Sequence record: MN158208.1
Length of the DNA stretch: 46,736 nt
Direction: 5' to 3' (one strand)
Origin: Escherichia phage BEK6
In this document: positions 1 to 46,736 of the stretch, piece by piece
How positions within the stretch are numbered: the stretch's first letter is position 1
How the letters are laid out: every line of letters starts with the position of its first letter
Notes under the pieces: model-generated
Database searches by the model: none
What the model saw: the letters and a program-made list of their open reading frames with translations, nothing else
What the model was told of the DNA's origin: nothing
Translations under genes and position numbers: made by a program

Positions 1-507
1 ATGAGCAAAGAAGCATTAAAGATGGGTGAGGGAAATTTCAAGGCGCTATACAACAAGAAGTATGGCGATATTGCTATGGTGGCAATCAATCGCAAGTACA
101 CGCCTGAGGAAGTTTTCGATTTCGCTGTTCGATACTTCTCATGGGCTGAGAGTGAGGCAATCAAAGCTATTGAGACGGCAGCTTTCCGGGGCGTTGTTAG
201 TGAAAACCTTGTACACAAGCCGCGAGTGTTCACATTAACCGGGCTGGCGCTATTCATGGGTGTTAACATCAATAGATTCGCACGCTGGCGTACAGAGGCT
301 GGGTACTCTGACGTGATGGAATTCATTGATAACGTAATCTACGAGCAAAAATATCAACTTGGCGTTGCAGGTATTATAAACTCCACAATCGTTGGTAAAG
401 AACTTGGCATTGATAAGCCGCAGGAGATTACCATTAGCAACAACTCCACAGCTAACGACGTTGATAGCATGAAGGAAGCGTTGGAATCCGTTATTAGTAA
501 GCTGTAA
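1..507 (+). CDS. putative terminase small subunit
   Basis: 168-aa ORF beginning at window position 1, directly upstream of the large terminase gene; assigned by position and size only. Confidence 0.5.
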   Translation: MSKEALKMGEGNFKALYNKKYGDIAMVAINRKYTPEEVFDFAVRYFSWAESEAIKAIETAAFRGVVSENLVHKPRVFTLTGLALFMGVNINRFARWRTEAGYSDVMEFIDNVIYEQKYQLGVAGIINSTIVGKELGIDKPQEITISNNSTANDVDSMKEALESVISKL

Positions 508-676
508 CAATACGATGGTATAACAATGATTGACGCAAAACTTAGCACATCAATGGTAGCTGGAGAGCCATTTTACACGCTTGAGGTCTTCAAGGATGGT
601 GAGTTAATTCATATTGAAGGATTTTTTGATATCTACAAAGCAAAATCAGCACAACGAAAGTGGTGGAGAAACTAAC

Positions 677-2242
677 ATGTCATTAGTATGGGAACAAATG
701 ACCATTCAGGAAAAGATGGCCGTCAAGGCGATATCAGAACACAGCTTCGAGGGTTTCCTTCGTTGCTGGTTCCAAATCACGCAGGGTGAGCGATACATCC
801 CTAACTGGCATCACAAGTACTTGTGCAGAATCATTGACGAGATTATTGCGGGTGAGCGCAAGGACACTATCATCAACATAGCTCCAGGTAGCGGGAAGAC
901 GGAAATAACATCAATCCACTTCCCCGTCTACTCGATGCTGAAGCTGAAGAAGGTTCGCAACCTGAATATCTCGTTCGCAGACTCAAACGTTAAGCGAAAC
1001 TCAAAGCGTGTCCGAGACTTGATATCATCAAAGGAGTTCCAGGAGCTCTGGCCTTGCAAGTTCGGAACAAATAAGGGTGACGAGATTCAGATCGTTGACG
1101 ACAGTGGAAAGGTTAGATTCGAGTCCATATCAGCATCAAAAGGAGGCAGGATTACTGGTACGCGTGGTGGATATATCACTGACACATACAGTGGCGCGGT
1201 AATGCTGGATGACTTCGACAAGCCAGACGAGATGTTTTCACCTGTATACAGAGCAAAGAGTCACACCCTACTTGGTAATACCATCCGTTCACGTCGCGCA
1301 AGTTCGGTAAGAGGTAAAGCAACTCCAATTATTCAGATTCAGCAGCGACTTCATGTCAATGACTCGACATGGTTCATGCTTAGCGGTGGTATGGGTATTG
1401 ATTTTGATTTGGTGAAGATACCTGCGCTTGTTACTGAAGATTACGTCGACACACTACCTGACTGGATTAAGCAGCAATTCATTGATGATGTATTATCAAG
1501 CGAATACGTTGAGCGTGACGGGGTGAAGTACTACAGCTACTTCCCAGGAAAGGAATCTGTGCATGATCTGGTTGCGATGTGGGATAGTGATCCGTACACT
1601 TTCCTCAGCCAGTATCAACAAGAACCTGTAGCTCTAGGCGGCAACCTGATTAACGTGGATTGGTTCCAGCGCCTTAGCGATACATTCAGACCTCCAGCTA
1701 AATACGACTATAGATTCATCACATGCGATACTGCGATGACTACAAAGAGTTATAGTGACTTCTCTGTACTTCAGTTGTGGGGATATAAGGATGCTAAGAT
1801 TTACCTCATAGACCAGCGGCGTGGTAAATGGGAAGCGCCAGATTTGGAAGCTGAACTGCTGGACTTTGAGAAGAAATCAAGGGCAACCAGTCAGACAGAT
1901 GGAATCCTCCGAAAGATTGTCATCGAGAAGAAAGCCTCTGGTATCGGCCTGATTCAATCAGCTGGCAGGGTTATGCGAACACCGATAGAGCCATACGTTC
2001 CGGATAACGACAAGCTAACCAGGGTGATGAGCGCCATGCCGCAGATTAAGGCTGGTAACGTGGTTCTACCGGAGTCTGCGCCGTGGCTAAATGGATTGCT
2101 TACGGAGATTGCGGCTTTTACTGCTGACGACTCACACAAACACGACGACCAAATTGATACCATGACAATGGCAATAAACCTGGTGCTTAACATTGCGGAT
2201 GATCCTAAGGCGCGACTAATGCGCATAGCGGGAATTAAATAG
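677..2242 (+). CDS. terL: terminase large subunit
   Basis: Walker A-like IAPGSGKT near the N-terminus, ~520 aa; GGAG RBS 8 nt before ATG 677 (track ORF opens at TTG 614). Confidence 0.85.
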   Translation: MSLVWEQMTIQEKMAVKAISEHSFEGFLRCWFQITQGERYIPNWHHKYLCRIIDEIIAGERKDTIINIAPGSGKTEITSIHFPVYSMLKLKKVRNLNISFADSNVKRNSKRVRDLISSKEFQELWPCKFGTNKGDEIQIVDDSGKVRFESISASKGGRITGTRGGYITDTYSGAVMLDDFDKPDEMFSPVYRAKSHTLLGNTIRSRRASSVRGKATPIIQIQQRLHVNDSTWFMLSGGMGIDFDLVKIPALVTEDYVDTLPDWIKQQFIDDVLSSEYVERDGVKYYSYFPGKESVHDLVAMWDSDPYTFLSQYQQEPVALGGNLINVDWFQRLSDTFRPPAKYDYRFITCDTAMTTKSYSDFSVLQLWGYKDAKIYLIDQRRGKWEAPDLEAELLDFEKKSRATSQTDGILRKIVIEKKASGIGLIQSAGRVMRTPIEPYVPDNDKLTRVMSAMPQIKAGNVVLPESAPWLNGLLTEIAAFTADDSHKHDDQIDTMTMAINLVLNIADDPKARLMRIAGIK

Positions 2243-2253
2243 CCGTGATAAAC

Positions 2254-2278
2254 TAGCCCCGTATATGGGGCTTTTTTA
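2254..2278 (+). terminator. hairpin + T-run between terminase and portal genes
   Basis: AGCCCC-gtatat-GGGGCT followed by TTTTTT, then TTGGAGAAAAAC-ATG. Confidence 0.5.
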
Positions 2279-2290
2279 TTGGAGAAAAAC

Positions 2291-3559
2291 ATGGTCAAGA
2301 CAGACAGCTACGCCAATATCTTTCTAGGCGGCAGTGATGGTAGTGAGATTTACGGGAGCTTGCAGAACCAAGACCCTACAATTCTGGCTTCGATTTATGC
2401 GGATAATGCGCTGGTGCGTAGAATTATCGACACAATCCCAGAGACAGCGCTAGCGGCAGGATTCCACATTGATGGCATTGATGATGAACCTGCATTCTGG
2501 TCTCGATGGGATGATTTAGAAATGACGCGGAATATTAACGATGCCTGGTCATGGGCCAGATTGTTCGGCGGAGCTGCTATTGTAGCTATCGTTAAGGACA
2601 ATAGGGCGCTAACAAGTCCAGTCAGAGAAGGTGCTGAGCTTGAAACCGTTCGCGTTTACGACCGTACGCAGGTAAAAGTACAAACTCGCGAGGAGAACCC
2701 ACGCAACGCACGCTTTGGTAAGCCGTTAACCTATCGCATCACCACAAATGAGAGCGATATGTTCTACGATGTGCATTACAGCCGCATTCACATTATTGAC
2801 GGAGAGCGAATCCCTAACGTAATGCGTCGACAGAATGATGGCTGGGGCCGCAGCGTTCTCTCTAGTGATATTCTTGACTCAATCAAGGATTACACCAACT
2901 GCGAACGACTGGCCACCCAACTGCTGAAGCGAAAGCAGCAAGCGGTGTGGAAAGCGAAAGGACTGGCTGAGTTGTGTGATGATAGCGAAGGATTCGGCGC
3001 GGCTCGATTACGACTTGCGCAGGTTGACAACAATAGCGGCGTTGGCCAGGCAATTGGCATTGATGCGGAATCTGAAGAATATAGCGTTCTGAACTCTGAT
3101 ATTGGCGGGATTGATGCGTTCCTGGATAAGAAGTTTGACAGAATCGTCGCACTGAGCGGCATTCATGAAATCATCCTGAAGAACAAGAACGTTGGCGGCG
3201 TATCCTCAAGCCAGAATACAGCGATGGAGACATTCCACAAGCTAATTGACCGCAAGCGTAACTCTGAACTGCTTCCTGTTCTTGAGTTCCTAATCCCGTT
3301 CATTGTTAACGTTGACGAATGGTCAGTTGAGTTTTATCCCCTAGCGCAGGAATCAAGTAAGGATAAAGCTGAGATTTTGCAGAAGAACGTAAGCAGCATC
3401 GCGGCGCTAGTTGCATCTGGCGTTATGGATATTGATGAGGCGAGAGATACATTGCGTGCAGTCGCTCCAGAGGTTAAGATTAGTGATGGTTCAGTAGAGA
3501 CAGAGGTGACGATTAGTGAAACCAGTAGCGACCAGCTGGAAGTACCCGCAGACAATTGA
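2291..3559 (+). CDS. portal protein
   Basis: ~420-aa ORF immediately after terminase; GGAGAAAAAC-ATG start preceded by hairpin plus T-run; assigned by position and size. Confidence 0.7.
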   Translation: MVKTDSYANIFLGGSDGSEIYGSLQNQDPTILASIYADNALVRRIIDTIPETALAAGFHIDGIDDEPAFWSRWDDLEMTRNINDAWSWARLFGGAAIVAIVKDNRALTSPVREGAELETVRVYDRTQVKVQTREENPRNARFGKPLTYRITTNESDMFYDVHYSRIHIIDGERIPNVMRRQNDGWGRSVLSSDILDSIKDYTNCERLATQLLKRKQQAVWKAKGLAELCDDSEGFGAARLRLAQVDNNSGVGQAIGIDAESEEYSVLNSDIGGIDAFLDKKFDRIVALSGIHEIILKNKNVGGVSSSQNTAMETFHKLIDRKRNSELLPVLEFLIPFIVNVDEWSVEFYPLAQESSKDKAEILQKNVSSIAALVASGVMDIDEARDTLRAVAPEVKISDGSVETEVTISETSSDQLEVPADN

Positions 3560-4244
3560 GAGCCAGGTTAACCGCAATCTAAGTATTGCGGTAACTGAGT
3601 TAATTTCAGCAATGAAGGAGTCAGCAACAAGGCTTAAAATTGATAGTGCAGATGACCTTGAGGAGGAGGATGGATACCTTGACGGGGTAATTGCGGCATT
3701 GGTAGCGTCCTTTATATCAAAAATCCCAGCCATAGGGGCGGCGATATACAGATACAATAGCTCGCAATTTCTTGTGCTTGCAATAAAGACCGGAGGAAGG
3801 TCCAATCCTAGCGTTCTGAACCTTGAGGTTAACGGCATCAATGGTGATGAGCTGTGGTATAATGATGACCTAAATCAGTGGATTTACACCACTAATAAGT
3901 CAGCGATTAAATTACTGAATAACATTAAAGATGATTTCTTGCAGACGGCTGCAACAATGCAGAATGGAGATTACGTAAATCTATCTGACAGGTACAAGGT
4001 CTACAGAAAGAGAACAGCAAACATTGCTTCCGGTATTGTTTCAAGTCTGAATTCGACACTTATGAGACGCAGGCTTGAAGATGCTGGTGTTAGCCGTTAC
4101 ATCTGGCATGGCATGCTGGACGATAGGGAGCGCCAATCGCATATAGCGAGAGAGGGCCTTAGCTTTAAACTAGGTGGTAACGATATATTTCCAGGTCAAG
4201 AATACGGTTGTCGTTGCTGGTCGGTTCCAGATTGGGAATCATAA
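3516..4244 (+). CDS. head morphogenesis protein (Mu gpF / SPP1 gp7-like)
   Basis: C-terminal signature DDRERQSHIAREG...GQEYGCRCW typical of Mu F-like minor head proteins; GTG start with GAGGTGA RBS overlapping the portal 3' end (ATG 3612 is an alternative). Confidence 0.65.
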   Translation: MKPVATSWKYPQTIESQVNRNLSIAVTELISAMKESATRLKIDSADDLEEEDGYLDGVIAALVASFISKIPAIGAAIYRYNSSQFLVLAIKTGGRSNPSVLNLEVNGINGDELWYNDDLNQWIYTTNKSAIKLLNNIKDDFLQTAATMQNGDYVNLSDRYKVYRKRTANIASGIVSSLNSTLMRRRLEDAGVSRYIWHGMLDDRERQSHIAREGLSFKLGGNDIFPGQEYGCRCWSVPDWES

Positions 4245-4256
4245 TAGGAGTATTAA

Positions 4257-5342
4257 ATGAGTAAAATCCGCTATGACAGCGCAAAGTTTAAAGCAACAAT
4301 CGACGAGAATGGATTCTTAGTCGACACGCCAGTAGTCGCACGCATCGGTGTGCAGGTCTACTACACCGAGGATGGTCGCACCGTTCGAGAGTTTCGCCCA
4401 GCAGAGGAGGTTTTCAAGGATGAATCACTCTCCAGCTACCAGGGTAAGCCAATGACTCTGGAACATGTTTTCGTTAACTCAGAGAACGCTAAAGAGGTGG
4501 TGGTAGGTTCCGTTACTGGCAAAGCTGAGCCATTGGGTAGCTCAGTGGTTGCTCCGATTGTTGTTTACGATAACACAGCCATTCAGGAAGCTATGGCAGG
4601 TAACGCCAAGGAGTTATCCGTTGGTTACTCTGCAATTCTTGACGAAACCCCTGGCTGGGGTGACCCCATTACTGGTGAGTACGTACTTAAATCTGATGGT
4701 GATCAATTCGATGCGCCAGAGGGTTGGCAGGAGTTCGACGCAATTCAGCGTGACATTAAAGTGAACCATATCGCAATGGTATATCGAGGTAGAGCAGGCA
4801 TTGCCAAATTGAATATGGACGGTGAGCAGGAAAACCCGTATACTACTGACGTTGATATCAATAAAGAGGATAAACAGGAAATGATTAAAATTAAACTCGA
4901 CGGCGCGCAGGAATTCGAAGTCGCCCCAGAAATCGCTTATCACATCGAAGCACTGAACGCAAAGGCTGACACCGTAATTGCTGAGCGCGATGCACTGAAA
5001 GCTAAAGTTGATGCAATGCCTGCTGAAATCGAAGCTGCCGTGGCTAAAGCGAAAGCTGACGCTGATGCCCTTGCCGCCCTGGTTGCTGTTGCTGCTGAAG
5101 CTGGTGTTAAAGCTGATGGTCTGGATGCTAAAGGCATTAAAGTTGCTTACGTTAAAGAAGTCTCCGGCATTGATGTTTCCGAGAAGTCTGACGCGTACAT
5201 CGACGCAGCGTTCGACATTGCCAAAGAATCTGATAAAATGGCTGAAGTACGTAAAGCGACTACCGCTTCCGACAAATCTGACAGCGCCAATGAGCCTAAG
5301 AAATTAGACCCGCGTGCTCGTTTAGCTAAAATTAAGAAATAA
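4257..5342 (+). CDS. putative head scaffolding protein (possibly protease-scaffold)
   Basis: 361-aa ORF with AGGAG RBS; Ala/Lys/Glu-rich coiled-coil-like C-terminal half (AEIEAAVAKAKADADALAALVAVAAEAG); position between minor head and capsid genes. Confidence 0.5.
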   Translation: MSKIRYDSAKFKATIDENGFLVDTPVVARIGVQVYYTEDGRTVREFRPAEEVFKDESLSSYQGKPMTLEHVFVNSENAKEVVVGSVTGKAEPLGSSVVAPIVVYDNTAIQEAMAGNAKELSVGYSAILDETPGWGDPITGEYVLKSDGDQFDAPEGWQEFDAIQRDIKVNHIAMVYRGRAGIAKLNMDGEQENPYTTDVDINKEDKQEMIKIKLDGAQEFEVAPEIAYHIEALNAKADTVIAERDALKAKVDAMPAEIEAAVAKAKADADALAALVAVAAEAGVKADGLDAKGIKVAYVKEVSGIDVSEKSDAYIDAAFDIAKESDKMAEVRKATTASDKSDSANEPKKLDPRARLAKIKK

Positions 5343-5354
5343 GGAGTTATAAAC

Positions 5355-5849
5355 ATGGCAATTCGTTCCGTAGCACTGGCTGGTATGGTTTCTGATACCT
5401 CTCTGTACAACATCGATGGCGCTTGTGTAGTTGGCGGCGCAGCACCAATTCCGGCTGGCACTGTTGTTAAATTCACAACCGCTCAGTCTGTAGATGGTCA
5501 CAAGATTGTGGAGGCAACTGGCCTCACTGCGGGTAATGCTCTCGGTGTGGTTGTTCGCTCTCATTATCAGACCCCGGATGGAACTGCTCGCGTAAATGAA
5601 GCGGTTAACGTAATGACTCACGGTAGAATCTGGGTTCGCTCAAAACTTACTTCTGCACCAACGTTTGGCCAACCAGTTAAAGTTTCTACCACTGGATTGG
5701 TTGAAGATTCAGGCACGATTGACACTGGATGGACTTTTGCGGGTGGTTACATCAAAAACACTGGCACAGACCCGCAAGGCCTTAGCGTTGATGGCGCACT
5801 AGTTGAAGTTCAGCTTACTCAATCCGCAAAATCAACTGCTGCAGCTTAA
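5355..5849 (+). CDS. capsid-associated structural protein (possible decoration protein)
   Basis: 164-aa ORF with AAGGAG RBS and a strong hairpin/T-run terminator at 5866-5889; function from position only. Confidence 0.4.
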   Translation: MAIRSVALAGMVSDTSLYNIDGACVVGGAAPIPAGTVVKFTTAQSVDGHKIVEATGLTAGNALGVVVRSHYQTPDGTARVNEAVNVMTHGRIWVRSKLTSAPTFGQPVKVSTTGLVEDSGTIDTGWTFAGGYIKNTGTDPQGLSVDGALVEVQLTQSAKSTAAA

Positions 5850-5865
5850 CAATTAAGATATATAA

Positions 5866-5889
5866 AGCCTCCTTCGGGAGGTTTTTTTT
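5866..5889 (+). terminator. rho-independent terminator
   Basis: CCTCC-ttcg-GGAGG followed by TTTTTTTT. Confidence 0.6.
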
Positions 5890-5916
5890 GTAATCAAATT
5901 ACGCCTATGTTATATT
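5888..5916 (+). promoter_or_regulatory. candidate sigma70-type promoter
   Basis: TTGTAA (5888-5893), 17-bp spacer, TATATT (5911-5916), upstream of the gene at 5946. Confidence 0.4.
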
Positions 5917-5945
5917 CAATTCTCACTTAGAAAAGGAGACTAAAC

Positions 5946-6635
5946 ATGGCTTACACCGAAGTTAAGGCTATCAACGCAGATAGCGGACGATTCAATGCAC
6001 TATTGCAAGCAGCTATCACAGCAGGCTTTCAGCCAGTAAGTAAAATCACGGTAAATGGCTCTCAGTCATATTCAATAGTTGTGGCTAAAGGCGCTGATAG
6101 TTCAATCACTGAAGCCAAGGTGATTACTTCAACCAATATGCGCAAGTTGTTCAAAGATATTGAGGCCGCTTCTGATGACGGATTCACCATTGATACATCA
6201 AGCCTGAGCCTGTCGCCAGGCCAGTTCTTTGCTTACGCATATAAAGGAAGTTCAGGTGGTGCTGTTTCAGTATCTTGGGCTGACGTAACCGGAAAACCAG
6301 CCACTTTTGCCCCGATTGTTGGCACTGGTGCAAACCAAGCTATGCCTGGCAATAAGACGCTAGCTAACATTGGTGGCGTAGTTCCTGTATCTGGACTTCC
6401 CGCCGCAAGCACCTCAGCGGCTGGAATTATCCAGATTGGCGCTGAAGCTAATAACGCGATGCCTGGAAACAAGTTTGTTGCAGGCGCAGCTGTCGCTGAC
6501 ATTGTGAGCCAGACCGTGACCGGCACTGAAGCCTCAGAGGTAGCCGCATCAGCTACCACTGCAGTTAACGCAGTTGCCACCAAATTAAATAACCTCTTGG
6601 CGCAGCTTCGCGTAGCTAAGATCATCGCGAGCTAA
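5946..6635 (+). CDS. structural protein, Gly/Ala-rich with fiber-like C-terminus
   Basis: 229-aa ORF with AAAAGGAGA RBS and its own sigma70-like promoter (TTGTAA-17-TATATT); C-terminal VNAVATKLNNLLAQLR resembles fiber trimerisation helices. Confidence 0.4.
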   Translation: MAYTEVKAINADSGRFNALLQAAITAGFQPVSKITVNGSQSYSIVVAKGADSSITEAKVITSTNMRKLFKDIEAASDDGFTIDTSSLSLSPGQFFAYAYKGSSGGAVSVSWADVTGKPATFAPIVGTGANQAMPGNKTLANIGGVVPVSGLPAASTSAAGIIQIGAEANNAMPGNKFVAGAAVADIVSQTVTGTEASEVAASATTAVNAVATKLNNLLAQLRVAKIIAS

Positions 6636-6661
6636 CGAATTATGGGTGACTAACTTATCTG

Positions 6662-6689
6662 TTGATTTGCGGTCGCCCTACTGTATAAT
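6662..6689 (+). promoter_or_regulatory. candidate sigma70-type promoter for the major capsid gene
   Basis: TTGATT (6662-6667), 16-bp spacer, TATAAT (6684-6689). Confidence 0.45.
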
Positions 6690-6727
6690 AAGCTCGTAGA
6701 CACCTAACTGAAAAGGAACAATAAAGA

Positions 6728-7669
6728 ATGGCCATTAAATTTGACGCAGAACAAGCAAAAATCACTGCTCACCTCGAGCAAATGGGCGTAGATAAAGCAG
6801 ATGCCGCTGGTATCTGGACTGTTAGCCAGCTTACCGCTGCTCTGAAACGTGCTTACGAAAAAGAATACGCAGAAAACTCAGTTGTTAATATCTTCCCTGT
6901 AACAAATGAAATTCCTGGTCACGCGAAGTATTTCGAATACCCAGAATTTGATGGTGCTGGCATTGCTCAGATTATCGCTGATTACTCTGACGACCTTCCG
7001 CTGGTTGACGCTTTCATGACTGAGAAACAAGGTAAAGTGTTTCGTTTTGGTAACGCATTCCTGATTTCTATTGATGAAATTAAAGCAGGTGCCGCAACTG
7101 GTCAGCCTCTGTCGACTCGCAAGCAAGCCCTGGCTTTCGAAGCGCACGATAACCTGCTGGATAAACTGGTTTGGTCTGGCTCCACCCCGCACGGTATCCC
7201 TAGCGTATTCAACCATCCGAACATCAACAACGTTGTTGCTGGTACTTGGAACTCAGCAGCTGCTGCCATGACTGACATCACCGCGCTTATTGATGCAATC
7301 GAGACTTCGACCAATGGAACTCACACCGCAACTGATATCTTGCTGCCTGCTTCCGCTCGCCGCCTGATGCAAGAGCTGGTTCCTAACACCTCTATCAGTT
7401 ACGCGCAGTTGTTTGCTACCAACAACTCGGGCATCAATCTGCGTTATCTTCAGTTCCTGGATAACTACGACGGCGCAGGCGGCAAGGCTGCTCTGGCGTT
7501 TGAAAAGAATCCACTCAATATGTCTATCGAGATTCCGGAAGCTACCAACGTTCTTCCAGGACAACCTAAGGACTTGCACTTTAAGTACCCTGTAACATCA
7601 AAAGCTACAGGTTTGATCGTTTATCGTCCACTGACGATGGCTGTAATGAAAGGTATCAAATTCTCGTGA
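6728..7669 (+). CDS. major capsid protein (putative)
   Basis: 313-aa ORF with upstream TTGATT-16-TATAAT promoter and strong terminator 7676-7698; position and size typical of a major capsid protein. Confidence 0.6.
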   Translation: MAIKFDAEQAKITAHLEQMGVDKADAAGIWTVSQLTAALKRAYEKEYAENSVVNIFPVTNEIPGHAKYFEYPEFDGAGIAQIIADYSDDLPLVDAFMTEKQGKVFRFGNAFLISIDEIKAGAATGQPLSTRKQALAFEAHDNLLDKLVWSGSTPHGIPSVFNHPNINNVVAGTWNSAAAAMTDITALIDAIETSTNGTHTATDILLPASARRLMQELVPNTSISYAQLFATNNSGINLRYLQFLDNYDGAGGKAALAFEKNPLNMSIEIPEATNVLPGQPKDLHFKYPVTSKATGLIVYRPLTMAVMKGIKFS

Positions 7670-7675
7670 TAAATC

Positions 7676-7698
7676 GCCCTCTTCGGAGGGCTTTTTTT
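7676..7698 (+). terminator. rho-independent terminator after the major capsid gene
   Basis: GCCCTC-ttcg-GAGGGC followed by TTTTTTT. Confidence 0.65.
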
Positions 7699-7762
7699 AC
7701 GTCTGTACCAAATGGAATTGTTGGGTTATAATCACTCAATAAGATAAACAAAGGAGACAAAA

Positions 7763-8008
7763 ATGATTCGTTTAGAACACACTGGCGCTTGCCTTATCGT
7801 TTACAAGGGTGAGAAATATTTGCCTGGTGACACTTTCGAGGTTGATGTAATTTGCGACGGACTCAAGCGTTTAATCGCAGAGGGTAAACTCACTATTGAA
7901 GGTGACGCTAAAGCAACCAAGCAAATCGCGCAAGAAATTGTTAGTAAGAAAAAGCGCAAAGAACCGAAAACCATCTCCGAAGCTGAGACTGGTAACGAGT
8001 ACAAATAA
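7763..8008 (+). CDS. hypothetical protein, lysine-rich C-terminus
   Basis: 81-aa ORF with AAAGGAGA RBS, flanked by terminators on both sides. Confidence 0.5.
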   Translation: MIRLEHTGACLIVYKGEKYLPGDTFEVDVICDGLKRLIAEGKLTIEGDAKATKQIAQEIVSKKKRKEPKTISEAETGNEYK

Positions 8009-8013
8009 CAAAC

Positions 8014-8036
8014 AGGGCGCTTCGGCGTCCTTTATT
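8014..8036 (+). terminator. rho-independent terminator
   Basis: AGGGCGC-ttcg-GCGTCCT followed by TTTATT. Confidence 0.5.
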
Positions 8037-8049
8037 GTATGGAGCTAAT

Positions 8050-8451
8050 ATGAATGATGCAATTTTGGCGTTTATGCGCTCGCTTGTTCCGGCGCTCAAA
8101 GCGGTGGATGACGAATCAATTAATGTATGGATTGATTTGGCACGCCTATACGTATGCGAAAGCAAATTTGGTGCAGACAAAGACAAGGCTGTCGGGCTTT
8201 ATGCACTACACTTGATGCTCGCCGATGGCGCCTTTAAGGGCGAGAATGAAGGCCTGGAAACATACAGCCGTAGAATGGCAAGTTACGCACTGAGCGGTGA
8301 ATTCTCTGTCACCTATGATAACCAATCAGCAGCATCTGGCGACTTATCATCTTCTCAATTCGGTAGGATGTACAAGGCGCTTCTCCGCAAGAAAGGCGGC
8401 GGCTTCGGTTTAATTACTTCCGCTGGTGGCGGTGGGTGCGGTTGCCGATGA
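8050..8451 (+). CDS. putative head-tail connector / head completion protein
   Basis: ATG 8050 with GGAG RBS (track ORF opens at TTG 8035); position between capsid and tail genes; Gly-rich C-terminus. Confidence 0.4.
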   Translation: MNDAILAFMRSLVPALKAVDDESINVWIDLARLYVCESKFGADKDKAVGLYALHLMLADGAFKGENEGLETYSRRMASYALSGEFSVTYDNQSAASGDLSSSQFGRMYKALLRKKGGGFGLITSAGGGGCGCR

Positions 8452-8819
8452 ACTACAACGAAATCGAATCAATCACTCGCTCTGGCATTAACTTCTTTAG
8501 TGATGCCAATGGCGTTTATGAAATGAGTACTGGTGATGGATATGTTGAAATCGTTAACGGCGTTGAAGTTGAAGTTCCTTCGCAAACATTTCAGCTAAAA
8601 GGCTTGGTGCGAGAAATCAAGACGCGAGATATCGATGGCGAGTTTATCCAGTTTGGCGATAAGCGCGGAATCTTCACGGCACAGGTGGAAATTAAGCATG
8701 GTTATCAGATTAAGGTTGATGGTGAGACTTTCGTTGTTGTTGACCCGCGACCTGTAAAACCAGCCGGCACAGTTGTTGGTTATAGACCGATTCTTCGTAG
8801 GGTGGCTACTTATGGCTAG
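8448..8819 (+). CDS. putative head-tail joining protein
   Basis: ORF overlapping the upstream stop (start ATG 8448 or earlier at 8436); function from position only. Confidence 0.35.
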   Translation: MNYNEIESITRSGINFFSDANGVYEMSTGDGYVEIVNGVEVEVPSQTFQLKGLVREIKTRDIDGEFIQFGDKRGIFTAQVEIKHGYQIKVDGETFVVVDPRPVKPAGTVVGYRPILRRVATYG

Positions 8820-9261
8820 TTTTATACCGAAGGCTAATGGCGGGGTTATTGAATTTAGCCGCTCTATCTCTGAGTGGATAGATAAGGTTGAGTCTGGAGT
8901 TGAAGAGGTTGTTGCAGGAACCATTATCAATACAGCCAAGGGTCTGGTAGATCAGTCACCGGTTGACACTGGTAGATTTAAAGCCAACTGGCAAATAACA
9001 GCAAACTCACCGGCGCAACAATCAGTAATTGATTATGATAAGGTCGGGACCGAGACAAAAAGAGCTCTTGCAAGACAGGCTAGAGCAGTGGCTAGAGCAA
9101 AGGGAACGAAAGTTATTTACATAACAAACAGGCTTGATTACTCAATACATCTTGAGTATGGCGGATCAGGTCAGGCGCCGAACGGCATTATTAGGATTGT
9201 TCAGATGCGGCTTGGTAGATACTTCCAGGAAGCGGTAGAGGAGGCTAAACGTGCACTATGA
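8812..9261 (+). CDS. HK97 gp10-like neck / tail-component protein
   Basis: Motif PVDTGRFKANWQ characteristic of HK97 gp10-family proteins; ATG 8812 overlaps the upstream stop. Confidence 0.55.
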   Translation: MASFIPKANGGVIEFSRSISEWIDKVESGVEEVVAGTIINTAKGLVDQSPVDTGRFKANWQITANSPAQQSVIDYDKVGTETKRALARQARAVARAKGTKVIYITNRLDYSIHLEYGGSGQAPNGIIRIVQMRLGRYFQEAVEEAKRAL

Positions 9262-9652
9262 ATTATCTATAGCTGCCAGAAAATATGTTAATGATTTACT
9301 GGTGAACAAGTTCCCTGTCAGATATCCTATCTCTTGGGAAAACGTTGCTTTCACCCCTCCAGCAGACGGCTCTATCTGGCTAAAGTATGACTACATAGAG
9401 GTTGACACCGTAACCTACGGACTAAGCAGAAAGTGCAAATACTATGTAGGAATGGTGCAGGTTTCTGTTTTCTTCAGTCCAGGCACTGGCATTGATAAGC
9501 CTAGACAAATCGCTAATCAATTGGCAGAATCTATCGTTGATGGTACAATGCTTGACAGCGGGACCATTTACGAGTCTGGAGTTGTTAACCCGGTTATCAA
9601 ATCCAAGTCTGGGTGGTTTATCCCGGTTCATTTTTATGTTCGTCTAGACTAA
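9251..9652 (+). CDS. putative tail terminator / tail completion protein
   Basis: 133-aa ORF, GTG start with GAGGAGG RBS; position immediately upstream of the major tail gene. Confidence 0.4.
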   Translation: MHYELSIAARKYVNDLLVNKFPVRYPISWENVAFTPPADGSIWLKYDYIEVDTVTYGLSRKCKYYVGMVQVSVFFSPGTGIDKPRQIANQLAESIVDGTMLDSGTIYESGVVNPVIKSKSGWFIPVHFYVRLD

Positions 9653-9667
9653 CAAAAGGAAAAATAC

Positions 9668-10324
9668 ATGGCTCATTTATCAAATGGCACGCAGGTCTTC
9701 GTAGAAGGATCTCGCGGAACTGCAATTAACGTAACTGCAATCTCTAACGCAGATAAACCAGTTTTAACCGTATCTAGCGCATCTGACCTGGCTAAGGGTG
9801 ACTACCTTCTGTTTACCGCCTCCAGCTCAACCCTACTTAGCGACAAGCACGTGAGAGTAACTGAAGTTTCTGGCACTTCGGTAACAGTTGAAGGTATTGA
9901 TACCTCCAACACCACTAAGTTCCCTGCTGGCTTAACTGGTGAAGTTGTTAAGATTACTTCATGGTTCGAAGTCCCGTGTGTTCAGTACGTATCTACTGAC
10001 GGCGGCGAACAGCAGTTTGTTAACTTCCAGTGCCTTTCTGATGACCGCGAACAGCAGATTCCGACTTATAAATCTGCGGTAACAAACACCTTCACCTTTG
10101 CTCACGAGTACACCAACCCGGTCTATCCGGTTCTGCGTAAGTACGATGAGTCTGGCCAGGTTGTTGCAATTCGTCTGTTCGTACCTCGCGCTCAGGAAAT
10201 GCGTTTGCAGTCCGGCACTATCGCTTTCAACGACACCCCTACCATTGGTGTTAACGAAATCGAAACGGTATCCATCGCTGTATCCATTCGTGGCCGCCTG
10301 TCATCTGTGGCAGCTGAAGTTTAA
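9668..10324 (+). CDS. major tail protein
   Basis: 218-aa ORF with AAAAGGAAAAA RBS followed by a strong terminator (10331-10356); located before the chaperone/tape-measure genes. Confidence 0.6.
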   Translation: MAHLSNGTQVFVEGSRGTAINVTAISNADKPVLTVSSASDLAKGDYLLFTASSSTLLSDKHVRVTEVSGTSVTVEGIDTSNTTKFPAGLTGEVVKITSWFEVPCVQYVSTDGGEQQFVNFQCLSDDREQQIPTYKSAVTNTFTFAHEYTNPVYPVLRKYDESGQVVAIRLFVPRAQEMRLQSGTIAFNDTPTIGVNEIETVSIAVSIRGRLSSVAAEV

Positions 10325-10330
10325 AACACA

Positions 10331-10356
10331 AACCCTCTTCGGAGGGTTTTTTATTG
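10331..10356 (+). terminator. rho-independent terminator after the major tail gene
   Basis: CCCTC-ttcg-GAGGG followed by TTTTTTATT. Confidence 0.65.
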
Positions 10357-10357
10357 C

Positions 10358-10375
10358 ATAGCACTTTTTGATAAA
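10358..10375 (+). promoter_or_regulatory. gene-boundary palindrome copy (ATAGCACTTTTTGATAAA) with -10-like TATAGT 22 bp downstream
   Basis: TTGATA ends 10373, TATAGT 10396-10401, CATCGAAACGAAA 10407-10419, ATG 10435. Confidence 0.5.
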
Positions 10376-10434
10376 GCACTTATTCAGTTTTGCTGTATAG
10401 TTAACTCATCGAAACGAAATGGGGGAATTAAGAG

Positions 10435-10683
10435 ATGAATAACGTTAAAAACATTATCAAACTTACTGCGGTTCTGGTTGCTTTTTATGCGGTAGTTCAG
10501 ATTGTTAACCCAACTGGCGAGGCTGATGCAAATAGCAAGGCAAACAAATATACTGTTGAATTTTCCAAGGCTTATCGAGCATGTCAGGAGCTTGTGGGTG
10601 GTAAGGTTGACCAAATAATGAAATATGGCAAAGAGGTTTGTAAGGACTCAGCCGCTAAGATTGCAAAAGAAAACACTAAGTAA
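10435..10683 (+). CDS. small secreted/membrane protein (moron)
   Basis: 82-aa ORF with hydrophobic N-terminus (IIKLTAVLVAFYAVVQIV); preceded by its own palindrome / -10-like / CATCGAAACGAAA leader module. Confidence 0.5.
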   Translation: MNNVKNIIKLTAVLVAFYAVVQIVNPTGEADANSKANKYTVEFSKAYRACQELVGGKVDQIMKYGKEVCKDSAAKIAKENTK

Positions 10684-10721
10684 TAGAATACATACTCATA
10701 AACAATAAGGGGATCAACAAA

Positions 10722-11036
10722 ATGGCTAAATTCAAACTTTCACTGTCGGCACTTCCTGACTTTAAGCTGCCGGTAAAATTCAAGCTGGCTAACGACCAGG
10801 ATGTAGAGGTTATCTTTACAGTAAAGCATAAGAAAACATCTGAGCTTCAGGAATTGCTTAATAAAGAAGGACTGAGCACCAAAGAACTCATCATGGCAAT
10901 TGCTTCTGATTGGGATTTGGAGGAAGAATACAACGAGGATAACGTTAATGAGTTCTCCGACCTGTTCCCGGCCTCAACCGTTGCACTTACTACCGCTTAT
11001 ATGCAGGCACTGGCAGGCCAGCGGGTAAAAAACTAA
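10722..11036 (+). CDS. tail assembly chaperone (gpG-like)
   Basis: 104-aa acidic ORF directly upstream of the tape measure gene, ending at a slippery A_AAA_AAC. Confidence 0.6.
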   Translation: MAKFKLSLSALPDFKLPVKFKLANDQDVEVIFTVKHKKTSELQELLNKEGLSTKELIMAIASDWDLEEEYNEDNVNEFSDLFPASTVALTTAYMQALAGQRVKN

Positions 11037-11356
11037 AGAGGGCGGTGTATCTACAGTACCAGTCAGAGCCAACTGATGCCGAACTGGAAGCTATTGGGAT
11101 GCGCCGCTCTGATTACGAAGACGAAGAGCCTGAAGTTTTACACTTCGACGACAACATGATGAAGGCTTGGGACATTTATTGTTCAATGGCCACGCAATGG
11201 AGGGTTGGAGCTAACGGACCTACAGGGTTAGATTACAACGTGCTAAATTTCCTCTTTAGAGTGTATAATGTCTCAGAAGAAGAATTGGTGCTCAGTGATT
11301 TACGCATCCTTGAAGCTAAGGCTCTCGAGATGATGGATAATCTGAGAAAAAAATAA
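10722..11356 (+). CDS. tail assembly chaperone, predicted -1 frameshift product (gpGT-like)
   Basis: Heptamer A_AAA_AAC at 11027-11033 in the zero frame, 1 nt before the G stop; the -1 frame is open through 11356. Confidence 0.45.
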
Positions 11357-11376
11357 CCCGCTTCGGCGGGTTTTCT
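11356..11376 (+). terminator. hairpin + T-run before the tape measure gene
   Basis: ACCCGC-ttcg-GCGGGT followed by TTTTCT. Confidence 0.5.
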
Positions 11377-11391
11377 ATTATGGAGGCTTAG

Positions 11392-14370
11392 ATGGCAACA
11401 AATGAATTAGCCGGAATTACACTAGCCGTAGACGTCTCGCAGGTAGATAGAGGTACACAGTCCCTGCAGAAGTTCAGACAGGCAAACCAGCAGGCCGCTT
11501 CCGGCATTAGTGAGTTCGTCAACGCCGAGCAGGTTGCAAAGAATCAAGCCAGAGACACAGCTCGCGCACTTGCTGAACAGCAAGCATCTTTAGCTAAATT
11601 GCAAACAGCTATTGACCCAACTGCGGCAAAGTTCCGTAAGCTGCAAGAGGCAGCGGTAGGTCTTGATAAGGCATTCGCGGCTGGCGTGGTTCCTGATGAG
11701 GAGTTTTTCCGCTTAGGTGAGGCGCTTGAAACGCAGAGCGCAAAGCTTGCTCGCTCACGTGCGGCGCTAACTGAAGAGGGAAGGGCGGCGGCACAGGCTG
11801 CAAAGGATAAAGCAAAAGCAAAGGCTGAAGCTGATAGATTCATTGCATCACTTGAGCGTCAGGCTCAGGCGGCGACATTGACGAGAGAGGAGTACCTAAA
11901 GCTACAAGCGGCCCAGCTTGGAGTTAGTTCCCAGGCTGCGCCCATCATTGACAGAATCGCCGATGCATCACAGAAGGCAAACACCCAGCTAATTGCTCAA
12001 AGCAAGGCCTTTCAACGCTCTGGCTTAAGCGCAGGTCAATACAAGGCTGCAATCTCTCAATTGCCAGCGCAGATTACAGATATTGGGACATCACTTGCTG
12101 GCGGCATTCCGATTTGGCTTATTGCAATTCAGCAAGGCGGACAAATTAAGGATGCATTTGGAGGTATTGGTAACACATTTAGGTTTGCGCTTGCTGCTTT
12201 AAACCCGTTCAACGTAGCAGTTGGTGTTCTCGGTGGCGCTCTTGTTGCTTTAGGCGTCGGTGCTGCGCAGGCTGAAAGTGAATTCAGGGCGTTAAACTCT
12301 GCCATTGCGTTCTCAAACAACTCCACAATCGCATCAATCTCGCAGGTTAGAGAGTTGGTTAGCTCTGTTTCTGATGCTACTGGCGCAACCAGAGGGCTTG
12401 TGACTAGCATCGCAACAAGCCTTATTGAGCAAGGGAACCTTACACTGACGCAGATTGACAAGATTACCAAATCAACCGCCAGATGGGCGCAGTTGACAGG
12501 TAAGGATGCGAAGGAGATTACTGGTTACTATAACCAGATTGCAAGCGACCCAATCCAGGGTTTAGTTGACTTGGATAAGCGATTTAACTTCCTCACGCAG
12601 GGGCAATTGACGACAATCGAAAGATTGAGAGAGACTAGGGGTGAGGTTGAAGCTGTTACCGCCGCGATTGATATTTTCAGCAAGTCACAGGAAGCTAACC
12701 TTAACGACATAGCTGCGCAGTTAACTCCACTTGAGTTGGCCTGGAATGATTTTAGAAAGTACATCTCTGATATCTGGGATGCAATTAGTCGTAGAACGGT
12801 TGGGGCGCTGAACTTGTTTGTTGACGTAATAGCAGGAACAATTGAGCAAATCAGGGTCTTCCTTAACAGCGGTGACGTGCTGATTGGTGAATTCGTAATT
12901 AGCTCAATTCAGGCGTTGCAGAACATACCTGGTCTTGATGGTGTCGGTGATGACGTTATCAAGGCTCAGCGGGAGATTATCGATGCAGCTAAGAAGAATA
13001 ACCTTGAGCTAGAAAAGTCTATCAGGGAGCGAGACGCTAGAATAAGAAAAGGAGAAATGGGTTACGTTACTCGCAGAGAGAATCAGAATACCAATGAGCA
13101 GCCAGGCACGGATGAGGAGTTTGCAAAGAGGAAGAAGGCGCTTCAGGATGAGCTTGACGCGATTAAGAAGAACAGGAAAGAGGAAAATGGGAGGGTTAAG
13201 GAGCAAAGGGATTTAACAATTGGTTACGAATCTGGCGTGCTGGCACTTCAGGCTCAACTCAAGGTTCTTCAGGAAAATAGGGATATTGGCGCATTAATAA
13301 GTAATGAGCGCAAGCAGTATCTTCAAGAGGAGGCTAAATTCAGGATTCTTGAGCAGAGGCAACTTGATGGCTCAATTACCAAAGAGCAGGCAAGACTTCT
13401 CATTGAAAAGGATAAAGTTCTTGCACTCGCAAGTCAGAAAGCTGAGTTAGGCGATCAGATTGTTTTGCAGGAGCGTGCCAATAAGTTAGCTGAAGATAAC
13501 CGCAAAAAGATTCTTCAGATTAACAATGAGGCAAGCAATATTAATTTTGGGGCTGGCCTGTCTTCTCGGGAACAGCAGAGGGCAAGAGAGATCCAGGCTC
13601 TTCAGTCAAATCAGGTTAATGCTGGCGGCTCTCTTGATGATGTTGATTTCCAGCAGTTACTTGAAGCGAGAAAGGAATACTACAAGCAGGAGGATAATCT
13701 TAGGTCAGACTGGCAATCTGGTGTAACATCCACTCTCGCCGACTTGACAGAGAAATATACAGACTACAACCAGATTGCTAAGGACTTAACCGTTGCGGCA
13801 TTTGACGGGATTACAGAGCAAATTACAAACCTTGTAACCACTGGTGAGACGAACTTTAGGGAGTTCACAACAAGCATCCTGAAAATGATTGCGAAGATTG
13901 CAACTCAATTGCTTTTAGTTAAGGCCATCGAATCAACACTAACTAGTTTTGGTGGTGGTGGAGGTAACGCGTTTGGCTCATTTGCATCTGCTATGGGGTT
14001 CGCTGGCGGCGGCTACACTGGTGATGGTGGAAAATATCAGCCAGCAGGAACGGTACACCGTGGTGAGTTTGTATTCACAAAAGAAGCGACTAGCAGAATT
14101 GGCGTGAAAAACCTTTATGCGCTAATGAAGGGTTACGCAAACGGCGGTGCTGTTGGTGGTCCATCTGGTTATGCTAATGGCGGCTTGGTTTCTGGTGGGT
14201 CAAATGTTAATGTTAGTGGCATCACCGTTAACGTAAGCTCGGGTTTTGGTAGCGACCCAGAACAGGCTAAGGCATTGCAAAGTGGAGTCAAGGCTATCGT
14301 AGCGGAAGAGATTGCTCAGTCTTTCCAGCAGGGCGGCCGTGCGTATGCTTACCTTCGCGGATTCAACTAA
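11392..14370 (+). CDS. tail tape measure protein
   Basis: 992-aa ORF, GGAGG RBS, long Ala/Gln/Glu-rich coiled-coil regions and Gly-rich C-terminus; canonical position after G/GT. Confidence 0.85.
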   Translation: MATNELAGITLAVDVSQVDRGTQSLQKFRQANQQAASGISEFVNAEQVAKNQARDTARALAEQQASLAKLQTAIDPTAAKFRKLQEAAVGLDKAFAAGVVPDEEFFRLGEALETQSAKLARSRAALTEEGRAAAQAAKDKAKAKAEADRFIASLERQAQAATLTREEYLKLQAAQLGVSSQAAPIIDRIADASQKANTQLIAQSKAFQRSGLSAGQYKAAISQLPAQITDIGTSLAGGIPIWLIAIQQGGQIKDAFGGIGNTFRFALAALNPFNVAVGVLGGALVALGVGAAQAESEFRALNSAIAFSNNSTIASISQVRELVSSVSDATGATRGLVTSIATSLIEQGNLTLTQIDKITKSTARWAQLTGKDAKEITGYYNQIASDPIQGLVDLDKRFNFLTQGQLTTIERLRETRGEVEAVTAAIDIFSKSQEANLNDIAAQLTPLELAWNDFRKYISDIWDAISRRTVGALNLFVDVIAGTIEQIRVFLNSGDVLIGEFVISSIQALQNIPGLDGVGDDVIKAQREIIDAAKKNNLELEKSIRERDARIRKGEMGYVTRRENQNTNEQPGTDEEFAKRKKALQDELDAIKKNRKEENGRVKEQRDLTIGYESGVLALQAQLKVLQENRDIGALISNERKQYLQEEAKFRILEQRQLDGSITKEQARLLIEKDKVLALASQKAELGDQIVLQERANKLAEDNRKKILQINNEASNINFGAGLSSREQQRAREIQALQSNQVNAGGSLDDVDFQQLLEARKEYYKQEDNLRSDWQSGVTSTLADLTEKYTDYNQIAKDLTVAAFDGITEQITNLVTTGETNFREFTTSILKMIAKIATQLLLVKAIESTLTSFGGGGGNAFGSFASAMGFAGGGYTGDGGKYQPAGTVHRGEFVFTKEATSRIGVKNLYALMKGYANGGAVGGPSGYANGGLVSGGSNVNVSGITVNVSSGFGSDPEQAKALQSGVKAIVAEEIAQSFQQGGRAYAYLRGFN

Positions 14371-14400
14371 TTAACGGGGCTTCGGCCCCTAAGGATTTTT

Positions 14401-14751
14401 ATGGCTATTGACACATTTACCTGGTGCACTCAGATACAAAATGGAGGTGCTGCATTTTCCAACACAAACAACGTGCGAATTGTTAGCTTCGGTAATGGTT
14501 ACGAACAGCGCGGAACGGGAGGATACCGCAGCAACAAGCGCAGTTATCAGATGACTTACACTAACGAGGACTGGCGCGATGTGATGGACTTTTGCTTCAA
14601 CCACATCATTACTCCATTTTTCTGGACTACGCCGCAGGGCGATACATCCATGTTTGTTATTCAGCAGGATAGCATTAGCGTAACACCGCTAAGCAAGCAG
14701 ATTCAGACTGTAAGCATGCAATTCGTAGAAGTATTTAGTTCAATGCGTTAA
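14401..14751 (+). CDS. minor tail protein (lambda gpM-like)
   Basis: 116-aa ORF immediately after the tape measure gene; size/position as lambda M. Confidence 0.55.
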   Translation: MAIDTFTWCTQIQNGGAAFSNTNNVRIVSFGNGYEQRGTGGYRSNKRSYQMTYTNEDWRDVMDFCFNHIITPFFWTTPQGDTSMFVIQQDSISVTPLSKQIQTVSMQFVEVFSSMR

Positions 14752-14755
14752 ACTA

Positions 14756-14776
14756 AGCCCCATTAGGGGCTTTTTT
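14756..14776 (+). terminator. hairpin + T-run between M-like and L-like genes
   Basis: AGCCCC-atta-GGGGCT followed by TTTTTT, then TTGGAGAAAATC-ATG. Confidence 0.55.
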
Positions 14777-14789
14777 ATTGGAGAAAATC

Positions 14790-15545
14790 ATGTTAAGTCC
14801 AAAGTTTGAAAATCAGCTGCAAAGCCTTTTCCCTGGCGAGATTGTGACACTAATCCAGGTTGACGGAACCTCCTTCGGAAGTCTCGTTTACAACTTCCAC
14901 AATGAGAACATTTCATACACGCCAGAAGAGATTATGCTGTCCCAGATGAATGGGGAGCCACTACCAGAGAAGACTATTACATTTCGCGGTGAAGAGTATG
15001 GTCCTAGACCTTTCGGTATCTCGGGCATCAATATGACTTCTGACGGCAAGGCAAACAAAGTAACGCTAACAGTATCAAACGTGGACCAGCGTATCAGTGC
15101 CTTGATTCGCACTTACAATGGATTAGTCAAGGCTAAGGTTACTATCTGGATTACCACACGTGATAACATCAATGAAGATGGAAGTATTGCTGATGGTGAC
15201 TATCGCCGATTTGTTTACTTCATTGAGCGACCTAAGCAGGTTGATTACAAAACTGCGTCATTTGAGCTTAGTAGCCCGATGGATATGGATGGCATTTATA
15301 TCCCGGCGAGACTTGTTCAGTCTGTTTGCTATTGGGCTTCACGTGGCTGGTATCGTAGCGGGAATGGTTGCGACTACGCTGGTAATCGTTACTTTGACAA
15401 GGATGATAACCCAGTATCAGACCCTTCATTAGACTTCTGCGCCGGAACGGTTAATAGCTGTAAAATTAGATTTGGTGAGAATAATCAGCTTTCATTTGGT
15501 GGATGCGCGGCAGCAAGCCTTCAAGCTAAAGCAAATCAGAGCTAA
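14790..15545 (+). CDS. minor tail protein (lambda gpL-like)
   Basis: Cys-containing C-terminal region (CYWASRGWY...GNGCDYAGN...DFCAGTVNSC) like the gpL Fe-S motif; GGAGAAAATC-ATG start after a terminator. Confidence 0.7.
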   Translation: MLSPKFENQLQSLFPGEIVTLIQVDGTSFGSLVYNFHNENISYTPEEIMLSQMNGEPLPEKTITFRGEEYGPRPFGISGINMTSDGKANKVTLTVSNVDQRISALIRTYNGLVKAKVTIWITTRDNINEDGSIADGDYRRFVYFIERPKQVDYKTASFELSSPMDMDGIYIPARLVQSVCYWASRGWYRSGNGCDYAGNRYFDKDDNPVSDPSLDFCAGTVNSCKIRFGENNQLSFGGCAAASLQAKANQS

Positions 15546-15563
15546 ATAGCACGAATTGCTAAA
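15544..15563 (+). promoter_or_regulatory. gene-boundary palindrome copy AAATAGCACGAATTGCTAAA
   Basis: Overlaps stop of the L-like gene; TATAGT at 15584-15589 exactly 22 bp after TTGCTA. Confidence 0.5.
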
Positions 15564-15618
15564 CGATGAAGCCATGGATGGCGTATAGTTACTTCACACA
15601 AACGAGAGGGGTTAAAAA

Positions 15619-15981
15619 ATGTTCTACATTAAATTTAACGGATACAAAAAAGATAAAGAAGAATGCGAAGGTTTATTTTCTGTTGGTGAAACTTACGCCT
15701 GCGATGTTGTTGACTCGGGTAGGTACTATCAGGTTAGGGATGATGATGGTAAAACTGTAAAATTTAGCAGCATGCTCCATGATAGTTATTACAGCTTTTC
15801 ACGAGTTCATATTGAGGAAGATAGCTTAACTTTGATCAAATATGCGCGTGATGGAGAAATGAAATATCGAATGAATGGTGTTGATGTTACTAAGTCATTC
15901 TTTGAGGATAAGCTTCGTGAAGTTGAGTTACTTAAATCAAGAGGTGTTTCTGTGTTTGTAGATTTTGAGGTTAGTTTTTAA
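15619..15981 (+). CDS. hypothetical protein (moron between L-like and K-like genes)
   Basis: 120-aa ORF preceded by palindrome (15544-15563) / TATAGT (15584-15589) / leader module and followed by strong terminator 16005-16030. Confidence 0.5.
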   Translation: MFYIKFNGYKKDKEECEGLFSVGETYACDVVDSGRYYQVRDDDGKTVKFSSMLHDSYYSFSRVHIEEDSLTLIKYARDGEMKYRMNGVDVTKSFFEDKLREVELLKSRGVSVFVDFEVSF

Positions 15982-16004
15982 TAAACGAGATTAGTGTTAA
16001 ACTG

Positions 16005-16030
16005 GGTCAATCGAGAGATTGACCTTTTTT
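16005..16030 (+). terminator. rho-independent terminator after the moron at 15619
   Basis: GGTCAATC-gaga-GATTGACC followed by TTTTTT, then TTGGAGATAAA-ATG. Confidence 0.6.
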
Positions 16031-16042
16031 ATTGGAGATAAA

Positions 16043-16801
16043 ATGTTAACACCAAAAGTTAAACTGGAAATCTTCCAGCACGCAAAGGAAGCTTACCCGC
16101 ACGAATGTTGTGGGGTAGTGACCCAGAAGGGTCGTGCCCAGAAGTATCACAGAATCACAAATGCCAGCAAAGACCCTGAGAATGAGTTCATCCTTGATTC
16201 GAATGAGTATGCCGACATTGCATTTAATCTGGTTGATAACGAGTCAATTGTTTATGTAGTTCACTCACACACTGGTGATGGTGCAACAACAAGACCTAGC
16301 CCTGCGGATACATGTAGCTGTAATGAATGCGAGATTCCTTATGTAATTGTCAGCATTCCAGAGGGCGATATGCGCATCCTTGAACCTTCAACCATGCCAC
16401 TGATTGGCCGCCCGTGGGGTCTTGGAAGCTTTGATTGCTGGGGGCTAGTGATGAGTTTTCACAAGAAATACGGTGTCAAACTGAATGACTACCGAGTTAA
16501 TTACCCGTGGTGGGAGAAACGGTACAATGAAAATATCTATGACGACAACTGGATTAAGGAAGGATTTGAGCTGGTAAAAACTTCAGACATCCCGGTTGGC
16601 TCAATGATTATGATGCAGGTGCAGAGTGAGGTAACAAACCACGCTGGAGTATACATTGGCAACAACAGATTCATTCACCATCTTTATGGTAAAATGAGTT
16701 CCATTGATATCTATTCCGATTACTGGCGAGAGCGTACAGTGCGGATCGTTCGCCATAAAGATTTACCAGAGGATGTAAATTATGACCCAGAAACTGATTG
16801 A
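16043..16801 (+). CDS. tail tip assembly protein (lambda gpK-like, MPN/JAB + NlpC/P60-type)
   Basis: HSHTGDGATTRPSPADT JAB/MPN-like metal motif plus C-terminal Cys/His hydrolase-like region; GGAG RBS before ATG 16043. Confidence 0.7.
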   Translation: MLTPKVKLEIFQHAKEAYPHECCGVVTQKGRAQKYHRITNASKDPENEFILDSNEYADIAFNLVDNESIVYVVHSHTGDGATTRPSPADTCSCNECEIPYVIVSIPEGDMRILEPSTMPLIGRPWGLGSFDCWGLVMSFHKKYGVKLNDYRVNYPWWEKRYNENIYDDNWIKEGFELVKTSDIPVGSMIMMQVQSEVTNHAGVYIGNNRFIHHLYGKMSSIDIYSDYWRERTVRIVRHKDLPEDVNYDPETD

Positions 16802-17354
16802 TATTAAGTTAGGCCTGTCTCTAGGCCGTAAGTTTGGCAAGATTCACCAGATGGCAGTGAATAGCGTTCCCGAGGCTATGCGAGCACTATGCTCACAGAT
16901 TCCAGCATTCAAAGAATTCATGAACAGTCATGTCGGTCAGAACACAAGATACGCCGTGTTCGTTGATGGCAAAAATGTGAATGAGCATCGAATCTCTGAT
17001 TTTAGTGCCGTTCAGGAGATACGCATCTTACCAATCCCTCAAGGCCGTAAGTCTGGCGGGCTTTTTCAGACTATTTTAGGCGCCGCTCTTATCACGGTTG
17101 GCATCTTTACCGGGCAGATTTATCTTGTTGGCGCTGGCGTATCTTTGGCAGCGGGTGGTATTGCCCAGCTACTTTCACCTCAAGCAACTGGATTAAAGAC
17201 TCAGGACAACCAAACAAGCAACAGAGCATCTTACGCATTCGGCTCCGCAGTAAACACGGTTGCCGCTGGATATCCAGTTTGCCTACCTTATGGTTATCGA
17301 ACGGTTGGCGGCTCTGTGTTTAGTGCTGGCAGTTATTCCGAGGATATCGCTTAA
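16782..17354 (+). CDS. tail assembly protein (lambda gpI-like)
   Basis: 190-aa ORF overlapping the K-like gene end, hydrophobic Gly/Ala-rich C-terminal half; position between K and J homologs. Confidence 0.55.
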   Translation: MTQKLIDIKLGLSLGRKFGKIHQMAVNSVPEAMRALCSQIPAFKEFMNSHVGQNTRYAVFVDGKNVNEHRISDFSAVQEIRILPIPQGRKSGGLFQTILGAALITVGIFTGQIYLVGAGVSLAAGGIAQLLSPQATGLKTQDNQTSNRASYAFGSAVNTVAAGYPVCLPYGYRTVGGSVFSAGSYSEDIA

Positions 17355-17362
17355 ATATCATA

Positions 17363-17384
17363 CCCGCCTAGTGCGGGTTTTTTA
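17363..17384 (+). terminator. hairpin + T-run before the J-like gene
   Basis: CCCGC-ctagt-GCGGG followed by TTTTTTATTT. Confidence 0.5.
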
Positions 17385-17395
17385 TTTAGTGTAGA

Positions 17396-20300
17396 ATGGC
17401 ACAAATGATCAAAACAAACATGAGGCTTTGTGATATGGCTGAAGATATTAAGATTTATGGTGCTAAAGGCGGTAGCCAGAAGCCGCACCAACCAGTGGAA
17501 CAAGAAGACAACCTGATTTCATTAAACAAGGTTAAGGTGTTACTTGCGGTTGCTGACGGCGAGGTGGATTCAAACTTCTCAATGAAGGATTTATACCTTG
17601 CTGACGTTCCTGTGCAGAACCAGGATGGTAGCTACAACTACGAAGGTGTTCGCGCTGAGTTCCGTGCTGGCACGCAGTATCAGGACTATATCGCTGGGCT
17701 TGATGGTGCCAACTCAGAGATTCAGGCATCCAGAGAGATCACGAACGATACACCGTATATCATCGCGGTTAACAATACTCAGCTATCGGCGATTCGTGTA
17801 AAGCTATACTGGCCTAGACTGGTTAAGCAAGAAAGCAATGGAGATCTGAACGGAACAACCTGCGAGTATGCAATTGACCTTTCTGTTAATGGTGGCGCTT
17901 ACCAGGAATATACTCGAGGAGTTGCTAACGGGAAGACAACTACAGGTTACGACCGCAGCATTCGTGTAAACCTTCCGGCTGAATTTGATAGCGCATTGGT
18001 TCGCATCAGAAAGATTACGCCAGATTCAACAAGTAGCACATTGGTTAACGGGATGCAGATTACAACCTATCAGGAAGTGATTGACGCTAAATTCCGCTAT
18101 CCGCTTACGGCTCTGGTTTATGTTGAGTTTGGATCTGACCTTTTCCCTAACGGAATACCGACAATCTCTATCAAGAAGCGCTGGAAGCTGATTCAGGTCC
18201 CAACCAACTACGACCCGGAAACAAGAACTTACAGCGGAACATGGAATGGACTGTTCAAAATGGCATGGTCAAATAACCCAGCCTGGGTTCTTTATGACTT
18301 AGTGACAAACCGTCGCTATGGCCTTGATCAACGAGAGTTGGGCGTGGAGATTGATAAGTGGGGATTGTATGAAGCCGCGCAATTCTGTGACCAGATGGTG
18401 CCAGATGGAAAAGGTGGAATGGAGCCGCGCTACCTGTGCGATATGGTTGTACAGAATAAGGTTGAGGCCTACACGCTAATTCGTGATATCTGCTCAATCT
18501 TCCGTGGCCTGACTTTCTATGACGGCGAAAAGATTGGTATTGTGGTTGATAAGCCACGCAACCCATCATACATCTTCACGAATGATAACGTTGTAAACGG
18601 ATTATTCAGCCGAACTTTTGCCAGTGATAAGAGCCTTTACACTACGGCAAACGTTCAGTTTGATGATGTGGAGAACAACTATCAGCAGGATGTTGAGCCA
18701 GTTTTCGAGCTCGAGGCTACTCGTCGATTCGGATTCAACCCAGTCGACCTTACGGCGATTGGGTGTACTCGCAGAAGTGAAGCAAACAGACGTGGCAGAT
18801 GGCTCCTGAAAACCAACCTGAGAAGCGAAACTATCAGCTTCACTACCGGGTTGGAAGGCATGATTCCGATGATTGGAGAGGTTATTGCGGTTAATGACGC
18901 GGCATGGTCCAGCAACTATCAGTTAAACCTTTCCGGTCGTATTGAATCAGTTCAGGGATTGCAGGTTTTTACCCCGTTTAAAGTTGACGCAGCGCCAGGT
19001 GACAGAATTCTTCTGAACAAACCCGACGGAAGTCCAGAAGCAAGAACTATTGCCAGCGTTTCGGAAGATGGTAGAACAATCAACCTGAATACTGCTTTTA
19101 GCTTTGTAGCTCAACCTGATACTGTGTTCGCAATTGATAAGGACAATCTTGCTCTTCAGCAATATGTTGTGACCGGGATTCAAAAAGCAGATTCTGATGG
19201 ATCGGATTCATTCCAGTATACGATTACAGCAGTGGAGTACGACCCGAACAAGTATGACGAGATTGATTACGGCGTTAACATTGTTGACCGCCCAACTTCA
19301 ATCGTAGAGCCTGACAGATTATCGCCACCAGAAAACCTGACGGTATCAAGCTACAGTAAGGTTGTTCAGGGTTTATCAGTTGAGACGATGGTTATCGGAT
19401 GGGATAAGGCTCCATACGCTAAAACATACAATGTTCAGTGGAGGAAAGAAAATGGCAACTGGATTAACGTACCAAGAACGGCAAGTACAGAGGTTGATAT
19501 CGAAGGTATTTACGCAGGAATCTATGACGTTAGGGTTCGCAGCGTATCAGATACTGAAAACGTGTCTGCCTGGTCTGATATTGTAACGGTATCGCTAACT
19601 GGCAAGATTGGCCGCCCATCGGCGCCTACGGTTATCACGGCGTCAGCTGATGAGGTATTTGGCATCCGTGTTAAATGGGGATTCCCTGATGGCTCTGGTG
19701 ATACTGCTTACACTGAGCTTCAGCAGGTTCCTGATAATGGCGATGGTACTTACAATCCTGATAACGCAAGTTTGCTGACTTTACTGCCTTATCCAGCCTA
19801 TGAATACTGGCACACGCCAATTCAGCCAGGAAAGGTTATCTGGTATCGCGCAAGATTGATTGACAGAATCGGTAACACATCTGATTGGTCTAATTTCGCA
19901 AGAGGCATGAGTACTGACGACGCCAACATTATCAATGATTACATCAAGGTTGATATTGAGGCTTCGGAAGGATTCAAATACCTCGAGCAGAATGCGATTC
20001 AAAAGAATCAGGACATTCAGAATCAGGCAGAGTCAATTCTTGAGAATGCATTAGCTAATGATGCAGACGTTCGCCGCATGACCAAGGAGAACGGCAAGCG
20101 TAAGGCTGAATATGTTCAGGCAGTTAATCTCATAGCCGATGAAACTCAGGCTCGTGTAGAGGCTCTAACAGCCCTTAAAGCGCAGATAGATGATGAAGTT
20201 GTAGCATCGATTACAGAAGTTCAGACAGCGCTAGCCACCGAGACAGAAGCAAGGACTACTGCAGACACTGCTCTATCAGCAAGATTGGGTGATAACGAGG

Positions 20301-20806
20301 CGGCTATAAACCAGAAATTAGACGCATTTTCCAATGCGACCTCTACTGGCGTGCAGTACGGAATTAGTCTTGGCCTTAAATACAATGGAAAGACTTATTC
20401 ATCCGGCATGAGCATGGAGCTAGTTGGCACTGGTGGAAACGTTCGCAGTCAGTTCATTTTTGACGCAAACAGATTCGCAATCAGTAACGGCATTGGTTCT
20501 GGTTCCGGTCAGTGGCAACTCCCCTTCGTTGTAGAGAACGGAAACGTAATCATCCAAAGTGCGGTAATTGGCGATGGCTCAATTACTAACGCGAAGATTG
20601 GTGACTTTATTCAGTCCAGCAACTACGTGGCAGGAAGCACAGGCTGGAGGATTGATAAGTCTGGTAACGCTGAGATTCGCGGCAAACTGTACGCCAACAG
20701 TGGTGAATTCGCCTTTAACGGAACAAACAATACGGTACAGATTAACGGAAACGGAATCACGGTTAACTTGCCTGGAGGAGGAAGAGTTGTGGTAGGTACT
20801 TTCTAA
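17396..20806 (+). CDS. central tail fiber / host specificity protein (lambda gpJ-like)
   Basis: 1136-aa ORF at the end of the tail module; fibronectin-III-like segment (YNVQWRKENGNWINVP...YDVRVRSV); exact start uncertain (ATGs at 17396/17405/17435). Confidence 0.8.
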   Translation: MAQMIKTNMRLCDMAEDIKIYGAKGGSQKPHQPVEQEDNLISLNKVKVLLAVADGEVDSNFSMKDLYLADVPVQNQDGSYNYEGVRAEFRAGTQYQDYIAGLDGANSEIQASREITNDTPYIIAVNNTQLSAIRVKLYWPRLVKQESNGDLNGTTCEYAIDLSVNGGAYQEYTRGVANGKTTTGYDRSIRVNLPAEFDSALVRIRKITPDSTSSTLVNGMQITTYQEVIDAKFRYPLTALVYVEFGSDLFPNGIPTISIKKRWKLIQVPTNYDPETRTYSGTWNGLFKMAWSNNPAWVLYDLVTNRRYGLDQRELGVEIDKWGLYEAAQFCDQMVPDGKGGMEPRYLCDMVVQNKVEAYTLIRDICSIFRGLTFYDGEKIGIVVDKPRNPSYIFTNDNVVNGLFSRTFASDKSLYTTANVQFDDVENNYQQDVEPVFELEATRRFGFNPVDLTAIGCTRRSEANRRGRWLLKTNLRSETISFTTGLEGMIPMIGEVIAVNDAAWSSNYQLNLSGRIESVQGLQVFTPFKVDAAPGDRILLNKPDGSPEARTIASVSEDGRTINLNTAFSFVAQPDTVFAIDKDNLALQQYVVTGIQKADSDGSDSFQYTITAVEYDPNKYDEIDYGVNIVDRPTSIVEPDRLSPPENLTVSSYSKVVQGLSVETMVIGWDKAPYAKTYNVQWRKENGNWINVPRTASTEVDIEGIYAGIYDVRVRSVSDTENVSAWSDIVTVSLTGKIGRPSAPTVITASADEVFGIRVKWGFPDGSGDTAYTELQQVPDNGDGTYNPDNASLLTLLPYPAYEYWHTPIQPGKVIWYRARLIDRIGNTSDWSNFARGMSTDDANIINDYIKVDIEASEGFKYLEQNAIQKNQDIQNQAESILENALANDADVRRMTKENGKRKAEYVQAVNLIADETQARVEALTALKAQIDDEVVASITEVQTALATETEARTTADTALSARLGDNEAAINQKLDAFSNATSTGVQYGISLGLKYNGKTYSSGMSMELVGTGGNVRSQFIFDANRFAISNGIGSGSGQWQLPFVVENGNVIIQSAVIGDGSITNAKIGDFIQSSNYVAGSTGWRIDKSGNAEIRGKLYANSGEFAFNGTNNTVQINGNGITVNLPGGGRVVVGTF

Positions 20807-20836
20807 AACAAAAGCCCCGAAAGGGGCTTTATATTT
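20805..20836. terminator. bidirectional terminator between convergent J-like and 314-aa genes
   Basis: GCCCC-gaaa-GGGGC flanked by an A-run upstream and T-rich sequence downstream. Confidence 0.6.
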
Positions 20837-21779
20837 AATACATATCAGGAAGGTAAGGAAGTGGCGTTGATATTGTTACGTCAGGCCTATTTCCTATCTC
20901 GTATCTGACAATCCTTGAGCCCGTGCCAGATCTAACATACCCGTTGCTCATTACAATTCCTTTGTTTCTCAACTCCTTATATGCTCGTATTGCCCTTGTG
21001 TTAAATCCACATCTGAGTATTGGGAAGTAGGATTCGCCAATGTATTGATTGCTACCTGATAGGTTTATGAATCCAGAAACAACCAATGGCCTTGTTAAAG
21101 TTGAAAGCGTGCAAATCCCATTAGAGTTAAATATGTTCAAGCCTGGGCCCGGAGTTGGAGCGACCATCTGGAAGATAATCAAATCCATAGTGACGCTTCC
21201 TGGTGTATCACCAGTATCTTCAGTATTTATGTTTGTACATATCAGTTGGTTGCTACCGTTGTATTCAACTGAAACGCCTGGGTTGCTCCACTTTCCAAAT
21301 GGTATACCATAAATTGGCAGTGTGTATGTGTTGGTGAAAGATATTCTCTGAGCAAACTTGCATACTAATAGCCTGTCAGTGGTGGTTATAGAAGTAAAGT
21401 CAGTACTGTCAGCAACGTAAATACCCTGGCCTGTAGATGCTCTTAGTACCTCAACAACAGTACCAGAAAATTGAGTTATACGGTCAGAATATCCATTCTC
21501 ATAGCCAATCGATATTGTTCCGCTTGATGCCGTTGATGAGAATCCATTTATGTAGTAAATCTCAACGCCCCTATCAAGTTCGAATGAGTATGCGCCATTG
21601 TTAGGGATAAGGAATCTTGACGCTCCCTCATTGCCCTGAATTGGAAAAGTCTTGCTAAACCCACCGCTAGAAACGTTGAAATTGCCAGCGAAATTCAATG
21701 CCCGCATCCCTGCGGTTATTGTCATTGGCTTCCTTCCGTCATTTAGGTCTATATAAATACCCTGAGCCATTAATTCCAC
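20835..21779 (-). CDS. hypothetical protein, candidate receptor-binding / tail-associated protein
   Basis: 314-aa Gly/Ser/Thr/Asn-rich ORF, GGAG RBS, co-oriented with and overlapping the upstream lipoprotein gene; function inferred by analogy with RBP-lipoprotein pairs. Confidence 0.4.
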
Positions 21780-22000
21780 TCCTTAGAGCCATGATCACGA
21801 ACAGAGCCACTGGGGCCTTTAATACCATCGTAGCGCACGTCAATTTCACCAGCTGGTACAACCATGCCACTTTTCCATTTAGCTACGCACACGCCGTTTG
21901 AGGACGTTGCACACCAACCATCCGGGCGAGGACCAGAAGAACAACCAACTGCCATGATTACTACTAATGCGATGATTGCCGATTTGATTAAGTTATTCAT
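21770..22000 (-). CDS. small lipoprotein, Cor/Llp-like superinfection-exclusion candidate
   Basis: 76 aa; N-terminal signal peptide ending IMAVGC (lipobox-like) then Cys-containing mature part; AAGGA RBS and its own palindrome/-10/leader module. Confidence 0.5.
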
Positions 22001-22066
22001 TTTTAAATCCTTAGTAAGTATGTTTCGTTTCGATGAAGTAATAGTATCGCATCCCTGCGATCAGTG

Positions 22067-22086
22067 TTTAGCAATTAGTGCTATTT
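22067..22086 (-). promoter_or_regulatory. gene-boundary palindrome copy (AAATAGCACTAATTGCTAAA on minus strand)
   Basis: Overlaps stop of the Rha-like gene; minus-strand TACTAT 22 bp downstream and CATCGAAACGAAAC leader before the lipoprotein gene. Confidence 0.5.
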
Positions 22087-22734
22087 CTTTTCCAGCAACA
22101 TCTTAATGTCAATGCCTAGCTCATTCTCAATTAATCCAGTCAGTGCATCGGCTTTTTCTTTAAGGGCAAAACACTGCGCTTCATACTTAAATCTTTCCTC
22201 CATCTCATTCGAGCGACTAGCCCAACACTGGCGAGCCTCACAAGCCAGCATATCGAGTTTTTCATCGGTATTCTTATCCATGAGTAAGATCTCATTTATT
22301 CTTTGCTCTGCAACAATGCGCTGGCTCAGGTGTGCATTTTGCGCATTAGCCACACCAAGCATCATTCGCGCCTCTTTTAACTCATCAATGCTTACCATCT
22401 GGCTGATCACTTCTGCTTGTTTTTTAACTAATGCCTCAAGCTCATGAAGTCGACGGATAACCCTGTGACGAAGAGCGACACTGTAGCCAGTGATTAGCGT
22501 TTCGGTGAGTTCCTTGTTGAGTAAAACCTCAGATGTATAGCCGCGACTGTCCGTAAGTACTTGATAATCATCATGACCCAAATCTGGGGCATCGTTATAA
22601 TGTAACAATTCATTGATCATTTCCTTTGTGTCGCGAACTACGTGATCATGACGCTTACCTGTCAATTCAGCAATTTCCTTCGTGCTCATCATGGTTTTTT
22701 GCTGTTCTTTGTACACTTTAATGTTCATTTTCAT
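22081..22734 (-). CDS. Rha-family regulatory (antirepressor-like) protein
   Basis: N-terminal motif STKEIAELTGKRHDHVVRD matches the Rha signature; first gene of the minus operon leaving the 22.7-23.3 kb control region. Confidence 0.5.
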   Translation of the reverse strand: MKMNIKVYKEQQKTMMSTKEIAELTGKRHDHVVRDTKEMINELLHYNDAPDLGHDDYQVLTDSRGYTSEVLLNKELTETLITGYSVALRHRVIRRLHELEALVKKQAEVISQMVSIDELKEARMMLGVANAQNAHLSQRIVAEQRINEILLMDKNTDEKLDMLACEARQCWASRSNEMEERFKYEAQCFALKEKADALTGLIENELGIDIKMLLEKK

Positions 22735-22825
22735 CTCTCTTTGTTTTTGCGCTACCGATTTTCGGTATCACAAGCAGCACCATTGCCGCCATGCGCCTAA
22801 ATATACCTAAAGATATCCAGTTGTC

Positions 22826-22845
22826 TTTAGCAAATAGTGCTATTT
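22826..22845 (-). promoter_or_regulatory. palindrome copy (AAATAGCACTATTTGCTAAA on minus strand) upstream of the Rha-like gene
   Basis: Minus-strand TATATT (forward 22800-22805) 22 bp downstream; about 70-nt leader to ATG 22734. Confidence 0.45.
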
Positions 22846-22966
22846 ATAGCCAATTTCACCACAAATCACAGTTACACGTAACCGATGTAACTCGATGTAT
22901 ACAATCTCATCCGCGGAAAATGATATACGCCCTGTTACGCCAATTTACGCATTAGTTACATTAAAA

Positions 22967-23030
22967 TATCTATATATATCAACATTTTACTCTTATTATT
23001 ATTATTATATATATTACTGTGTATATCATG
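22967..23030. repeat. AT-rich repeat element with (TTA)n tract, copy A
   Basis: ATATCTATATATATCAACATTTTACTCTTATTATTATTATTATATATATTACTGTGTATATC; near-identical copy at 41828-41896. Confidence 0.7.
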
Positions 23031-23255
23031 TAACTACTTCTATAGAGTGTTCCGGTTATAATTTTAATATCATGTGGATTTATACAGTATTGCGTGACAG
23101 CTATACCAATGCACCCCCCCCTGCAAGAAACGGTATACACGATATACACGATGGTTACATTGAGCTATGGCTGGGCTGAGATGCCATTTTACGTAACTAG
23201 TGGCAACACCTACACGGAATTACAAGGATTCACGCGTAAGTTTAAATCAATCTGC

Positions 23256-23284
23256 TTGACATCAATGCGGATTAGTTGTACTAT
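23256..23284 (+). promoter_or_regulatory. candidate sigma70-type promoter for the HNH gene / plus-strand early operon
   Basis: TTGACA (23256-23261), 17-bp spacer, TACTAT (23279-23284). Confidence 0.5.
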
Positions 23285-23314
23285 CAATTAAACAAAACAG
23301 CGGAGGGCTTATTT

Positions 23315-23806
23315 ATGGAATGGGGAGACATCTTTGAATACAGCAACGGAAAGCTTTACTGGAAGATAAGACCAGCAATGAGGATGAGGGTTGGCGACCT
23401 TGCGGGGACGGAATGTAAGGGTTACATTCAAGTTAACTGCAAAGCCAAATCGGGGGTAAATAAACTATATAGGGCGCATAGGATTGTATGGGAAATGCAT
23501 CATGGACCAATACCAGAAGGGGTAGTTATCGACCACATTAATGGGAATGGTCTAGACAACAGGATTGAGAACCTAAGAGTGGTTACGCAAGCAGATAATC
23601 AGAAGAACAAGAAGGTTGGTAAAAACAATGAAAGTGGTGTTCTTGGTGTTGCTTGGTATAAGCCTAGTTCGAAGTGGGTCGCTAGAATATCTAAGGATGG
23701 GAAGTGGTCACATATTGGGTATTTCGATAATTTCGAGGATGCCGTAAGAGCTAGGCGAGAAGCTGAATTAGAATTCAAATATCACGAAAATCACGGGAGA
23801 CGTTAA
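23315..23806 (+). CDS. HNH homing endonuclease with AP2-like DNA-binding domain
   Basis: HNH motif (YRAHRIVWEMHHGPIPEGVVIDHINGNGLDNRIENLR) followed by GVLGVAWYKPSSKWVARI...GYFDNFEDAVRARREAE; GGAGGG RBS, TTGACA-17-TACTAT promoter upstream. Confidence 0.7.
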   Translation: MEWGDIFEYSNGKLYWKIRPAMRMRVGDLAGTECKGYIQVNCKAKSGVNKLYRAHRIVWEMHHGPIPEGVVIDHINGNGLDNRIENLRVVTQADNQKNKKVGKNNESGVLGVAWYKPSSKWVARISKDGKWSHIGYFDNFEDAVRARREAELEFKYHENHGRR

Positions 23807-23807
23807 A

Positions 23808-24002
23808 ATGACCTACTACATTATCAAAGAGAAAAACAACGCACTATTCGGCGACTGCTACTTTGGTGGCCCTGCCGGATACACAACGAATAAGAACGAG
23901 GCAGACCGATTCGAGACTAAAGAAGAAGCCAGAGATGTACTGACCGGTTACTTCACTGAGGAAGATTTGAAATCGTTTAAGATTGTTAAGGTTAAGGATT
24001 GA
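23808..24002 (+). CDS. hypothetical protein
   Basis: 64-aa ORF tightly packed after the HNH gene. Confidence 0.4.
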   Translation: MTYYIIKEKNNALFGDCYFGGPAGYTTNKNEADRFETKEEARDVLTGYFTEEDLKSFKIVKVKD

Positions 24003-24007
24003 TTGAG

Positions 24008-24226
24008 ATGAAAACATGTGAAGAGAATTTTATATCACTAAATGATTTTATTGGTGATGATTTTGACTATTCTGATGTAATTGTTACATGGACTGCTGGA
24101 GGAGACGTTTTTTCAGATATGCTGATTTATAGTACAGACTATAGCAACTACCATTGGGAAGAAGACGAAGAATACGAAGAGGCTAGACTTTATTATTCTG
24201 AAATCATTAACGTTAAGAGAGTTTAA
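24008..24226 (+). CDS. small highly acidic protein
   Basis: 72 aa, very Asp/Glu-rich (WEEDEEYEEARLYY); AAGGA RBS; sits upstream of the exonuclease/ERF/SSB genes. Confidence 0.4.
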   Translation: MKTCEENFISLNDFIGDDFDYSDVIVTWTAGGDVFSDMLIYSTDYSNYHWEEDEEYEEARLYYSEIINVKRV

Positions 24227-24230
24227 GAAA

Positions 24231-25196
24231 ATGACATTTACCGTATACACACGAGAAGAGTTAACCAACGATGCTTATCACTCAGAGACTGACCACATTT
24301 CCGGTAGCTCACTTGTCGAGATTATCCAGGGTTCGCCAGCTAAGTGGAAGTTTAAACAGCGCAACAATGATAGCAAGGCGCTCAAGTTTGGAACACTGAG
24401 TCACACGTACATCCTCGAAGGTGACATGTTTGATAAAGAATACCTTCGAGCTACAGACCTTGACGCGATTGAAGGATTAATTACAAGCCAGACCGGATTA
24501 TCTGCAGCGCTGAAAAAAGTTGGCGTAGCTGGCACGTCCGGGAAGAGCTATAGCGAACTCGTAGAGATGATGTATCGATCTGGTGAGGATTGGCCTGTTA
24601 AATGGCTAATTGAGCAGCAGGAGAGCGCTCAAGCGCTTGTGGATGGTAAGGAGCTAGTTAGTGCCGCTGACTACGATAAAGTTGTGGCTATGCGTGAGGT
24701 TCTTTGCAATATACCGGCATATAATGCAATCGTGAATAGTGAGACAGCGCAAAAAGAGCTATCAATCTTCGGTGAAATTCTCGAGGTTGGGGTTAAGATT
24801 CGAATTGACCACGTAGATGTTGTTGATGGCGTTGTTCGGATCACAGATTACAAAACTACCGCAGACGCTAGCCCAGAAGGCTTTGGCAAGTCAGCATTCT
24901 CGCACGGATACCTTGCAAAAATGGCGCTTCAGCGAGATCTTTTTGTGAAGGCATTCAACGAGAAGCGAAAGGTTGTTGTAGGATTGCTGGCACAAGAGAA
25001 AGTGGAGCCATACCTCCCCATGCTTTACACCTTGACGGATGAGCAGCTAAGAATCGGCCGATTGCAGTATCTTGAGGCTCTTGCCACATATAAGAAGTGC
25101 AAGGAGCTTGATATCTGGCCTGGCTACTCAAATGGCATTACAGAGCAAGAGCTATTGGTTCCTGATTGGGCATTAAAACAATACAAAGAAATCTAA
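24231..25196 (+). CDS. PD-(D/E)xK family exonuclease (recombination nuclease)
   Basis: RIDHVDVVDGVVRITDYKT core resembling the D...(D/E)xK nuclease motif; adjacent to ERF and SSB genes. Confidence 0.6.
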   Translation: MTFTVYTREELTNDAYHSETDHISGSSLVEIIQGSPAKWKFKQRNNDSKALKFGTLSHTYILEGDMFDKEYLRATDLDAIEGLITSQTGLSAALKKVGVAGTSGKSYSELVEMMYRSGEDWPVKWLIEQQESAQALVDGKELVSAADYDKVVAMREVLCNIPAYNAIVNSETAQKELSIFGEILEVGVKIRIDHVDVVDGVVRITDYKTTADASPEGFGKSAFSHGYLAKMALQRDLFVKAFNEKRKVVVGLLAQEKVEPYLPMLYTLTDEQLRIGRLQYLEALATYKKCKELDIWPGYSNGITEQELLVPDWALKQYKEI

Positions 25197-25214
25197 ATAG
25201 CACTAATTGCTAAA
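25195..25214 (+). promoter_or_regulatory. palindrome copy AAATAGCACTAATTGCTAAA in the ERF gene leader
   Basis: Overlaps exonuclease stop; followed directly by TACAAAAT, RBS and ATG 25236 (no -10-like hexamer). Confidence 0.45.
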
Positions 25215-25235
25215 TACAAAATTAAAAGGTGGTGT

Positions 25236-25919
25236 ATGATTACCCCATCAACGACGAACGAGGTTAATATGCAAATTTCAGAATCATGCAAATCAATTTT
25301 AAACGCGCTGCACACTGCCAAATCGCTATTTGCGAAGGCTGAAAAGTCTAAGCAGAACTCACACTTAAAGAACAAGTACGCTACCCTAGAAGACGTTTTG
25401 GCGGCCGTTGAGCCTGGTTTAGATGAGTGTGGGCTTGTTATGTTCCAGAGTGTACTTGATGATGAACAAACCAATCGCATGAAGGTTGAGACAAAACTGT
25501 TTCATGCTGAATCTGGAGAGTGGGTTAGCTTCTTGATGATCGTACCAATCAGTAAGAATGATGCACAAGGTTACGGCTCAGCTTTAACATACGCTCGACG
25601 TTACGGAATCACAGCGGCGTTAGGACTTAGCCAGGCAGATGATGATGGTAATCTCGCAGCGAAAGGTGTTAAGGACTTTAAGCGAGAGCTAGAGAAATGC
25701 AATACTCTTGATGAGCTTCGCAATGTCTGGAAGGAGGCTAAGCAGTCACTTGATGCGGCAGGATGGAAGGTTTTCGAACCCCACATCATAGAGCGAAAGG
25801 CAGAGATTGAAGCAAATGCAGCAACTGGCTTCAACCCAGCAGAACCAAAGAAAGTTGCAGAAAAAAGTAGTCCTGAAGAAAAGATTAAAGTAGAATCAAA
25901 ACAAATCGACACATTCTAA
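25236..25919 (+). CDS. ERF-family single-strand annealing protein
   Basis: Conserved ERF-like segments (KYATLEDV..., GSALTYARRYGITAALG); ATG 25269 is an alternative start. Confidence 0.65.
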   Translation: MITPSTTNEVNMQISESCKSILNALHTAKSLFAKAEKSKQNSHLKNKYATLEDVLAAVEPGLDECGLVMFQSVLDDEQTNRMKVETKLFHAESGEWVSFLMIVPISKNDAQGYGSALTYARRYGITAALGLSQADDDGNLAAKGVKDFKRELEKCNTLDELRNVWKEAKQSLDAAGWKVFEPHIIERKAEIEANAATGFNPAEPKKVAEKSSPEEKIKVESKQIDTF

Positions 25920-25960
25920 TTTAAGAGATGCTTCGGCCCCAACAATAGAGAGATAAAAAC

Positions 25961-26365
25961 ATGCACATAATTACTGGTCAGATTCGCCGCGCTCCATTCA
26001 CCAAAGAAGGCGTAAACGCCAATGGTAACTGGAAAATGTTCGCAGTTGATTTGAGTGAGCGCTACAAAGATAAAGATGGTCAATCACAGTACACAAATTA
26101 TCGTGCCGTCTTCTTCGCTAAAGAATCTATGTTAGATTGGTACAATGATGCATTTCAAGAAGGTAAAGTTGTTAGTGTTAGCGCTGAAAGCTTGGCTGTA
26201 GATGTTAGGGATAAAGATGGTAAGACTTACGTAACCATTAACATGAATAATCCTCGGCTTGAGTTTAGTCAGCGAGGTGAGAGTGGAGGTCAACAACAAC
26301 AGCAACAGCGTCAACAGCCACAGCCACAGCAGCAACAGCAGTTCAATGACGACATTCCATTCTAA
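25961..26365 (+). CDS. ssb: single-stranded DNA-binding protein
   Basis: OB-fold-like N-terminal domain, Gly/Gln-rich linker and canonical acidic tail ...FNDDIPF. Confidence 0.8.
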   Translation: MHIITGQIRRAPFTKEGVNANGNWKMFAVDLSERYKDKDGQSQYTNYRAVFFAKESMLDWYNDAFQEGKVVSVSAESLAVDVRDKDGKTYVTINMNNPRLEFSQRGESGGQQQQQQRQQPQPQQQQQFNDDIPF

Positions 26366-26380
26366 TACTGAAACAAATAA

Positions 26381-26403
26381 GGAGCCTTGCGGCTCCTTTT
26401 TTT
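26381..26403. terminator. bidirectional terminator between SSB (+) and fiber-like (-) genes
   Basis: GGAGCC-ttgc-GGCTCC followed by TTTTTTT. Confidence 0.65.
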
Positions 26404-26404
26404 A

Positions 26405-28912
26405 TCATGCTCCGTAAGCAACGGAGCCATCTGCTTTTAACCATGAAGTTCCGTTGTACCACACAGGAATCCCAAGGTTGGTATCGAAAGTTGTGAAACC
26501 TACAGGCTGAAAAGCCCTTTTGGCTTTGATTTCGGCAGTTGTTCCATAGCTGTACTCTTTAAGCCTATGCGAAACCAAGTCAGAATTCCTGTTCCATAAG
26601 ATTTCATGCTCTTCAATCTTACCCCCAGAAGTTATTGAGTTAACCTGGTAGATACACCTAATCGTAGACATAGCACCAGAGTAATAATGTCCAAAAATAG
26701 AAATGAATCCAGTATCGTCCTGTATTTCATTTAACCACGGTTGAAAAACAGATCGAATATCACCCGTTGCTTCTGAAAGTGATAGCCTGAACTCAAAATC
26801 ACTCTTAACATTGTTTGATACACACCATGCGTTTACTGCATTAAAGGCTTCCAGTACCGTCATGGAAGGCTTCACATTTGAAAAGTAAAGGTACTTTGCA
26901 ATCTCAGAGCTACTATTAACAATGACATTGGAATCCTGAATGGTGCTGCTGAAATTCTTTACAGGAAAAAGAGATGCATTAACAACATTTAAAGCCCTTG
27001 TTAATGGATATGAAAGTCTTTCCAGCGTGTTTGTGTAATGATTTCCGGTTGTCGCGTCTACTATCCCAGCCCTGTATTTTATAAGATTAGGGTCCCATAT
27101 GGTTAAGTCAAAAAAGCAACCATCCATAAAACCAATGCCGTTTGATATCTTCACAACCTTTTGCATCATTGCGTGTGGTTGTGACTTGAGTCTGACTCTT
27201 ATGTCACCAATTCCACCTGCCACATTTCCACCAGACTTCGGCAAGCTATTGTCAACAAAATGATTCGTACTAAGCCACGCAACAAGATTCAAGTCCATTG
27301 ATGAAATAAAGTTTAACTTATTTGATCCAACGCTGATTGCGTGAGCGTTAGTAAAACCAGTTGACGAAACATCTATATCATTCCATATCAATACCTCTTG
27401 ATCTTTTGAGTTGCAGTCAATTGAGAATCCATAACCCTCATCATTAACTGGTGATGCTGCGGCCTCTTGCTTGATGGCTCCTTGCTTGTTGAATACGTAG
27501 AAATTACCAAAGAATGTTCGCTGGCTAAGTCTAGAGAAGTTTTGCGGCCCAGTATAGTAATTAGAACCCCTTAAAGTAAGAGCTACGCGCGAGTAACCGC
27601 CACCAGGTATGTCAACCTCAATTCTCATTCCATTAGCATTAAAGTTTGCTATAGGGTTTTTAAAGACAAATCCGTCAATGTCAGTTTTTATTAAAAAAAC
27701 AACATCTTCCGAAATGCTTACTTCCTTTAAACGTCCAATATCAATAGTCTTCGTACTAGAAATTAGATAAACACCAGATTTTACAACAAACCTGCCATCT
27801 GAAATCATAGCGTCAAAGCTAGAATCTACTGGCGTAGCTCCGGTATTATCTGCTCCGTAAGAAACTAAATCACCAATGAACCTTGATGTTGATTCCTCTT
27901 TTGAGTAAACATCAAGATTAGTTCTTGCTGCGGCTTTATCTTTAACGTCAGAGAAATTCAATGATTTTTGAAAAGTCTCATTTTTTGAATAAACATCAAG
28001 CAACCCCCTAACCCTTAAAGCAGAAGCTCCACCAGTAGCACCATCTCCACCAGGAACGCTTAGAAGTTCCCTTACATAAAAATTCCTAGAACCAGTAGCT
28101 CCAGTAAAGGTAATTTCCGCAACCCTAAAAGCTGCGTTTGAGGTTGTAGAAGGAGAAATTCTTACTACGTTACTTCCATTAATACCACTCGTTGCAAGAA
28201 CATCAATACAAATGGTGGTGTTTGTCGCCGGGAACATTGAACTTAAGTCTGCCGGAATGTTAACCATGTTGTCAATTCTGCACTGGTAACTACCACCTGA
28301 ATAAAATTGCATTGTCTGCCAATCAAGAGATGTTAAAAGTGGTGTTGTAGTACTTCCTATACCGTGTTCTGCAAAGTAAGCCACTGCGGCGGTATTCCCG
28401 GCTGCATTTATTACGGCAACGGTTCTCTTGTATGAGTTCTGTGCATTATTGCTAGCACCAACGGCAGTAGCGGCGCTCTCTGCGGCAGCAATCTGGCTAG
28501 CAAGAGCCTCAGCAGCTCCAGTGGTGGATTGTTTTGCAAGTTTCTCGAAGCGAGGCCAGTCGAAAGTGTCTTGACCAATAAATTGCAGCAATCCTTCGAT
28601 GGATGTCTCCTTTGACTGGTAGTATCGTAAAGTCTCCGCAACATCCTGAGCCAAACCCTGAACGGTAATACCATCGTGAGCAAGAATCGCATAACCCGTA
28701 CCGGCCGGAACTGTTTCAGAATTAGGATTGTAAACATTAATCTGCGTATCACTGATGATTTCAGAGATGGTGTAAATTTTTAGTGGGTTAGTTTTAAAAA
28801 TGATAGTGGCACCAACCCTGATCAGTGTAAGAGGTGCTTTCCATACTGTCCCCGCGCCAGTTACCTCGCCATTTGCGGCCAGCGAGGCGGTTCCTAAGTC
28901 ATAAATTGCCAT
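26405..28912 (-). CDS. putative tail fiber / tailspike-like protein
   Basis: 835-aa ORF rich in Gly/Ser/Thr/Asn; GC-richer 5' portion and AT-rich central/3' portion; GGAGA RBS; palindrome copy in the 5' leader. Confidence 0.5.
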   Translation of the reverse strand: MAIYDLGTASLAANGEVTGAGTVWKAPLTLIRVGATIIFKTNPLKIYTISEIISDTQINVYNPNSETVPAGTGYAILAHDGITVQGLAQDVAETLRYYQSKETSIEGLLQFIGQDTFDWPRFEKLAKQSTTGAAEALASQIAAAESAATAVGASNNAQNSYKRTVAVINAAGNTAAVAYFAEHGIGSTTTPLLTSLDWQTMQFYSGGSYQCRIDNMVNIPADLSSMFPATNTTICIDVLATSGINGSNVVRISPSTTSNAAFRVAEITFTGATGSRNFYVRELLSVPGGDGATGGASALRVRGLLDVYSKNETFQKSLNFSDVKDKAAARTNLDVYSKEESTSRFIGDLVSYGADNTGATPVDSSFDAMISDGRFVVKSGVYLISSTKTIDIGRLKEVSISEDVVFLIKTDIDGFVFKNPIANFNANGMRIEVDIPGGGYSRVALTLRGSNYYTGPQNFSRLSQRTFFGNFYVFNKQGAIKQEAAASPVNDEGYGFSIDCNSKDQEVLIWNDIDVSSTGFTNAHAISVGSNKLNFISSMDLNLVAWLSTNHFVDNSLPKSGGNVAGGIGDIRVRLKSQPHAMMQKVVKISNGIGFMDGCFFDLTIWDPNLIKYRAGIVDATTGNHYTNTLERLSYPLTRALNVVNASLFPVKNFSSTIQDSNVIVNSSSEIAKYLYFSNVKPSMTVLEAFNAVNAWCVSNNVKSDFEFRLSLSEATGDIRSVFQPWLNEIQDDTGFISIFGHYYSGAMSTIRCIYQVNSITSGGKIEEHEILWNRNSDLVSHRLKEYSYGTTAEIKAKRAFQPVGFTTFDTNLGIPVWYNGTSWLKADGSVAYGA

Positions 28913-28924
28913 TGTGTAGAGTCT

Positions 28925-28944
28925 CCATTTTGTAGAATAGCACG
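28925..28944 (-). promoter_or_regulatory. palindrome copy in the 5' leader of the 835-aa fiber-like gene
   Basis: Minus-strand reading TTAGCAATTCGTGCTATTC then TACAAAAT-GGAGA RBS; candidate extended -10 TGaTACAAT just upstream on the minus strand. Confidence 0.45.
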
Positions 28945-28968
28945 AATTGCTAAGTTGGATTGTATCAT

Positions 28969-28992
28969 CTTTCAGGCATAAAAAAACCTCCC
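28969..28992 (-). terminator. rho-independent terminator after the primase gene (minus strand)
   Basis: Minus-strand AACCTCC-ttcg-GGAGGTT followed by TTTTTTT. Confidence 0.6.
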
Positions 28993-29000
28993 GAAGGAGG

Positions 29001-29924
29001 TTAGTCTAGTAATTCGCTTGCCTTGTATATCCTCTTCCTTATGCCTGACTTAAAAAATTTATCATCATTTGGCATTACCACATCAAGATTGCGATCGTCA
29101 GCAACGGCGAGTAAATCAAAATCGTGGCGAGCACAAGCGACGCGTAACTTGTAGTTTCTAAGCGCGTAAGCAACCATTTCCATGTTGTAGCTGGAGTAGC
29201 AAACAAACACGCAGCGGTTGCCAGTAGCAATATGAACGCGAACACCATCAATCCAATTATCGACCAGATAAGCGTACTCATCACTTTTAAAGGCACCAAT
29301 AACAGCAATAGACTGGCGAGTGTAATCTTTTGCAGCATAACTAACATCTCCCTCTTCATTAATAAACATTACATTGCACATCTCATCGGACAATCCATCA
29401 CTATAGGCCATAAAACAAGGCACTGCGTGTATTAGTTCTCCTGATTTTGTCCTGCCGACATCAAAACCAAACTCGCTATAGATACCCTCGTATATACTTA
29501 GTGGAGTTGATTCTACTCTTTCCGTCCTTTCCATTATCTCTAAGCATCTTTCGTGGTCAATCTGAGCGCCCATTTTGTACAGCTGAGTCCTTGATGCTTG
29601 CTTGTTTGCCTTATTAACCACTTCTACAGGGATAAGGTTTAACCACTCACCGAGAACATCGACACATTCACTGAATGACTCCCCTCGCATCTTCTGAACC
29701 CAGACAATTCCATCTCCTGAGCCACACTGGTTGCAGATAATGCCACCATCACCTTCTTCGCTAACCTTGTTGGTCCATCGTGCTCGGTCTTTTCCTCCAC
29801 AATAAATACATGGCTGATGCTTTTTGGTCTGGAAGAATTTTGGGTCTGCGCCGCAAATGTTTATAAGCGCCTTATCCCACAGTCCGCGCATTCTTGGTAG
29901 AACCTCTTTCTTATCGTAGTGCAT
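29001..29924 (-). CDS. putative DNA primase (zinc-ribbon containing)
   Basis: CIYCGG...CNQCGSG paired CxxC zinc-ribbon near the N-terminus; divergent from the helicase gene; strong terminator downstream on the minus strand. Confidence 0.45.
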   Translation of the reverse strand: MHYDKKEVLPRMRGLWDKALINICGADPKFFQTKKHQPCIYCGGKDRARWTNKVSEEGDGGIICNQCGSGDGIVWVQKMRGESFSECVDVLGEWLNLIPVEVVNKANKQASRTQLYKMGAQIDHERCLEIMERTERVESTPLSIYEGIYSEFGFDVGRTKSGELIHAVPCFMAYSDGLSDEMCNVMFINEEGDVSYAAKDYTRQSIAVIGAFKSDEYAYLVDNWIDGVRVHIATGNRCVFVCYSSYNMEMVAYALRNYKLRVACARHDFDLLAVADDRNLDVVMPNDDKFFKSGIRKRIYKASELLD

Positions 29925-29982
29925 ATCAATCTATCTCTTAACAAATAAAAAAGGATGTACCGATTATGGCACATCCAATTAT

Positions 29983-30456
29983 TTACTCTTTAGCTTTTCG
30001 TGCTGCTTCGTTAGCGGCCTTAATTTTGCGCCAGGAGCGACACTCCGGCTTGGTGGCTAACTCAGCCTCAGTAACCACACGCAGCATGTGGCGTTTTTTG
30101 CATCGTAGAGTTAGCGGCTTTCCGTTGCCATCGAATTGTAGATCTGGTCGGCAGAATGTAGCTCGAAAACCTTCTCCGGTTCGTTTGTAGTAGTTGTGCG
30201 ACAACTGAGCGCCACGCGCAGAAATCATACCACGCTTAAACCATTCTTCTACAGCCTGTGGTGTTACCTTTAACTGCTTTGCGATATTAGCCTTTGTGCC
30301 AAAGAAATCAAGGAGCATCTCAAGACGTGCTCGTAGCCCGGCCCTTACTTCATCTTTTAAAACGTAGTAACCTGAGGGTCGTTTTCGCTGTTTTTTGTCT
30401 TCAGTGCGGACTGTTCCGTTGTTGCCGTTAATGGTTCGCTTGTCTACTTCATTCAT
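29983..30456 (-). CDS. putative HTH DNA-binding protein
   Basis: 157-aa basic protein with helix-turn-helix-like segment GTKANIAKQLKVTPQAVEEWFKRG; first gene of the minus-strand primase operon. Confidence 0.4.
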   Translation of the reverse strand: MNEVDKRTINGNNGTVRTEDKKQRKRPSGYYVLKDEVRAGLRARLEMLLDFFGTKANIAKQLKVTPQAVEEWFKRGMISARGAQLSHNYYKRTGEGFRATFCRPDLQFDGNGKPLTLRCKKRHMLRVVTEAELATKPECRSWRKIKAANEAARKAKE

Positions 30457-30466
30457 TTGTCACCTC

Positions 30467-30486
30467 AATAGCATTTATTGTTAAAA
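30467..30486 (+). promoter_or_regulatory. degenerate palindrome copy (AATAGCATTTATTGTTAAAA) in the primase/helicase divergent region
   Basis: TGgTATTAT extended -10-like element about 20 bp downstream, upstream of helicase ATG 30557. Confidence 0.4.
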
Positions 30487-30556
30487 GTCATCCTGATTTG
30501 ATGGTATTATTGTACTCAATTAAACGCTACAAGACAATTTTTATAGGAATTTAGAT

Positions 30557-32551
30557 ATGTTGCCTATCGAGAAGCTGGTTGCCAACTTTGATAAAGAAAG
30601 AATTAAACAGATTCAGAAAGATTACCAGTTTGGCGAGATAACCCCTTACGAGTTCCAGTGCGTTACATTTGACGCAATTGGGAAGGCTATTGGCAAGTAC
30701 GAAGCGCCATTTATCGCAGACCTTTCCGTATCGGCTGGTAAGACAATCATTCTCGCTATGATTGGGAAGCGTATGGAGCAGCTTGGCCTTCCTTATATGG
30801 TGCTTTCTCGCCAGTCAGAGATAATCAGTCAGAACTCAGAGGAGCTTCGTAATTTCGGAATCCGTAACAGCGTCTATTGCGCTGGTCTTAACGTTAAATC
30901 AGTTTACTACCCAACTATAGTGGCTAGTGAGGGTACAGCAGCCAATGGCTTGTTTAAGGGGCTTGGTGACTATGTTCCGGCTGTTATAGCCATCGACGAG
31001 TGTCACATGCTTGATCCTATGGATATCGTTGAAGCTGAGGAGAACGAAGAAACATTTGAGCAAATGAGCACAAAGAAAGGCGAGGTGGTTTTTAAGGATG
31101 GCGTAAACACCGGATTGCTTGGCACTGGTCGCGCGCAATACACGCTAATTATCACCGAGATGAAACGTCGTTGTCGTGAGAAGTATGGGCGTGAGCTTCG
31201 TATATTTGGCCTTACTGGTAGCCCTTATCGAAACAATGACCATATCGTCGTTAGCAATCCAAACATCCGTGGGTTCTGGCGAAAAACTGTGATTCAGGTT
31301 CCAACAAATTACCTTGTTGATTTGGGATTCGTGGTTCCTACTGTTTATGGCGAGGTTGGCGATTTAGGCTATGACCTTAGCGAGTTTGTTCCAGACGGTA
31401 GTGATGGCGTGAAAGACTTCAGCAAGAAAGAGATGGATGCAATGGCTGCAAAGATTCACGACAACCAAACCATGACACAAAAGATAATGCAGTTTGTCGT
31501 CAAAATACTGGAAACTCGTAACGCCGCATTGGTAACGTGTGCTGGTAAACTTCACTGCGAAGAAGCTGCTGCAGCGCTACCAGATGGATACCCTTATGCC
31601 ATCATCACCGACTCCACGGGAGAGAGGAAGCGCAGAGAGATTCTTGCTGATTGCCAGACAGGTAAGTACAAAATCATATTTCAGATTGGTTGTCTAACCA
31701 CGGGCGTAAACCAACCGCTGTGGGATACTAGCGTAATACTACGAAAGATTGGAAGCCTAACTCTTATGATTCAGCTTCTTGGCAGGGGAATGCGCAAACT
31801 TAAGAGAGCGCATATTGATGCTGGTTTTCATAAAGAAGATCATCTTGTGTTGGATTTTGCTGGCGCACTGGATGACATGGCTGAACTTTACTTTGACCCA
31901 ATTATTGAAGAGATTCAGGCCGAGAAGTTTAAGTCGTCAAGGAAGGGTGGCGACGAGGTTCGCAAGTGTCCGAAATGTGGATATGAGAACTCACCATTTG
32001 CAAGGCGCTGTGGTAATAAGATCGATGAAAAGCGCTGTGAGCACTTCTTTAGCTTCGCTTTATGTGAGGATATTACCGACCCTCAGACGAAAGCTGTTAT
32101 TAAGAAGGGTTGCGGAACTAAAAATGACATAGCGGCAAAGGTTTGCCGAGAGTGCGGAGAGATGCTTAAAGACCCGAATGCTAACCTGACTGGCAAGATG
32201 TATCGTCGTGGAGATTACCTGCGTGTTTATGATTTCCAGGTTGGTTTAAGCAAGGACCAAGCGGGCATTGTAGTTAAGTACAACATCATGGCTCATAACG
32301 GAGAGAGATTTAACGCTTGGGAGTTCTTTAATCCTGAATCTGACCATCGAGTTTGCAGAGTTCTATGGAAAAACTTCTGCCTGGCTCACATTGAGAATCG
32401 CACGGAAGCAGCAAGAATTGGCAGACTGAAGAATGCCAGAATGATTATGACTAACGTAGATAAGTTCCGTGCGCCAGTGCAGGTAACGCACCGCAAGAAT
32501 GGAAAAGGAAAGGACGTGATCGCTTTTAAGAATTTTGGAGAATTGTTATGA
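30557..32551 (+). CDS. SF2 DEAD/DEAH-box-type ATP-dependent helicase
   Basis: Motif I SVSAGKT, motif II DECH, C-terminal Cys clusters (CPKCGY...RRCGNK; CRECGEM) suggesting zinc ribbons. Confidence 0.8.
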   Translation: MLPIEKLVANFDKERIKQIQKDYQFGEITPYEFQCVTFDAIGKAIGKYEAPFIADLSVSAGKTIILAMIGKRMEQLGLPYMVLSRQSEIISQNSEELRNFGIRNSVYCAGLNVKSVYYPTIVASEGTAANGLFKGLGDYVPAVIAIDECHMLDPMDIVEAEENEETFEQMSTKKGEVVFKDGVNTGLLGTGRAQYTLIITEMKRRCREKYGRELRIFGLTGSPYRNNDHIVVSNPNIRGFWRKTVIQVPTNYLVDLGFVVPTVYGEVGDLGYDLSEFVPDGSDGVKDFSKKEMDAMAAKIHDNQTMTQKIMQFVVKILETRNAALVTCAGKLHCEEAAAALPDGYPYAIITDSTGERKRREILADCQTGKYKIIFQIGCLTTGVNQPLWDTSVILRKIGSLTLMIQLLGRGMRKLKRAHIDAGFHKEDHLVLDFAGALDDMAELYFDPIIEEIQAEKFKSSRKGGDEVRKCPKCGYENSPFARRCGNKIDEKRCEHFFSFALCEDITDPQTKAVIKKGCGTKNDIAAKVCRECGEMLKDPNANLTGKMYRRGDYLRVYDFQVGLSKDQAGIVVKYNIMAHNGERFNAWEFFNPESDHRVCRVLWKNFCLAHIENRTEAARIGRLKNARMIMTNVDKFRAPVQVTHRKNGKGKDVIAFKNFGELL

Positions 32552-32781
32552 ATGCACTAGGCTTTGCTATAAAAGAAATGATTGAGGAAAGGATAAGGAA
32601 AAGAAACCATGACATTCTAATGTCCGTCTCTGATAATGTTTTTGAACATATACTATACCACGGAGTAACGAGCGAGAATTCACATTGTGCAGGTATGGTG
32701 TACAACGGTATTTACTTTAGTGAGCATGAGATAATCTCAGCTTACTTTTCTAGAAATGAAGAAGCGGAGCCATTATTTTGA
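32548..32781 (+). CDS. hypothetical protein
   Basis: 77-aa ORF, ATGA overlap with the helicase stop, GGAG RBS. Confidence 0.4.
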   Translation: MNALGFAIKEMIEERIRKRNHDILMSVSDNVFEHILYHGVTSENSHCAGMVYNGIYFSEHEIISAYFSRNEEAEPLF

Positions 32782-33197
32782 ATATTACAGACAAAGGTGA
32801 TTACGTTGAGTTTTACCCAGGCCCAGTTAAGTCATGCCCTAAAGAGGACGACGAACAAATCTTTTGCTCTGACTGGGTTAAGTATAACTATCCAGAGATG
32901 GTATTTTTCCACTGCGTGAATGAGGGTAAGAAAACCATTGGCCAAGCAAGAAAGGATCAGTCTAAGGGGTTGCTTAAGGGTGTGTCAGACTGCATGTTTT
33001 TGATACCTGAATCGCTGCGAGGCAAATACCCTTTTGGCGCCATAGAGCTCAAGAGGGCAGGAAAAACTCAGGCTAGCCCAGTCAGTGTCGAACAGAAGTC
33101 TTTCCTTAAAAGCGTAAGAGAATCGGGCGGTTTCGCTGCTGTGGCATATGGGCGTGAGGGCTTTCTGGCAGCATTTGAAGAAATGATTTCAAAATAG
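32778..33197 (+). CDS. VRR-NUC domain nuclease
   Basis: VSDCMFLIP...GAIELKRAGK pattern (D...E.K) typical of VRR-NUC; TTG start with GGAG RBS; stop codon lies inside a palindrome copy. Confidence 0.6.
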   Translation: MNITDKGDYVEFYPGPVKSCPKEDDEQIFCSDWVKYNYPEMVFFHCVNEGKKTIGQARKDQSKGLLKGVSDCMFLIPESLRGKYPFGAIELKRAGKTQASPVSVEQKSFLKSVRESGGFAAVAYGREGFLAAFEEMISK

Positions 33198-33211
33198 CAC
33201 GAATTGCTAAA
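33192..33211 (+). promoter_or_regulatory. gene-boundary palindrome copy AAATAGCACGAATTGCTAAA
   Basis: Contains the TAG stop of the VRR-NUC gene; TATTAT at 33232-33237 (22-bp spacing); CATCGAAACGAAAC 33243-33256. Confidence 0.5.
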
Positions 33212-33275
33212 GACGAATCTGTGGGGTAGTGTATTATCACTTCATCGAAACGAAACATCAAAACAGGAATCGGAA

Positions 33276-33458
33276 ATGAAAAAGTTAACATCAAACACAA
33301 AATATGAAATTATTGACGGTGAAGCTATTATTTATGCTCGCGCGAAAGGATCAAATAAACTAACAGCCGCATTCAAATGCCACCCAGCGACAATTGATCT
33401 CATCAAAGAGTATGGATTCAAGTCGGCCATAAACAAGTCGTTATTATGCAAGGCTTAA
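33276..33458 (+). CDS. hypothetical protein
   Basis: 60-aa ORF downstream of palindrome/TATTAT/CATCGAAACGAAAC module; track ORF 33204 start would include the leader. Confidence 0.4.
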   Translation: MKKLTSNTKYEIIDGEAIIYARAKGSNKLTAAFKCHPATIDLIKEYGFKSAINKSLLCKA

Positions 33459-33525
33459 CGCTTTGGGTAAAAATATAAACAATGACACACAATACTATAA
33501 GTGGGATCGCGTAAAATATTTATCA

Positions 33526-33545
33526 AAATAGCACGAATTGCTAAA
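33526..33545 (+). promoter_or_regulatory. gene-boundary palindrome copy AAATAGCACGAATTGCTAAA
   Basis: TATAGT at 33566-33571 (22-bp spacing) inside hairpin GGAGTAtagtTACTCC; leader CATCGAAACTAAAC. Confidence 0.5.
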
Positions 33546-33607
33546 GATGATTTTAAAAGATGGAGTATAGTTACTCCATCGAAACTAAACTCAGAGAGAG
33601 AAACAAA

Positions 33608-33802
33608 ATGAATACCATATATACTGCTAAATTCTACGAGTCGCGTAAAACTGGTTACGAGTATGAATTAGTAATTACAGGTGACGGTTATTTTCTTGAT
33701 GATGGTGAGGGATACTCATTCGAAGTTAGCCCGACCTACAAAGATGATCTGGAAGTCGTTAAAAACGCATTCGGCGAAAAATTTGATGAGGTATCAGAAT
33801 AA
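33608..33802 (+). CDS. hypothetical protein
   Basis: 64-aa ORF downstream of palindrome/TATAGT/CATCGAAACTAAAC module. Confidence 0.4.
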   Translation: MNTIYTAKFYESRKTGYEYELVITGDGYFLDDGEGYSFEVSPTYKDDLEVVKNAFGEKFDEVSE

Positions 33803-34023
33803 TGGCAATTTTTACATTTGAGAATCAATGGGAAGTATTTAAGTTAATGGCGGTTCAGGAACTCAAGAAATCTGGATATAAAAAAAACCCGTGGGACTTA
33901 GCATTTTGCCTGGACATGAGTTTTGAGGAGGACTACCTGAACACTGATGTTGAAAAATGGCGCGACCGCATGGTTGCTGATATCGAAGAAATGAAAAAAG
34001 ATTGCCCGGAGGATTTTGAATAA
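33802..34023 (+). CDS. hypothetical acidic protein
   Basis: 73-aa ORF, TAATG overlap with the upstream gene. Confidence 0.4.
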   Translation: MAIFTFENQWEVFKLMAVQELKKSGYKKNPWDLAFCLDMSFEEDYLNTDVEKWRDRMVADIEEMKKDCPEDFE

Positions 34024-34148
34024 TGAAAATTGTAGACAAAGAGATGTTTGAAATTGCGCAATCTTACGCAAATGACGCATTTAACACTGGCTCAGAATAT
34101 TGCTGGATGTGTGCTAAAGAATACCTAAAAATGGCTTACGGCTTATGA
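34023..34148 (+). CDS. hypothetical small protein
   Basis: 41-codon ORF (below track cutoff) with TAATG and ATGA overlaps to its neighbours. Confidence 0.3.
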   Translation: MKIVDKEMFEIAQSYANDAFNTGSEYCWMCAKEYLKMAYGL

Positions 34149-34393
34149 TAGTTGAAACAGGACGCGCCGCAGTGTGGGCGCATTGTGGAGAGGCGGGATT
34201 GCAAGATGATATTAAACAGATATCTCGCTTCTTTGACATAAAAGATATAAGCGTTGTTTTCAATGGTAAATTCTCTTACATGGATGATCGACCAAGAAAA
34301 TACGTAAGAGTTAAACCAGGTGTCAGGATTGATGTTAATGAGTTCCTCAAAGCTGAGGGATACAAGTTTAAGATAACGAAGCCTAAGGATTGA
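34145..34393 (+). CDS. hypothetical protein
   Basis: 82-aa ORF translationally coupled to neighbours. Confidence 0.4.
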   Translation: MIVETGRAAVWAHCGEAGLQDDIKQISRFFDIKDISVVFNGKFSYMDDRPRKYVRVKPGVRIDVNEFLKAEGYKFKITKPKD

Positions 34394-34395
34394 GT

Positions 34396-34647
34396 ATGTT
34401 GGGTTTGGATTTTCAGCCAGAGCATTACGATTTAGTGTATGGACAAAGTGGAAATAAGTTTAGGGCGATACCTATTTCTGACTGGTTTCCTCCAGATTAT
34501 GTGGATGTGAACGCAAAAACTAAAGACGGAAAGTGGGTGCAGATTTACTACTCTCCAGCATGCGGAAAACTTTGCATGACTGACCTTGGCCAGAAGTTAA
34601 CAATTAGTGATGATTTGATTGACTACTGGTTAAAAGAAGTTGAATGA
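34396..34647 (+). CDS. hypothetical protein
   Basis: ATG 34396 with AAGGA RBS (track opens at TTG 34390). Confidence 0.4.
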   Translation: MLGLDFQPEHYDLVYGQSGNKFRAIPISDWFPPDYVDVNAKTKDGKWVQIYYSPACGKLCMTDLGQKLTISDDLIDYWLKEVE

Positions 34648-34730
34648 GAGCTCTAACACTAGTAGCATTAGTCCCACTGTTTAGCTTTACTATCTTATAC
34701 TTTATCGTAATGAATTAAGGAACTTATATA

Positions 34731-35861
34731 ATGGCAACTGCAAAGATTAGCAACGAACAGCTTCGCGAAGAACTTGAAAATGGCATGACCAACAAGGCAA
34801 TCGCAGAGAAGTACGGAATGAACATTCGCAACGTTGAATTACGTCGTAGTAAATTGGCTAAGAGTGGAGAATTGCACGGAAATCCGGGTGTCAAGAGGCT
34901 AGTTCCTGACGGTTATATGGTTAAAGGAACTTCAACGATGATTGACGCTAGAGGTAACGAAAAGCTGCGCTGGGTTAAAACATCTGTAGATAATGAGCGC
35001 CTTGAGGTTTTAATGGAGAAAGCTCGAGAAGCATTCTGCTCTGATTTGCCAAAGGCAGATTCGGTAATCCACTCAGGCAATGAGGTCAATTCTGAATTAA
35101 TGACTCTTTACCCGATTTTCGATATCCATATCGGCATGATGGCTCATCGACATGAGTCTGGTGAAAATTATGACACCAATACCGCAGAGAAATTAATGGA
35201 ATCATATTTCGATCATGCAATTTCTGTATCGCCAGCCTCAGAGAAAGCCGTGATTTTAGTTGGTGGCGACTTCCTTCACTCTGACGGACTGGAAGCGGTA
35301 ACTCCAGCAAGCGGACACTGCCTTGATCAAGATAGCCGATATGCTAAGTTAGTTTATGTTGCTATTCGCTCAATTCGTGGCGCCGTAGAGAAGATGCTTA
35401 AGAAGCATAAGAATGTAGAGATTCAGATTATAGAGGGAAATCATGACCAAAGTGGTATGATTTGGCTTCGTGCGGCAATGGCTGCATTTTATGAAAATGA
35501 GAATCGGGTTTTTGTTGATACCAGTCCGGCAATCATGCACAAAACACGATTTGGCTCAACACTACTTGGTTACACGCACGGTCACACGATGAAGAAAGCC
35601 GAGGGTCGACTCGCAGCAATGGCGACAGACTACCGCAAAGACTTTGGTGAATGTGAGTTTGTTTACTGCCATTCCGGGCATTTTCACCACGCAACTGTCA
35701 CAGAGTGCACGCTTGGTATTGATGAAGTGCACCCTGCACTTGCTAGCAAGGACGCATATGCGGCGAGGGGAGGATGGCGATCATACCGCCAAGCGGCTGC
35801 AATTGTTTACCACAAGAATTTTGGCGAGGTTGGTCGACACATTTATCGCCCTGGTATGTAA
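34731..35861 (+). CDS. metallophosphoesterase (calcineurin-like) with N-terminal HTH-like domain
   Basis: Phosphoesterase motifs DIHIG, GGDFLH, GNHDQ, GHTHG, HSGHFHH; N-terminal ~60 aa resemble a helix-turn-helix (MTNKAIAEKYGMNIRNVELRRSK). Confidence 0.65.
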   Translation: MATAKISNEQLREELENGMTNKAIAEKYGMNIRNVELRRSKLAKSGELHGNPGVKRLVPDGYMVKGTSTMIDARGNEKLRWVKTSVDNERLEVLMEKAREAFCSDLPKADSVIHSGNEVNSELMTLYPIFDIHIGMMAHRHESGENYDTNTAEKLMESYFDHAISVSPASEKAVILVGGDFLHSDGLEAVTPASGHCLDQDSRYAKLVYVAIRSIRGAVEKMLKKHKNVEIQIIEGNHDQSGMIWLRAAMAAFYENENRVFVDTSPAIMHKTRFGSTLLGYTHGHTMKKAEGRLAAMATDYRKDFGECEFVYCHSGHFHHATVTECTLGIDEVHPALASKDAYAARGGWRSYRQAAAIVYHKNFGEVGRHIYRPGM

Positions 35862-35879
35862 ATAGCACTTTTTGCCTAA
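35860..35879 (+). promoter_or_regulatory. degenerate palindrome copy (AAATAGCACTTTTTGCCTAA)
   Basis: Overlaps stop of the phosphoesterase gene; hairpin TGCCGtagaaatGCGGCA and CATAAT at 35900-35905. Confidence 0.4.
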
Positions 35880-35935
35880 CCTATGCCGTAGAAATGCGGC
35901 ATAATTGCCATATCAAAACAAACGAGGATTCAATC

Positions 35936-36109
35936 ATGGTTAAATTATTTTGCATTAAGAACACATCCAAGACACTGCCATTTGCAGTCAATCAGCCGTA
36001 CAATGCAGAGTACCGTGGTGACGGATATTACAAGATTTACGGCGACGATATGACGCACATCTTAGCGCCGATTGATGGTTCGTTGGTTGAATTTATTATC
36101 GCTGACTAG
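35936..36109 (+). CDS. hypothetical protein
   Basis: 57-aa ORF with AGGA RBS after a degenerate palindrome module; the longer track ORF 35774 overlaps the upstream gene. Confidence 0.4.
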   Translation: MVKLFCIKNTSKTLPFAVNQPYNAEYRGDGYYKIYGDDMTHILAPIDGSLVEFIIAD

Positions 36110-36135
36110 CGCAGCAAAAACATAGCGTTACGAAC

Positions 36136-36161
36136 GGGGAGCCTTTTGGCTCCCTTTTTTT
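36136..36161 (+). terminator. rho-independent terminator before the lysis cassette
   Basis: GGGGAGCC-tttt-GGCTCCC followed by TTTTTTT. Confidence 0.65.
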
Positions 36162-36239
36162 ATGCTTCTTTTCCGAGCGGTGCTAATGTATCATTATTTT
36201 ATTAACTTAAACATTGACAAATACATAAAGGTGGATCAC

Positions 36240-36455
36240 ATGAGGGAAGTAATCAACGCCGCTACGGCATCAACCGGCGGGGCTGCGGTAACTGGCGCAG
36301 CAACTGGTCAAATGACTATAGCAATAATCAGCCTTATCGCTCTAATCATTTTTGGAGCCTGGGGTGCTTACTGGAAGTATAAGGATAGCCAGGCTATTCG
36401 CAGAGCGCTTGAATCGGGAGACTTGAAGGCAGCAATCAATATAAGGAGTAAATAA
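36240..36455 (+). CDS. holin (pinholin-like)
   Basis: 71 aa; Gly/Ala-rich first hydrophobic segment then strongly hydrophobic TMD (MTIAIISLIALIIFGAWGAYW), charged C-terminus; AAGGTGG RBS; immediately upstream of the endolysin. Confidence 0.5.
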   Translation: MREVINAATASTGGAAVTGAATGQMTIAIISLIALIIFGAWGAYWKYKDSQAIRRALESGDLKAAINIRSK

Positions 36456-36941
36456 ATGAAGCAGAAGCTGCTAATTAGCGCGGCTACGGCTGCGGCGATA
36501 TACATCGCAGCGCCGCTTATTGAGCTCGTTGAGGGTGTGGAGAATAAGCCTTACATGGACATTGCCGGAATCCCTACAGTTTGTTCCGGTATTACCGGTC
36601 CAGATGTGGTCTGGGGTAAAGCGTACAGCAACAGGGAGTGCCGTAACCTGCTGGAGAAACACATCCAGATTCATGCCAAGTATGTTCAGGATGCGGTTAC
36701 CTACCCAATCGCACCGCAGACAAGGGCAGCGTTAATTAGCTTTAGCTACAATGTTGGTGGTTCTGCCATGAGGAAATCTACTGCCGTTAAGTTAATTAAC
36801 CAGGGTAAGATTGAGCAAGGTTGTAAGGCTTTGGGTCTTTGGAATAAAGTTACCGTTAATGGCAAAAAGGTTGTCGTTAAGGGGTTAGTGAATCGCAGGA
36901 ATGAGGAGATTAAGTTATGCTTAAGCGGATTGCAGCGTTAG
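36456..36941 (+). CDS. SAR endolysin (T4-lysozyme-like muramidase)
   Basis: N-terminal weakly hydrophobic signal-anchor-release-like segment (LLISAATAAAIYIAAPLI) followed by E-x8-D-x5-T catalytic pattern (ELVEGVENKPYMDIAGIPTVCSGIT). Confidence 0.75.
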   Translation: MKQKLLISAATAAAIYIAAPLIELVEGVENKPYMDIAGIPTVCSGITGPDVVWGKAYSNRECRNLLEKHIQIHAKYVQDAVTYPIAPQTRAALISFSYNVGGSAMRKSTAVKLINQGKIEQGCKALGLWNKVTVNGKKVVVKGLVNRRNEEIKLCLSGLQR

Positions 36942-37306
36942 TAATGTGCGTAGCTTTATCTGGATGTTCGGCAACATCTGCTCTGACTGGTTTAATTGGC
37001 AGTAAGCCAGAGATTAGCGCTCAAGCTGGTGCAGAGAACAATAAGGTTGGTGTCGGGTTAACGAACAAGGTTGACTCCAGTAACTCCAGCGATGCTTCCG
37101 TTAAGGATTCTAGCGTAGGCTCTCTGGATAGCTCGAGCGGAAAAAAGACTGCTGACAACTCGATTAAGGCCTCAACAATCACTGCCGAAAAGATTGAAAT
37201 TACCAATAACGAATCATCAGCGCTTCCGTGGGTTGGAACGGGAGCTATGGGTGTGCTGGTTTTAATTCTCATGGCATTAATCTTAAGACGTAAAAAAGCC
37301 TCCTAA
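36917..37306 (+). CDS. unimolecular spanin (T1 gp11-like)
   Basis: N-terminal lipoprotein signal with LSGC lipobox plus C-terminal transmembrane helix (GAMGVLVLILMALIL) and basic tail; overlaps the endolysin 3' end. Confidence 0.65.
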   Translation: MLKRIAALVMCVALSGCSATSALTGLIGSKPEISAQAGAENNKVGVGLTNKVDSSNSSDASVKDSSVGSLDSSSGKKTADNSIKASTITAEKIEITNNESSALPWVGTGAMGVLVLILMALILRRKKAS

Positions 37307-37320
37307 TGGAGGCTATTTCT
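37292..37320. terminator. bidirectional terminator between spanin (+) and minus-strand gene
   Basis: AGCCTCC-taat-GGAGGCT with A-run upstream and T-rich downstream; spanin stop codon lies in the loop. Confidence 0.55.
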
Positions 37321-37501
37321 ATTGCTTGATCCTAACTTCAACATCAATATCAGACATTAGGGCGAACAACTGAGCTTTTCCATTTACTCGAATGGTCAGA
37401 ATGTTCTCTTTTACGTTATTCTCCATGACCAGACGGAACTTTCCAGCAAACTTAACCATCATGCCTTTTTTAACTTGGCTCATCTTCATAGTCTTATCCA
37501 T
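37319..37501 (-). CDS. hypothetical protein
   Basis: 60-aa ORF downstream (minus strand) of a palindrome/TATAGT/CATCGAAAAC module; bidirectional terminator 37292-37320. Confidence 0.4.
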   Translation of the reverse strand: MDKTMKMSQVKKGMMVKFAGKFRLVMENNVKENILTIRVNGKAQLFALMSDIDVEVRIKQ

Positions 37502-37558
37502 TTTAAAATCCTCTTTGTTTTCGATGAAGTAACTATACTATTTTTGTTTTTTCTTTTA

Positions 37559-37579
37559 TTTAACAATTCGTGCTATTAG
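37559..37579 (-). promoter_or_regulatory. palindrome copy (TAATAGCACGAATTGTTAAA on minus strand)
   Basis: Overlaps stop of micro-ORF 37576-37653; minus-strand TATAGT about 22-23 bp downstream, CATCGAAAAC leader before ATG 37501. Confidence 0.45.
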
Positions 37580-37653
37580 TACACGCCAAGATAAAGAGCT
37601 ACGTTATCAATGATTGCAACAGCAGTCAGCATACCAGCGAAGAACTTAACCAT
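37576..37653 (-). CDS. hypothetical hydrophobic micro-protein
   Basis: 25-codon ORF (MVKFFAGMLTAVAIIDNVALYLGVY) preceded by its own palindrome/-10-like/CCATCGAAACGATAGAC leader; below the ORF-track cutoff. Confidence 0.3.
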   Translation of the reverse strand: MVKFFAGMLTAVAIIDNVALYLGVY

Positions 37654-37716
37654 TTTATTTTCCTTTCATGTCTATCGTTTCGATGGATTAAATATAACAA
37701 TTAACCCACAAGATGT

Positions 37717-37736
37717 TTTAACAAAAAGTGCTATTT
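37717..37736 (-). promoter_or_regulatory. palindrome copy (AAATAGCACTTTTTGTTAAA on minus strand)
   Basis: Overlaps stop of gene 37735-38037; TATATT and CCATCGAAACGATAGAC leader before the micro-ORF. Confidence 0.45.
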
Positions 37737-38037
37737 ACTTGGATTCACTTCTCGCTATGTATTCGCGTATTGTTTTCGCCGTTTCGATTGCCGACCCGAA
37801 GTCACCGTGAACATGACGGCTGTCTCGGCAATCCTGGTAGAATTTTCTTGCCACATTTGAAAACATAGCTCCAGTTACTCTAGCATCACCAAGTTTTGTT
37901 TCTATCTCGTAACTAATGCCGTCCCGAAACTCATTACCACTCATAAACATTTTTGCTATTTCAGCGGTTTCGAAAAGGTCTGCAAGTTTTGATAAATTTT
38001 CATGGTCATCTTTGGTAAAGAGGTTAATGTTAATCAT
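37735..38037 (-). CDS. hypothetical protein
   Basis: 100-aa ORF preceded by a palindrome module containing terminator hairpin AGCCCATTATGGGCT. Confidence 0.4.
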   Translation of the reverse strand: MININLFTKDDHENLSKLADLFETAEIAKMFMSGNEFRDGISYEIETKLGDARVTGAMFSNVARKFYQDCRDSRHVHGDFGSAIETAKTIREYIARSESK

Positions 38038-38099
38038 CTTATTTTCCTTTGTTAATCTCGTTTCGATGAATTAATAATAACAAAAGCCCATAATGGGCT

Positions 38100-38119
38100 T
38101 TTAACAAAAAGTGCTATTT
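38100..38119 (-). promoter_or_regulatory. palindrome copy (AAATAGCACTTTTTGTTAAA on minus strand)
   Basis: Overlaps stop of gene 38118-38453; followed by terminator hairpin AGCCCATTATGGGCT and CATCGAAACGAG leader. Confidence 0.45.
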
Positions 38120-38453
38120 AAGAAAAAAGATCGTCATCCGTCATGTTGCATATGTTCATCATATCCTTAATATATTTACTTTCATAACCGTTAAGTGCCT
38201 CGAAGCTGAAATTAAATGGCCTCCTCAGGCTACCCTTGCTAACAAACTTACCGCACTTACCATCAATGTATCCAGCACTCAACATCTTTGCGCAGAACTC
38301 CTTTGAAGCAGCGCTGCAAAACTCTCTATGCGATAACCCTGCCGCCTTGCTAAATCTCTTAGAATCCTTATGTTGGTAGATGAATCGCGCCAAATGCTGG
38401 CGCGTGAAAAAGCTATAAGATTCGCAAAAACGATACATATCCAAAATGAACAC
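38118..38453 (-). CDS. hypothetical protein
   Basis: 111-aa ORF immediately downstream of the 527-aa gene (GTG start in track; internal ATG 38438 possible). Confidence 0.4.
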   Translation of the reverse strand: MFILDMYRFCESYSFFTRQHLARFIYQHKDSKRFSKAAGLSHREFCSAASKEFCAKMLSAGYIDGKCGKFVSKGSLRRPFNFSFEALNGYESKYIKDMMNICNMTDDDLFS

Positions 38454-38456
38454 TTA

Positions 38457-40040
38457 TCACCCCAGCAGTCGTGGATTAATGTAAACTTTATCACCAATCA
38501 GGCACGTGTAGTTTTTCTCATCAAGCATTGGCAGCAAGTGGTCTTTAATCTTCGTCATTACTCCCGCTTGAGCCTCGAACGGCTTAACCTTGCGAGCCGC
38601 TTCATATAGCGAACGAATACCTACTACTCCTTTCCCGTTTTTGCCTTGCTTAATCAGGATATCAATCAGCTTATTCATCTCTGCATTGTCGCCAGCGTGA
38701 CCCGCGGCGTTAGCGGATGACAGATAAGTTTTGCTCAACTCCTGGAACATAATTACAGCTTCCTGCATTGTATCAAGCTCAATTTCTCTCGACTTCTGAG
38801 GGCTACCGCCATTTGGGTTGAACCAGTTACGCACAGTGTGAAGGACAGCCGCAATCCTTATTGCCTGCTTATCAAACTTACCAAGCGCGCCGCGCAACAT
38901 TGTGTGTGAATACTTGCCGCCGTCCGCAAGGTGAGGTTCCATTTCCTGACGCGCACGGTTGAGATACTTCATTGCTGAGTTACTAACCGTTAGTTTTACA
39001 TCCTGCTCATTCATGATTTCATGAACAAGACGGAAGTAATCAGCCTTCAACCCTGCATCAATTGGTTCATAAGTCGATTCGCCATTTTCATCAACGAATA
39101 CACGCTCGCCCAGGAATGACTTTTCACGTACAAGCAGGAAACGCTCAGATACACCGATACCACGCGCGCCAGCGTTCATGATAGCGTTGATTGTCTCATC
39201 CTGCGCAATTACAGAGATGCAACCCATAGCGACGAAGCTCATGTTGTTTTCAGCGTTAGCACGAGCGATAGATACGTTGCCAGCATCCCATGCCTTCAGT
39301 ACCAGTTCGCTGTTCGTTTTCTTTGATCCGTCACCATAGGTCATGCCAAGTAGTGAGTTTACACTCGTTGCCTCATCCGAGATTACTGCAAAGTTACCCT
39401 GACGATTGTTTATTCGCGCAAGACCTTCCGGTGTGGTATCTGAAACCGGGAAAACGATATCGCATAGTTTCTCGAGTTTTTCCTCCAACTCCTCTTTCTC
39501 CTCGAAAAGAGAAGCCATCTCTGACGGGGATTTTTCCTGCTTCATCTCTTTGGATAACGCAGATAGTTTAGCCATAATCTTTTTGCGCTCACGCTTTCGC
39601 ACTTCATTCAGTCGAGCAGTTTCAGCAATCATCGGAGCAATTGAAAGTGAGTTGATTGCTGATTTACCAGTCGATGGTGGCTGGCTTGTTACAACATAAA
39701 GCGAAGTCGGTTGCTGCGTTCCGTGATACTCAACAGTAAAACGGCCTAGCATCGCAGCGGAAATACACCCAAGGAAGTGCATGTAAGCTGAAGACTCGGG
39801 GAACTGAACTGAGCGAGCAATATTAGCTGACAGTTTACCAACAACATCAATGTCATTGCCGAGTGAGATCACGGGATACTTGTCATTAGCCGCATCAATC
39901 TCCACCGGTGCTTTCCAGAATGATTGAGACTGGCGATAGCCATTGGCATTAATAGCGACGCGCAGGGGTGGGAGGTTGTCTGCGGCAGCAATTGCCATAA
40001 CCTGTTCAACAGATAGTTTATCTTCGTTGAAATCAAACAT
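38457..40040 (-). CDS. P-loop NTPase-like protein (Walker A/B-like motifs), function unknown
   Basis: 527 aa; Walker A-like QPPSTGKS and Walker B-like FAVISDEAT in the central region; N- and C-terminal segments shared with the 175-aa ORF at 42714-43241. Confidence 0.5.
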   Translation of the reverse strand: MFDFNEDKLSVEQVMAIAAADNLPPLRVAINANGYRQSQSFWKAPVEIDAANDKYPVISLGNDIDVVGKLSANIARSVQFPESSAYMHFLGCISAAMLGRFTVEYHGTQQPTSLYVVTSQPPSTGKSAINSLSIAPMIAETARLNEVRKRERKKIMAKLSALSKEMKQEKSPSEMASLFEEKEELEEKLEKLCDIVFPVSDTTPEGLARINNRQGNFAVISDEATSVNSLLGMTYGDGSKKTNSELVLKAWDAGNVSIARANAENNMSFVAMGCISVIAQDETINAIMNAGARGIGVSERFLLVREKSFLGERVFVDENGESTYEPIDAGLKADYFRLVHEIMNEQDVKLTVSNSAMKYLNRARQEMEPHLADGGKYSHTMLRGALGKFDKQAIRIAAVLHTVRNWFNPNGGSPQKSREIELDTMQEAVIMFQELSKTYLSSANAAGHAGDNAEMNKLIDILIKQGKNGKGVVGIRSLYEAARKVKPFEAQAGVMTKIKDHLLPMLDEKNYTCLIGDKVYINPRLLG

Positions 40041-40097
40041 TACTTCTCTCCGTATTGTTTCTGAGCGGCCATTATATCAACGACCGCTTATAATTCA

Positions 40098-40117
40098 TTA
40101 TCAATTTGTGCTATTAG
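40098..40117 (-). promoter_or_regulatory. palindrome copy (CTAATAGCACAAATTGATAA on minus strand) upstream of the 527-aa gene
   Basis: Minus-strand TATAAT (forward 40071-40076) exactly 22 bp after TTGATA; overlaps the 3' end of micro-ORF 40114-40230. Confidence 0.45.
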
Positions 40118-40230
40118 TTGTTCTTAATCCACTTTAGACACATCCACAATCCAGCTCCATAGAATGCAATCTTAATAACTTCAACTAAGACAAGGATAAT
40201 AAGGTATCCACCACCAAGTAAATCAATCAT
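40114..40230 (-). CDS. hypothetical hydrophobic micro-protein
   Basis: 38-aa ORF (MIDLLGGGYLIILVLVEVIKIAFYGAGLWMCLKWIKNN) with ATGA overlap to the upstream gene; predicted single TM helix. Confidence 0.3.
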   Translation of the reverse strand: MIDLLGGGYLIILVLVEVIKIAFYGAGLWMCLKWIKNN

Positions 40231-40466
40231 TTTTTAATCTCCATTTCCACAACTTCATAACTTATGTAATTATTTATCATTCCAATAAGTGATTTTGGGT
40301 ATGTTTTCATATGCTTCTTGGCTGAATCTTCATCAAGATGCGCTGATATGTTGTGAAAATTGTATTCATAATCCATGCCCATTAGTATGTATATCTTATC
40401 GTGCGCATTAATGAAGTTATTTGATTTTAATCCCCCAATAGACCAGCCTTTTCCTTTTCTAATCAT
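40227..40466 (-). CDS. hypothetical protein
   Basis: 79-aa ORF starting at ATG 40466 (ATGA overlap with upstream stop); track ORF extends to 40499. Confidence 0.4.
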   Translation of the reverse strand: MIRKGKGWSIGGLKSNNFINAHDKIYILMGMDYEYNFHNISAHLDEDSAKKHMKTYPKSLIGMINNYISYEVVEMEIKK

Positions 40467-40816
40467 TTGTATTGAGCCTCGAAATGGTAAGTCTGGCAAA
40501 GAGTGTAAAATCCAACATCCTCGCTACGGTAGAGCTGCCAGGCATTACCATCTTCGTCGTAAATGTATCCGGCATTTTGCCCAAGGCCTGCATGCATGGA
40601 TACCTGGTAACGTTTCTCTTCTTTAAAGTCTTTTTTAACTCCGGATTTGTGGTTAACTTTCGTGCAATACAGAGTTTTGGTCTTGATATACTTACCGCGC
40701 TCTTCCAGGTTAACCCATTTCCCATCTTTCTTGATTTGTTCTACACCATCTTTAACGCGAGCTTTGTATAGTACGTTTTCGTTGCTAATCCAGTTTTTGG
40801 TAATCGTAGTAGTCAT
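40463..40816 (-). CDS. hypothetical lysine-rich protein
   Basis: 117-aa ORF starting at ATG 40816, downstream of palindrome/TATATT/CTCATCGAAACGAAAC module; track start 40861 would include the leader. Confidence 0.45.
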   Translation of the reverse strand: MTTTITKNWISNENVLYKARVKDGVEQIKKDGKWVNLEERGKYIKTKTLYCTKVNHKSGVKKDFKEEKRYQVSMHAGLGQNAGYIYDEDGNAWQLYRSEDVGFYTLCQTYHFEAQYK

Positions 40817-40878
40817 TTCTTTTGCCCTTCGTTGTTTCGTTTCGATGAGGTTAATATACATGAAAAGCCCCGAAGGAC

Positions 40879-40898
40879 TTTAGCAATTAGTGCTATTT
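40879..40898 (-). promoter_or_regulatory. gene-boundary palindrome copy (AAATAGCACTAATTGCTAAA on minus strand)
   Basis: Encodes the C-terminus/stop of ORF 40880-41041; minus-strand TATATT (forward 40853-40858) 22 bp downstream; CTCATCGAAACGAAAC leader. Confidence 0.5.
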
Positions 40899-41041
40899 CG
40901 TGCTTTTTCTATCGCCTTGAGCATAATTTCATGGCTCTCTAGCAAGTCCTCGCGAAACCAATCGCCGCAAGGCCAGCCCTTACCAGACATCTTTGACACA
41001 ACTTCAAAATCCCAATAACTCAAATCTGAAGGTAATAGCAT
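40880..41041 (-). CDS. hypothetical small protein
   Basis: 53-aa ORF, ATGA-type overlap with upstream gene; C-terminal residues NSTNC and stop codon are encoded by the palindrome itself. Confidence 0.3.
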   Translation of the reverse strand: MLLPSDLSYWDFEVVSKMSGKGWPCGDWFREDLLESHEIMLKAIEKARNSTNC

Positions 41042-41280
41042 CATTTCACCTCATCAAAAGTTGCAATCCCAGGAATAAACATCCCAACCTTCCAGCCAGC
41101 AATCGCAATCCAGCCAGAATCGTGCTTGTGCGGTCGCTCAGCGCCATTAATCAACCACTCGTTCGGGATTGTCTTCCCGTTAATGATTAGCGGCTCAGCT
41201 TCGTATACAGAGCCTTTTACGAATGGTGTTAATACTTTCTTGTCGGTGCTGGTGATACAGTTAGTGCAGCGAATTTTCAT
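41041..41280 (-). CDS. hypothetical protein
   Basis: 79-aa ORF with GAGG RBS, second gene of the minus operon from 41470. Confidence 0.4.
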   Translation of the reverse strand: MKIRCTNCITSTDKKVLTPFVKGSVYEAEPLIINGKTIPNEWLINGAERPHKHDSGWIAIAGWKVGMFIPGIATFDEVK

Positions 41281-41290
41281 ATCTCAATCC

Positions 41291-41470
41291 TCAAATAAAT
41301 GGTAGGCATTCGGCGCATCCAAGTCCATCACAGCACAGGAATTCATCCTCTGACTGGAATTGCTTAGCCAAGTCGATGTCCAGCTTTCCGCGCAACACAA
41401 GTTCTGTGTAATCTTCATTAAGCCCAATCAGTGCGCATTCGTGACGTAATTCATCTTTATCAATCTTCAT
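41291..41470 (-). CDS. hypothetical Cys-rich small protein
   Basis: 59-aa ORF (ends ...CCDGLGCAECLPFI) with GGGGAG RBS, preceded by palindrome/TATAGT/CTCATCAACAACGG module; below the track cutoff. Confidence 0.35.
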   Translation of the reverse strand: MKIDKDELRHECALIGLNEDYTELVLRGKLDIDLAKQFQSEDEFLCCDGLGCAECLPFI

Positions 41471-41524
41471 ACCAATCTCCCCGTTGTTGATGAGCTAACT
41501 ATAGCCTGGCCATCCACACATGTC

Positions 41525-41544
41525 TTTAGCAAAAAGTGCTATTC
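41525..41544 (-). promoter_or_regulatory. palindrome copy (AATAGCACTTTTTGCTAAA on minus strand)
   Basis: Minus-strand TATAGT (forward 41498-41503) about 23 bp downstream; first gene of the minus operon starts at 41470. Confidence 0.45.
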
Positions 41545-41827
41545 GTCAGATTTATGGATTGTTGCAGATATTGCAATGATTCACATGACTATTGCACATA
41601 CAGCAATATTGCTTCAGATGCAATGATGTTTTTGATTGTTGCGAAAAGTGAAATGAAGTGGGGAGTGAGTGAATGAAAGATTGATGGACTGCCATACAAG
41701 TTGACTTTACCACTCGATGAGCACCTCACGGATATACGCGTATCCTAAGTATACTCAGTGTCGTCACAAAAGTTAGTGACCACTAACCTACGTTTTTACG
41801 CGAGATATACACACGATATACAATATA

Positions 41828-41896
41828 ATATCTATATATATCAACCTTTTACTTTATTATTATTATTATTATTATATATATGTATACTGTGTATAC
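41828..41896. repeat. AT-rich repeat element with (TTA)n tract, copy B
   Basis: ATATCTATATATATCAACCTTTTACTTTATTATTATTATTATTATTATATATATGTATACTGTGTATACC; same orientation as copy A. Confidence 0.7.
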
Positions 41897-42102
41897 CGAT
41901 CATTGGTGAGATAGTTGATATGTTCCGCGCAGATATTCTGACACTTGTAGGAAAGGGATGACATTGTAGGAATGGATAGGCATGCATGGGGCCTGGTGGG
42001 TAAAAAAAGTGTATACACGGCGTACGCGCAATATACATATAGAGATGATGCGGTGCTAGAGGCAGATTTGCGTATTAGGTGAAAAATATACAAAGAAATA
42101 CT

Positions 42103-42131
42103 TTGACTAACGCGTAAATCTGATGCAATAT
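42103..42131 (+). promoter_or_regulatory. candidate sigma70-type promoter for the 42172 gene cluster
   Basis: TTGACT (42103-42108), 17-bp spacer, CAATAT (42126-42131). Confidence 0.35.
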
Positions 42132-42171
42132 ACCAATCAATGAAACGCAGTACACAACAACGAGGTGACAT

Positions 42172-42714
42172 ATGAATGAAGTAACGCTTGGTGAAGTAAT
42201 CAGGAATATGGTAAGTAAAGCCATGGAGTCCAGCAGTGGTGAGTTTAAGGTTCCTGTAAGGGAAATATTCAAGGTGCTTAGAGGTCGGGATTATCCTGAG
42301 CTCAGGTATGATGTTGAAACTGATGAGATCATCAACCTTAAGGAGCGGTCGATTCCAGAATTGAAGAACTCATACATTTATAATACGGTATCAAGGATGC
42401 CGCAGTTAAGAGCTGCAGGAAAGCATGCTAAGCACAAGATAATCTGGATTGATGATGATGGTGAGCAGACGAGCGCAAAGCAATTCGACGGTGACGGTGC
42501 AGATAAGTATCTTGTAATCCAGATCTGCGATGGTGAACATAAGAAGAGCGAGAGCGCCAGGAGGAAGAGAGATAGCGATGCTGCTGTTATTGAGTCATTC
42601 AAGTCAAGATTAATGAAGGTAGTACCGAGCGTTATGGACTTAGATGGTGAGCAGAAGGTTGGCGCAGAGATTGCTATCGGTAGATTTTATGATTTGATTA
42701 AGGATGCTAAATAA
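42172..42714 (+). CDS. hypothetical protein
   Basis: 180-aa ORF, first plus-strand gene after the 41.5-42.2 kb control region; candidate TTGACT-17-CAATAT promoter upstream. Confidence 0.45.
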   Translation: MNEVTLGEVIRNMVSKAMESSSGEFKVPVREIFKVLRGRDYPELRYDVETDEIINLKERSIPELKNSYIYNTVSRMPQLRAAGKHAKHKIIWIDDDGEQTSAKQFDGDGADKYLVIQICDGEHKKSESARRKRDSDAAVIESFKSRLMKVVPSVMDLDGEQKVGAEIAIGRFYDLIKDAK

Positions 42715-43241
42715 TGTTTGATTTCAACGAAGACAAATTGACTGATGAACAGATTATGAGCATTGCGAAGCAGGATGGAATTCCACCGCTACGGATTGCA
42801 ATCAATGCAAATGGTTATAGGCATGTTCAGCACCTCTGGGGCCAGCCTGACGCATCGGAAGTCTACAGAGATGAAGCGCTGGGAGTTATGATTAAGTTGA
42901 TCAGGAAAATGGCAAGGAACGGCAAGGGCGTGCTTGGCATCAGGTCTTTATACGATGGCGCTCGCAGGGGGAAAAGAATTAATGGTGGCAATGCCGTGCT
43001 GATGGCTCGCATTAAGGATGAGCTCATCCCCGCTCTAGAGGAAATGAATCTCGTTTGCCTAATTGGAGATAAGATTTATGTTCATCCGGCTATCATTGAT
43101 GAGTATTGGCAACCAAACTTCAAAACTTACGAAGGTGAGCACGCTAGTAGACCACCATACCACTTGCGGTACAGCGAGGAAGAGGTGGAGGTGGCGATTG
43201 AGTTCTACCGGAAAGCTAAATCACTCCTGAATGGTGAATAG
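42714..43241 (+). CDS. truncated paralog of the 527-aa NTPase-like protein (N- and C-terminal segments only)
   Basis: Starts MFDFNEDKLTDEQIMSIA...PPLRIAINANGYR and contains NGKGVLGIRSLYDGAR...IKDELIPALEEMNLVCLIGDKIYVHP, matching both ends of the minus-strand 527-aa protein; first 20 nt identical. Confidence 0.5.
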   Translation: MFDFNEDKLTDEQIMSIAKQDGIPPLRIAINANGYRHVQHLWGQPDASEVYRDEALGVMIKLIRKMARNGKGVLGIRSLYDGARRGKRINGGNAVLMARIKDELIPALEEMNLVCLIGDKIYVHPAIIDEYWQPNFKTYEGEHASRPPYHLRYSEEEVEVAIEFYRKAKSLLNGE

Positions 43242-43255
43242 CACGAATTGTTAAA
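43236..43255 (+). promoter_or_regulatory. gene-boundary palindrome copy (GAATAGCACGAATTGTTAAA)
   Basis: Contains the TAG stop of the 175-aa paralog; TATAAT at 43276-43281 (22-bp spacing). Confidence 0.5.
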
Positions 43256-43311
43256 AGGGGATTCATCCTGACTGGTATAATCCCCACATCAACCAAACGA
43301 AAGGAATTTGA

Positions 43312-43443
43312 TTGACCATATACGAACATAAATTCAGTAGCAGGGGCATTGATATGCTCCTGCACTATGTAGACGAAAAATACGCAAATCACATGCTTAA
43401 GACGCATGGCGGAACAATGACGAGGGTTAACATAAATGTCTAA
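43312..43443 (+). CDS. hypothetical small protein (TTG start)
   Basis: 43-aa ORF after palindrome/TATAAT module with AAAGGAA RBS; 3' end overlaps the kinase start; speculative. Confidence 0.25.
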   Translation: MTIYEHKFSSRGIDMLLHYVDEKYANHMLKTHGGTMTRVNINV

Positions 43444-44053
43444 AGTCATCATTCTCAACGGTCCGGCTGGTGTAGGCAAAGACACGATCGGCAACGCTCT
43501 TGCGAAAGATTACAACTGCATCCCGACGAGCTTTAAGCGCCCTATGTTTGAGATCGCAGCTTCAATCCTTGGCCCTCGGGCGTTCAGCAAATTCATCACC
43601 GCTTATCACGACCGCGATCAGAAAGAGATTCCTTATGGATTCCTTGGTGGCAAGACCTGCCGCGAGTTCATGATTTGGATTGGCGAGTCGGTGGTCAAGC
43701 CGCTATTTGGCAACCAGCAATTCGCAAAGCTGATGAGCGAACATATCCGGATTTGTGACGAAGGCTCATGTTTTGTTTGCACTGATGGCGGTTTCCCTGA
43801 TGAGGTTATTCAGCTAGTGGAAGATGGTCACGACGTTACCGTTGTGCGCCTGTTTATGGATGGCAAAACCTTCGCAGGCGATAGTCGTAATTACATCCGC
43901 ATCAAGGAATCTCACTTCCCTGATTATAAAAAGTATCAGGAGCACAGCATTCACCTGGTTAATGGCGACATTGAAGGTGGTGTTTTGGCGGTGGTTCTTG
44001 CCTGCGGCCTGCAACCTCAGATTGACGAATGGGCGGACGATATTCCCTGGTAA
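43436..44053 (+). CDS. P-loop nucleotide/nucleoside kinase-like protein
   Basis: N-terminal Walker A IILNGPAGVGKDT; ~200 aa, typical small-kinase size. Confidence 0.6.
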   Translation: MSKVIILNGPAGVGKDTIGNALAKDYNCIPTSFKRPMFEIAASILGPRAFSKFITAYHDRDQKEIPYGFLGGKTCREFMIWIGESVVKPLFGNQQFAKLMSEHIRICDEGSCFVCTDGGFPDEVIQLVEDGHDVTVVRLFMDGKTFAGDSRNYIRIKESHFPDYKKYQEHSIHLVNGDIEGGVLAVVLACGLQPQIDEWADDIPW

Positions 44054-44071
44054 ATAGCACGAATTGCTAAA
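44052..44071 (+). promoter_or_regulatory. gene-boundary palindrome copy AAATAGCACGAATTGCTAAA
   Basis: Abuts the kinase stop; hairpin CCCGCtcctGCGGG plus T-run, then TATAGT at 44092-44097 (22-bp spacing). Confidence 0.5.
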
Positions 44072-44126
44072 CCCGCTCCTGCGGGTTTTGTTATAGTTAG
44101 TTCACACCAAGAGATAGGTAGTAAAA

Positions 44127-44219
44127 ATGAAGCAATATCCATCAAGCAATCACCATAACGGTCACGTCATGCAGTTCTATCGCCACAACCTGAAGACTAA
44201 GGGAGTATTTGGAAAATGA
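44127..44219 (+). CDS. hypothetical micro-protein
   Basis: 30-aa His-rich ORF ([30 protein letters not shown]) between the palindrome module and the next gene, ATGA overlap downstream; speculative. Confidence 0.25.
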
Positions 44220-44434
44220 TTACAATTAACCTGTCAGAGAAAGACGCAGCAATGCTTAAGTCCATGCTGTCAATCTTTGAGAAGCCAAATGAACGAGCAA
44301 TTTCAAAAGAGGTGATTGCTCAGTTCAACAATCAGCAGTTCGACGTAAGTGACTTCGAGTCATCACGTCAGTACGAGGCGCTTAGCGTCAATGCGGCATA
44401 CCTGACTAACTGGGATAAGGCGACAAAGAAATGA
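44216..44434 (+). CDS. hypothetical protein
   Basis: 72-aa ORF, translationally coupled to neighbours. Confidence 0.4.
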
Positions 44435-44616
44435 TTTACGTTCACACGTACTACACAGGCAAGTTTAATAGCGTTAAGCATGTTCGGGTTTATGATACCT
44501 TCCTTAAGGCCAGTAAGCAGATGGATGTTTTAGGTGGCACAATCAAGGCTTGTGAAGTAATTAAAGAATACAAATTAGGGTATTACTATGAAGCGCGGAT
44601 GGGTGTTGGTGGTTAA
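44431..44616 (+). CDS. hypothetical protein
   Basis: 61-aa ORF with ATGA overlap. Confidence 0.4.
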   Translation: MIYVHTYYTGKFNSVKHVRVYDTFLKASKQMDVLGGTIKACEVIKEYKLGYYYEARMGVGG

Positions 44617-44716
44617 CGGAAAAGTTATAGGTTATTTCGAAACAGAGGATGCAGCATGGTTGTATTGCGCAACCCACTGCGTTGGTGAGTTTAAATGCGA
44701 GTCAATAGAAGTAACT

Positions 44717-44735
44717 AATAGCACTAATTGCTAAA
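44717..44735 (+). promoter_or_regulatory. gene-boundary palindrome copy (AATAGCACTAATTGCTAAA)
   Basis: TATAGT at 44756-44761 (22-bp spacing) within GGGGTA...TACCCC hairpin; CATCGAAACGAAC leader. Confidence 0.5.
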
Positions 44736-44791
44736 ACAGTATTGGGGTAATTTGATATAGTTACCCCATCGAAACGAACGAGGAAGCGGAA

Positions 44792-44971
44792 ATGAAATTT
44801 CAACAGGGCGAGCCCAAGCTACAAGCTAACCACTTCGATGGCTACACAACATTCATCATCGCCCAGGCGTGCGGTATGCGAGATGAGCCTCAGGTTCACA
44901 CCATTCACTTGACCGAGGAGCAAGCTCGAGAGATGGCGTATGAAATTATTGAGCAATTGAATAAGATTTAA
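44792..44971 (+). CDS. hypothetical protein
   Basis: 59-aa ORF downstream of palindrome (44717-44735) / TATAGT (44756-44761) / CCCCATCGAAACGAACGAGG leader; below track cutoff. Confidence 0.35.
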   Translation: MKFQQGEPKLQANHFDGYTTFIIAQACGMRDEPQVHTIHLTEEQAREMAYEIIEQLNKI

Positions 44972-45020
44972 CGCGCCTAAAACGCATTCTAGCAAACTAT
45001 AATTTAAGTAAGGTGATTCT

Positions 45021-45182
45021 ATGATTAAGGTTGTCTATGTAGGTGAGAGTGATTATGTGGCGCTAATTCAGCGTGGTGATGTGTTTTTCGCAGAGATGAG
45101 TGATGATGGTAGTTGCTACATCGTAAAGAACAAGAATGGCGAAGATATCTACCTTTCAGAAGATGATGTTATAATTTACTAA
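45021..45182 (+). CDS. hypothetical small protein
   Basis: 53-aa ORF with AAGGTGA RBS; first of three overlapping small ORFs. Confidence 0.3.
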   Translation: MIKVVYVGESDYVALIQRGDVFFAEMSDDGSCYIVKNKNGEDIYLSEDDVIIY

Positions 45183-45307
45183 TGGATAACTACGAATCAC
45201 CAAGCCAGTGGTGTAAGAGAATGCAGGATGAAGCTATAAAGGTCGAAGAGGCGATAGCTTATTACGAGCTGGCTAAAATGTGGATGGAACGGGAGAAGAA
45301 AGAATGA
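45182..45307 (+). CDS. hypothetical small protein
   Basis: 41-aa ORF, TAATG overlap upstream and ATGA overlap downstream. Confidence 0.3.
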   Translation: MDNYESPSQWCKRMQDEAIKVEEAIAYYELAKMWMEREKKE

Positions 45308-45447
45308 GCTTCACTGAATATGTGATCGCATGTGAACGACTCGTCTTCGATATGAAGACTTTCCACTGGTTCATCATTAAGGATTTAATTAAGCCTTACA
45401 AGCGTGGTGTAACACCTGAGGCTTTTGTTAATTCATTCTATAAATAG
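45304..45447 (+). CDS. hypothetical small protein
   Basis: 47-aa ORF whose TAG stop lies inside the palindrome copy at 45442-45461. Confidence 0.3.
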   Translation: MSFTEYVIACERLVFDMKTFHWFIIKDLIKPYKRGVTPEAFVNSFYK

Positions 45448-45461
45448 CACGAATTGCTAAA
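45442..45461 (+). promoter_or_regulatory. gene-boundary palindrome copy AAATAGCACGAATTGCTAAA
   Basis: Contains the TAG stop of ORF 45304-45447; hairpin GCCATgtATGGC; TACAAT at 45482-45487 (22-bp spacing). Confidence 0.5.
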
Positions 45462-45517
45462 CGCAGCCGCCATGTATGGCATACAATCACCACATCAACA
45501 CAACGAGAGATTGAGAA

Positions 45518-45706
45518 ATGAGTTATTCAAAGATTTATGTAGTTTATGGGTATAATATAGGTGACGAAGATTCTATAAGCGTCATCGCATTCCCTAAAAG
45601 GTGTGAAGCTGAGTCATTCGTAAATTCAATGAAATGTAATGATAAGAGAGCATTTGATGAATACGATTTCGAAGAGATTGATTTTGCTGATACAACGAGA
45701 GATTGA
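45518..45706 (+). CDS. hypothetical protein
   Basis: 62-aa ORF downstream of palindrome/TACAAT module; leader ACAACGAGAGATTGAGAAATG. Confidence 0.4.
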   Translation: MSYSKIYVVYGYNIGDEDSISVIAFPKRCEAESFVNSMKCNDKRAFDEYDFEEIDFADTTRD

Positions 45707-45709
45707 GAA

Positions 45710-45949
45710 ATGTTCGGACTAAATGAAGCGATGTTTAACGCGGTAAAGCGCCAGGCTAAAAAGCTCAACGATAAGTATGAGTCACTAAGCAAGCTGGACC
45801 GCAAGAATGATAAGTTGGTTGCTGGTATCATCACTGAGATTTGGCAGCCTGTTTCTACAGTTATCAGTAGGGATCGATTTGTGTGGGTAGCTGGTTACTT
45901 GCGTGGACGAGTGGGTCATGACGAGAATGGGAATAGTCTTTATGAGTGA
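45710..45949 (+). CDS. hypothetical protein
   Basis: 79-aa ORF whose start context duplicates the leader of the preceding gene. Confidence 0.4.
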   Translation: MFGLNEAMFNAVKRQAKKLNDKYESLSKLDRKNDKLVAGIITEIWQPVSTVISRDRFVWVAGYLRGRVGHDENGNSLYE

Positions 45950-46028
45950 GCTAACAATCTGGTTTGTCGCAGGGCTTATTACTTGGGCTTACTTTTTAAT
46001 CTTTTAGGTGTGGGTTGTTAAAAATAGC

Positions 46029-46057
46029 TTGCATCACTGAACGGAATTATCTAACAT
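46029..46057 (+). promoter_or_regulatory. candidate sigma70-type promoter upstream of the tRNA region
   Basis: TTGCAT (46029-46034), 17-bp spacer, TAACAT (46052-46057). Confidence 0.3.
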
Positions 46058-46223
46058 TAACCACGTAGACAAACGAGGCCACCAAGTGGCAACGGCGCAC
46101 GGAGCGCAACTACTAAGTCCGTTGCTAATTAAGTAGCGTATGCGGCATTAAGACCTAGCGCAAATAGGCAGATTAACCGGCTGTATCAGGCAGCCCCGGA
46201 GCCGTAACCGGGACTCATTCAAA

Positions 46224-46301
46224 GCTCTGTTAGCTCAATTGGATAGCAGCAACGACCTTCTAAGTCGTAGGTTACTGGTTCGAATCCAGTGCGGAGCGCC
46301 A
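46224..46301 (+). tRNA. tRNA-Arg (anticodon UCU), with encoded 3' CCA
   Basis: Hand-folded cloverleaf: acceptor GCTCTGT/GCGGAGC, anticodon stem ACGAC/GTCGT with loop CTTCTAA (anticodon TCT), T-arm ACTGG-TTCGAAT-CCAGT, discriminator G then CCA; resembles enterobacterial argU-type tRNA. Confidence 0.75.
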
Positions 46302-46308
46302 AATCAAA

Positions 46309-46410
46309 CGTCGCGTTGCTAATGCTGGCCAAAGGGTGGAGCTTATACCTCCATAAAGCAATCTCCAGATAAGAGATGTAACGCAGGTTCGATTCCTGCC
46401 GCGACGACCA
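46309..46410 (+). ncRNA. tRNA-like element (non-canonical length; possibly a class II tRNA or degenerate tRNA)
   Basis: Perfect 7-bp acceptor pairing CGTCGCG/CGCGACG, canonical T-arm GCAGG-TTCGATT-CCTGC, discriminator A and CCA, D-loop-like GGCCAAAGGG, but ~99 nt with two candidate anticodon hairpins. Confidence 0.3.
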
Positions 46411-46425
46411 AAAAAGGAGTTCATT

Positions 46426-46608
46426 ATGTGGGATGTGAAGTTGTCCATTCGCTTAATGGGCCGCTCGTGCAAGAATTGCACTCAAGATTATATCGCGTCA
46501 GTTGCCGCAATCAGCGCTGAGGATGCGGTAGAGAAAGTAAAAGAGATGTCAGGCGCTGACCCTGATACTCACAAATTCCTCGTCTGCTACGTTCGCAAGC
46601 AAGACTGA
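46426..46608 (+). CDS. hypothetical protein
   Basis: 60-aa ORF with AAAAAGGAG RBS, followed by strong terminator 46670-46694. Confidence 0.45.
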   Translation: MWDVKLSIRLMGRSCKNCTQDYIASVAAISAEDAVEKVKEMSGADPDTHKFLVCYVRKQD

Positions 46609-46669
46609 CGCCGAATGGCTAGAAAAAAGTGTTATACCCTCGTTAAGTTTCGTTTCTCTCGTTGTTTTT

Positions 46670-46694
46670 AGCCCTCGCTTGAGGGCTTTTTTTC
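46670..46694 (+). terminator. rho-independent terminator
   Basis: AGCCCTC-gctt-GAGGGCT followed by TTTTTTT. Confidence 0.65.
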
Positions 46695-46704
46695 GTCTGC
46701 AATA

Positions 46705-46713
46705 TGGTATAAT
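46705..46713 (+). promoter_or_regulatory. extended -10 promoter element (TGgTATAAT) at the window end
   Basis: TGGTATAAT followed by AAAGGGGG RBS running off the window; would drive the ORF at position 1 if the genome is circularly permuted. Confidence 0.4.
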
Positions 46714-46736
46714 CTGACCTCAACAAAGGGGGATTT

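What the first reader, a model, noticed from the sequence alone, without database searches (positions are those of the whole stretch)
2254..16045. Recurrent hairpin + TTTTTTATTGGAGA(A/T)AAA(A/T)C-ATG cassette in front of late genes
The portal gene (2254-2293), the L-like gene (14756-14792) and the K-like gene (16005-16045) are each preceded by a GC-rich hairpin, a T-run and the same RBS context TTTTTTATTGGAGA…ATG. Two of the hairpins are near-identical (AGCCCC-loop-GGGGCT). This looks like a reused terminator-RBS unit, possibly a leaky terminator tuning expression ratios or enabling terminator-coupled translation initiation.
Basis: seen in the sequence. Interest (0 to 1): 0.4.

Follow-up and report, generated by a model that had tools for sequence, protein, structure and literature searches.

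The report
Reused terminator plus ribosome-site junction module
Three gene junctions of this T1-like coliphage carry the same ~48-base module (a promoter-like hexamer, a terminator-type hairpin with a T-run, then a ribosome-binding site); it is real and under selection, but is mostly an already annotated feature of this phage family that also marks where extra genes get inserted.

Summary
The window is a complete Rtpvirus genome (Drexlerviridae, T1-like coliphage). TTTTTTATTGGAGA occurs exactly three times, before portal, L and K. The shared unit also has a left flank, (TGn)TAAACT, abutting each hairpin. A structure model built only from M/L orthologues finds exactly these three full-length copies.

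Units 1 and 2 are ancient. The portal unit is present in every family member examined, with covarying stems. Phage T1's GenBank record annotates the orthologous hairpins as rho-independent terminators. Unit 3 is not ancestral. Most relatives have a tight L-K junction. The unit appears only together with an inserted promoter-bearing small gene, so it is that moron's terminator fused to K's ribosome site.

Best reading: these are intrinsic terminator/attenuator hairpins whose U-tract runs straight into the Shine-Dalgarno of the next gene. They insulate late-gene modules and inserted genes. Their conserved flanks bound slots where genes are swapped, as with T4 PeSLs.

Unresolved: the hexamer varies only as TAnAnT across the family. 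It may be a -10 element that restarts transcription inside the hairpin, but no -35 is detectable and no transcript data exist.

This is a new member of known kinds, of modest interest.

The parts
2245..2293 (+). Unit 1 at the TerL/portal junction: gTGaTAAACT (hexamer 2249-2254), hairpin 2255-2272, T6ATT + GGAGA (2272-2285), portal ATG 2291-2293
   Evidence: It is conserved upstream of portal in every Drexlerviridae variant that had a hairpin before portal. The T1 orthologue is annotated as a terminator.
14746..14792 (+). Unit 2 at the M/L junction: gCGtTAAACT (hexamer 14749-14754, whose TAA is the M stop codon), hairpin 14755-14772, T6ATT + GGAGA (14771-14784), L ATG 14790-14792
   Evidence: It is conserved in Rtp-like relatives whether or not a gene is inserted upstream. 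Stem variants are AAGCCCC, AGGCCCC, AAGACCC, GGGCCC and AAGGCCC.
15994..16045 (+). Unit 3 at the X/K junction: gTGtTAAACT (hexamer 15998-16003), hairpin 16004-16025, T6ATT + GGAGA (16025-16038), K ATG 16043-16045. It acts as the terminator of the inserted gene X and carries K's ribosome site.
   Evidence: It is present only where a small ORF occupies the L-K slot: the window, phiEB49/L007, SU57, ACG-M12, and CY1 with a different ORF.
15546..15618 (+). 5' regulatory element of the inserted gene X: family direct repeat TAGCACGAATTGCTAA (15547-15562), a small hairpin, a -10-like TATAGT (15584-15589) 22 nt after TTGCTA, the leader ..CACAAACGAGAGG, SD
   Evidence: The same element precedes every inserted gene at these junctions in relatives. 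The repeat is described in PMC11447400.
15619..15981 (+). Inserted gene X (120 aa, phrog_14592 'virion structural protein'). It is absent from most relatives and is a paralogue of the gene that occupies the TerL/portal slot in IME253 (gp36).
8014..8052 (+). Context: another hairpin + T-run + SD junction (TTTATTGTATGGAG..ATG 8050), without the TAAACT flank. It is not a member of the three-copy family.
11355..11394 (+). Context: hairpin + TTTTCTATTATGGAGG + ATG of the tape-measure gene. It has the same design with different flanks. The orthologous T1 terminator is at 19508-19527.
17362..17398 (+). Context: I/J junction hairpin + TTTTTTATT followed by a -10-like TGTAGAAT, so the order here is terminator then promoter-like hexamer.

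Best explanation
Each unit is a factor-independent (intrinsic) terminator or attenuator: a 6-9 bp GC-rich hairpin followed by U6AUU. Its U-tract runs directly into the Shine-Dalgarno (GGAGA) and start codon of the next late gene. On transcripts arriving from upstream, the hairpin and U-tract stop a fraction of polymerases. This insulates the downstream module from upstream promoters and stabilises the upstream 3' end. Polymerases that read through produce an mRNA in which the hairpin sequesters upstream sequence, so the next gene gets a standard, unstructured, U-rich, SD-optimal initiation region. Units 1 (TerL/portal) and 2 (M/L) are ancient fixtures of Drexlerviridae late-gene module boundaries. 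Unit 3 is the terminator of a classical moron (promoter + ORF X + terminator) inserted between L and K. It keeps X's own promoter from over-driving K and I, and it replaces K's original ribosome site. At the DNA level, the conserved 5' repeat-promoter and the 3' unit delimit slots in which ORFs are exchanged. Shown here: the sequence family, conservation, stem covariation, its slot-bound distribution, and the paralogy of the moron. Inferred: actual termination, its efficiency, and the recombination mechanism.
For: The anatomy is typical of intrinsic terminators, and the folds are stable: -13.9 to -15.6 kcal/mol, z -2.5 to -3.2. On 35 distinct family members 99.1% of stem cells are paired. Four of 7 pairs show double (compensatory) changes, 0 of 500 shuffles reach this, and sliding the register by one column drops pairing to 74-77%. 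The noncoding unit is more conserved than its coding flanks: 83% identity against 72% and 67%, with third codon positions at 36%. T1's record annotates rho-independent terminators at the orthologous TerL/portal, M/L, I/J and pre-TMP junctions. The TLS paper summarises the T1 late region as 'transcriptons' flanked by such terminators. Unit 3 is absent where L and K abut (TAAGGAGAAATAAatg in 8 relatives). It is present only downstream of a small ORF that carries the repeat-type promoter, and this holds for two unrelated ORFs (X, and a 69-aa ORF in CY1). X and the TerL/portal-slot gene IME253 gp36 are both full-length phrog_14592. Inserted genes always sit between the upstream stop codon and the unit. 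The same tight terminator-SD fusion recurs in about 20 unrelated viral contigs. This shows that the right flank is a convergent functional design.
Against: No transcript 3'-end, read-through or reporter data exist for this phage group in the searched literature. The hairpins look like efficient terminators, yet essential genes (portal to protease, L, K-I) follow with no other recognisable promoter. Pure termination therefore cannot be the whole story: they must be leaky, antiterminated, or coupled to re-initiation. The invariant TAnAnT hexamer on the left is not explained by terminator function alone. Other terminators in these genomes have plain A-rich left flanks. HNH-gene insertions at L-K bring no such unit.
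Confidence: 0.7

Rival explanations
1. Terminate-and-restart element. The hexamer abutting the hairpin (TAAACT here, TATAAT in T1-like relatives) is a sigma-70 -10 element, often with TGn. A start about 7 nt downstream falls in the 5' arm or loop. Transcripts begun there lack half the hairpin, cannot terminate, and carry a short open leader. Transcripts from upstream are stopped by the full hairpin. This adds to the terminator reading rather than excluding it.
For: Every one of about 37 distinct portal-junction variants across the family has a TAnAnT hexamer 0-4 nt left of the hairpin: TATAAT 17, TAAACT 8, TACAAT 6, TAAAAT 4, TACACT 1. The bases on either side vary freely. In alignment A1 hexamer positions 1, 2 and 6, the key -10 positions, are invariant. 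TGn precedes the hexamer in units 1 and 3 and in most portal units. Among 154 distinct terminator-like sites, 60 of 74 that abut an SD have such a hexamer, against 17 of 80 that are followed by a spacer, which usually holds its own TGnTATAAT. These sites are not phylogenetically independent. At the orthologous M/L and I/J junctions T1 has the terminator followed by a -10-like hexamer, so both elements recur in either order. BPROM-based annotation of SU57 uses TAAACT as the -10 at both junctions. RNAs starting in the loop are unstructured: -3 to -5.9 kcal/mol, z at or above -0.4.
Against: No -35 is recognisable, and the consensus scan calls no promoter at the units in the window, T1 or L111. 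TGn is absent in unit 2 and in many relatives. The left flank ATAAA is complementary to the UUUAU of the tail, so it could instead be a terminator A-tract. Tight units at 8014 and 11355 lack the hexamer, so read-through must occur there anyway. TAA of the hexamer is sometimes simply the upstream stop codon. My hexamer search pre-imposed TAnAnT.
Confidence: 0.35
2. The units are primarily DNA-level recombination linkers, in the style of T4 PeSLs. Their sequence conservation exists because short conserved boundaries (repeat-promoter on the left, unit on the right) let homologous recombination move or swap gene cassettes between slots and between phages.
For: The same junctions hold nothing, small ORFs of different families, or HNH endonuclease genes in different relatives. 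The repeat-promoter is always on the left and the unit on the right. Two unrelated ORFs share identical flanks in the L-K slot. phrog_14592 paralogues occupy two different slots, each bounded by the same kind of flanks. PeSLs, the known analogue, are composite promoter/stem-loop/SD units shown to mediate such shuffling.
Against: Conserved flanks of 10-15 nt are short for homologous recombination. Conservation with compensatory stem changes points to an RNA or transcriptional function that selection maintains. Units 1 and 2 are equally conserved in genomes with empty slots. No recombination junctions inside the units were mapped here. There is no within-genome homogenisation of the hairpins.
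Confidence: 0.3
3. The hairpins do not terminate. They act post-transcriptionally as 3' stabilisers after endonucleolytic cleavage in the U-rich tail, and/or as structural insulators that keep the SD region open, so they set differential mRNA half-lives and translation rates within one long late transcript.
For: The U-rich, single-stranded tract directly 5' of the SD is the kind of sequence known to enhance initiation and to attract RNase E (established knowledge, not tested here). The unit always stays with the downstream gene when something inserts.
Against: A perfect U5-6 tract immediately after a GC-rich stem is the defining signal for termination. Stability hairpins need no U-tract. The stems are far too short for RNase III. 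T1 annotators and two prediction schemes call them terminators.
Confidence: 0.12
4. The shared sequence is coincidence or base composition: three independent terminators that happen to look alike.
For: TTTTTTATT tails also follow the hairpins at 10330 and 17362, and GGAGA-type SDs are common in this genome. Unrelated phages show the same right flank.
Against: Three exact 14-mers against 0.7 expected even with two mismatches allowed. The extra shared left flank occurs at these three and at none of the other roughly eight late-region hairpins. The covariance-model scores are well separated. There is deep conservation.
Confidence: 0.03

Closest known systems
Rho-independent terminators bounding the 'transcriptons' of the phage T1 late region (annotated in GenBank NC_005833; summarised in PMC11447400)
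   Same: They sit at the same junctions (TerL/portal, M/L, I/J, before TMP). The anatomy is the same: a GC hairpin, a T-run, and often a directly abutting GGAG and ATG. The T1 portal unit is TATAATt-AGGGCTGTC..GACGGCCCT-TTTTATTGGAGGaaacATG.
   Different: The T1 annotation treats them as plain terminators. It does not note the recurrent flanks, the conserved hexamer to the left of the hairpin, or the link with insertion slots. At T1's M/L and I/J junctions the promoter-like hexamer lies after the hairpin, not before it.
Morons (promoter + ORF + factor-independent terminator inserted between conserved genes of lambdoid and HK97-like phages; Hendrix/Juhala concept, from my own knowledge)
   Same: Unit 3 with ORF X and its upstream promoter-like element fits the definition. 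It lies between tail genes L and K, is absent from most relatives, and has its own promoter and terminator.
   Different: Here the terminator is fused to the ribosome site of the next essential gene. It belongs to the same sequence family as two resident, non-moron junction units.
PeSLs (promoter-early stem-loops) of T4-type phages (PMC2839356, PMC4122927)
   Same: Both are small composite regulatory cassettes made of a sigma-70-type element, a terminator stem-loop, then SD and start. They are repeated in the genome and flank variable ORFs. PeSLs are proposed and partly shown to mediate modular shuffling.
   Different: PeSLs have full consensus -35/-10 promoters with the stem-loop between or over the boxes. 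They occur in early hyperplastic regions and their promoter and terminator activities were measured. The units here lack a -35, have the hairpin downstream of the hexamer, sit inside the late structural operon, and are untested. The closer PeSL look-alike in this genome is the repeat-type promoter with an embedded hairpin and T-run, e.g. 44055-44094.
Start-associated sequences (SAS/ESAS) of Cluster K mycobacteriophages (from my own knowledge, not checked here)
   Same: A conserved short sequence that includes the ribosome site lies immediately upstream of a subset of start codons. Some copies are preceded by an inverted repeat.
   Different: The sequence, host and phage group are unrelated. 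SAS has no U-tract or terminator character, and far more copies occur per genome.
The 21-nt intergenic direct repeat aaATAGCACnnnTTGnTAAAA of TLS, T1 and Rtp (PMC11447400)
   Same: It is the partner element. It forms the left boundary of every occupied slot, including 15547-15562 in the window. In T1-like relatives it lies 8 nt upstream of the portal unit's TATAAT.
   Different: It is a different motif, with about 19 copies, mostly in early and middle regions. It is not part of the three-copy unit in this genome.

Membership tests
Intrinsic (rho-independent) terminator | GC-rich stem-loop of about 5-12 bp with a short loop | tested here: met
   The stems have 7, 7 and 9 pairs with 4-5 GC pairs and 4-nt loops. 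Folds are -13.9 to -15.6 kcal/mol.
Intrinsic (rho-independent) terminator | U-tract immediately 3' of the stem | tested here: met
   T6ATT directly follows each stem. The first 5 T are invariant in 36 portal variants.
Intrinsic (rho-independent) terminator | Structure maintained by selection (compensatory changes) | tested here: met
   99.1% of cells are paired, 4 of 7 pairs show double changes, 0 of 500 shuffles reach this, and the slide control gives 74-77%. Caveat: the alignment was fitted to the model.
Intrinsic (rho-independent) terminator | Intergenic, co-oriented, downstream of a stop codon | tested here: met
   The stops lie 12, 3 and 22 nt upstream of the stems.
Intrinsic (rho-independent) terminator | RNA 3' ends or termination in vivo or in vitro | not testable with these tools
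   No transcriptome or Term-seq data for Drexlerviridae were found in the library.
Moron (applies to unit 3 + ORF X) | Gene present in some and absent in other closely related genomes, lying between two conserved genes | tested here: met
   Eight relatives have a tight L-K junction. X is present in the window, phiEB49, SU57, ACG-M12 and others.
Moron (applies to unit 3 + ORF X) | Own promoter upstream | tested here: inconclusive
   The conserved repeat and a TATAGT hexamer at fixed 22-nt spacing sit upstream. BPROM calls a promoter there in SU57. No TSS data exist.
Moron (applies to unit 3 + ORF X) | Own factor-independent terminator downstream | tested here: met
   Unit 3's hairpin and T-run are present only when the slot is occupied by a small ORF.
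PeSL-like composite promoter/terminator cassette | Consensus sigma-70 -35 and -10 boxes | tested here: not met
   Only a -10-like hexamer is present. No -35 is found and no promoter is called by the scan.
PeSL-like composite promoter/terminator cassette | Stem-loop plus SD and start codon within one repeated intergenic unit | tested here: met
PeSL-like composite promoter/terminator cassette | Flank variable ORFs; indels between relatives have the units at their edges | tested here: met
PeSL-like composite promoter/terminator cassette | Recombination between copies (mini-circles, mapped crossovers) | not testable with these tools
   This needs inverse PCR or population sequencing.
Sigma-70 promoter (hexamer left of hairpin) | -10 hexamer with T-12, A-11 and T-7 | tested here: met
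   TAAACT occurs three times in the window. The family-wide pattern is TAnAnT.
Sigma-70 promoter (hexamer left of hairpin) | -35 hexamer at 16-18 nt, or an extended -10 TGn | tested here: inconclusive
   There is no -35. TGn is present in units 1 and 3 but not in unit 2. About 15 of 36 portal variants have TGn in register.
Sigma-70 promoter (hexamer left of hairpin) | Mapped transcription start | not testable with these tools
   No data are available.

The most novel reading that the evidence does not exclude
The unit is a bifunctional 'terminate-and-restart' signal. A -35-less sigma-70 -10 hexamer is placed so that its own transcripts begin inside the terminator's 5' arm and therefore escape it, while all upstream transcripts meet the complete hairpin. 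This resets transcription at late-gene module boundaries within about 48 bp. It also provides portable slot boundaries, together with the ATAGCAC...TTGnTAAA repeat-promoters, for gene exchange across Drexlerviridae.
Probability: 0.3. Interest if true: 0.55.

Novelty: new member of a known kind. Interest (0 to 1): 0.3.

Why it matters
T1-like phages are common therapeutic and contaminant coliphages, and their gene regulation is almost unstudied. The family's own annotators list unexplained intergenic repeats as an open question. This analysis shows that late-gene junctions carry a conserved, portable terminator/ribosome-site module, and that extra genes are inserted between a repeat-type promoter and this module. 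That gives a concrete grammar for annotating these genomes. It explains where morons and homing-endonuclease genes land. It also offers compact (about 48 bp) insulating parts for engineering genes into these phages without disturbing tail or head gene dosage. If the embedded -10 proves active, the unit would be a neat natural example of an overlapping terminator and promoter.

Tried and rejected
1. Chance or base composition is rejected.

2. A known RNA family is rejected. Rfam at gathering thresholds finds only tRNA hits, far from the units.

3. RNase III processing sites are rejected on anatomy, because the stems are only 6-9 bp.

4. Concerted evolution or gene conversion between the paralogous units within a genome is not supported. 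Hairpins 1 and 2 are alike in the window's clade. In the phiEB49-like clade and in L009/L086 the portal and L hairpins differ.

5. Canonical -35/-10 promoters are not called at any unit.

6. Reading the hexamer as only a multi-frame stop signal fails, because it is out of frame in unit 3.

7. MAFFT alignment followed by RNAalifold mis-registered the stems and recovered only 3 pairs. It was replaced by a covariance-model alignment.

8. Alignment A2 contained sequences I had edited by hand. It was discarded and not used for any result.

9. Two literature searches for T1-family transcriptomes found nothing. The Rtp genome paper is not held in the library.

10. A first regex-based unit finder failed and was replaced.


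Full report
**What the window is.** The 46.7-kb window matches complete genomes of Escherichia siphoviruses of the genus Rtpvirus (Drexlerviridae, Braunvirinae) at 87-91% identity over the first 20 kb. It is a T1-like virulent coliphage. It starts at the small terminase gene and runs through a lambda-like tail module.

- The three sites read as reported.
- TTTTTTATTGGAGA occurs exactly three times, at 2272, 14771 and 16025, all on the + strand.
- Even with two mismatches allowed, only 0.7 matches are expected from shuffles.
- Each 14-mer directly follows a terminator-type hairpin: 2255-2272, 14755-14772 and 16004-16025.
- The similarity also extends to the left. All three hairpins are abutted by TAAACT, preceded by gTGa, gCGt and gTGt respectively.
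- A covariance model built only from six orthologues of the M/L unit finds, with filters off, full-length matches in the window at exactly these three places: 73.8, 51.8 and 29.9 bits.
- The next matches score 21 bits or less and cover just a hairpin and T-run.
- The genome has about ten terminator-like hairpins in the late region. Only these three form the family.

**Units 1 and 2 are ancient and selected.**
- I fetched the portal neighbourhood from 56 IMG/VR contigs, plus T1, IME253, SU57 and CY1.
- Every Drexlerviridae variant that has a hairpin before portal shows the same order: a TAnAnT hexamer, 0-4 nt, a hairpin, T5-7(A)TT, GGAG, ATG. There are 36-39 distinct sequences, with portal identity down to about 50%.
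- The stems change by compensation: AGCCCC/GGGGCT, GCCCCT/AGGGGC, GGCTGG/CCAGCC, GGGCCA/TGGCCC and GGGCTGTC/GACGGCCC.
- The M/L unit shows AAGCCCC, AGGCCCC, AAGACCC, GGGCCC and AAGGCCC stems.
- On a model-guided alignment of 40 hits (35 distinct), 99.1% of stem cells pair. Four of 7 pairs show double changes and no shuffle reaches this. Sliding the register by one column drops pairing to 74-77%. The alignment leans towards the model, which is a caveat.
- Between the window and the phiEB49-like clade the noncoding unit is 80-83% identical. The flanking coding DNA is 65-72% identical, and third codon positions are only about 36% identical.

**These hairpins are already annotated as terminators.** The T1 GenBank record carries 'rho-independent transcriptional termination site' features at the orthologous positions. 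They are 10545-10573 (TerL/portal), 22793-22816 (M/L), 24972-24994 (I/J) and 19508-19527 (before the tape-measure gene). The TLS paper summarises the T1 late region as 'transcriptons' flanked by such terminators. The core of the finding is therefore a known feature of the family.

**Unit 3 is different: it came with an inserted gene.**
- In eight relatives L and K abut, with junctions such as TAAGGAGAAATAAatg.
- Unit 3 exists only where a small ORF occupies the L-K gap. X is a 120-aa ORF at 15619-15981 in the window, phiEB49/L007, SU57, ACG-M12 and others.
- CY1, TR2 and TR3 hold an unrelated 69-aa ORF in the same gap with the same flanks.
- HNH-endonuclease or Rha-type insertions at this junction bring no unit.
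- X is preceded by the family's conserved promoter-like element, TAGCACGAATTGCTAA followed 22 nt later by TATAGT.
- The structure promoter + ORF + terminator between two conserved tail genes is the textbook definition of a moron (definition from my own knowledge).
- X and IME253 gp36 both match phrog_14592 over their full length, at E 3e-34 and 8e-49. gp36 occupies the TerL/portal slot between the same kind of promoter element and unit 1.
- The simplest history is that an ancestral cassette [promoter-ORF-unit] moved between slots. The flanks were then held by selection while the stem drifted by compensation.

**Slots.**
- At TerL/portal, M/L and L/K, relatives carry nothing, small ORFs of several families, or HNH genes.
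- Insertions at TerL/portal and M/L always lie between the upstream stop codon and the hexamer of the unit.
- Except for the reverse-strand Rha-type gene of IME253, every inserted gene starts with the ATAGCACnnnTTGnTAAA element.
- This resembles the T4-type PeSL system. There, composite promoter/stem-loop/SD cassettes flank variable ORFs and mediate their shuffling.

**How it most likely works.** The anatomy is that of an intrinsic terminator whose U-tract is also the U-rich leader of the next gene's Shine-Dalgarno. I infer three roles:
- Partial termination, which insulates modules and, for unit 3, shields K and I from X's promoter.
- A standardised, open initiation region on read-through RNA.
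- DNA-level slot boundaries.

Read-through must occur somewhere. The tight hairpin-SD junctions at 8014 and 11355 (before the tape-measure gene) have no promoter-like element at all. In unit 2 the M stop codon lies only 3 nt from the stem. A terminating ribosome should therefore hinder hairpin formation and favour read-through. That step is an inference from the established effect of ribosome proximity on terminators.

**The open question is the hexamer.**

Evidence for a -10 element:
- Family-wide it varies only as TAnAnT: TATAAT 17, TAAACT 8, TACAAT 6, TAAAAT 4 and TACACT 1. The neighbouring bases vary freely.
- In alignment A1 hexamer positions 1, 2 and 6 are invariant.
- TGn precedes it in units 1 and 3.
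- Among 154 distinct terminator-like sites, 60 of 74 that abut an SD have such a hexamer. Only 17 of 80 followed by a spacer have one, and that spacer usually holds its own TGnTATAAT. The sites are not phylogenetically independent.
- T1 has the same two elements in the opposite order at M/L and I/J.
- The SU57 record annotates BPROM promoters that use TAAACT as the -10.
- A start about 7 nt downstream would fall inside the hairpin. Such RNAs are predicted to be unstructured, so they would escape termination.

Evidence against:
- No -35 is detectable and no scan calls a promoter there.
- TGn is inconsistent.
- ATAAA pairs with the UUUAU of the tail in the minimum-energy folds, like a terminator A-tract.
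- My hexamer search pre-imposed the TAnAnT pattern.

I rate the terminate-and-restart reading at about 0.3-0.35.

**Convergence.** A scan of IMG/VR for TAAACT-N14-26-TTTTTATTGGAGA returned 63 stretches. About 25 are Rtp-like. About 20 come from unrelated contigs yet also have a real GC hairpin and a nearby start codon. The right flank (U-tract fused to GGAGA) is therefore a general, convergent design. This tempers any claim of uniqueness.

**Verdict.** Two copies are family-conserved and already annotated as terminators. The third is a moron terminator. The possibly novel aspects are the overlapped -10 and the slot grammar with the repeat-promoter, and both remain untested. Interest is modest.

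Noticed in passing
window, about 19 copies, e.g. 10359, 15547, 25198, 33195, 33529, 43239, 44055, 44719, 45445 (+) and 22083, 22842, 37575, 37733, 38116, 40113, 40895, 41541 (-): The family's unexplained 21-nt direct repeat (ATAGCACnnnTTGnTAAA; PMC11447400) sits at a fixed distance from a -10-like hexamer. TAnnnT begins 22 nt after TTGnTA in 15 copies and 23 nt after in 2 more, out of 19. A conserved leader TTAnnnCATCGAAACGA, an SD and a start codon follow. This puts the repeat centre near -41/-42, the position of a class II activator site rather than a -35. It may bear on the function question the TLS authors left open.
   Followed up: partly
window 44055-44094, 38116-38077 (-), 40895-40856 (-): Several repeat-type promoters have a complete terminator-like hairpin and T-run embedded between the repeat and the -10-like hexamer, e.g. 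TTGCTAAACCCGCTCCTGCGGGTTTTGTTATAGT. This is the arrangement described for T4 PeSLs.
   Followed up: no
L089-L130 (T1-like portal loci), about 60 nt upstream of the portal start: In most T1-like relatives the same direct repeat lies directly after the TerL stop and only 8 nt upstream of the portal unit's TATAAT, instead of the usual 22 nt. I have no explanation for the different spacing.
   Followed up: partly
window 17379-17445: The I/J hairpin is followed by TTTTTTATTTAGTGTAGAATG. The -10-like TAGAAT overlaps the first ATG of the long J ORF (17396). SU57 annotates the J start at a downstream ATG with a GAGG ribosome site. The true J start in the window is probably downstream of 17396.
   Followed up: partly
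window 46309-46407 (+): Rfam's tRNA model hits a second, 99-nt tRNA-like stretch (39.3 bits) right after the tRNA-Arg(tct) at 46224-46301. ARAGORN does not call it.
   Followed up: no
L131 (T1) 28566-28587 versus window 16004-16025: The T1 terminator downstream of the J-like gene (AAGGGCATCGAGAGATGCCCTT) shares the 10-nt core ATCGAGAGAT, including the GAGA loop, with the hairpin of unit 3. This could be common descent or coincidence.
   Followed up: no
L079, L088 (TerL/portal); L011, L012, L014, L015 (L/K); L001 26530-27000 and 30135-30623: HNH homing-endonuclease genes occupy the same late-gene junctions in relatives. They use the same repeat-type promoter element as the small morons. At L/K they end directly on K's start, with the SD inside their own coding sequence and no terminator.
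   Followed up: partly
L012 (phage DTL copy in IMG/VR) about 3400-3650: The L gene appears to contain a direct duplication of about 121 nt (the stretch ...GGCATTTACATCCCTGCCAGACTTGTT occurs twice). This would shift the reading frame, so it may be an assembly artefact.
   Followed up: no
window 2240-2251: The TerL stop TAG is followed in frame by CCG TGA TAA, a run of back-up stop codons that overlaps the TGn and hexamer of unit 1.
   Followed up: no
L142, L145-L147, L149, L152, L156, L167, L177, L192 (unrelated IMG/VR contigs): Unrelated viral contigs carry TAAACT, a GC hairpin, TTTTTATTGGAGA and a start codon. This shows that direct fusion of a terminator to the ribosome site is a widespread convergent design in phage genomes.
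   Followed up: partly

Follow-up and report, generated by a model that had tools for sequence, protein, structure and literature searches.

The window analysed here, a 46,736-nucleotide stretch of Escherichia phage BEK6 (MN158208.1), contains a repeated element in the form of 19 complete modules and one motif-only copy. In agreement with the original prediction of about 20 copies, 20 of 20 were present within a few nucleotides of their listed positions; the copy placed at 28925 exists, with its true position at 28937-28956. Matches to TAGCACKAATTGCTA with up to two mismatches numbered 15 in the window (0.20 expected), a count reached by none of 100 shuffles, placing the motif far above chance in the shuffled-sequence control proposed for it. 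As predicted, the motif frequently supplies stop codons, at least 11 copies abutting or overlapping the stop of an upstream ORF. The motif, AAATAGCACnnnTTGYTAAAA, agrees with the asymmetric marbox consensus of E. coli, AYnGCACnnWnnRYYAAAY (PMC3709825), degenerate W and Y columns included, and each copy is described below by its putative marbox, -10 hexamer and predicted start (+1).

On the plus strand, module 10358..10434 begins with the putative marbox ATAGCACTTTTTGATAAAGC (10358-10377), abutted by an upstream terminator, and continues with TATAGT (10396-10401), a predicted +1 at 10408 and the leader ATCGAAACGAAAT before an 82-aa gene within the late region (start 10435). Module 15546..15618, with the perfect match ATAGCACGAATTGCTAAACG, TATAGT at 15584-15589 and a predicted +1 at 15596, precedes a 120-aa virion-protein-like gene (start 15619). 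Upstream of the ERF recombinase gene, module 25197..25268 carries a perfect match, a hairpin-enclosed TATGAT (25235-25240) and a predicted +1 at 25247; the ATG within the hexamer of this copy (25198) is spurious, and the real ERF start is 25269. The helicase gene (start 30557) follows module 30468..30556, which has a weaker match (ATAGCATTTATTGTTAAAAG, 2 mismatches) and TATTAT at 30505-30510, the latter overlapping the -10 of the divergent, canonical sigma70 promoter (TTGTCT-17-TACAAT) of a Cro-like regulator gene (29983-30456, minus strand; equivalent to Rtp52, T1 gp23 and TLS gp57). Module 33194..33275 (TATTAT, 33232-33237; predicted +1 33244; leader ATCGAAACGAAAC) precedes a 60-aa gene (start 33276), and the TAG of its putative marbox is the stop codon of ORF 32778-33197. 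A 9-bp hairpin, GATGGAGTA/TACTCCATC, surrounds the TATAGT (33566-33571) of module 33528..33607 (predicted +1 33578), followed by a small gene starting at about 33608, and module 35862..35935 contains a variant site with a 1-nt insertion (TTGCCTA), CATAAT at 35900-35905 and a predicted +1 at 35912 ahead of a 57-aa gene (start 35936). In module 43238..43311 (TATAAT, 43276-43281; predicted +1 43288) a GGGGATT/AATCCCC hairpin extends across the gap between putative marbox and hexamer and the -10 itself, and this copy is kept in Rtp (1368) and T1 (2831). A perfect match in module 44054..44126 is followed by the terminator-like hairpin AAACCCGCtcctGCGGGTTT in the gap, TATAGT at 44092-44097 and a predicted +1 at 44104. 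The putative marbox ATAGCACTAATTGCTAAAAC of module 44718..44791 encodes the end of ORF 44588-44734, bearing out for this ORF the claim that the repeat can encode NSTNC-stop; a GGGGTAA/TTACCCC hairpin holds the TATAGT (44756-44761) of this module in its loop, with a predicted +1 at 44768 and a 59-aa gene starting at 44792. Module 45444..45517 has a perfect match, TACAAT at 45482-45487 and a predicted +1 at 45494, and leads to a 62-aa gene (start 45518).

Minus-strand modules have the same layout. Module 22001..22084 (perfect match, 22084-22065; TACTAT, 22046-22041; predicted +1 22034; leader ATCGAAACGAAAC) precedes a 76-aa lipoprotein-like gene (start 22000), and module 22729..22843 (putative marbox 22843-22824; TATATT, 22805-22800), with a longer, atypical leader, precedes a Rha/Ant-like gene (start 22728). 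A 60-aa gene (start 37501) follows module 37502..37576, in which a perfect match (37576-37557) is separated by a 19-bp gap from TATAGT (37537-37532; predicted +1 37525), whilst a mini-ORF of about 25 aa, starting near 37653, follows module 37654..37734 (putative marbox 37734-37715; TATATT, 37696-37691; predicted +1 37684). Module 38038..38117 (putative marbox 38117-38098; TATTAT, 38079-38074; predicted +1 38067) holds the terminator-like hairpin AAAGCCCAttaTGGGCTTTT in its gap and lies upstream of a 100-aa gene (start 38037). The weakest match (ATAGCACAAATTGATAATGA, 3 mismatches) accompanies a consensus -10, TATAAT (40076-40071), enclosed by a hairpin, in module 40041..40114, ahead of a 527-aa gene (start 40040) homologous to T1 gp09, which is a 'DNA helicase' by PHROG and a putative ATPase according to the T1 record. 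Module 40817..40896 (putative marbox 40896-40877; hairpin and T run in the gap; TATATT, 40858-40853; predicted +1 40846) precedes a 117-aa gene (start 40816), and module 41471..41542 (putative marbox 41542-41523; 19-bp gap; TATAGT, 41503-41498; predicted +1 41491) would provide the first promoter of a leftward small-gene block, its 59-aa gene starting at 41470. The motif-only copy, ATAGCACGAATTGCTAAGT (28937..28956, plus strand), has no usable -10 at 18 bp; the fibre gene on the minus strand (start 28912) carries it backward in its short leader, after TACAAT, an arrangement kept in Rtp and T1. The motif had been proposed to sit immediately before the ribosome-binding site in both the ERF and fibre leaders; this stands for the fibre copy, inverted relative to its gene and the only one directly before a start codon, whereas the ERF copy is an ordinary module.

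The distance from TTGnTA to TAnnnT in the window was 22 nt in 15 modules, 21 nt in two (one being the copy with the insertion, TTGCCTA) and 23 nt in two, so that the proposed spacing of 22 ± 1 to a -10-like hexamer holds in 19 of 19 modules; the gap between putative marbox and hexamer is 18 bp in 15 modules, 17 bp in two and 19 bp in two. Across a family-wide set of 372 unique modules from 75 sources, strong hexamers occurred at spacings of 22 (180), 21 (40), 23 (21) and 25 nt (14), with two others between 12 and 35 nt, making the 18-bp gap by far the commonest. Within the window, 19 of the 20 copies read toward the downstream gene, and modules lie 71-88 nt from the gene start, with one at 114 nt. 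The hexamers fit TAnnnT (TATAGT, TATAAT and similar) and are of the sigma70 -10 type, whilst the -35 position reads AAA(A/C)nn with no recognisable -35 hexamer, and canonical -35/-10 pairs were not enriched (41 versus 37.8). The suggestion that TTGCTA is not a -35 box is supported, and so is the reading of the element as a regulator's site set a constant distance away from a plausible -10. In the family-wide set, CA occupies -1/+1, with A in 73%, and G is found at -14 in 66% of modules; initiation is expected some 7 nt past the hexamer, at (C)ATCGAAAC. Matches to the CATCGAAACGAAAC leader with up to two mismatches numbered nine in the window (0.37 expected), eight of them inside modules, confirming the conserved leader that had been described, and the other leaders are A/C-rich variants. 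A role for the self-complementary spacers in the function of the palindrome is not supported: they form hairpins of their own, in some cases terminator-like.

Relative to the predicted start, the putative marbox spans about -50 to -31, with its centre near -40.5, and is forward on the sense strand, with GCAC distal and YAAA proximal to the promoter, the strand sense found in micF. Class II sites are forward, overlap the -35, cluster near -41 and have a canonical -10 with no recognisable -35 (PMC12052159; PMC10268841), and the window modules agree with the description in PMC10268841 in their lack of a -35 and their canonical -10. At the level of sequence, the modules share both orientation and geometry with class II MarA/SoxS/Rob promoters.

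The element had been presented as an imperfect palindrome. Its arms exist, but symmetry is only imperfect and conservation is uneven between them: in the 372 modules G3 never varies, whilst the position paired with it, 13, is split between C (55%) and T (40%), the left arm is the stronger of the two, the flanks lack symmetry and the site reads strictly in one direction. A palindromic operator of a dimeric Cro/cI-type regulator, which would call for two-fold symmetric conservation and a recognition helix kept along with the site, fits poorly with the weaker right arm, asymmetric flanks and strict direction, and with the hypervariable helix of the phage regulator beside an invariant site, and the idea of a dimeric regulator site gives way to a directional motif that fits the asymmetric marbox, whose readers are monomeric proteins with two helix-turn-helix motifs (PMC3709825). 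An RNA hairpin or processing site is disfavoured by the weak palindrome stem (-1.3 to -3.7 kcal/mol), the one-sided right-arm variants, the lack of an Rfam match at the modules and the position of the element upstream of its own predicted start. Overall, the earlier interpretation is partly supported: the regulator site, the -10 and the cassette boundaries find support, and the dimer, RNA hairpin, phage specificity and spacer role do not.

Searching the window with the marbox consensus, allowing up to one mismatch, returned 19 matches (1.15 expected), of which 17 were modules and seven were perfect; the same search gave 21 matches in T1 (0.96 expected) and 16 in Rtp (0.77 expected), and in each case none of 100 shuffles reached the observed count. 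The consensus was published independently of the phage motif, and two of its columns (10 and 14) had been left free in the motif search; among the 372 modules, position 10 is A or T (W) in 98% and position 14 is C or T (Y) in 95%, with flanking A1, A17 and A18 likewise conserved and the last Y partly matched (A 47%, C 25%). Columns that the consensus leaves as 'n' (A in ATA, TT in TTG) hardly vary among the phage modules or in the TLS logo, and uniformity among the phage sites goes far beyond that of host marboxes, which could reflect another or an additional reader, or copies evolving in concert. The consensus is degenerate, and binding is suggested by the match to it. The repeat is thus a putative site for the host MarA/SoxS/Rob activators of stress and antibiotic resistance, and, contrary to its description as phage-specific, its sequence is that of a host regulon site.

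The motif was also present in related phages, as the original prediction required: the module recurs in Rtp, T1, TLS and every sampled T1-like locus carrying motif copies, and the multi-copy loci among the matches listed were all T1-like. The sequences thus show the identity of the motif, its orientation and spacing, the absent -35 and its constancy across the family. The repeat has already been published for TLS, as 21-nt direct repeats, aaATAGCACnnnTTGnTAAAA, noted too for T1, Rtp and Rogue1, oriented with transcription and about 76 nt before start codons (PMC11447400, 2024); these are the same element as the BEK6 motif. That paper leaves their function open, suggesting a stoperator, an enhancer site or an UP element, and in the sections consulted makes no mention of a fixed-distance -10, a marbox match or class II geometry (PMC11447400).

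Among known systems, the micF promoter of E. coli, which is class II and MarA/SoxS/Rob(/RamA)-dependent with solved activation complexes, has the closest layout to compare: in the K-12 genome it reads ACAGCACTGAATGTCAAAAC, 18 bp, TAGAAT, 7 nt, +1, and its phage counterpart reads ATAGCACnnnTTGYTAAAAn, 18 bp, TATAGT, 6 nt, A. RamA binds micF at about -41 (top strand, 5'-CACT-7X-AAA; PMC8811837), in the same register as the phage motif (CACN-7X-AAA), and the micF soxbox is centred at -41.5, with SoxS acting as a co-sigma-like pre-recruiter (PMC9638938). Both have a 20-bp forward marbox or marbox match, an 18-bp gap, a centre near -41, no -35 and a canonical -10. Unlike micF, the phage has about 20 copies in a virus genome, much more uniform sites, T rather than C at marbox position 15 (as in the mar marbox), a discriminator of 6 rather than 7 nt, a conserved leader and hairpins, and its activator dependence is predicted. 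The reverse complement of the mar marbox, ATGCCACGTTTTGCTAAAT, is identical at 15 of 19 positions to the phage T-group site ATAGCACTTTTTGCTAAAA, but the marRAB marbox is class I, backward and upstream of a good -35 (TTGACT), whereas the phage site is forward and replaces the -35. The middle and late promoters of Mu (Mor/C) and the middle promoters of T4 (MotA/AsiA) include many with a -10, no -35 and an activator site over the -35 region, the same logic as in the phage modules; the Mor/C motif is a dyad at about -43.5, the MotA box lies at -30 and these activators are phage-encoded, whereas the modules carry a host regulon site and no phage AraC-type protein was detected.

We consider it probable, though well short of certain, that every copy forms the upstream half of a promoter of the class II MarA/SoxS/Rob type and is a candidate for reading by the host. 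The 20-bp A-T-A-GCAC-nnn-TTG-Y-TAAA-n would serve as an asymmetric forward marbox in place of the -35 hexamer, with a sigma70 -10 hexamer 18 bp downstream, a start at the A of cATCGAAAC six nucleotides past the hexamer, and then an unstructured leader of 23-27 nt, rich in A and C, that leads to a Shine-Dalgarno site and the start codon. If the micF promoter is a guide, the GCAC and YAAA elements would be bound by a host activator that acts as a monomer and has two helix-turn-helix motifs; in E. coli this may be Rob, which is constitutively present, or stress-induced MarA or SoxS, and in Klebsiella or Salmonella RamA as well. The activator would contact the alpha C-terminal domain and sigma70 region 4, recruiting or 'pre-recruiting' host RNA polymerase to a promoter otherwise unusable by it, and through this recruitment each small gene cassette would have its own host-activator-dependent promoter. 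The marbox would absorb upstream stop codons, and the 18-bp gap would hold terminator-like hairpins. We infer from the sequence that host MarA-family proteins bind and that activity needs them. Given the marbox match and its promoter-activating position, the phage family appears to use a host regulator; if true, T1-like phages would run about twenty promoters through it.

A phage-encoded activator, either the conserved Cro-like regulator or an unrecognised phage protein, could also read the site in the class II position, by a mechanism resembling that of lambda cI at PRM or of Mu Mor/C at promoters without a -35, and we regard this as unlikely, with an appreciable chance nonetheless. The regulator is present in 824 of 824 related phage records, has an all-alpha Cro-type helix-turn-helix domain (AlphaFold2 pLDDT 83) whose model matches Xfaso-1 and N15 Cro (Foldseek probability about 1, TM 0.7), and the N15 Cro operator, TTATAGCTAGCTATAA, has ATAGC in common with the phage motif; its gene also has one of very few canonical sigma70 promoters (TLS counterpart, P57), which fits an immediate-early activator, and the greater uniformity of the phage motif relative to host marboxes favours a phage regulator. 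A motif copy lies 1-3 nt before the ribosome-binding site of the regulator gene in 58 of 58 sequence variants examined, but that copy is the helicase gene's module. The recognition helix, moreover, is hypervariable (TPQAVEEW, SHQTIQQW, SIQVVQQW, SNQTVQGW, SHATLYEW, KRHRVARW, THGCIEQC) against a constant 19-bp site, the motif being unchanged in phages with regulators only about 35% identical; unlike a dimer operator, the site lacks symmetry and has a direction; and a phage regulator gives no reason for the exact marbox match, W and Y columns included. The phage family has enterobacterial hosts, and these carry MarA, SoxS and Rob, with RamA in some (PMC12052159; PMC8811837; PMC10268841). A phmmer search of all six-frame ORFs from eight phage sequences, among them Rtp, T1 and the complete window, found no MarA homologue (best E 0.64), and Pfam found no AraC-type helix-turn-helix in 10 unassigned window proteins. 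With no AraC-type protein found in the phage sequences searched and a variable Cro-like helix beside a constant site, host Rob, MarA, SoxS or RamA emerges as the likeliest reader, and a host reader conserved across enterobacteria fits a constant motif beside a varying regulator. Against host reading, classical T1-resistant mutants map to fhuA and tonB rather than rob, mar or sox; no single host activator can therefore be strictly essential, and host reading would then need redundancy or basal promoter activity. In the absence of stress, cells contain little MarA or SoxS and both are unstable, and Rob has little activity unless induced. T1-like phages multiply quickly in ordinary broth and do well without stress inducers, whereas activation by RamA/MarA is modest, about 2-4-fold (PMC8811837). 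Host reading leaves the hairpins in the gap or around the -10, the conserved leader, the backward 28937 copy and the breakpoint enrichment at modules unaccounted for.

That the modules are sigma70-only promoters, with the motif acting on RNA polymerase as an UP-like or extended element and no activator needed, seems improbable. The -10 hexamers are good, G is at -14 in 66% of modules, A-tracts flank the motif, the motif is constant across hosts, as expected if RNA polymerase reads it, and T1-like phages thrive without stress inducers; against this, TTGYTA lies 5 bp too far upstream for sigma region 4, never drifts toward TTGACA and has a nearly invariant T at its fifth position, and the invariant core (GCAC, TTG) lacks the A/T richness of UP elements, whilst the motif is placed at -50 to -31 rather than -60 to -40. 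An UP element, which would be an A/T-rich site for the alpha C-terminal domain upstream of a -35 and is among the ideas raised in the TLS paper (PMC11447400), was rejected on its G/C-containing invariant core, its -50 to -31 span and the replacement of the -35 by the motif. The same paper raises stoperators (PMC11447400), orientation-dependent roadblocks as in mycobacteriophage L5 at which a repressor silences or insulates transcription units; sites between genes, oriented with transcription, and the 28937 and regulator-leader copies inside transcribed leaders would suit this role, which we nevertheless find very improbable, given that a fixed 18-bp distance to the -10 and a CA start denote a promoter element rather than a roadblock and that the marbox identity is left without reason. 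The L5-type stoperator was rejected: the phages are virulent with no L5-type repressor identified, the -10 distance is fixed and transcription orientation is the sole common feature. Least credible is binding of host Lrp to the palindrome, whose arms, TAGCA and TGCTA, fit the confirmed Lrp consensus YAGHAWATTWTDCTR (PMC5554404): the motif matches 11-13 of 15 positions, 13 in T-group sites, and the two consensuses are compatible save one discriminating column, where 337 of 372 phage copies have C, as in the marbox, and Lrp wants A or T; A1, A17 and A18 outside the 15-mer, the strict orientation and the class II spacing would also have no reason. A sigma54 reading was rejected, as it leaves the -10 and CA start 22 nt further on without a role. 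The sigma54 consensus, TGGCAC-N5-TTGCW, places its GG and GC elements (-24/-12) exactly 10 bp apart, and TAGCAC-N3-TTGCT has AG for GG and is 2 bp too short. There is a very small chance that the element works chiefly through RNA or recombination, as a hairpin or processing site in read-through transcripts or as a cassette-exchange linker like T4 PeSL. The 75-nt modules are near-identical repeats, the phage encodes RecE/ERF recombination genes, strong hairpins lie alongside the modules (mean z -2.6), and 25 of 115 homology breakpoints against 15 relatives fell inside modules (4.2 expected from coverage), an enrichment that upholds the modules as gene-cassette boundaries but is confounded by their intergenic position. 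The palindrome hairpin itself is weak, with one-sided changes only, no Rfam family was found at the modules, and recombination, as a by-product of repeats, leaves the marbox sequence and fixed spacing unaccounted for; a recombination role is weakly supported. Arbiol et al. in 2010 reportedly described T4-type promoter-early-stem-loop (PeSL) cassettes, which are plain sigma70 early promoters, unlike the phage modules, and which resemble them as repeated promoter and hairpin units at the boundaries of small accessory genes where mosaic breakpoints are enriched.

The repeat that the original prediction described at gene boundaries is real: TAGCACKAATTGCTA at up to two mismatches gave 15 matches in the window against 0.2 expected, and relaxed searches combined with direct reading recovered all 20 listed copies. 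Nineteen of these are complete modules (motif, gap, -10-like hexamer and leader), and copy 28937, the twentieth, consists of the motif only. The predicted spacing also held, with TTGnTA separated from a TAnnnT hexamer by 22 nt in 15 modules, by 21 nt in two and by 23 nt in two, as did the conserved leader (CATCGAAACGAAAC, 9 matches versus 0.37 expected in the window). The ERF copy, previously set apart as a special case, proved to be an ordinary module. Expected to recur in related phages, the module was found ~16 times in Rtp and ~21 times in T1, and in nearly all fetched IMG/VR loci of T1-like phages. Within a family-wide set of 372 unique modules from 75 sources, strong -10-like hexamers lay at 22 nt in 180 modules, 21 nt in 40, 23 nt in 21 and 25 nt in 14, with only two elsewhere between 12 and 35 nt. 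Among the matches listed in a scan of viral contigs, multi-copy loci were exclusively T1-like and the remaining matches were singletons; the one exception that we inspected, the AT-rich contig L136, matched by chance.

The repeat itself has been described before, and what we add is a proposed function. The accessible parts of the 2024 reannotation of phage TLS report a 21-nt direct repeat, aaATAGCACnnnTTGnTAAAA, in 21 copies oriented with transcription and lying ~76 nt ahead of start codons, mention similar repeats in T1, Rtp and Rogue1, identify only three sigma70-like promoters and propose stoperators, enhancer sites or UP elements as possible functions; neither a -10 at a fixed distance nor a leader or binding protein is mentioned in these parts (PMC11447400). 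In the open-access literature we found no link between phage promoters and the marbox, the binding site of the host activators MarA, SoxS and Rob, and earlier notice elsewhere is possible.

The fixed hexamer distance, a G at -14 (66% of the 372 modules) and a C-A start at -1/+1 (73%, the A being the seventh nucleotide past the last base of the hexamer) are promoter signatures, whilst canonical -35/-10 pairs showed no enrichment (41 versus 37.8 in shuffles). The motif, AAATAGCACnnnTTGYTAAAA, agrees with the E. coli MarA/SoxS/Rob marbox consensus AYnGCACnnWnnRYYAAAY (PMC3709825) at all specified positions, the last Y in part, and the columns left free in the motif search obey this consensus too (W in 98% and Y in 95% of copies). 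As an independent probe allowing at most one mismatch, the published consensus located 19 sites in the window against 1.15 expected, with 17 of them being modules and seven matching perfectly, as well as 21 sites in T1 (0.96 expected) and 16 in Rtp (0.77 expected). When reverse-complemented, the mar operon marbox shares 15/19 identity with one version of the phage motif (the T-group site; copies vary between C and T at position 13). The micF class II promoter in the K-12 genome consists of ACAGCACTGAATGTCAAAAC, 18 bp, TAGAAT, 7 nt and +1, and the phage module set beside it consists of a marbox, the same 18 bp, TATAGT, 6 nt and an A.

Forward marboxes concentrate near -41, and class II promoters possess a canonical -10 with no recognisable -35 (PMC10268841). 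At micF, the soxbox is centred at -41.5 (PMC9638938) and the RamA site lies at about -41, its top strand being CACT-7X-AAA (PMC8811837). RamA contacts sigma region 4 and the alpha C-terminal domain (PMC8811837), and SoxS pre-recruits RNA polymerase in a co-sigma-like manner (PMC9638938). The phage modules display every sequence-level feature of this class, namely the motif itself, forward orientation in 19/20 copies, a predicted centre at ~-40.5 and the lack of a -35, and the end of their right arm at -35 suggests an activator site of class II. Judged from these sequence features, the module is probably a class II marbox promoter that recurs ~20 times per genome throughout the T1-like family, and host activators of the MarA/SoxS/Rob type are the most likely to serve it. 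Such a promoter is a further case of a well-known class; the context, a virulent phage that would depend on the host stress and resistance regulon, is unexpected. The broader proposal that in Drexlerviridae, as a whole virulent family, most identifiable promoters are recognised via the host 'co-sigma-like' stress activators MarA, SoxS, Rob and RamA is tentative, and we place it on the doubtful side.

Other identities had been suggested for the palindrome or were considered here. A dimeric regulator site, one of the earlier suggestions, does not suit a motif that is directional and unevenly conserved, and the suggested RNA hairpin was set aside because of its weak fold (-1.3 to -3.7 kcal/mol) and the lack of Rfam matches at the modules. 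An Lrp site matches in part, but its consensus differs from the marbox at one column, where the phage carries the marbox base. A resemblance to sigma54 promoters was rejected on spacing, and composition, position and the fixed -10 distance are inconsistent with a UP element or a stoperator. As to the protein that reads the site, a search with MarA against every six-frame ORF of eight phage sequences, with Rtp, T1 and the complete window among them, detected no relative (best E 0.64), and no AraC-type domain was detected by Pfam in ten unassigned window proteins. With no phage-encoded MarA-like protein found, host Rob, MarA or SoxS (RamA in Klebsiella and Salmonella) would therefore be the most economical reader. 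We consider it unlikely that a phage protein reads the same site, and nevertheless treat this as a serious rival because unstressed cells contain little MarA or SoxS and Rob stays largely inactive unless inducers are present, because fhuA and tonB are, to our knowledge, the only map positions of classical T1-resistant mutants, and because phage sites vary less among themselves than host marboxes do, consensus-free positions included. The modest activation achieved by the MarA family (PMC8811837) adds to the case for this rival.

The phage candidate is a Cro-like regulator (window 29983-30456, -; Rtp52, T1 gp23 and TLS gp57 are equivalents) that occurs in 824 related records and whose central domain has an all-alpha Cro fold according to an AlphaFold2 model and fold and PDB searches. 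Its gene has a canonical sigma70 promoter (TTGTCT-17-TACAAT), and promoter P57 is listed for the same gene in the accessible parts of the TLS reannotation (PMC11447400). A motif copy stands just ahead of the regulator RBS in 58/58 sequence variants, and the N15 Cro operator, TTATAGCTAGCTATAA, has ATAGC in common with the motif. We examined this idea over 72 related loci and a regulator alignment, and sought distant homologues in a library representing ~15 billion proteins, after which contigs were fetched. The site is directional with uneven conservation, the recognition helix is hypervariable in the alignment and yet the same DNA motif is exactly kept in distant T1-like phages. Owing to this pairing of a hypervariable helix with an unchanged site in distant homologues, a palindrome acting as a dimer operator in class II position and read by the Cro-like regulator was dropped as the leading idea. 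An invariant 19-bp site should not be readable by a helix lacking a conserved base-contacting residue, so an invariant reader is called for, and the host is its likely source. Co-variation between site and regulator was unusable, since the site is constant even with regulators sharing only ~35% identity.

The regulator also carries a disordered N-terminal tail, DKRxxNGNNGTxRxxDKKxRKR, that is invariant even in homologues of ~35% identity. This tail, or another early product, might target RNA polymerase or Rob/MarA; -35-dependent host promoters would be shut down and marbox promoters, with sigma region 4 displaced, would stay active. At window 30468-30540, the helicase -10 (TATTAT, +) overlaps the -10 of the regulator gene (TACAAT, -), an arrangement kept in 58/58 variants, and the two divergent promoters should therefore be mutually exclusive.

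Spacer self-complementarity, noted from the sequence beforehand, was borne out across 290 unique segments, in which the 18-bp gap plus -10 region had a mean z-score of -2.6, with 46% below -3. Two hairpin classes were distinguished. Class A hairpins are G+C-rich and abut a T-rich -10 (window positions 38116, 40895 and 44055, two of which were also flagged by a terminator scan); they resemble upstream-gene terminators set within the promoter that follows, where the T-rich -10 would double as the U tract. In class B hairpins the loop contains the -10 hexamer and the arms lie at ~-21..-13 and ~-6..+3, as exemplified by modules 25198, 33529, 40113, 43239 and 44719 (spans 25220-25250, 33550-33585, 40060-40090, 43258-43290 and 44735-44770, respectively) and by many in T1 (L002). 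These hairpins are statistically strong, have stems that vary in sequence between copies and have no U tract behind them.

At no fewer than 11 copies the stop codon of the upstream gene abuts the marbox or overlaps with it, in agreement with the original prediction, and the marbox itself (AAT AGC ACT AAT TGC TAA) encodes C-termini ending in ...NSTNC or STNS in ORF 44588-44734 of the window and in regulators of the fetched loci L009, L039, L064 and L068. Genes behind modules are mostly small unknowns, with a helicase, ERF, a T1 gp09-like protein (PHROG 'DNA helicase'), a Rha/Ant-like protein and a Cor-like lipoprotein also served; two module-served cassettes sit inside the late region. The proposed role as a recombination linker was weakly supported: homology breakpoints against 15 relatives were enriched in modules (25/115 versus 4.2 expected from coverage), a count compatible with cassette exchange at repeats, with the intergenic location of the modules as a confounder.

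T1-like phages are classic, ubiquitous and used therapeutically (e.g. the Klebsiella Webervirus group). The class II marbox reading supplies a concrete, cheaply testable model for ~20 promoters per genome, directly approachable with standard mutants, inducers and purified proteins. If true, phage gene expression would follow the antibiotic, oxidative and bile stress state of the host, tying phage productivity to the multidrug-resistance drivers MarA, SoxS, Rob and RamA; the phage would do better in multidrug-resistant strains in which mar or ram is up-regulated and worse in rob/mar/sox-deficient cells. This would bear on phage-antibiotic combination and on predicting which clinical strains support infection. 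The ~75-bp modules, each with terminator, promoter, leader and ribosome-binding site, are also possible engineering units.

The phage is a T1-family siphophage (Drexlerviridae, subfamily Braunvirinae) near Veterinaerplatzvirus, with 87-90% identity to BEK, FP and vB_EcoS phages over long stretches, and its regulator is 98.6% identical to that of JeanPiccard. The motif-only copy at window 28937-28956 is a marbox without a usable -10, lying in reverse orientation within the 25-nt leader of the fibre gene (minus strand) directly after TACAAT and a bidirectional terminator, as also seen in Rtp (33762) and T1 (34902). A marbox-consensus match with one mismatch (window 17396-17414) lies at the start codon of a J-like tail gene and has no -10 hexamer 18 bp further on. 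The homologous Rtp gene carries the identical 19-mer at its own start codon (23313), which indicates conservation as coding sequence, and a role as a promoter is improbable. Two antisense modules within the T1 late operon (15068-15086, -, and 18832-18850, -) have terminator hairpins close behind and may yield short antisense RNAs. The Rha/Ant-like regulatory protein (window 22081-22728, -) has a module with an atypical long leader, and an HNH endonuclease with an AP2-like domain is encoded at 23276-23806. A ~600 bp non-coding region (41560-42170) with short ATTGCA-type repeats and (TTA)7 at 41854-41875 may be a terminal, pac or origin region; within it, promoter-like TTGACT at 42104 precedes the first rightward small gene. 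A tRNA-Arg (anticodon tct; 46224-46301) is accompanied by a second, weaker tRNA-like Rfam match at 46309-46407 that lacks an ARAGORN call.

What the first reader, a model, noticed from the sequence alone, without database searches (positions are those of the whole stretch)
10358..16030. Two promoter-equipped morons inserted in the tail operon
Within the otherwise tightly packed late tail operon, two extra genes carry the early-region boundary module (palindrome, -10-like hexamer, conserved leader). They are a small protein with a hydrophobic N-terminus at 10435-10683 (between the major tail gene and chaperones) and a 120-aa protein at 15619-15981 (between the L-like and K-like genes, followed by its own strong terminator). 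Independently transcribed inserts of this kind often encode host-interaction or exclusion functions.
Basis: partly seen in the sequence, partly recalled or inferred. Interest (0 to 1): 0.55.

Follow-up and report, generated by a model that had tools for sequence, protein, structure and literature searches.

The report
Two accessory gene cassettes in tail operon
Two small extra genes sit between the tail genes of a T1-like E. coli phage, each behind the promoter-like sequence this phage family puts in front of its early genes; related phages lack or swap them, so they are optional add-ons, and their functions are still unknown.

Summary
The window is a complete Rtp/ACG-M12-like coliphage genome (Drexlerviridae). 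It carries 19 copies of a composite element: ATAGCAC-N4-TGCTAAA, then 20 nt, a TATAGT-like hexamer, 5 nt and a CATCGAAACGA leader. Only two copies lie in the structural half, at 10358 and 15546, directly upstream of g1 (82 aa) and g2 (120 aa).

Synteny supports insertion. The L|K junction is a 10-bp gap in most relatives. In others it holds g2, an HNH endonuclease or a Rha-family gene. g2 relatives also sit at M|L and TerL|portal junctions with the same module and 3' terminator. The slot holding g1 is empty in SU57 and T1, and holds an unrelated lipoprotein gene in Rtp. Both genes are AT-rich outliers.

g1 is predicted to be a single-pass membrane protein. g2 is predicted to be a cytoplasmic two-domain protein with an SH3-like N-terminal domain.

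Caveats:
- Promoter activity and timing are inferred only.
- g1 has no terminator of its own and is nearly universal within its clade.
- The tail operon already contains several terminators.
- The 21-nt repeat was published for phage TLS in 2024, function unknown.
- The closest analogues are lambdoid morons and T4 PeSL cassettes.

The parts
10330..10349 (+). Intrinsic-terminator-like hairpin plus T-run after the major tail gene (9668-10324). It belongs to that gene, not to the insert.
   Evidence: 8-pair stem. It is conserved in SU57, where the slot is empty, and a terminator is annotated at the same place in T1.
10358..10421 (+). Module 1. Repeat ATAGCACTTTTTGATAAA (10358-10375), 20-nt spacer, -10-like TATAGT (10396-10401), conserved leader CATCGAAACGAAATG (10407-10421). 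Inferred transcript start near A10408.
   Evidence: Leave-two-out matrix score 54.5 bits against a shuffle maximum of 6.9. The same module precedes an unrelated gene in Rtp.
10435..10683 (+). g1: 82-aa protein. Predicted single-pass inner-membrane protein (N-in/C-out), or a secreted protein, with a helical hairpin and two invariant cysteines.
   Evidence: phrog_22925, function unknown; no Pfam, NCBIfam or PADLOC match. AlphaFold2 model: helices 2-24, 30-54 and 57-81, pLDDT 67. Alignment A3. GC 39.0% against 46.1% for the structural region. Found in 81 phage records.
15546..15609 (+). Module 2. It starts directly after the stop codon of L. Repeat ATAGCACGAATTGCTAAA (15546-15563), spacer, TATAGT (15584-15589), leader CACACAAACGAGAGG (15595-15609). 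Inferred transcript start near 15596.
   Evidence: Score 55.6 bits. The spacer and leader travel with g2-family genes at other junctions.
15619..15981 (+). g2: 120-aa acidic cytoplasmic protein. SH3-like N-terminal barrel, variable linker, highly conserved C-terminal beta-beta-alpha-beta domain.
15995..16042 (+). 3' end of the cassette: GTTAAACTGGG, hairpin GGTCAATCGAGAGATTGACC (16004-16025), T6, then ATTGGAGATAAA, which supplies the ribosome-binding site of K. The probable true K start is ATG 16043.
   Evidence: The same 3' element follows g2 relatives at M|L in JulesPiccard. Elements of the same type sit natively at the window's M|L (14748-14790) and TerL|portal (2243-2290) junctions.

Best explanation
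**What it is.** The window is a virulent T1-like coliphage of the Rtp/ACG-M12 group (Drexlerviridae, Braunvirinae-like). Two junctions of its tail operon are hot-spots where optional gene cassettes are gained, lost and exchanged.

**The module (inferred).** Each cassette starts with the family's standard intergenic module: ATAGCAC-N4-TGCTAAA, 20 nt, a TAnnnT hexamer, 5 nt, then an A-rich CATCGAAACGA leader. I read the module as a host sigma-70 promoter that lacks a -35 hexamer. Its upstream repeat, a TAGCA-N5-TGCTA near-palindrome centred about 42 bp before the inferred start, would be bound by a still-unidentified factor. The phage's Cro-like HTH protein (29983-30456, minus strand) is the obvious candidate. 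Transcripts would start at about A10408 and about 15596.

**The two transcription units (inferred).**
- The g2 unit is self-contained: module, gene, terminator.
- The g1 unit has no terminator, so it would be co-transcribed with the two tape-measure chaperone genes.

**Shown here.**
- The modules are real.
- The genes are dispensable and patchily distributed.
- Cargo is replaced between conserved flanks.
- The g2 family occupies three different late-operon junctions with the same 5' module and 3' terminator.
- Modules are themselves chimeric between distant genome positions.

This is the behaviour described for T4 PeSL cassettes, where recombination occurs at repeated regulatory sequences.

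**Gene functions (inferred, with my odds).**
- g1 inserts in the inner membrane with a periplasmic helical domain and acts on the cell envelope. The most likely role is exclusion of superinfecting phage or protection of the infected cell: about 40%.
- g2 is a cytoplasmic protein whose variable SH3-like domain binds a host or defence target: about 30%. A dispensable virion accessory role: about 15%.
For: **Module is real and family-wide.**
- (statistics above).
- About 15 further copies each occur in Rtp and T1.
- The 21-nt repeat is published for TLS: 21 copies, oriented with transcription, about 76 nt upstream of start codons (PMC11447400). Here the distances are 77 and 73 nt.

**Consistent with a promoter.**
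- The geometry is fixed.
- The hexamer keeps T1, A2 and T6.
- The leader begins 5-7 nt after the hexamer.
- Every copy faces a start codon.
- One copy (22084, minus strand) drives the Rtp45-like phage lipoprotein gene at 21770-22000 (PF24052, 1.5e-35).

**Insertion and dispensability.**
- L|K is empty in OzMSK, FP, L010-L012 and L014, and in about 55 of 66 records.
- L|K holds an HNH gene in Rtp, DTL and JulesPiccard.
- L|K holds a reverse-oriented Rha-family gene in IME253, ZL19 and Rao1.
- g2 occurs in only 14 of 50,697 phage records.
- g1 is absent from SU57 and T1.
- In Rtp and four other records the g1 slot holds the lipoprotein rtp34 (MKAIIAIMATLLLAGC...). Homology between the two genomes ends at the ATG and resumes about 20 nt before the chaperone gene.

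**Mobility of g2.**
- Relatives sit at M|L in JulesPiccard (42% identity).
- Relatives sit at TerL|portal in Opt-79 (36% identity, E = 1e-17) and Rtp rtp22 (hhalign 94% probability).
- All carry the module and a TAAACTAG-hairpin-TTTTTTATTGGAGA 3' end.

**Chimeric modules.** The g2 modules of SU57 and ACG-M12 join the spacer of an early-region module to the g2-type leader, with different crossover points.

**Composition.** The GC content of g2 lies in the lowest 0.3% of same-size windows in the structural region. That of g1 lies in the lowest 4%.

**Proteins.**
Against: - No transcript 5' ends or expression timing are available for any Drexlerviridae.
- A standard sigma-70 scan does not call the modules. 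The TTGnTA hexamer is 22 bp from the -10.
- The TLS authors left the repeat's role open: stoperator, enhancer site or UP element.
- The late-region copies tolerate changes in the core repeat in relatives: ACAGCAC in FP slot 1 and SU57 slot 2, and a 1-nt shorter spacer in OzMSK slot 1. They could be decaying.
- The two tail-operon modules lack the hairpin found in 25 of 44 modules, so they may not behave like the early-region copies.
- g1 has no terminator and is nearly universal in its clade. That fits a fixed operon component as well as an insert.
- RefSeq labels g2 relatives 'virion structural protein' and SU57 calls its copy 'putative tail fiber protein'. I could not trace this to data, and the original GenBank records say 'hypothetical' or 'gp37'. 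I could not disprove it either.
- Neither protein matches any known exclusion, anti-defence or defence family.
Confidence: 0.7

Rival explanations
1. The modules are there for the tail operon, not for the small genes. They would be internal restart promoters or regulator-binding sites that re-initiate or tune transcription after the terminators punctuating the T1-type late region (the 'transcripton' idea). g1 and g2 would be passengers of little consequence.
For: - The late region has terminator-like hairpins after the major tail gene, T, M and I, and the same is annotated in T1.
- The TLS paper cites the T1 late region as a series of terminator-flanked units with promoters and perhaps enhancers.
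- g1 has no terminator, so module 1 would also drive the chaperone genes.
- T1 keeps a repeat, in reverse orientation, in the same major-tail|chaperone gap without any gene.
Against: - Module 2 is followed by g2 and then a 9-pair terminator, so it cannot serve K-I-J without read-through.
- Most relatives express L-K-I-J with no module at all at that junction.
- SU57 lacks module 1.
- The module moves together with g2-family genes to other junctions.
Confidence: 0.15
2. g2, and possibly g1, is a dispensable virion or assembly component. It could be a tail or neck accessory attached through the conserved C-terminal domain and displaying a variable SH3-like domain. It would be encoded where it is used.
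For: - All g2-family copies sit inside structural operons (TerL|portal, M|L, L|K).
- The pattern of a conserved C-terminus with a variable N-domain and linker suits an attached, exposed protein.
- Database labels read 'virion structural protein', 'putative tail fiber protein' and 'putative minor outer capsid protein'.
Against: - The labels are secondary. The original records say hypothetical, gp37 or rtp22, and no proteomic support was found.
- Phages with 93-98% identical L and K proteins lack it.
- It has its own module and terminator and an extreme AT bias.
- Some genomes carry two paralogues at different junctions.
Confidence: 0.12
3. The ATAGCAC repeat is not part of a promoter. It would be an operator or 'stoperator' for a phage repressor, or an RNA-level element such as a processing or stability signal in read-through transcripts. 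The TATAGT and leader conservation would reflect that function. g1 and g2 would then be expressed only from upstream late transcription.
For: - The TLS authors proposed stoperators.
- The repeat also occurs without a -10 or leader: at window 28937, conserved in Rtp and T1, just upstream of the minus-strand tail-fibre gene.
- In 25 of 44 modules a sequence-variable but pairing-conserved hairpin encloses the hexamer. That is odd for a plain promoter.
- Several modules overlap terminator hairpins.
Against: - The hexamer keeps exactly the positions sigma-70 needs (T1, A2, T6). About half of the window's copies, read by eye, have TGn just upstream.
- Spacing to the leader and to start codons is fixed.
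- No Rfam family matches.
- Early-region genes on both strands would otherwise have no promoter at all, and TLS authors found only three conventional ones.
Confidence: 0.2
4. The cassettes are selfish passengers. g2-type genes, like the HNH endonuclease genes that share the same slots, would persist because they spread by recombination at repeated boundary sequences, without benefit to the phage.
For: - g2 shares the L|K slot with free-standing HNH genes that carry a variant of the same module.
- Distribution is patchy and position varies.
- One HNH copy at this slot is decayed (L017).
Against: - g2 has no nuclease motif: no conserved His or Cys in the C-terminal beta-beta-alpha unit.
- The ORF is intact in all 46 clusters found, and the C-terminal domain is strongly conserved. 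That indicates selection on the protein.
Confidence: 0.1

Closest known systems
Morons of lambdoid phages, in particular the HK97 gene 15 moron (Juhala 2000; Cumby 2012; review PMC3594210)
   Same: - Extra gene inserted between tail-operon genes that are adjacent in relatives.
- Deviating base composition.
- Its own promoter-like element, and for g2 its own terminator.
- HK97 gene 15 lies next to the chaperone and tape-measure genes and encodes a small inner-membrane protein that blocks DNA entry. g1 has a similar position and predicted architecture.
   Different: - This phage family is virulent, so there is no prophage from which to express the gene.
- g1 lacks a terminator and shows no sequence similarity to gp15/YebO.
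- The promoter-like element is not an ordinary sigma-70 promoter. It is the family's own repeated module.
PeSL (promoter-early stem-loop) cassettes of T4-like phages (Arbiol 2010, PMC2839356; Comeau 2014, PMC4122927)
   Same: - A short composite regulatory sequence repeated many times between small non-essential genes of a virulent phage.
- Differences between close relatives begin and end at the repeats.
- The repeats act as points of exchange between unrelated sequences.
   Different: - Unrelated phage family and a different anatomy: an upstream 18-21-nt repeat in place of a -35, a fixed 20-nt spacer, and a conserved transcribed leader.
- The stem-loop is present in only about 57% of copies and often encloses the -10 rather than acting as a terminator.
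- Neither promoter nor terminator activity has been measured.
The 21-nt direct repeat aaATAGCACnnnTTGnTAAAA of phage TLS, also noted in T1, Rtp and Rogue1 (PMC11447400, 2024)
   Same: Same sequence, same orientation with transcription, and same distance to start codons (about 76 nt; here 77 and 73).
   Different: That paper treats the repeat alone and leaves its role open. Here it is seen as one end of a 64-nt unit with a fixed-distance -10-like hexamer and leader. It marks the 5' boundary of mobile cassettes inside the late operon.
Cor, Llp and Rtp45-type exclusion lipoproteins of T1-, T5- and Rtp-like phages
   Same: - Small envelope-targeted proteins of virulent siphophages, encoded next to tail genes.
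- The window's own Rtp45-like gene (21770-22000, minus strand) is driven by the same module.
- In Rtp the g1 slot holds a lipoprotein.
   Different: g1 has no lipobox and no similarity to these families. No receptor-blocking or exclusion activity has been tested.

Membership tests
Moron (Hendrix/Juhala definition as summarised in PMC3594210) | Extra DNA between two genes that are adjacent in related phages | tested here: met
   g2: L and K are 10 bp apart in OzMSK, FP, L010-L012 and L014, contiguous in about 55 of 66 records, and overlapping in T1. g1: the major tail and chaperone genes are adjacent in SU57 and T1.
Moron (Hendrix/Juhala definition as summarised in PMC3594210) | Own promoter | tested here: inconclusive
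   The family-wide promoter-like module is present upstream of both genes. It has no -35 at 16-18 bp, and no activity data exist.
Moron (Hendrix/Juhala definition as summarised in PMC3594210) | Own terminator | tested here: inconclusive
   Met for g2 (hairpin 16004-16025 plus T6). Not met for g1: nothing terminator-like lies between 10683 and 11355.
Moron (Hendrix/Juhala definition as summarised in PMC3594210) | Base composition differs from surrounding genes | tested here: met
   g2 GC 34.7% (GC3 28.9%) and g1 GC 39.0%, against 46.1% +/- 3% for the structural region. Lowest 0.3% and 4% of same-size windows respectively.
Moron (Hendrix/Juhala definition as summarised in PMC3594210) | Expressed from a repressed prophage to the benefit of the lysogen | not testable with these tools
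   Drexlerviridae are described as virulent (my own knowledge). This criterion is probably inapplicable rather than failed.
PeSL-type mobile promoter/terminator cassettes (T4-like phages) | Many copies of one short composite regulatory sequence between small variable genes | tested here: met
   19 copies in the window, 17 of them in the non-structural half in front of small ORFs. About 15 each in Rtp and T1.
PeSL-type mobile promoter/terminator cassettes (T4-like phages) | Composite of a strong sigma-70 promoter and a stem-loop that terminates transcription | tested here: inconclusive
   A -10-like hexamer is present but no -35. A hairpin occurs in 25 of 44 modules. Only some are terminator-like, and both tail-operon copies lack it.
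PeSL-type mobile promoter/terminator cassettes (T4-like phages) | Indels and replacements between close relatives have their endpoints in the repeats | tested here: met
   In slot 1 cargo is replaced exactly between the module and the chaperone ribosome-binding site. The g2 cassette is bounded by the module and the late-junction element. Chimeric modules occur.
PeSL-type mobile promoter/terminator cassettes (T4-like phages) | Sequence relationship to the T4-type PeSL consensus | not tested
   I did not compare the sequences. The resemblance claimed is functional and architectural only.
TLS/T1 21-nt direct repeat (PMC11447400) | Consensus aaATAGCACnnnTTGnTAAAA, oriented with transcription, about 76 nt upstream of a start codon | tested here: met
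   gcATAGCACtttTTGaTAAAg at 10356-10376 and aaATAGCACgaaTTGcTAAAc at 15544-15564. Start codons lie 77 and 73 nt downstream.
Sigma-54 (-24/-12) promoter | TGGCAC-N5-TTGC, with GG and GC twelve positions apart | tested here: not met
   The repeat reads TAGCAC-N3-TTGC. The dinucleotides are ten positions apart and GG is AG (read; consensus from my own knowledge).
Known superinfection-exclusion or envelope proteins (HK97 gp15/YebO, Cor, Llp, Rtp45 family, TrbK) | Sequence membership of one of these families (g1) | tested here: not met
   No Pfam, NCBIfam or PADLOC match at E <= 0.01. Homologues occur only on contigs of phage-genome size or shorter fragments.
Known superinfection-exclusion or envelope proteins (HK97 gp15/YebO, Cor, Llp, Rtp45 family, TrbK) | Small protein targeted to the cell envelope (g1) | tested here: met
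   K5 and K9 followed by a 15-residue hydrophobic helix, then NPTG and a basic helical hairpin with two invariant Cys. This is prediction only; SignalP and topology assays were not available.
Known superinfection-exclusion or envelope proteins (HK97 gp15/YebO, Cor, Llp, Rtp45 family, TrbK) | Blocks infection by the same or related phages when expressed | not testable with these tools
   Needs plating assays.
Virion structural protein (label of phrog_14592 and RefSeq for g2 relatives) | Present in all phages that share the structure it is supposed to build | tested here: not met
   Absent from most phages with 93-98% identical L and K proteins.
Virion structural protein (label of phrog_14592 and RefSeq for g2 relatives) | Detected in purified virions | not testable with these tools
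   No proteomic record was found. The original GenBank entries say gp37, hypothetical or rtp22. The phiEB49 and Rtp papers are not held.

The most novel reading that the evidence does not exclude
The ATAGCAC unit would be the recognition site of a dedicated phage transcription system in T1-like phages. A phage protein, such as the Cro-like HTH protein at 29983-30456, would bind the TAGCA-N5-TGCTA repeat at about -42 and replace -35 recognition by host RNA polymerase. The hairpin that encloses the -10 in most early copies would add a second layer of control. The same 64-nt unit would double as a portable recombination joint that lets gene cassettes hop between early and late regions. g1 and g2 would then be counter-defence or exclusion genes placed under this early programme inside the tail operon.
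Probability: 0.2. Interest if true: 0.65.

Novelty: new variant of a known kind. Interest (0 to 1): 0.42.

Why it matters
T1-like phages are classical and now widely used, for example in the BASEL collection, in therapy candidates and as laboratory contaminants. How they organise transcription is still unknown. The 2024 TLS paper found only three conventional promoters and could not explain the ATAGCAC repeat.

This analysis shows that the repeat is the upstream end of a fixed 64-nt unit facing nearly every early gene. It also shows that the unit forms the 5' boundary of cassettes that come and go inside the tail operon. Together these give a concrete and cheap set of experiments on promoter function, the factor that reads the repeat, and cassette exchange.

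The analysis also flags two small proteins (and Rtp's rtp34 lipoprotein in the g1 slot) as candidates for exclusion or counter-defence functions. Natural knock-outs already exist for comparison: SU57 lacks g1, and OzMSK, FP and several BEK phages lack g2.

As a genome feature it is not surprising. Morons and PeSL-type cassettes are well known.

Tried and rejected
- **Sigma-54 promoter.** The repeat resembles TGGCAC-N5-TTGC, but the spacing is two bases short and GG is AG. Rejected.
- **TTGnTA as a -35.** It lies 22 bp from the -10, and no hexamer sits 17 bp downstream of it. Rejected as a conventional -35.
- **Sigma-32, sigma-28 and sigma-24 consensus by eye.** Spacings do not fit.
- **Rfam scan of the whole window.** Only tRNA matches.
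- **g2 as a His-Me/HNH nuclease.** The C-terminal beta-beta-alpha unit suggested it, but there is no conserved His or Cys. Rejected.
- **Remote homology for g2.**
  - The profile search of 1.84 billion representatives found only about 18 small phage proteins. The long-protein hits are Ig-like repeat proteins and look spurious.
  - The PDB sequence search gave nothing below E = 0.5.
- **g1 against rtp34.** No relationship (E = 0.088).
- **Family libraries.** Pfam, NCBIfam and PADLOC gave nothing for g1, g2, rtp34 or rtp22.
- **Source of the 'virion structural protein' label.** The phiEB49 and Rtp papers are not held. The ACG-M12 and O157-phage papers give no support.
- **Literature search for Drexlerviridae transcript maps.** None found. 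The PNAS 2026 RNA-seq concerns a T5-like phage.
- **IMG/VR scan with protein L.** It returned few close relatives. The GenBank phage collection was more useful.

Full report
**What the window is.** The 7.8-kb tail region is 86-92% identical to Escherichia phages vB_Ec-G8, ACG-M12, FP, OzMSK and many others. The g2 protein is 100% identical to a protein of Escherichia phage BEK6, found on a 46,766-bp contig. The window is therefore essentially a whole genome of an Rtp/ACG-M12-like member of the Drexlerviridae. PHROG matches give the lambda-like gene order: major tail protein (9668-10324), g1, chaperones G and T, tape measure, M, L, g2, K, I, J.

**Checking the observation.** Both ORFs exist. 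Printing the context of every ATAGCAC in the window shows a repeated unit. It begins at or over a stop codon and reads ATAGCAC-N4-TG(C/T/A)TAAA, 20 nt, a TAnnnT hexamer (mostly TATAGT or TATAAT), 5 nt, then CATCGAAACGAAA, followed by a Shine-Dalgarno sequence and a start codon.
- ATAGCAC occurs 20 times against 5.5 expected.
- A 64-nt weight matrix built without the two tail copies scores them 54.5 and 55.6 bits. The best score in 50 shuffled genomes is 6.9 bits.
- There are 19 copies. Only these two lie in the structural half.
- The terminator after g2 (16004-16025) and the hydrophobic N-terminus of g1 are also real.

The tail operon is not otherwise unpunctuated. Terminator-like hairpins also follow the major tail gene, T, M and I, as annotated in T1.

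**The module is already partly known.** A full-text search for the motif found the 2024 re-annotation of phage TLS (PMC11447400). It reports a 21-nt direct repeat, aaATAGCACnnnTTGnTAAAA, at 21 places. The repeat is oriented with transcription and lies about 76 nt upstream of start codons. The authors also saw it in T1, Rtp and Rogue1. They found only three conventional sigma-70 promoters and left the repeat's role open (stoperator, enhancer site or UP element). I confirmed about 15 copies each in Rtp and T1.

My analysis adds the following.
- The repeat is one end of a fixed unit with a -10-like hexamer 20 nt further on and a conserved leader that starts where a transcript would start.
- The near-palindrome TAGCA-N5-TGCTA is then centred about 42 bp upstream of that start. 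This is a typical position for a factor that substitutes for -35 contacts.
- The TTGnTA hexamer is 22 bp from the -10, too far for a normal -35, and the standard scan does not call these sites.
- The resemblance to sigma-54 promoters fails on spacing.
- Promoter function is therefore an inference, though I consider it the most economical one. Every copy faces a gene, and one (22084, minus strand) faces the Rtp45-like phage lipoprotein gene (PF24052).

**Are the two genes insertions? Slot 2 (L|K).**
- In OzMSK, FP and several IMG/VR relatives, L and K are 10 bp apart. In T1 they overlap.
- A 501-nt empty-junction probe is contiguous in about 55 of 66 matching records, including the sister isolates BEK1-1, BEK2 and BEK3. 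Forty-three of these records are near-identical isolates from one study, so they are not independent.
- In the remaining relatives the slot holds g2 relatives, an HNH endonuclease with a variant module, or a reverse-oriented Rha-family gene.
  - g2 relatives: ACG-M12, SU57, phiEB49, G8, ECH1, SCS31.
  - HNH endonuclease: Rtp rtp40, DTL, JulesPiccard, and a decayed copy in L017.
  - Rha-family gene with its own TTGACA-type promoter and terminator: IME253, ZL19, Rao1.
  - Sources.
- g2 itself is found in only 14 of 50,697 phage records.

**Slot 1 (major tail|chaperone).**
- g1 is in 81 records, nearly all close relatives.
- It is missing in SU57, where the deletion runs from just after the major-tail terminator to just after the g1 stop.
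- It is absent from T1.
- In Rtp and four other records the slot holds rtp34, an unrelated 128-aa protein with a lipobox (LLAGC). It sits behind the same terminator and module. Homology between the two genomes ends at the start codon and resumes about 20 nt before the chaperone gene.

Both genes are compositional outliers (g2 GC 34.7%, g1 39.0%, structural region 46.1%).

**The g2 cassette moves.**
- JulesPiccard carries a g2 relative (42% identity) between M and L.
- Opt-79-type phages carry one (36% identity, E = 1e-17) between TerL and portal.
- Rtp's rtp22 at the same place is a distant member (hhalign 94% probability). rtp22-type genes occur in 22 records.
- All copies have the module in front, most with a cassette-specific spacer and leader (..GGATGGCGTATAnTTAC.. 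CACACAAACGAGAGGAG).
- All copies have the same kind of 3' end: (G)TTAAACTAGG, a GC-rich hairpin, TTTTTTATTGGAGA, then the next gene's ATG.
- Elements of that 3' type sit natively at the window's M|L and TerL|portal junctions. The window's TerL|portal junction is the clean empty site for the rtp22-type cassette.
- The g2 modules of SU57 and ACG-M12 are chimeras. Their spacer is that of an early-region module (window 33528 or Rtp 37795 type), joined to the g2-type leader at two different crossover points.

This is direct sequence evidence that modules some 18-20 kb apart recombine. It is the behaviour described for PeSL cassettes of T4-like phages.

**The proteins.**
- *g1.* It has two lysines, then a 15-residue hydrophobic helix that is more conserved than the rest of the protein. 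This is followed by NPTG and a basic helical hairpin with two invariant cysteines. I read it as a single-pass inner-membrane protein with a periplasmic C-terminus. A cleaved signal peptide (ADA|N) is possible. No family library matches it.
- The 'virion structural protein' label on relatives is not in the original records, and I could not trace it to data.

**How it most likely works.**
- *Shown:* two dispensable, horizontally exchanged cassettes sit at recombination-prone junctions. Each begins with the family's repeated module.
- *Inferred:* the module is a factor-assisted sigma-70 promoter. g2 would be an independent unit, and g1 would be the first gene of a g1-G-T unit.
- *Conjectured:* g1 acts on the envelope (exclusion or protection), by analogy with HK97 gp15, which lies at a nearby position in its tail operon. 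The lipoprotein in the same slot in Rtp points the same way. g2 would bind a cytoplasmic host or defence target.

**Verdict.** Expression timing, promoter activity and function remain untested. g1 only partly fits the moron definition. The feature is a Drexlerviridae version of two known phenomena, morons and PeSL-type cassette shuffling, built on a repeat whose existence is published but whose role is not.

Noticed in passing
window 44718, 33528, 43238, 40114(-), 37734(-), 25197; L004 (Rtp) 3077, 37795; L006 (T1) 1450, 2269, 3535, 4344, 4864, 47633(-): In 25 of 44 modules from three phages, the stretch between the repeat and the leader folds far better than shuffles (z < -2). In about 17 of these the stem brackets the -10 hexamer, and the stem sequences differ while pairing is kept. 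The two tail-operon modules lack this hairpin. I have no explanation.
   Followed up: partly
window 28937-28954 (also L004 33762, L006 34902): A copy of the repeat without the -10 or leader is conserved in Rtp and T1. It lies just upstream of the start of the minus-strand tail-fibre gene (26405-28912), downstream of a TACAAT on that strand. It might act as an operator there.
   Followed up: no
window 2225-2290, 14745-14790, 15995-16042: A second repeated boundary element, TAAACTAG + GC-rich hairpin + TTTTTTATTGGAGA(A/T)AA + ATG, occurs at TerL|portal, at M|L and after g2. It forms the 3' end of g2-family cassettes in other phages. The window's TerL|portal junction is the empty site of the rtp22-type cassette.
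   Followed up: partly
L005 6483-6560, L001 6780-6860 versus window 33528-33610 and L004 37795-37877: The g2 modules of SU57 and ACG-M12 are chimeras. An early-region module spacer is joined to the g2-type leader, with different crossover points. This implies recombination between modules far apart in the genome.
   Followed up: yes
L006 (T1) 18849(-) and 15085(-): T1 has copies of the module in reverse orientation inside its late region. One lies in the major-tail|chaperone gap facing the bidirectional terminator. One lies between ST48 and the major head gene, where it would drive antisense transcription.
   Followed up: no
window 21770-22000(-), module at 22084(-): The Rtp45-like phage lipoprotein gene (PF24052, E = 1.5e-35) downstream of the J-like gene is driven by a full module. 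[quoted passage not shown]
   Followed up: partly
window 30468 and 29983-30456(-): A repeat copy sits in the divergent region between a weakly Cro-like HTH gene (the T1 gp23 / Rtp52 family) and the helicase gene. The HTH protein is a candidate reader of the repeat and may regulate itself.
   Followed up: no
window 46224-46301 and 46309-46407: A tRNA-Arg(TCT) is found by both ARAGORN and Rfam. Directly after it, Rfam calls a second tRNA-like sequence of 99 nt (39.3 bits) that ARAGORN does not report.
   Followed up: no
window 16019-16045 and 14778-14792: The mechanical ORF calls for K and L start at upstream TTG codons. For K that codon lies inside the g2 terminator hairpin. By comparison with annotated relatives, the true starts are probably ATG 16043 (K) and ATG 14790 (L).
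   Followed up: partly
L013 7766-8383 (IME253); also ZL19 and Rao1 records: In these phages the L|K slot holds a reverse-oriented Rha-family gene. It has a conventional TTGACA-type promoter and its own terminator. This is a fourth kind of cargo at the same junction, and it does not use the ATAGCAC module.
   Followed up: partly
L001 5087-5158; L004 6317, 21394; L008 4138-4205: Free-standing HNH endonuclease genes inserted in late operons carry a variant of the module: the repeat, then a hairpin AGGATAGC..GCTATCCT, then TATAAT. They occur at TMP|M in ACG-M12, TerS|TerL and L|K in Rtp, and L|K in JulesPiccard.
   Followed up: no

What the first reader, a model, noticed from the sequence alone, without database searches (positions are those of the whole stretch)
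10722..11356. Programmed -1 frameshift site in the tail assembly chaperone pair
The G-like ORF ends ...CGG GTA AAA AAC TAA. The zero-frame heptamer A_AAA_AAC at 11027-11033 is a classic X_XXY_YYZ slippery site, and the -1 frame is open from there through 11356, which would yield a G-T-like fusion at the conserved position before the tape measure gene.
Basis: partly seen in the sequence, partly recalled or inferred. Interest (0 to 1): 0.45.

Follow-up and report, generated by a model that had tools for sequence, protein, structure and literature searches.

The report
Tail chaperone G/GT programmed frameshift
This is the well-known "slip back one base" signal by which a T1/Rtp-like coliphage makes a short and a long version of its tail-assembly chaperone; it is real and strongly conserved, but ordinary and already annotated in a close relative.

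Summary
ORF G (10722-11036, 104 aa, Pfam Phage_TAC_4) ends GTA AAA AAC TAA. The zero-frame heptamer A_AAA_AAC lies at 11027-11033. The -1 frame is open from 10952 to 11356 (DUF1799 "T" domain), just upstream of the tape measure gene (11392-14370).

Comparison with 74 distinct intact relatives supports a programmed -1 ribosomal frameshift giving G (11.75 kDa) and GT (211 aa, 24.29 kDa):
- T is always in the -1 frame.
- The 7 nt abutting the G stop are slippery in all 74: X_XXY_YYZ in 59, A_AAR plus one codon in 15.
- The first heptamer base is always A even where the encoded residue differs (V/A/T/E).
- The 22 codons after the slip evolve as protein in the -1 frame: 65% of codon differences are synonymous, against about 5% in the other frames.
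- A start codon at +11 exists only in the Rtpvirus clade.

The 80 nt just 3' of the site is the most stable predicted RNA fold of 9,332 windows on this strand; its stem begins 5 nt after the heptamer. No compensatory covariation supports it.

The same frameshift is annotated in phage OzMSK and noted in T1-like genome papers. This is a textbook lambda G/GT-type case of low interest.

The parts
9668..10324 (+). Major tail (tube) protein gene, the upstream landmark of the G/T position
   Evidence: PF08813 Phage_tail_3 E=1e-67; phrog_584 major tail protein
10707..10713 (+). Shine-Dalgarno-like AAGGGGA, 8 nt before the G start codon
   Evidence: Read directly from the sequence
10722..11036 (+). Gene G: tail assembly chaperone, 104 aa, 11.75 kDa; the product of normal (0-frame) decoding
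   Evidence: ORF list and translation; PF08748 Phage_TAC_4 E=7e-33; mass
11027..11033 (+). Slippery heptamer A_AAA_AAC (X_XXY_YYZ in the G frame), the -1 shift site
   Evidence: At this position 58 of 74 distinct relatives have A_AAA_AAC, 1 has G_GGA_AAC and 15 have A_AAR_Gxx. The first base is invariant although the residue it helps encode varies. In phage bob the -1 frame opens exactly at the heptamer.
11034..11036 (+). 0-frame TAA stop of G, directly abutting the heptamer
   Evidence: In all 74 intact relatives the 7 nt before the G stop are slippery.
11033..11356 (+). T segment read in the -1 frame after the slip (first codon CTA 11033-11035, stop TAA 11354-11356). GT = join(10722..11033, 11033..11356), 211 aa, 24.29 kDa
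   Evidence: PF08809 DUF1799 E=2e-16. Protein-coding substitution pattern starts at the slip site.
11039..11110 (+). Predicted stimulatory RNA stem-loop. The lower stem has 14 bp: 11039-11052 (AGGGCGGUGUAUCU) pairs with 11097-11110 (GGAUGCGCCGCUCU). An upper stem follows. The structure starts 5 nt after the heptamer.
   Evidence: MFE -35.3 kcal/mol, z=-4.3. The 80-nt window 11036-11115 ranks 1 of 9,332 on the + strand. Both arms are invariant in 8 distinct clade sequences, but there is no compensatory covariation.
11045..11047 (+). GTG in the T frame, used as the start of a separate 'T' ORF in most database records. It lies inside the 5' arm of the stem and only 3 nt after a GAGG.
   Evidence: It is a start codon only in the Rtpvirus clade (10 of 79 distinct junctions). 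Elsewhere the codon is GTA/GTT/GTC.
11355..11372 (+). Terminator-like hairpin AACCCGCTTCGGCGGGTT followed by a T-rich tail, overlapping the T stop and 20 nt before the tape measure start
   Evidence: T1's record annotates a rho-independent terminator at the equivalent place.
11392..14370 (+). Tape measure protein gene (992 aa), the downstream landmark and presumed client of G/GT
   Evidence: PF06791 TMP_2 E=4e-49, PF09718 E=2e-16, phrog_24

Best explanation
This is a programmed -1 ribosomal frameshift of the lambda G/GT type. Most ribosomes translating G (10722-11036) terminate at TAA 11034 and release the 104-aa chaperone G.

A minority slip back one base on A_AAA_AAC (11027-11033). In that model tRNA-Lys re-pairs AAA to AAA and tRNA-Asn re-pairs AAC to AAA. 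The stable stem-loop beginning 5 nt downstream (11039-11110) is presumed to promote the slip, and the abutting stop codon may help. Those ribosomes continue with CTA 11033 in the -1 frame to 11356 and make the 211-aa fusion GT (...AGQRVKN-LKRAVYL...).

The rest is by analogy with lambda and is not tested here. The shared G part would coat the tape measure protein, the T part would recruit the major tail protein, the fixed G:GT ratio would be set by slip efficiency, and neither protein would end up in the virion.

Shown here: the anatomy, the family assignments, the conservation of frame and motif, and the coding signal across the junction. Inferred: that slippage actually occurs, its efficiency, the role of the RNA structure and stop codon, and the protein functions.
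For: 1. Anatomy is as described.
2. G is PF08748 and T is PF08809, lying between the major tail and tape measure genes. phrog_17368 covers G and T in one profile.
3. 79 distinct junctions were recovered from 109 related loci, and 74 are intact. All 74 have T of at least 95 codons in the -1 frame. The 7 nt before the G stop are A_AAA_AAC (58), G_GGA_AAC (1), A_AAA_GTY/GCC (10) or A_AAG_GTC (5).
4. There is a nucleotide-level constraint on the heptamer. The codon supplying its first base encodes V (41), A (30), T (1) or E (1), yet always ends in A. Asn is always AAC (59/59). By contrast the Arg codon one position upstream uses CGG/CGA/CGT/CGC 8/17/12/37 times.
5. In the 22 codons after the slip, 65% of codon differences are synonymous in the -1 frame, against 4.5% and 5.2% in the other frames. 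The third position varies in 21 of 22 codons, and LKRAVYL.YQ..PTD is conserved.
6. A start codon at +11 exists only in the Rtpvirus clade. Elsewhere the first start is at +50 to +149, and database 'T' ORFs are truncated accordingly.
7. In Dhillonvirus phage bob the -1 frame opens only 7 nt before the G stop, which pins the shift to the heptamer.
8. Predicted RNA structure: z=-4.3 and rank 1 of 9,332 windows. Most lineages have a GC-rich stem 5-7 nt after the heptamer.
9. OzMSK annotates the joined frameshift CDS at the identical sequence.
10. Papers on the T1-like phages Stevie and Skenny note the conserved frameshift.
11. A_AAA_AAC shifts at more than 0.1% in E. coli without a stimulator and is used by IS elements.
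Against: - There is no protein-level evidence for GT in this phage, and the literature searches found none for its clade.
- A_AAA_AAC is one of the less efficient heptamers in E. coli.
- The RNA structure has only thermodynamic support, with no compensatory covariation. It is not conserved across subfamilies, and the AHS24-like clade has none.
- In this clade a GTG with a GAGG-like sequence exists at +11, so some independent T synthesis cannot be excluded.
- The relatives are phylogenetically non-independent, so the counts overstate the number of independent observations.
Confidence: 0.9

Rival explanations
1. G and T are two separate genes with no frameshift. T (103 aa, 12.1 kDa) would be initiated independently at GTG 11045, or by termination-reinitiation after TAA 11034. 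Most GenBank records of relatives annotate it this way.
For: - GTG at 11045 lies in the T frame, 8 nt after the G stop, and is preceded by AGAGGG.
- Records for IME253, vB_EcoS_FP and AugustePiccard annotate two ORFs.
- The OzMSK note says T 'also has independent RBS'.
Against: - Only 3 nt separate GAGG from GTG.
- Within the same clade AGAGGG is replaced by AACGAG, a synonymous Lys-Arg change, so the Shine-Dalgarno-like sequence is not conserved.
- GTG becomes GTA/GTT/GTC in all other clades, yet the four codons upstream of it (L-K/R-R-A) stay conserved as amino acids with synonymous changes.
- GTG and GAGG lie inside the 5' arm of the most stable stem in the genome.
- This model does not explain the invariant heptamer or the invariant third-position A.
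Confidence: 0.05
2. The fusion arises by transcriptional slippage. RNA polymerase would add one extra A in the A6 run (11027-11032), giving an mRNA subpopulation in which G and T are in one frame (…VKK-LKRAV…).
For: An A6 homopolymer is present. One added A gives the same frame change as a -1 ribosomal shift. Three database assemblies differ by one A at exactly this run.
Against: - From my own knowledge, efficient slippage by bacterial RNA polymerase needs runs of about 8-9 A/T, and A6 is short.
- Relatives with A_AAG_GTC, A_AAA_GTY or G_GGA_AAC have only 3-4 A's yet keep the same G/-1 T architecture.
- The phase of the motif relative to the G frame is conserved. That matters for tRNA re-pairing, not for polymerase slippage.
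- A downstream stem at 5-7 nt is typical of ribosomal frameshift stimulators.
Confidence: 0.03
3. It is a chance coincidence: the heptamer is fortuitous and the downstream ORF is a non-functional or independently evolving remnant.
For: In-frame X_XXY_YYZ heptamers occur at 0.3% per codon in this genome, so one in a 27-codon overlap has about an 8% prior chance.
Against: Motif, frame and position are conserved down to 23-28% G identity, including a Ralstonia phage and Dhillonvirus. There is strong purifying selection on T in the -1 frame. T has a Pfam domain hit.
Confidence: 0.01

Closest known systems
Phage lambda gpG / gpGT tail assembly chaperones (Levin, Hendrix & Casjens 1993; Xu, Hendrix & Duda 2004, 2013, 2014; as summarised in PMC5009743)
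   Same: - Two ORFs lie between the major tail protein and tape measure genes.
- The second ORF is in the -1 frame and is reached through a heptameric slippery site near the end of G.
- The outcome is a short and a long chaperone sharing the N-terminal part.
- The tape measure protein is of the lambda/N15 type (PF06791, PF09718).
   Different: - There is no detectable sequence similarity to lambda G or T, even profile against sequence (hhalign probability below 1%). The Pfam families also differ (Phage_TAC_4/DUF1799).
- The heptamer is A_AAA_AAC rather than lambda's G_GGA_AAG (lambda's site is from my own knowledge).
- The site abuts the G stop, so G and GT differ by no G residues.
- A very stable downstream stem is predicted here.
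Orthologous G/GT pair of T1-like phages (Drexlerviridae): OzMSK CPTvBecoSOzMSK_030/031, T1 gp40/gp39, Stevie, Skenny
   Same: It is the same gene pair at the same position. The junction sequence is identical to OzMSK's, where a joined frameshift CDS is annotated. The frameshift is mentioned for Stevie and Skenny.
   Different: - The window's genome is only about 90-95% identical to any deposited phage.
- Most relatives' records, T1 included, annotate two separate and often truncated ORFs rather than the fusion.
- The predicted stimulatory stem differs between the Rtpvirus clade (long-range partner about 45 nt downstream) and T1/Tempevirinae (local GGGCGGUUU/AAACCGCC hairpin).
A_AAA_AAC -1 frameshift sites in bacterial insertion sequences
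   Same: The heptamer is the same and operates in E. coli. Its intrinsic efficiency is low, yet it is biologically used.
   Different: The proteins and purpose are unrelated (transposase regulation versus tail assembly stoichiometry). According to Sharma et al. the proven A_AAA_AAC IS cluster has no established stimulator, whereas a strong stem is predicted here.

Membership tests
G/GT-type tail assembly chaperone frameshift (Xu, Hendrix & Duda 2004) | Two ORFs located between the major tail protein gene and the tape measure protein gene | tested here: met
   Major tail protein 9668-10324 (PF08813), G 10722-11036, T to 11356, tape measure 11392-14370 (PF06791). One extra small ORF (10435-10683) lies between the major tail gene and G.
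G/GT-type tail assembly chaperone frameshift (Xu, Hendrix & Duda 2004) | The downstream ORF overlaps or abuts the upstream one in an alternative frame and lacks a conserved initiation site of its own | tested here: met
   T is in the -1 frame in 74 of 74 distinct intact relatives. A start at +11 occurs only in the Rtpvirus clade (10 of 79 junctions), and its Shine-Dalgarno-like sequence is not conserved.
G/GT-type tail assembly chaperone frameshift (Xu, Hendrix & Duda 2004) | A slippery sequence in the overlap, conserved among relatives | tested here: met
   A_AAA_AAC at 11027-11033. Phage bob's 7-nt overlap pins the site.
G/GT-type tail assembly chaperone frameshift (Xu, Hendrix & Duda 2004) | Both G and GT are made in a fixed ratio, are required for tail assembly and are absent from virions | not testable with these tools
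   This needs protein detection and genetics. The literature searches found no data for the Rtpvirus clade.
Pfam PF08748 Phage_TAC_4 (tail assembly chaperone) and PF08809 DUF1799 | Score above Pfam's gathering threshold over the full domain | tested here: met
   G scores 114 bits against a cut-off of 21.1 (profile positions 1-124 of 124). T scores 60.5 bits against a cut-off of 26 (positions 1-80 of 80).
Lambda gpG / gpT protein families (sequence homologues) | Detectable sequence similarity to lambda G or T | tested here: not met
   hhalign of the 11-sequence GT alignment against lambda G and lambda T gives probability 0.2% and 0.5%. It works like lambda G/GT but is not a sequence-level member.
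Canonical bacterial -1 PRF signal (heptamer + spacer + 3' structure) | X_XXY_YYZ heptamer in the 0 frame | tested here: met
   A_AAA_AAC is in phase with G.
Canonical bacterial -1 PRF signal (heptamer + spacer + 3' structure) | Stable stem-loop or pseudoknot 5-9 nt downstream that is evolutionarily supported | tested here: inconclusive
   The stem starts 5 nt after the heptamer, with MFE -35.3 and z=-4.3, and ranks 1 of 9,332 windows. But no pair has compensatory changes, and different lineages have different or no stems.
Programmed transcriptional slippage | Long homopolymeric run (about 8-9 or more A/T in bacteria; from my own knowledge) conserved among relatives | tested here: not met
   The run here is A6. 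Relatives keep the architecture with A3-A4 or GGGAAA.

The most novel reading that the evidence does not exclude
The most novel reading not excluded has three linked parts.
- In this family the slip site always abuts the G stop codon, and the slip may occur while the stop occupies the A site. That would be stop-assisted E/P-site slippage on a heptamer that is intrinsically poor in E. coli.
- The stimulatory RNA stem may have been repeatedly replaced: a long-range stem in Rtpvirus, a local hairpin in T1/Tempevirinae, another in Webervirus, and none in AHS24-like phages, which instead carry the highly shift-prone A_AAG.
- In the Rtpvirus clade the GTG at +11 may additionally yield free T, giving three products (G, GT, T) rather than two.
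Probability: 0.15. Interest if true: 0.4.

Novelty: already known. Interest (0 to 1): 0.15.

Why it matters
The main value is for annotation. Most deposited relatives, including the T1 and IME253 RefSeq records and the BASEL phage AugustePiccard, list G and a separate and often truncated 'T' ORF, labelled 'hypothetical' or 'tail length tape measure protein'. The correct product is join(10722..11033, 11033..11356).

For frameshifting specialists the family offers a tidy natural series: the same site abutting a stop codon, heptamer and tetramer variants, and lineage-specific downstream stems. That series could be used to study how a weak E. coli heptamer is tuned. The phenomenon itself has been textbook knowledge since 1993-2004.

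Tried and rejected
- Homology to lambda G and T by profile comparison: none found.
- Solved structures by sequence profile: no hit at E<=1.
- Compensatory covariation for the predicted stems, within the Rtpvirus clade and within T1/Tempevirinae: none. There were only pair-preserving single changes (G-U to A-U) and a few broken pairs.
- An upstream Shine-Dalgarno-like stimulator of the dnaX type: considered and rejected by reading the alignments. The bases 5' of the heptamer (CGN GYA) vary freely.
- Other shift sites in the 82-nt overlap: rejected. G's C-terminus is conserved in the 0 frame up to the stop, and the overlap shrinks to 37-40 nt in some relatives and to 7 nt in phage bob.
- Xu et al. 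2004 could not be read because it is not held. No paper on Rtpvirus frameshifting was found. One literature search failed on term length.
- Five apparent exceptions among the 79 junctions turned out to be assemblies with an A5 run or other indels, not a different architecture.
- The family assignment and prior annotation were already settled.

Full report
**Observation.**
- An ATG at 10722, preceded by AAGGGGA 8 nt upstream, opens a 104-codon ORF that ends CGG GTA AAA AAC TAA, with the stop at 11034-11036.
- In that frame the seven bases 11027-11033 read A_AAA_AAC, an X_XXY_YYZ heptamer.
- The -1 frame is open from 10952 to the TAA at 11354-11356. There is therefore no stop between 11027 and 11045, and the stated refutation criterion is not met.
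- A slip after AAC re-reads base 11033 and continues CTA AAG AGG GCG GTG… The fusion is join(10722..11033, 11033..11356), 211 aa and 24.29 kDa, against 11.75 kDa for G alone.

**Chance.** The window carries 40 in-frame X_XXY_YYZ heptamers in about 13,228 codons, or 0.3% per codon.
- One somewhere in the 27-codon overlap is therefore not rare, with roughly an 8% chance.
- This one is singular, though. It has by far the longest -1 extension (107 codons; the next is 47) and it directly abuts the stop codon.
- The real weight of the evidence comes from comparison with relatives.

**What the genes are.**
- The window is a T1-like coliphage of Drexlerviridae/Braunvirinae, close to Rtpvirus. The local region is 95.5% identical to vB_EcoS_FP, G is 99% identical to BASEL phage AugustePiccard, and the first 25 kb is about 90% identical to the nearest genome.
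- G is Pfam Phage_TAC_4 (E=7e-33, full length) and T is DUF1799 (E=2e-16).
- The upstream gene (9668-10324) is the tail tube protein. The downstream gene (11392-14370) is a lambda-type tape measure protein.
- One PHROG profile of 213 positions matches G at positions 1-107 and T at 113-210, consistent with deposited G-T fusion proteins of this family.

**Comparative evidence.** I collected 109 related loci with 79 distinct junction sequences, spanning 23-99% G identity. They cover Braunvirinae, Tunavirinae (T1), Tempevirinae, Webervirus, Sauletekiovirus, Dhillonvirus and a Ralstonia phage.
- Five junctions are assemblies with an A5 run or other indels. All 74 intact ones have T of at least 95 codons in the -1 frame.
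- The seven bases before the G stop are A_AAA_AAC in 58 and G_GGA_AAC in 1. They are A_AAA_GTY/GCC in 10 and A_AAG_GTC in 5, that is, the shift-prone Lys tetramer A_AAR plus one codon.
- The clearest signature is at the nucleotide level. The codon supplying heptamer base 1 encodes Val (41), Ala (30), Thr (1) or Glu (1), yet always ends in A. Asn is always AAC. The Arg codon just upstream uses all four CGN codons freely, 8/17/12/37.
- Immediately after the slip, 22 codons encode a conserved LKRAVYL.YQ..PTD.EL..G. The third position varies in 21 of 22 codons. In the -1 frame 65% of codon differences are synonymous, against 4.5% and 5.2% in the other two frames.
- The GTG at 11045, which most records use as the 'T' start, is a start codon only in the Rtpvirus clade (10 of 79 junctions). 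Elsewhere it is GTA/GTT/GTC, and the first possible start lies 50-149 nt downstream. This is why T1 gp39 and similar ORFs are annotated as truncated stubs.
- In phage bob the -1 frame opens only 7 nt before the G stop, so the shift can only occur on the heptamer.
- In the fusion alignment, the segment straddling the junction (ALAGQR.KN|LKRAVYL) is among the most conserved.

**RNA structure.**
- Folding 11027-11130 gives a long stem-loop that starts 5 nt after the heptamer. The lower stem has 14 bp: 11039-11052 pairs with 11097-11110. MFE is -35.3 kcal/mol and z is -4.3.
- I folded every 80-nt window (step 5) on the + strand of the whole 46.7 kb. The window 11036-11115 is the single most stable of 9,332, at -34.8 against a mean of -14.8 (sd 4.8).
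- Both arms are invariant in eight distinct clade sequences. The only variation is in the loop and one G-U to A-U change. There is no compensatory covariation.
- Other lineages use different stems built on the same 5' arm GGGCGG: a local GGGCGGUUU/AAACCGCC hairpin in T1/Tempevirinae, GGGCUG/CAGCCU in Webervirus, and GGCGGCG/CGCCGCC in Dhillonvirus. The AHS24-like clade, with A_AAG_GTC, has none.
- The structure is therefore well placed and thermodynamically exceptional, but unproven.

**Mechanism.**
- The best explanation is a programmed -1 ribosomal frameshift of the lambda G/GT type (confidence 0.9).
- A_AAA_AAC is a weak heptamer in E. coli, but it shifts at more than 0.1% unaided and is used by IS elements. 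That fits the low GT:G ratio needed in lambda, where G:GT is about 30:1.
- The protein functions are inferred by analogy, not tested: G binding the tape measure protein, T recruiting the tube protein, and both proteins absent from virions.
- Rivals are independent initiation of T at GTG 11045 as the sole route (0.05), transcriptional slippage on A6 (0.03) and coincidence (0.01). Each fails to explain the phase-locked motif conservation and the coding signal upstream of the GTG. Some additional free T in the Rtpvirus clade cannot be excluded.

**Comparison with what is known.**
- It works like lambda gpG/gpGT, but it is not a sequence-level homologue of lambda G or T (hhalign probability below 1%).
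- It is the orthologue of the T1-like G/GT pair. Phage OzMSK, whose junction sequence is identical, already carries a joined CDS annotated as the frameshifted product of the tail assembly chaperone.
- The genome announcements for the T1-like phages Stevie and Skenny mention the conserved frameshift.
- The feature is therefore already known. What this work adds is a check that it is real here, the exact join, and some family-wide detail on the stop-abutting site, the tetramer variants and the turnover of the downstream stem.

**Verdict.** Novelty is 'already known' and interest is low (0.15).

Noticed in passing
window 10330-10349 and 11355-11372: Two terminator-like GC hairpins with T tails bracket the chaperone genes. 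One sits right after the major tail gene stop. The other overlaps the T stop, 20 nt before the tape measure start. T1's record annotates rho-independent terminators at the equivalent places. They may step down transcription from tube protein to chaperones to tape measure.
   Followed up: partly
window 11347-11353: A second in-frame slippery heptamer, A_AAA_AAA, abuts the stop of T (AGA AAA AAA TAA). Its -1 extension is only 12 codons. The tape measure gene is in that -1 frame, but a TAG at 11389-11391 blocks any T-TMP fusion. This is probably coincidental.
   Followed up: partly
window 10435-10683: An 82-aa ORF of unknown function (phrog_22925, E=4e-54, no Pfam hit) lies between the major tail gene and G. 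It is present in the Braunvirinae relatives (Rtp clade, TR2) but absent from T1 and the Tempevirinae loci examined.
   Followed up: no
L075, L093, L095 (IMG/VR contigs), at the slip site: Three assemblies have A5 instead of A6 at exactly the slippery run (…GTA AAA ACT AAA…), which puts T out of the -1 relationship. These are most likely homopolymer sequencing errors, but real length heterogeneity of the run was not excluded.
   Followed up: partly
L013-L017, L033-L038 (AHS24-like phages): This clade has replaced A_AAA_AAC with the non-canonical A_AAG_GTC and shows no predicted downstream stem (z about 0 to +0.7). Possibly the highly shift-prone A_AAG tetramer compensates for the missing stimulator.
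   Followed up: partly
database hits to window 9600-11500: Records named 'Campylobacter phage A110b/A143' and one 'Pseudomonas' phage are 92-94% identical to this T1-like coliphage region. This suggests mislabelled hosts or contaminating coliphages in those submissions.
   Followed up: no
window 1-25000: The nearest deposited genome (BEK1-1) is only about 90% identical over 91% of the first 25 kb. The window probably represents an undescribed species-level lineage within the Rtp-like Braunvirinae.
   Followed up: no
T1 NC_005833 ST39; DanielBernoulli bas08_0016; K50_evo17 gene 16; P-K7R gene 41; tuinn and damhaus (no T gene called): In many relatives the T reading frame is annotated as a truncated 55-65 aa ORF starting 120-150 nt after G, or is not called at all, and G/T are labelled 'tail length tape measure protein'. 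These are systematic annotation errors that the frameshift join would fix.
   Followed up: yes
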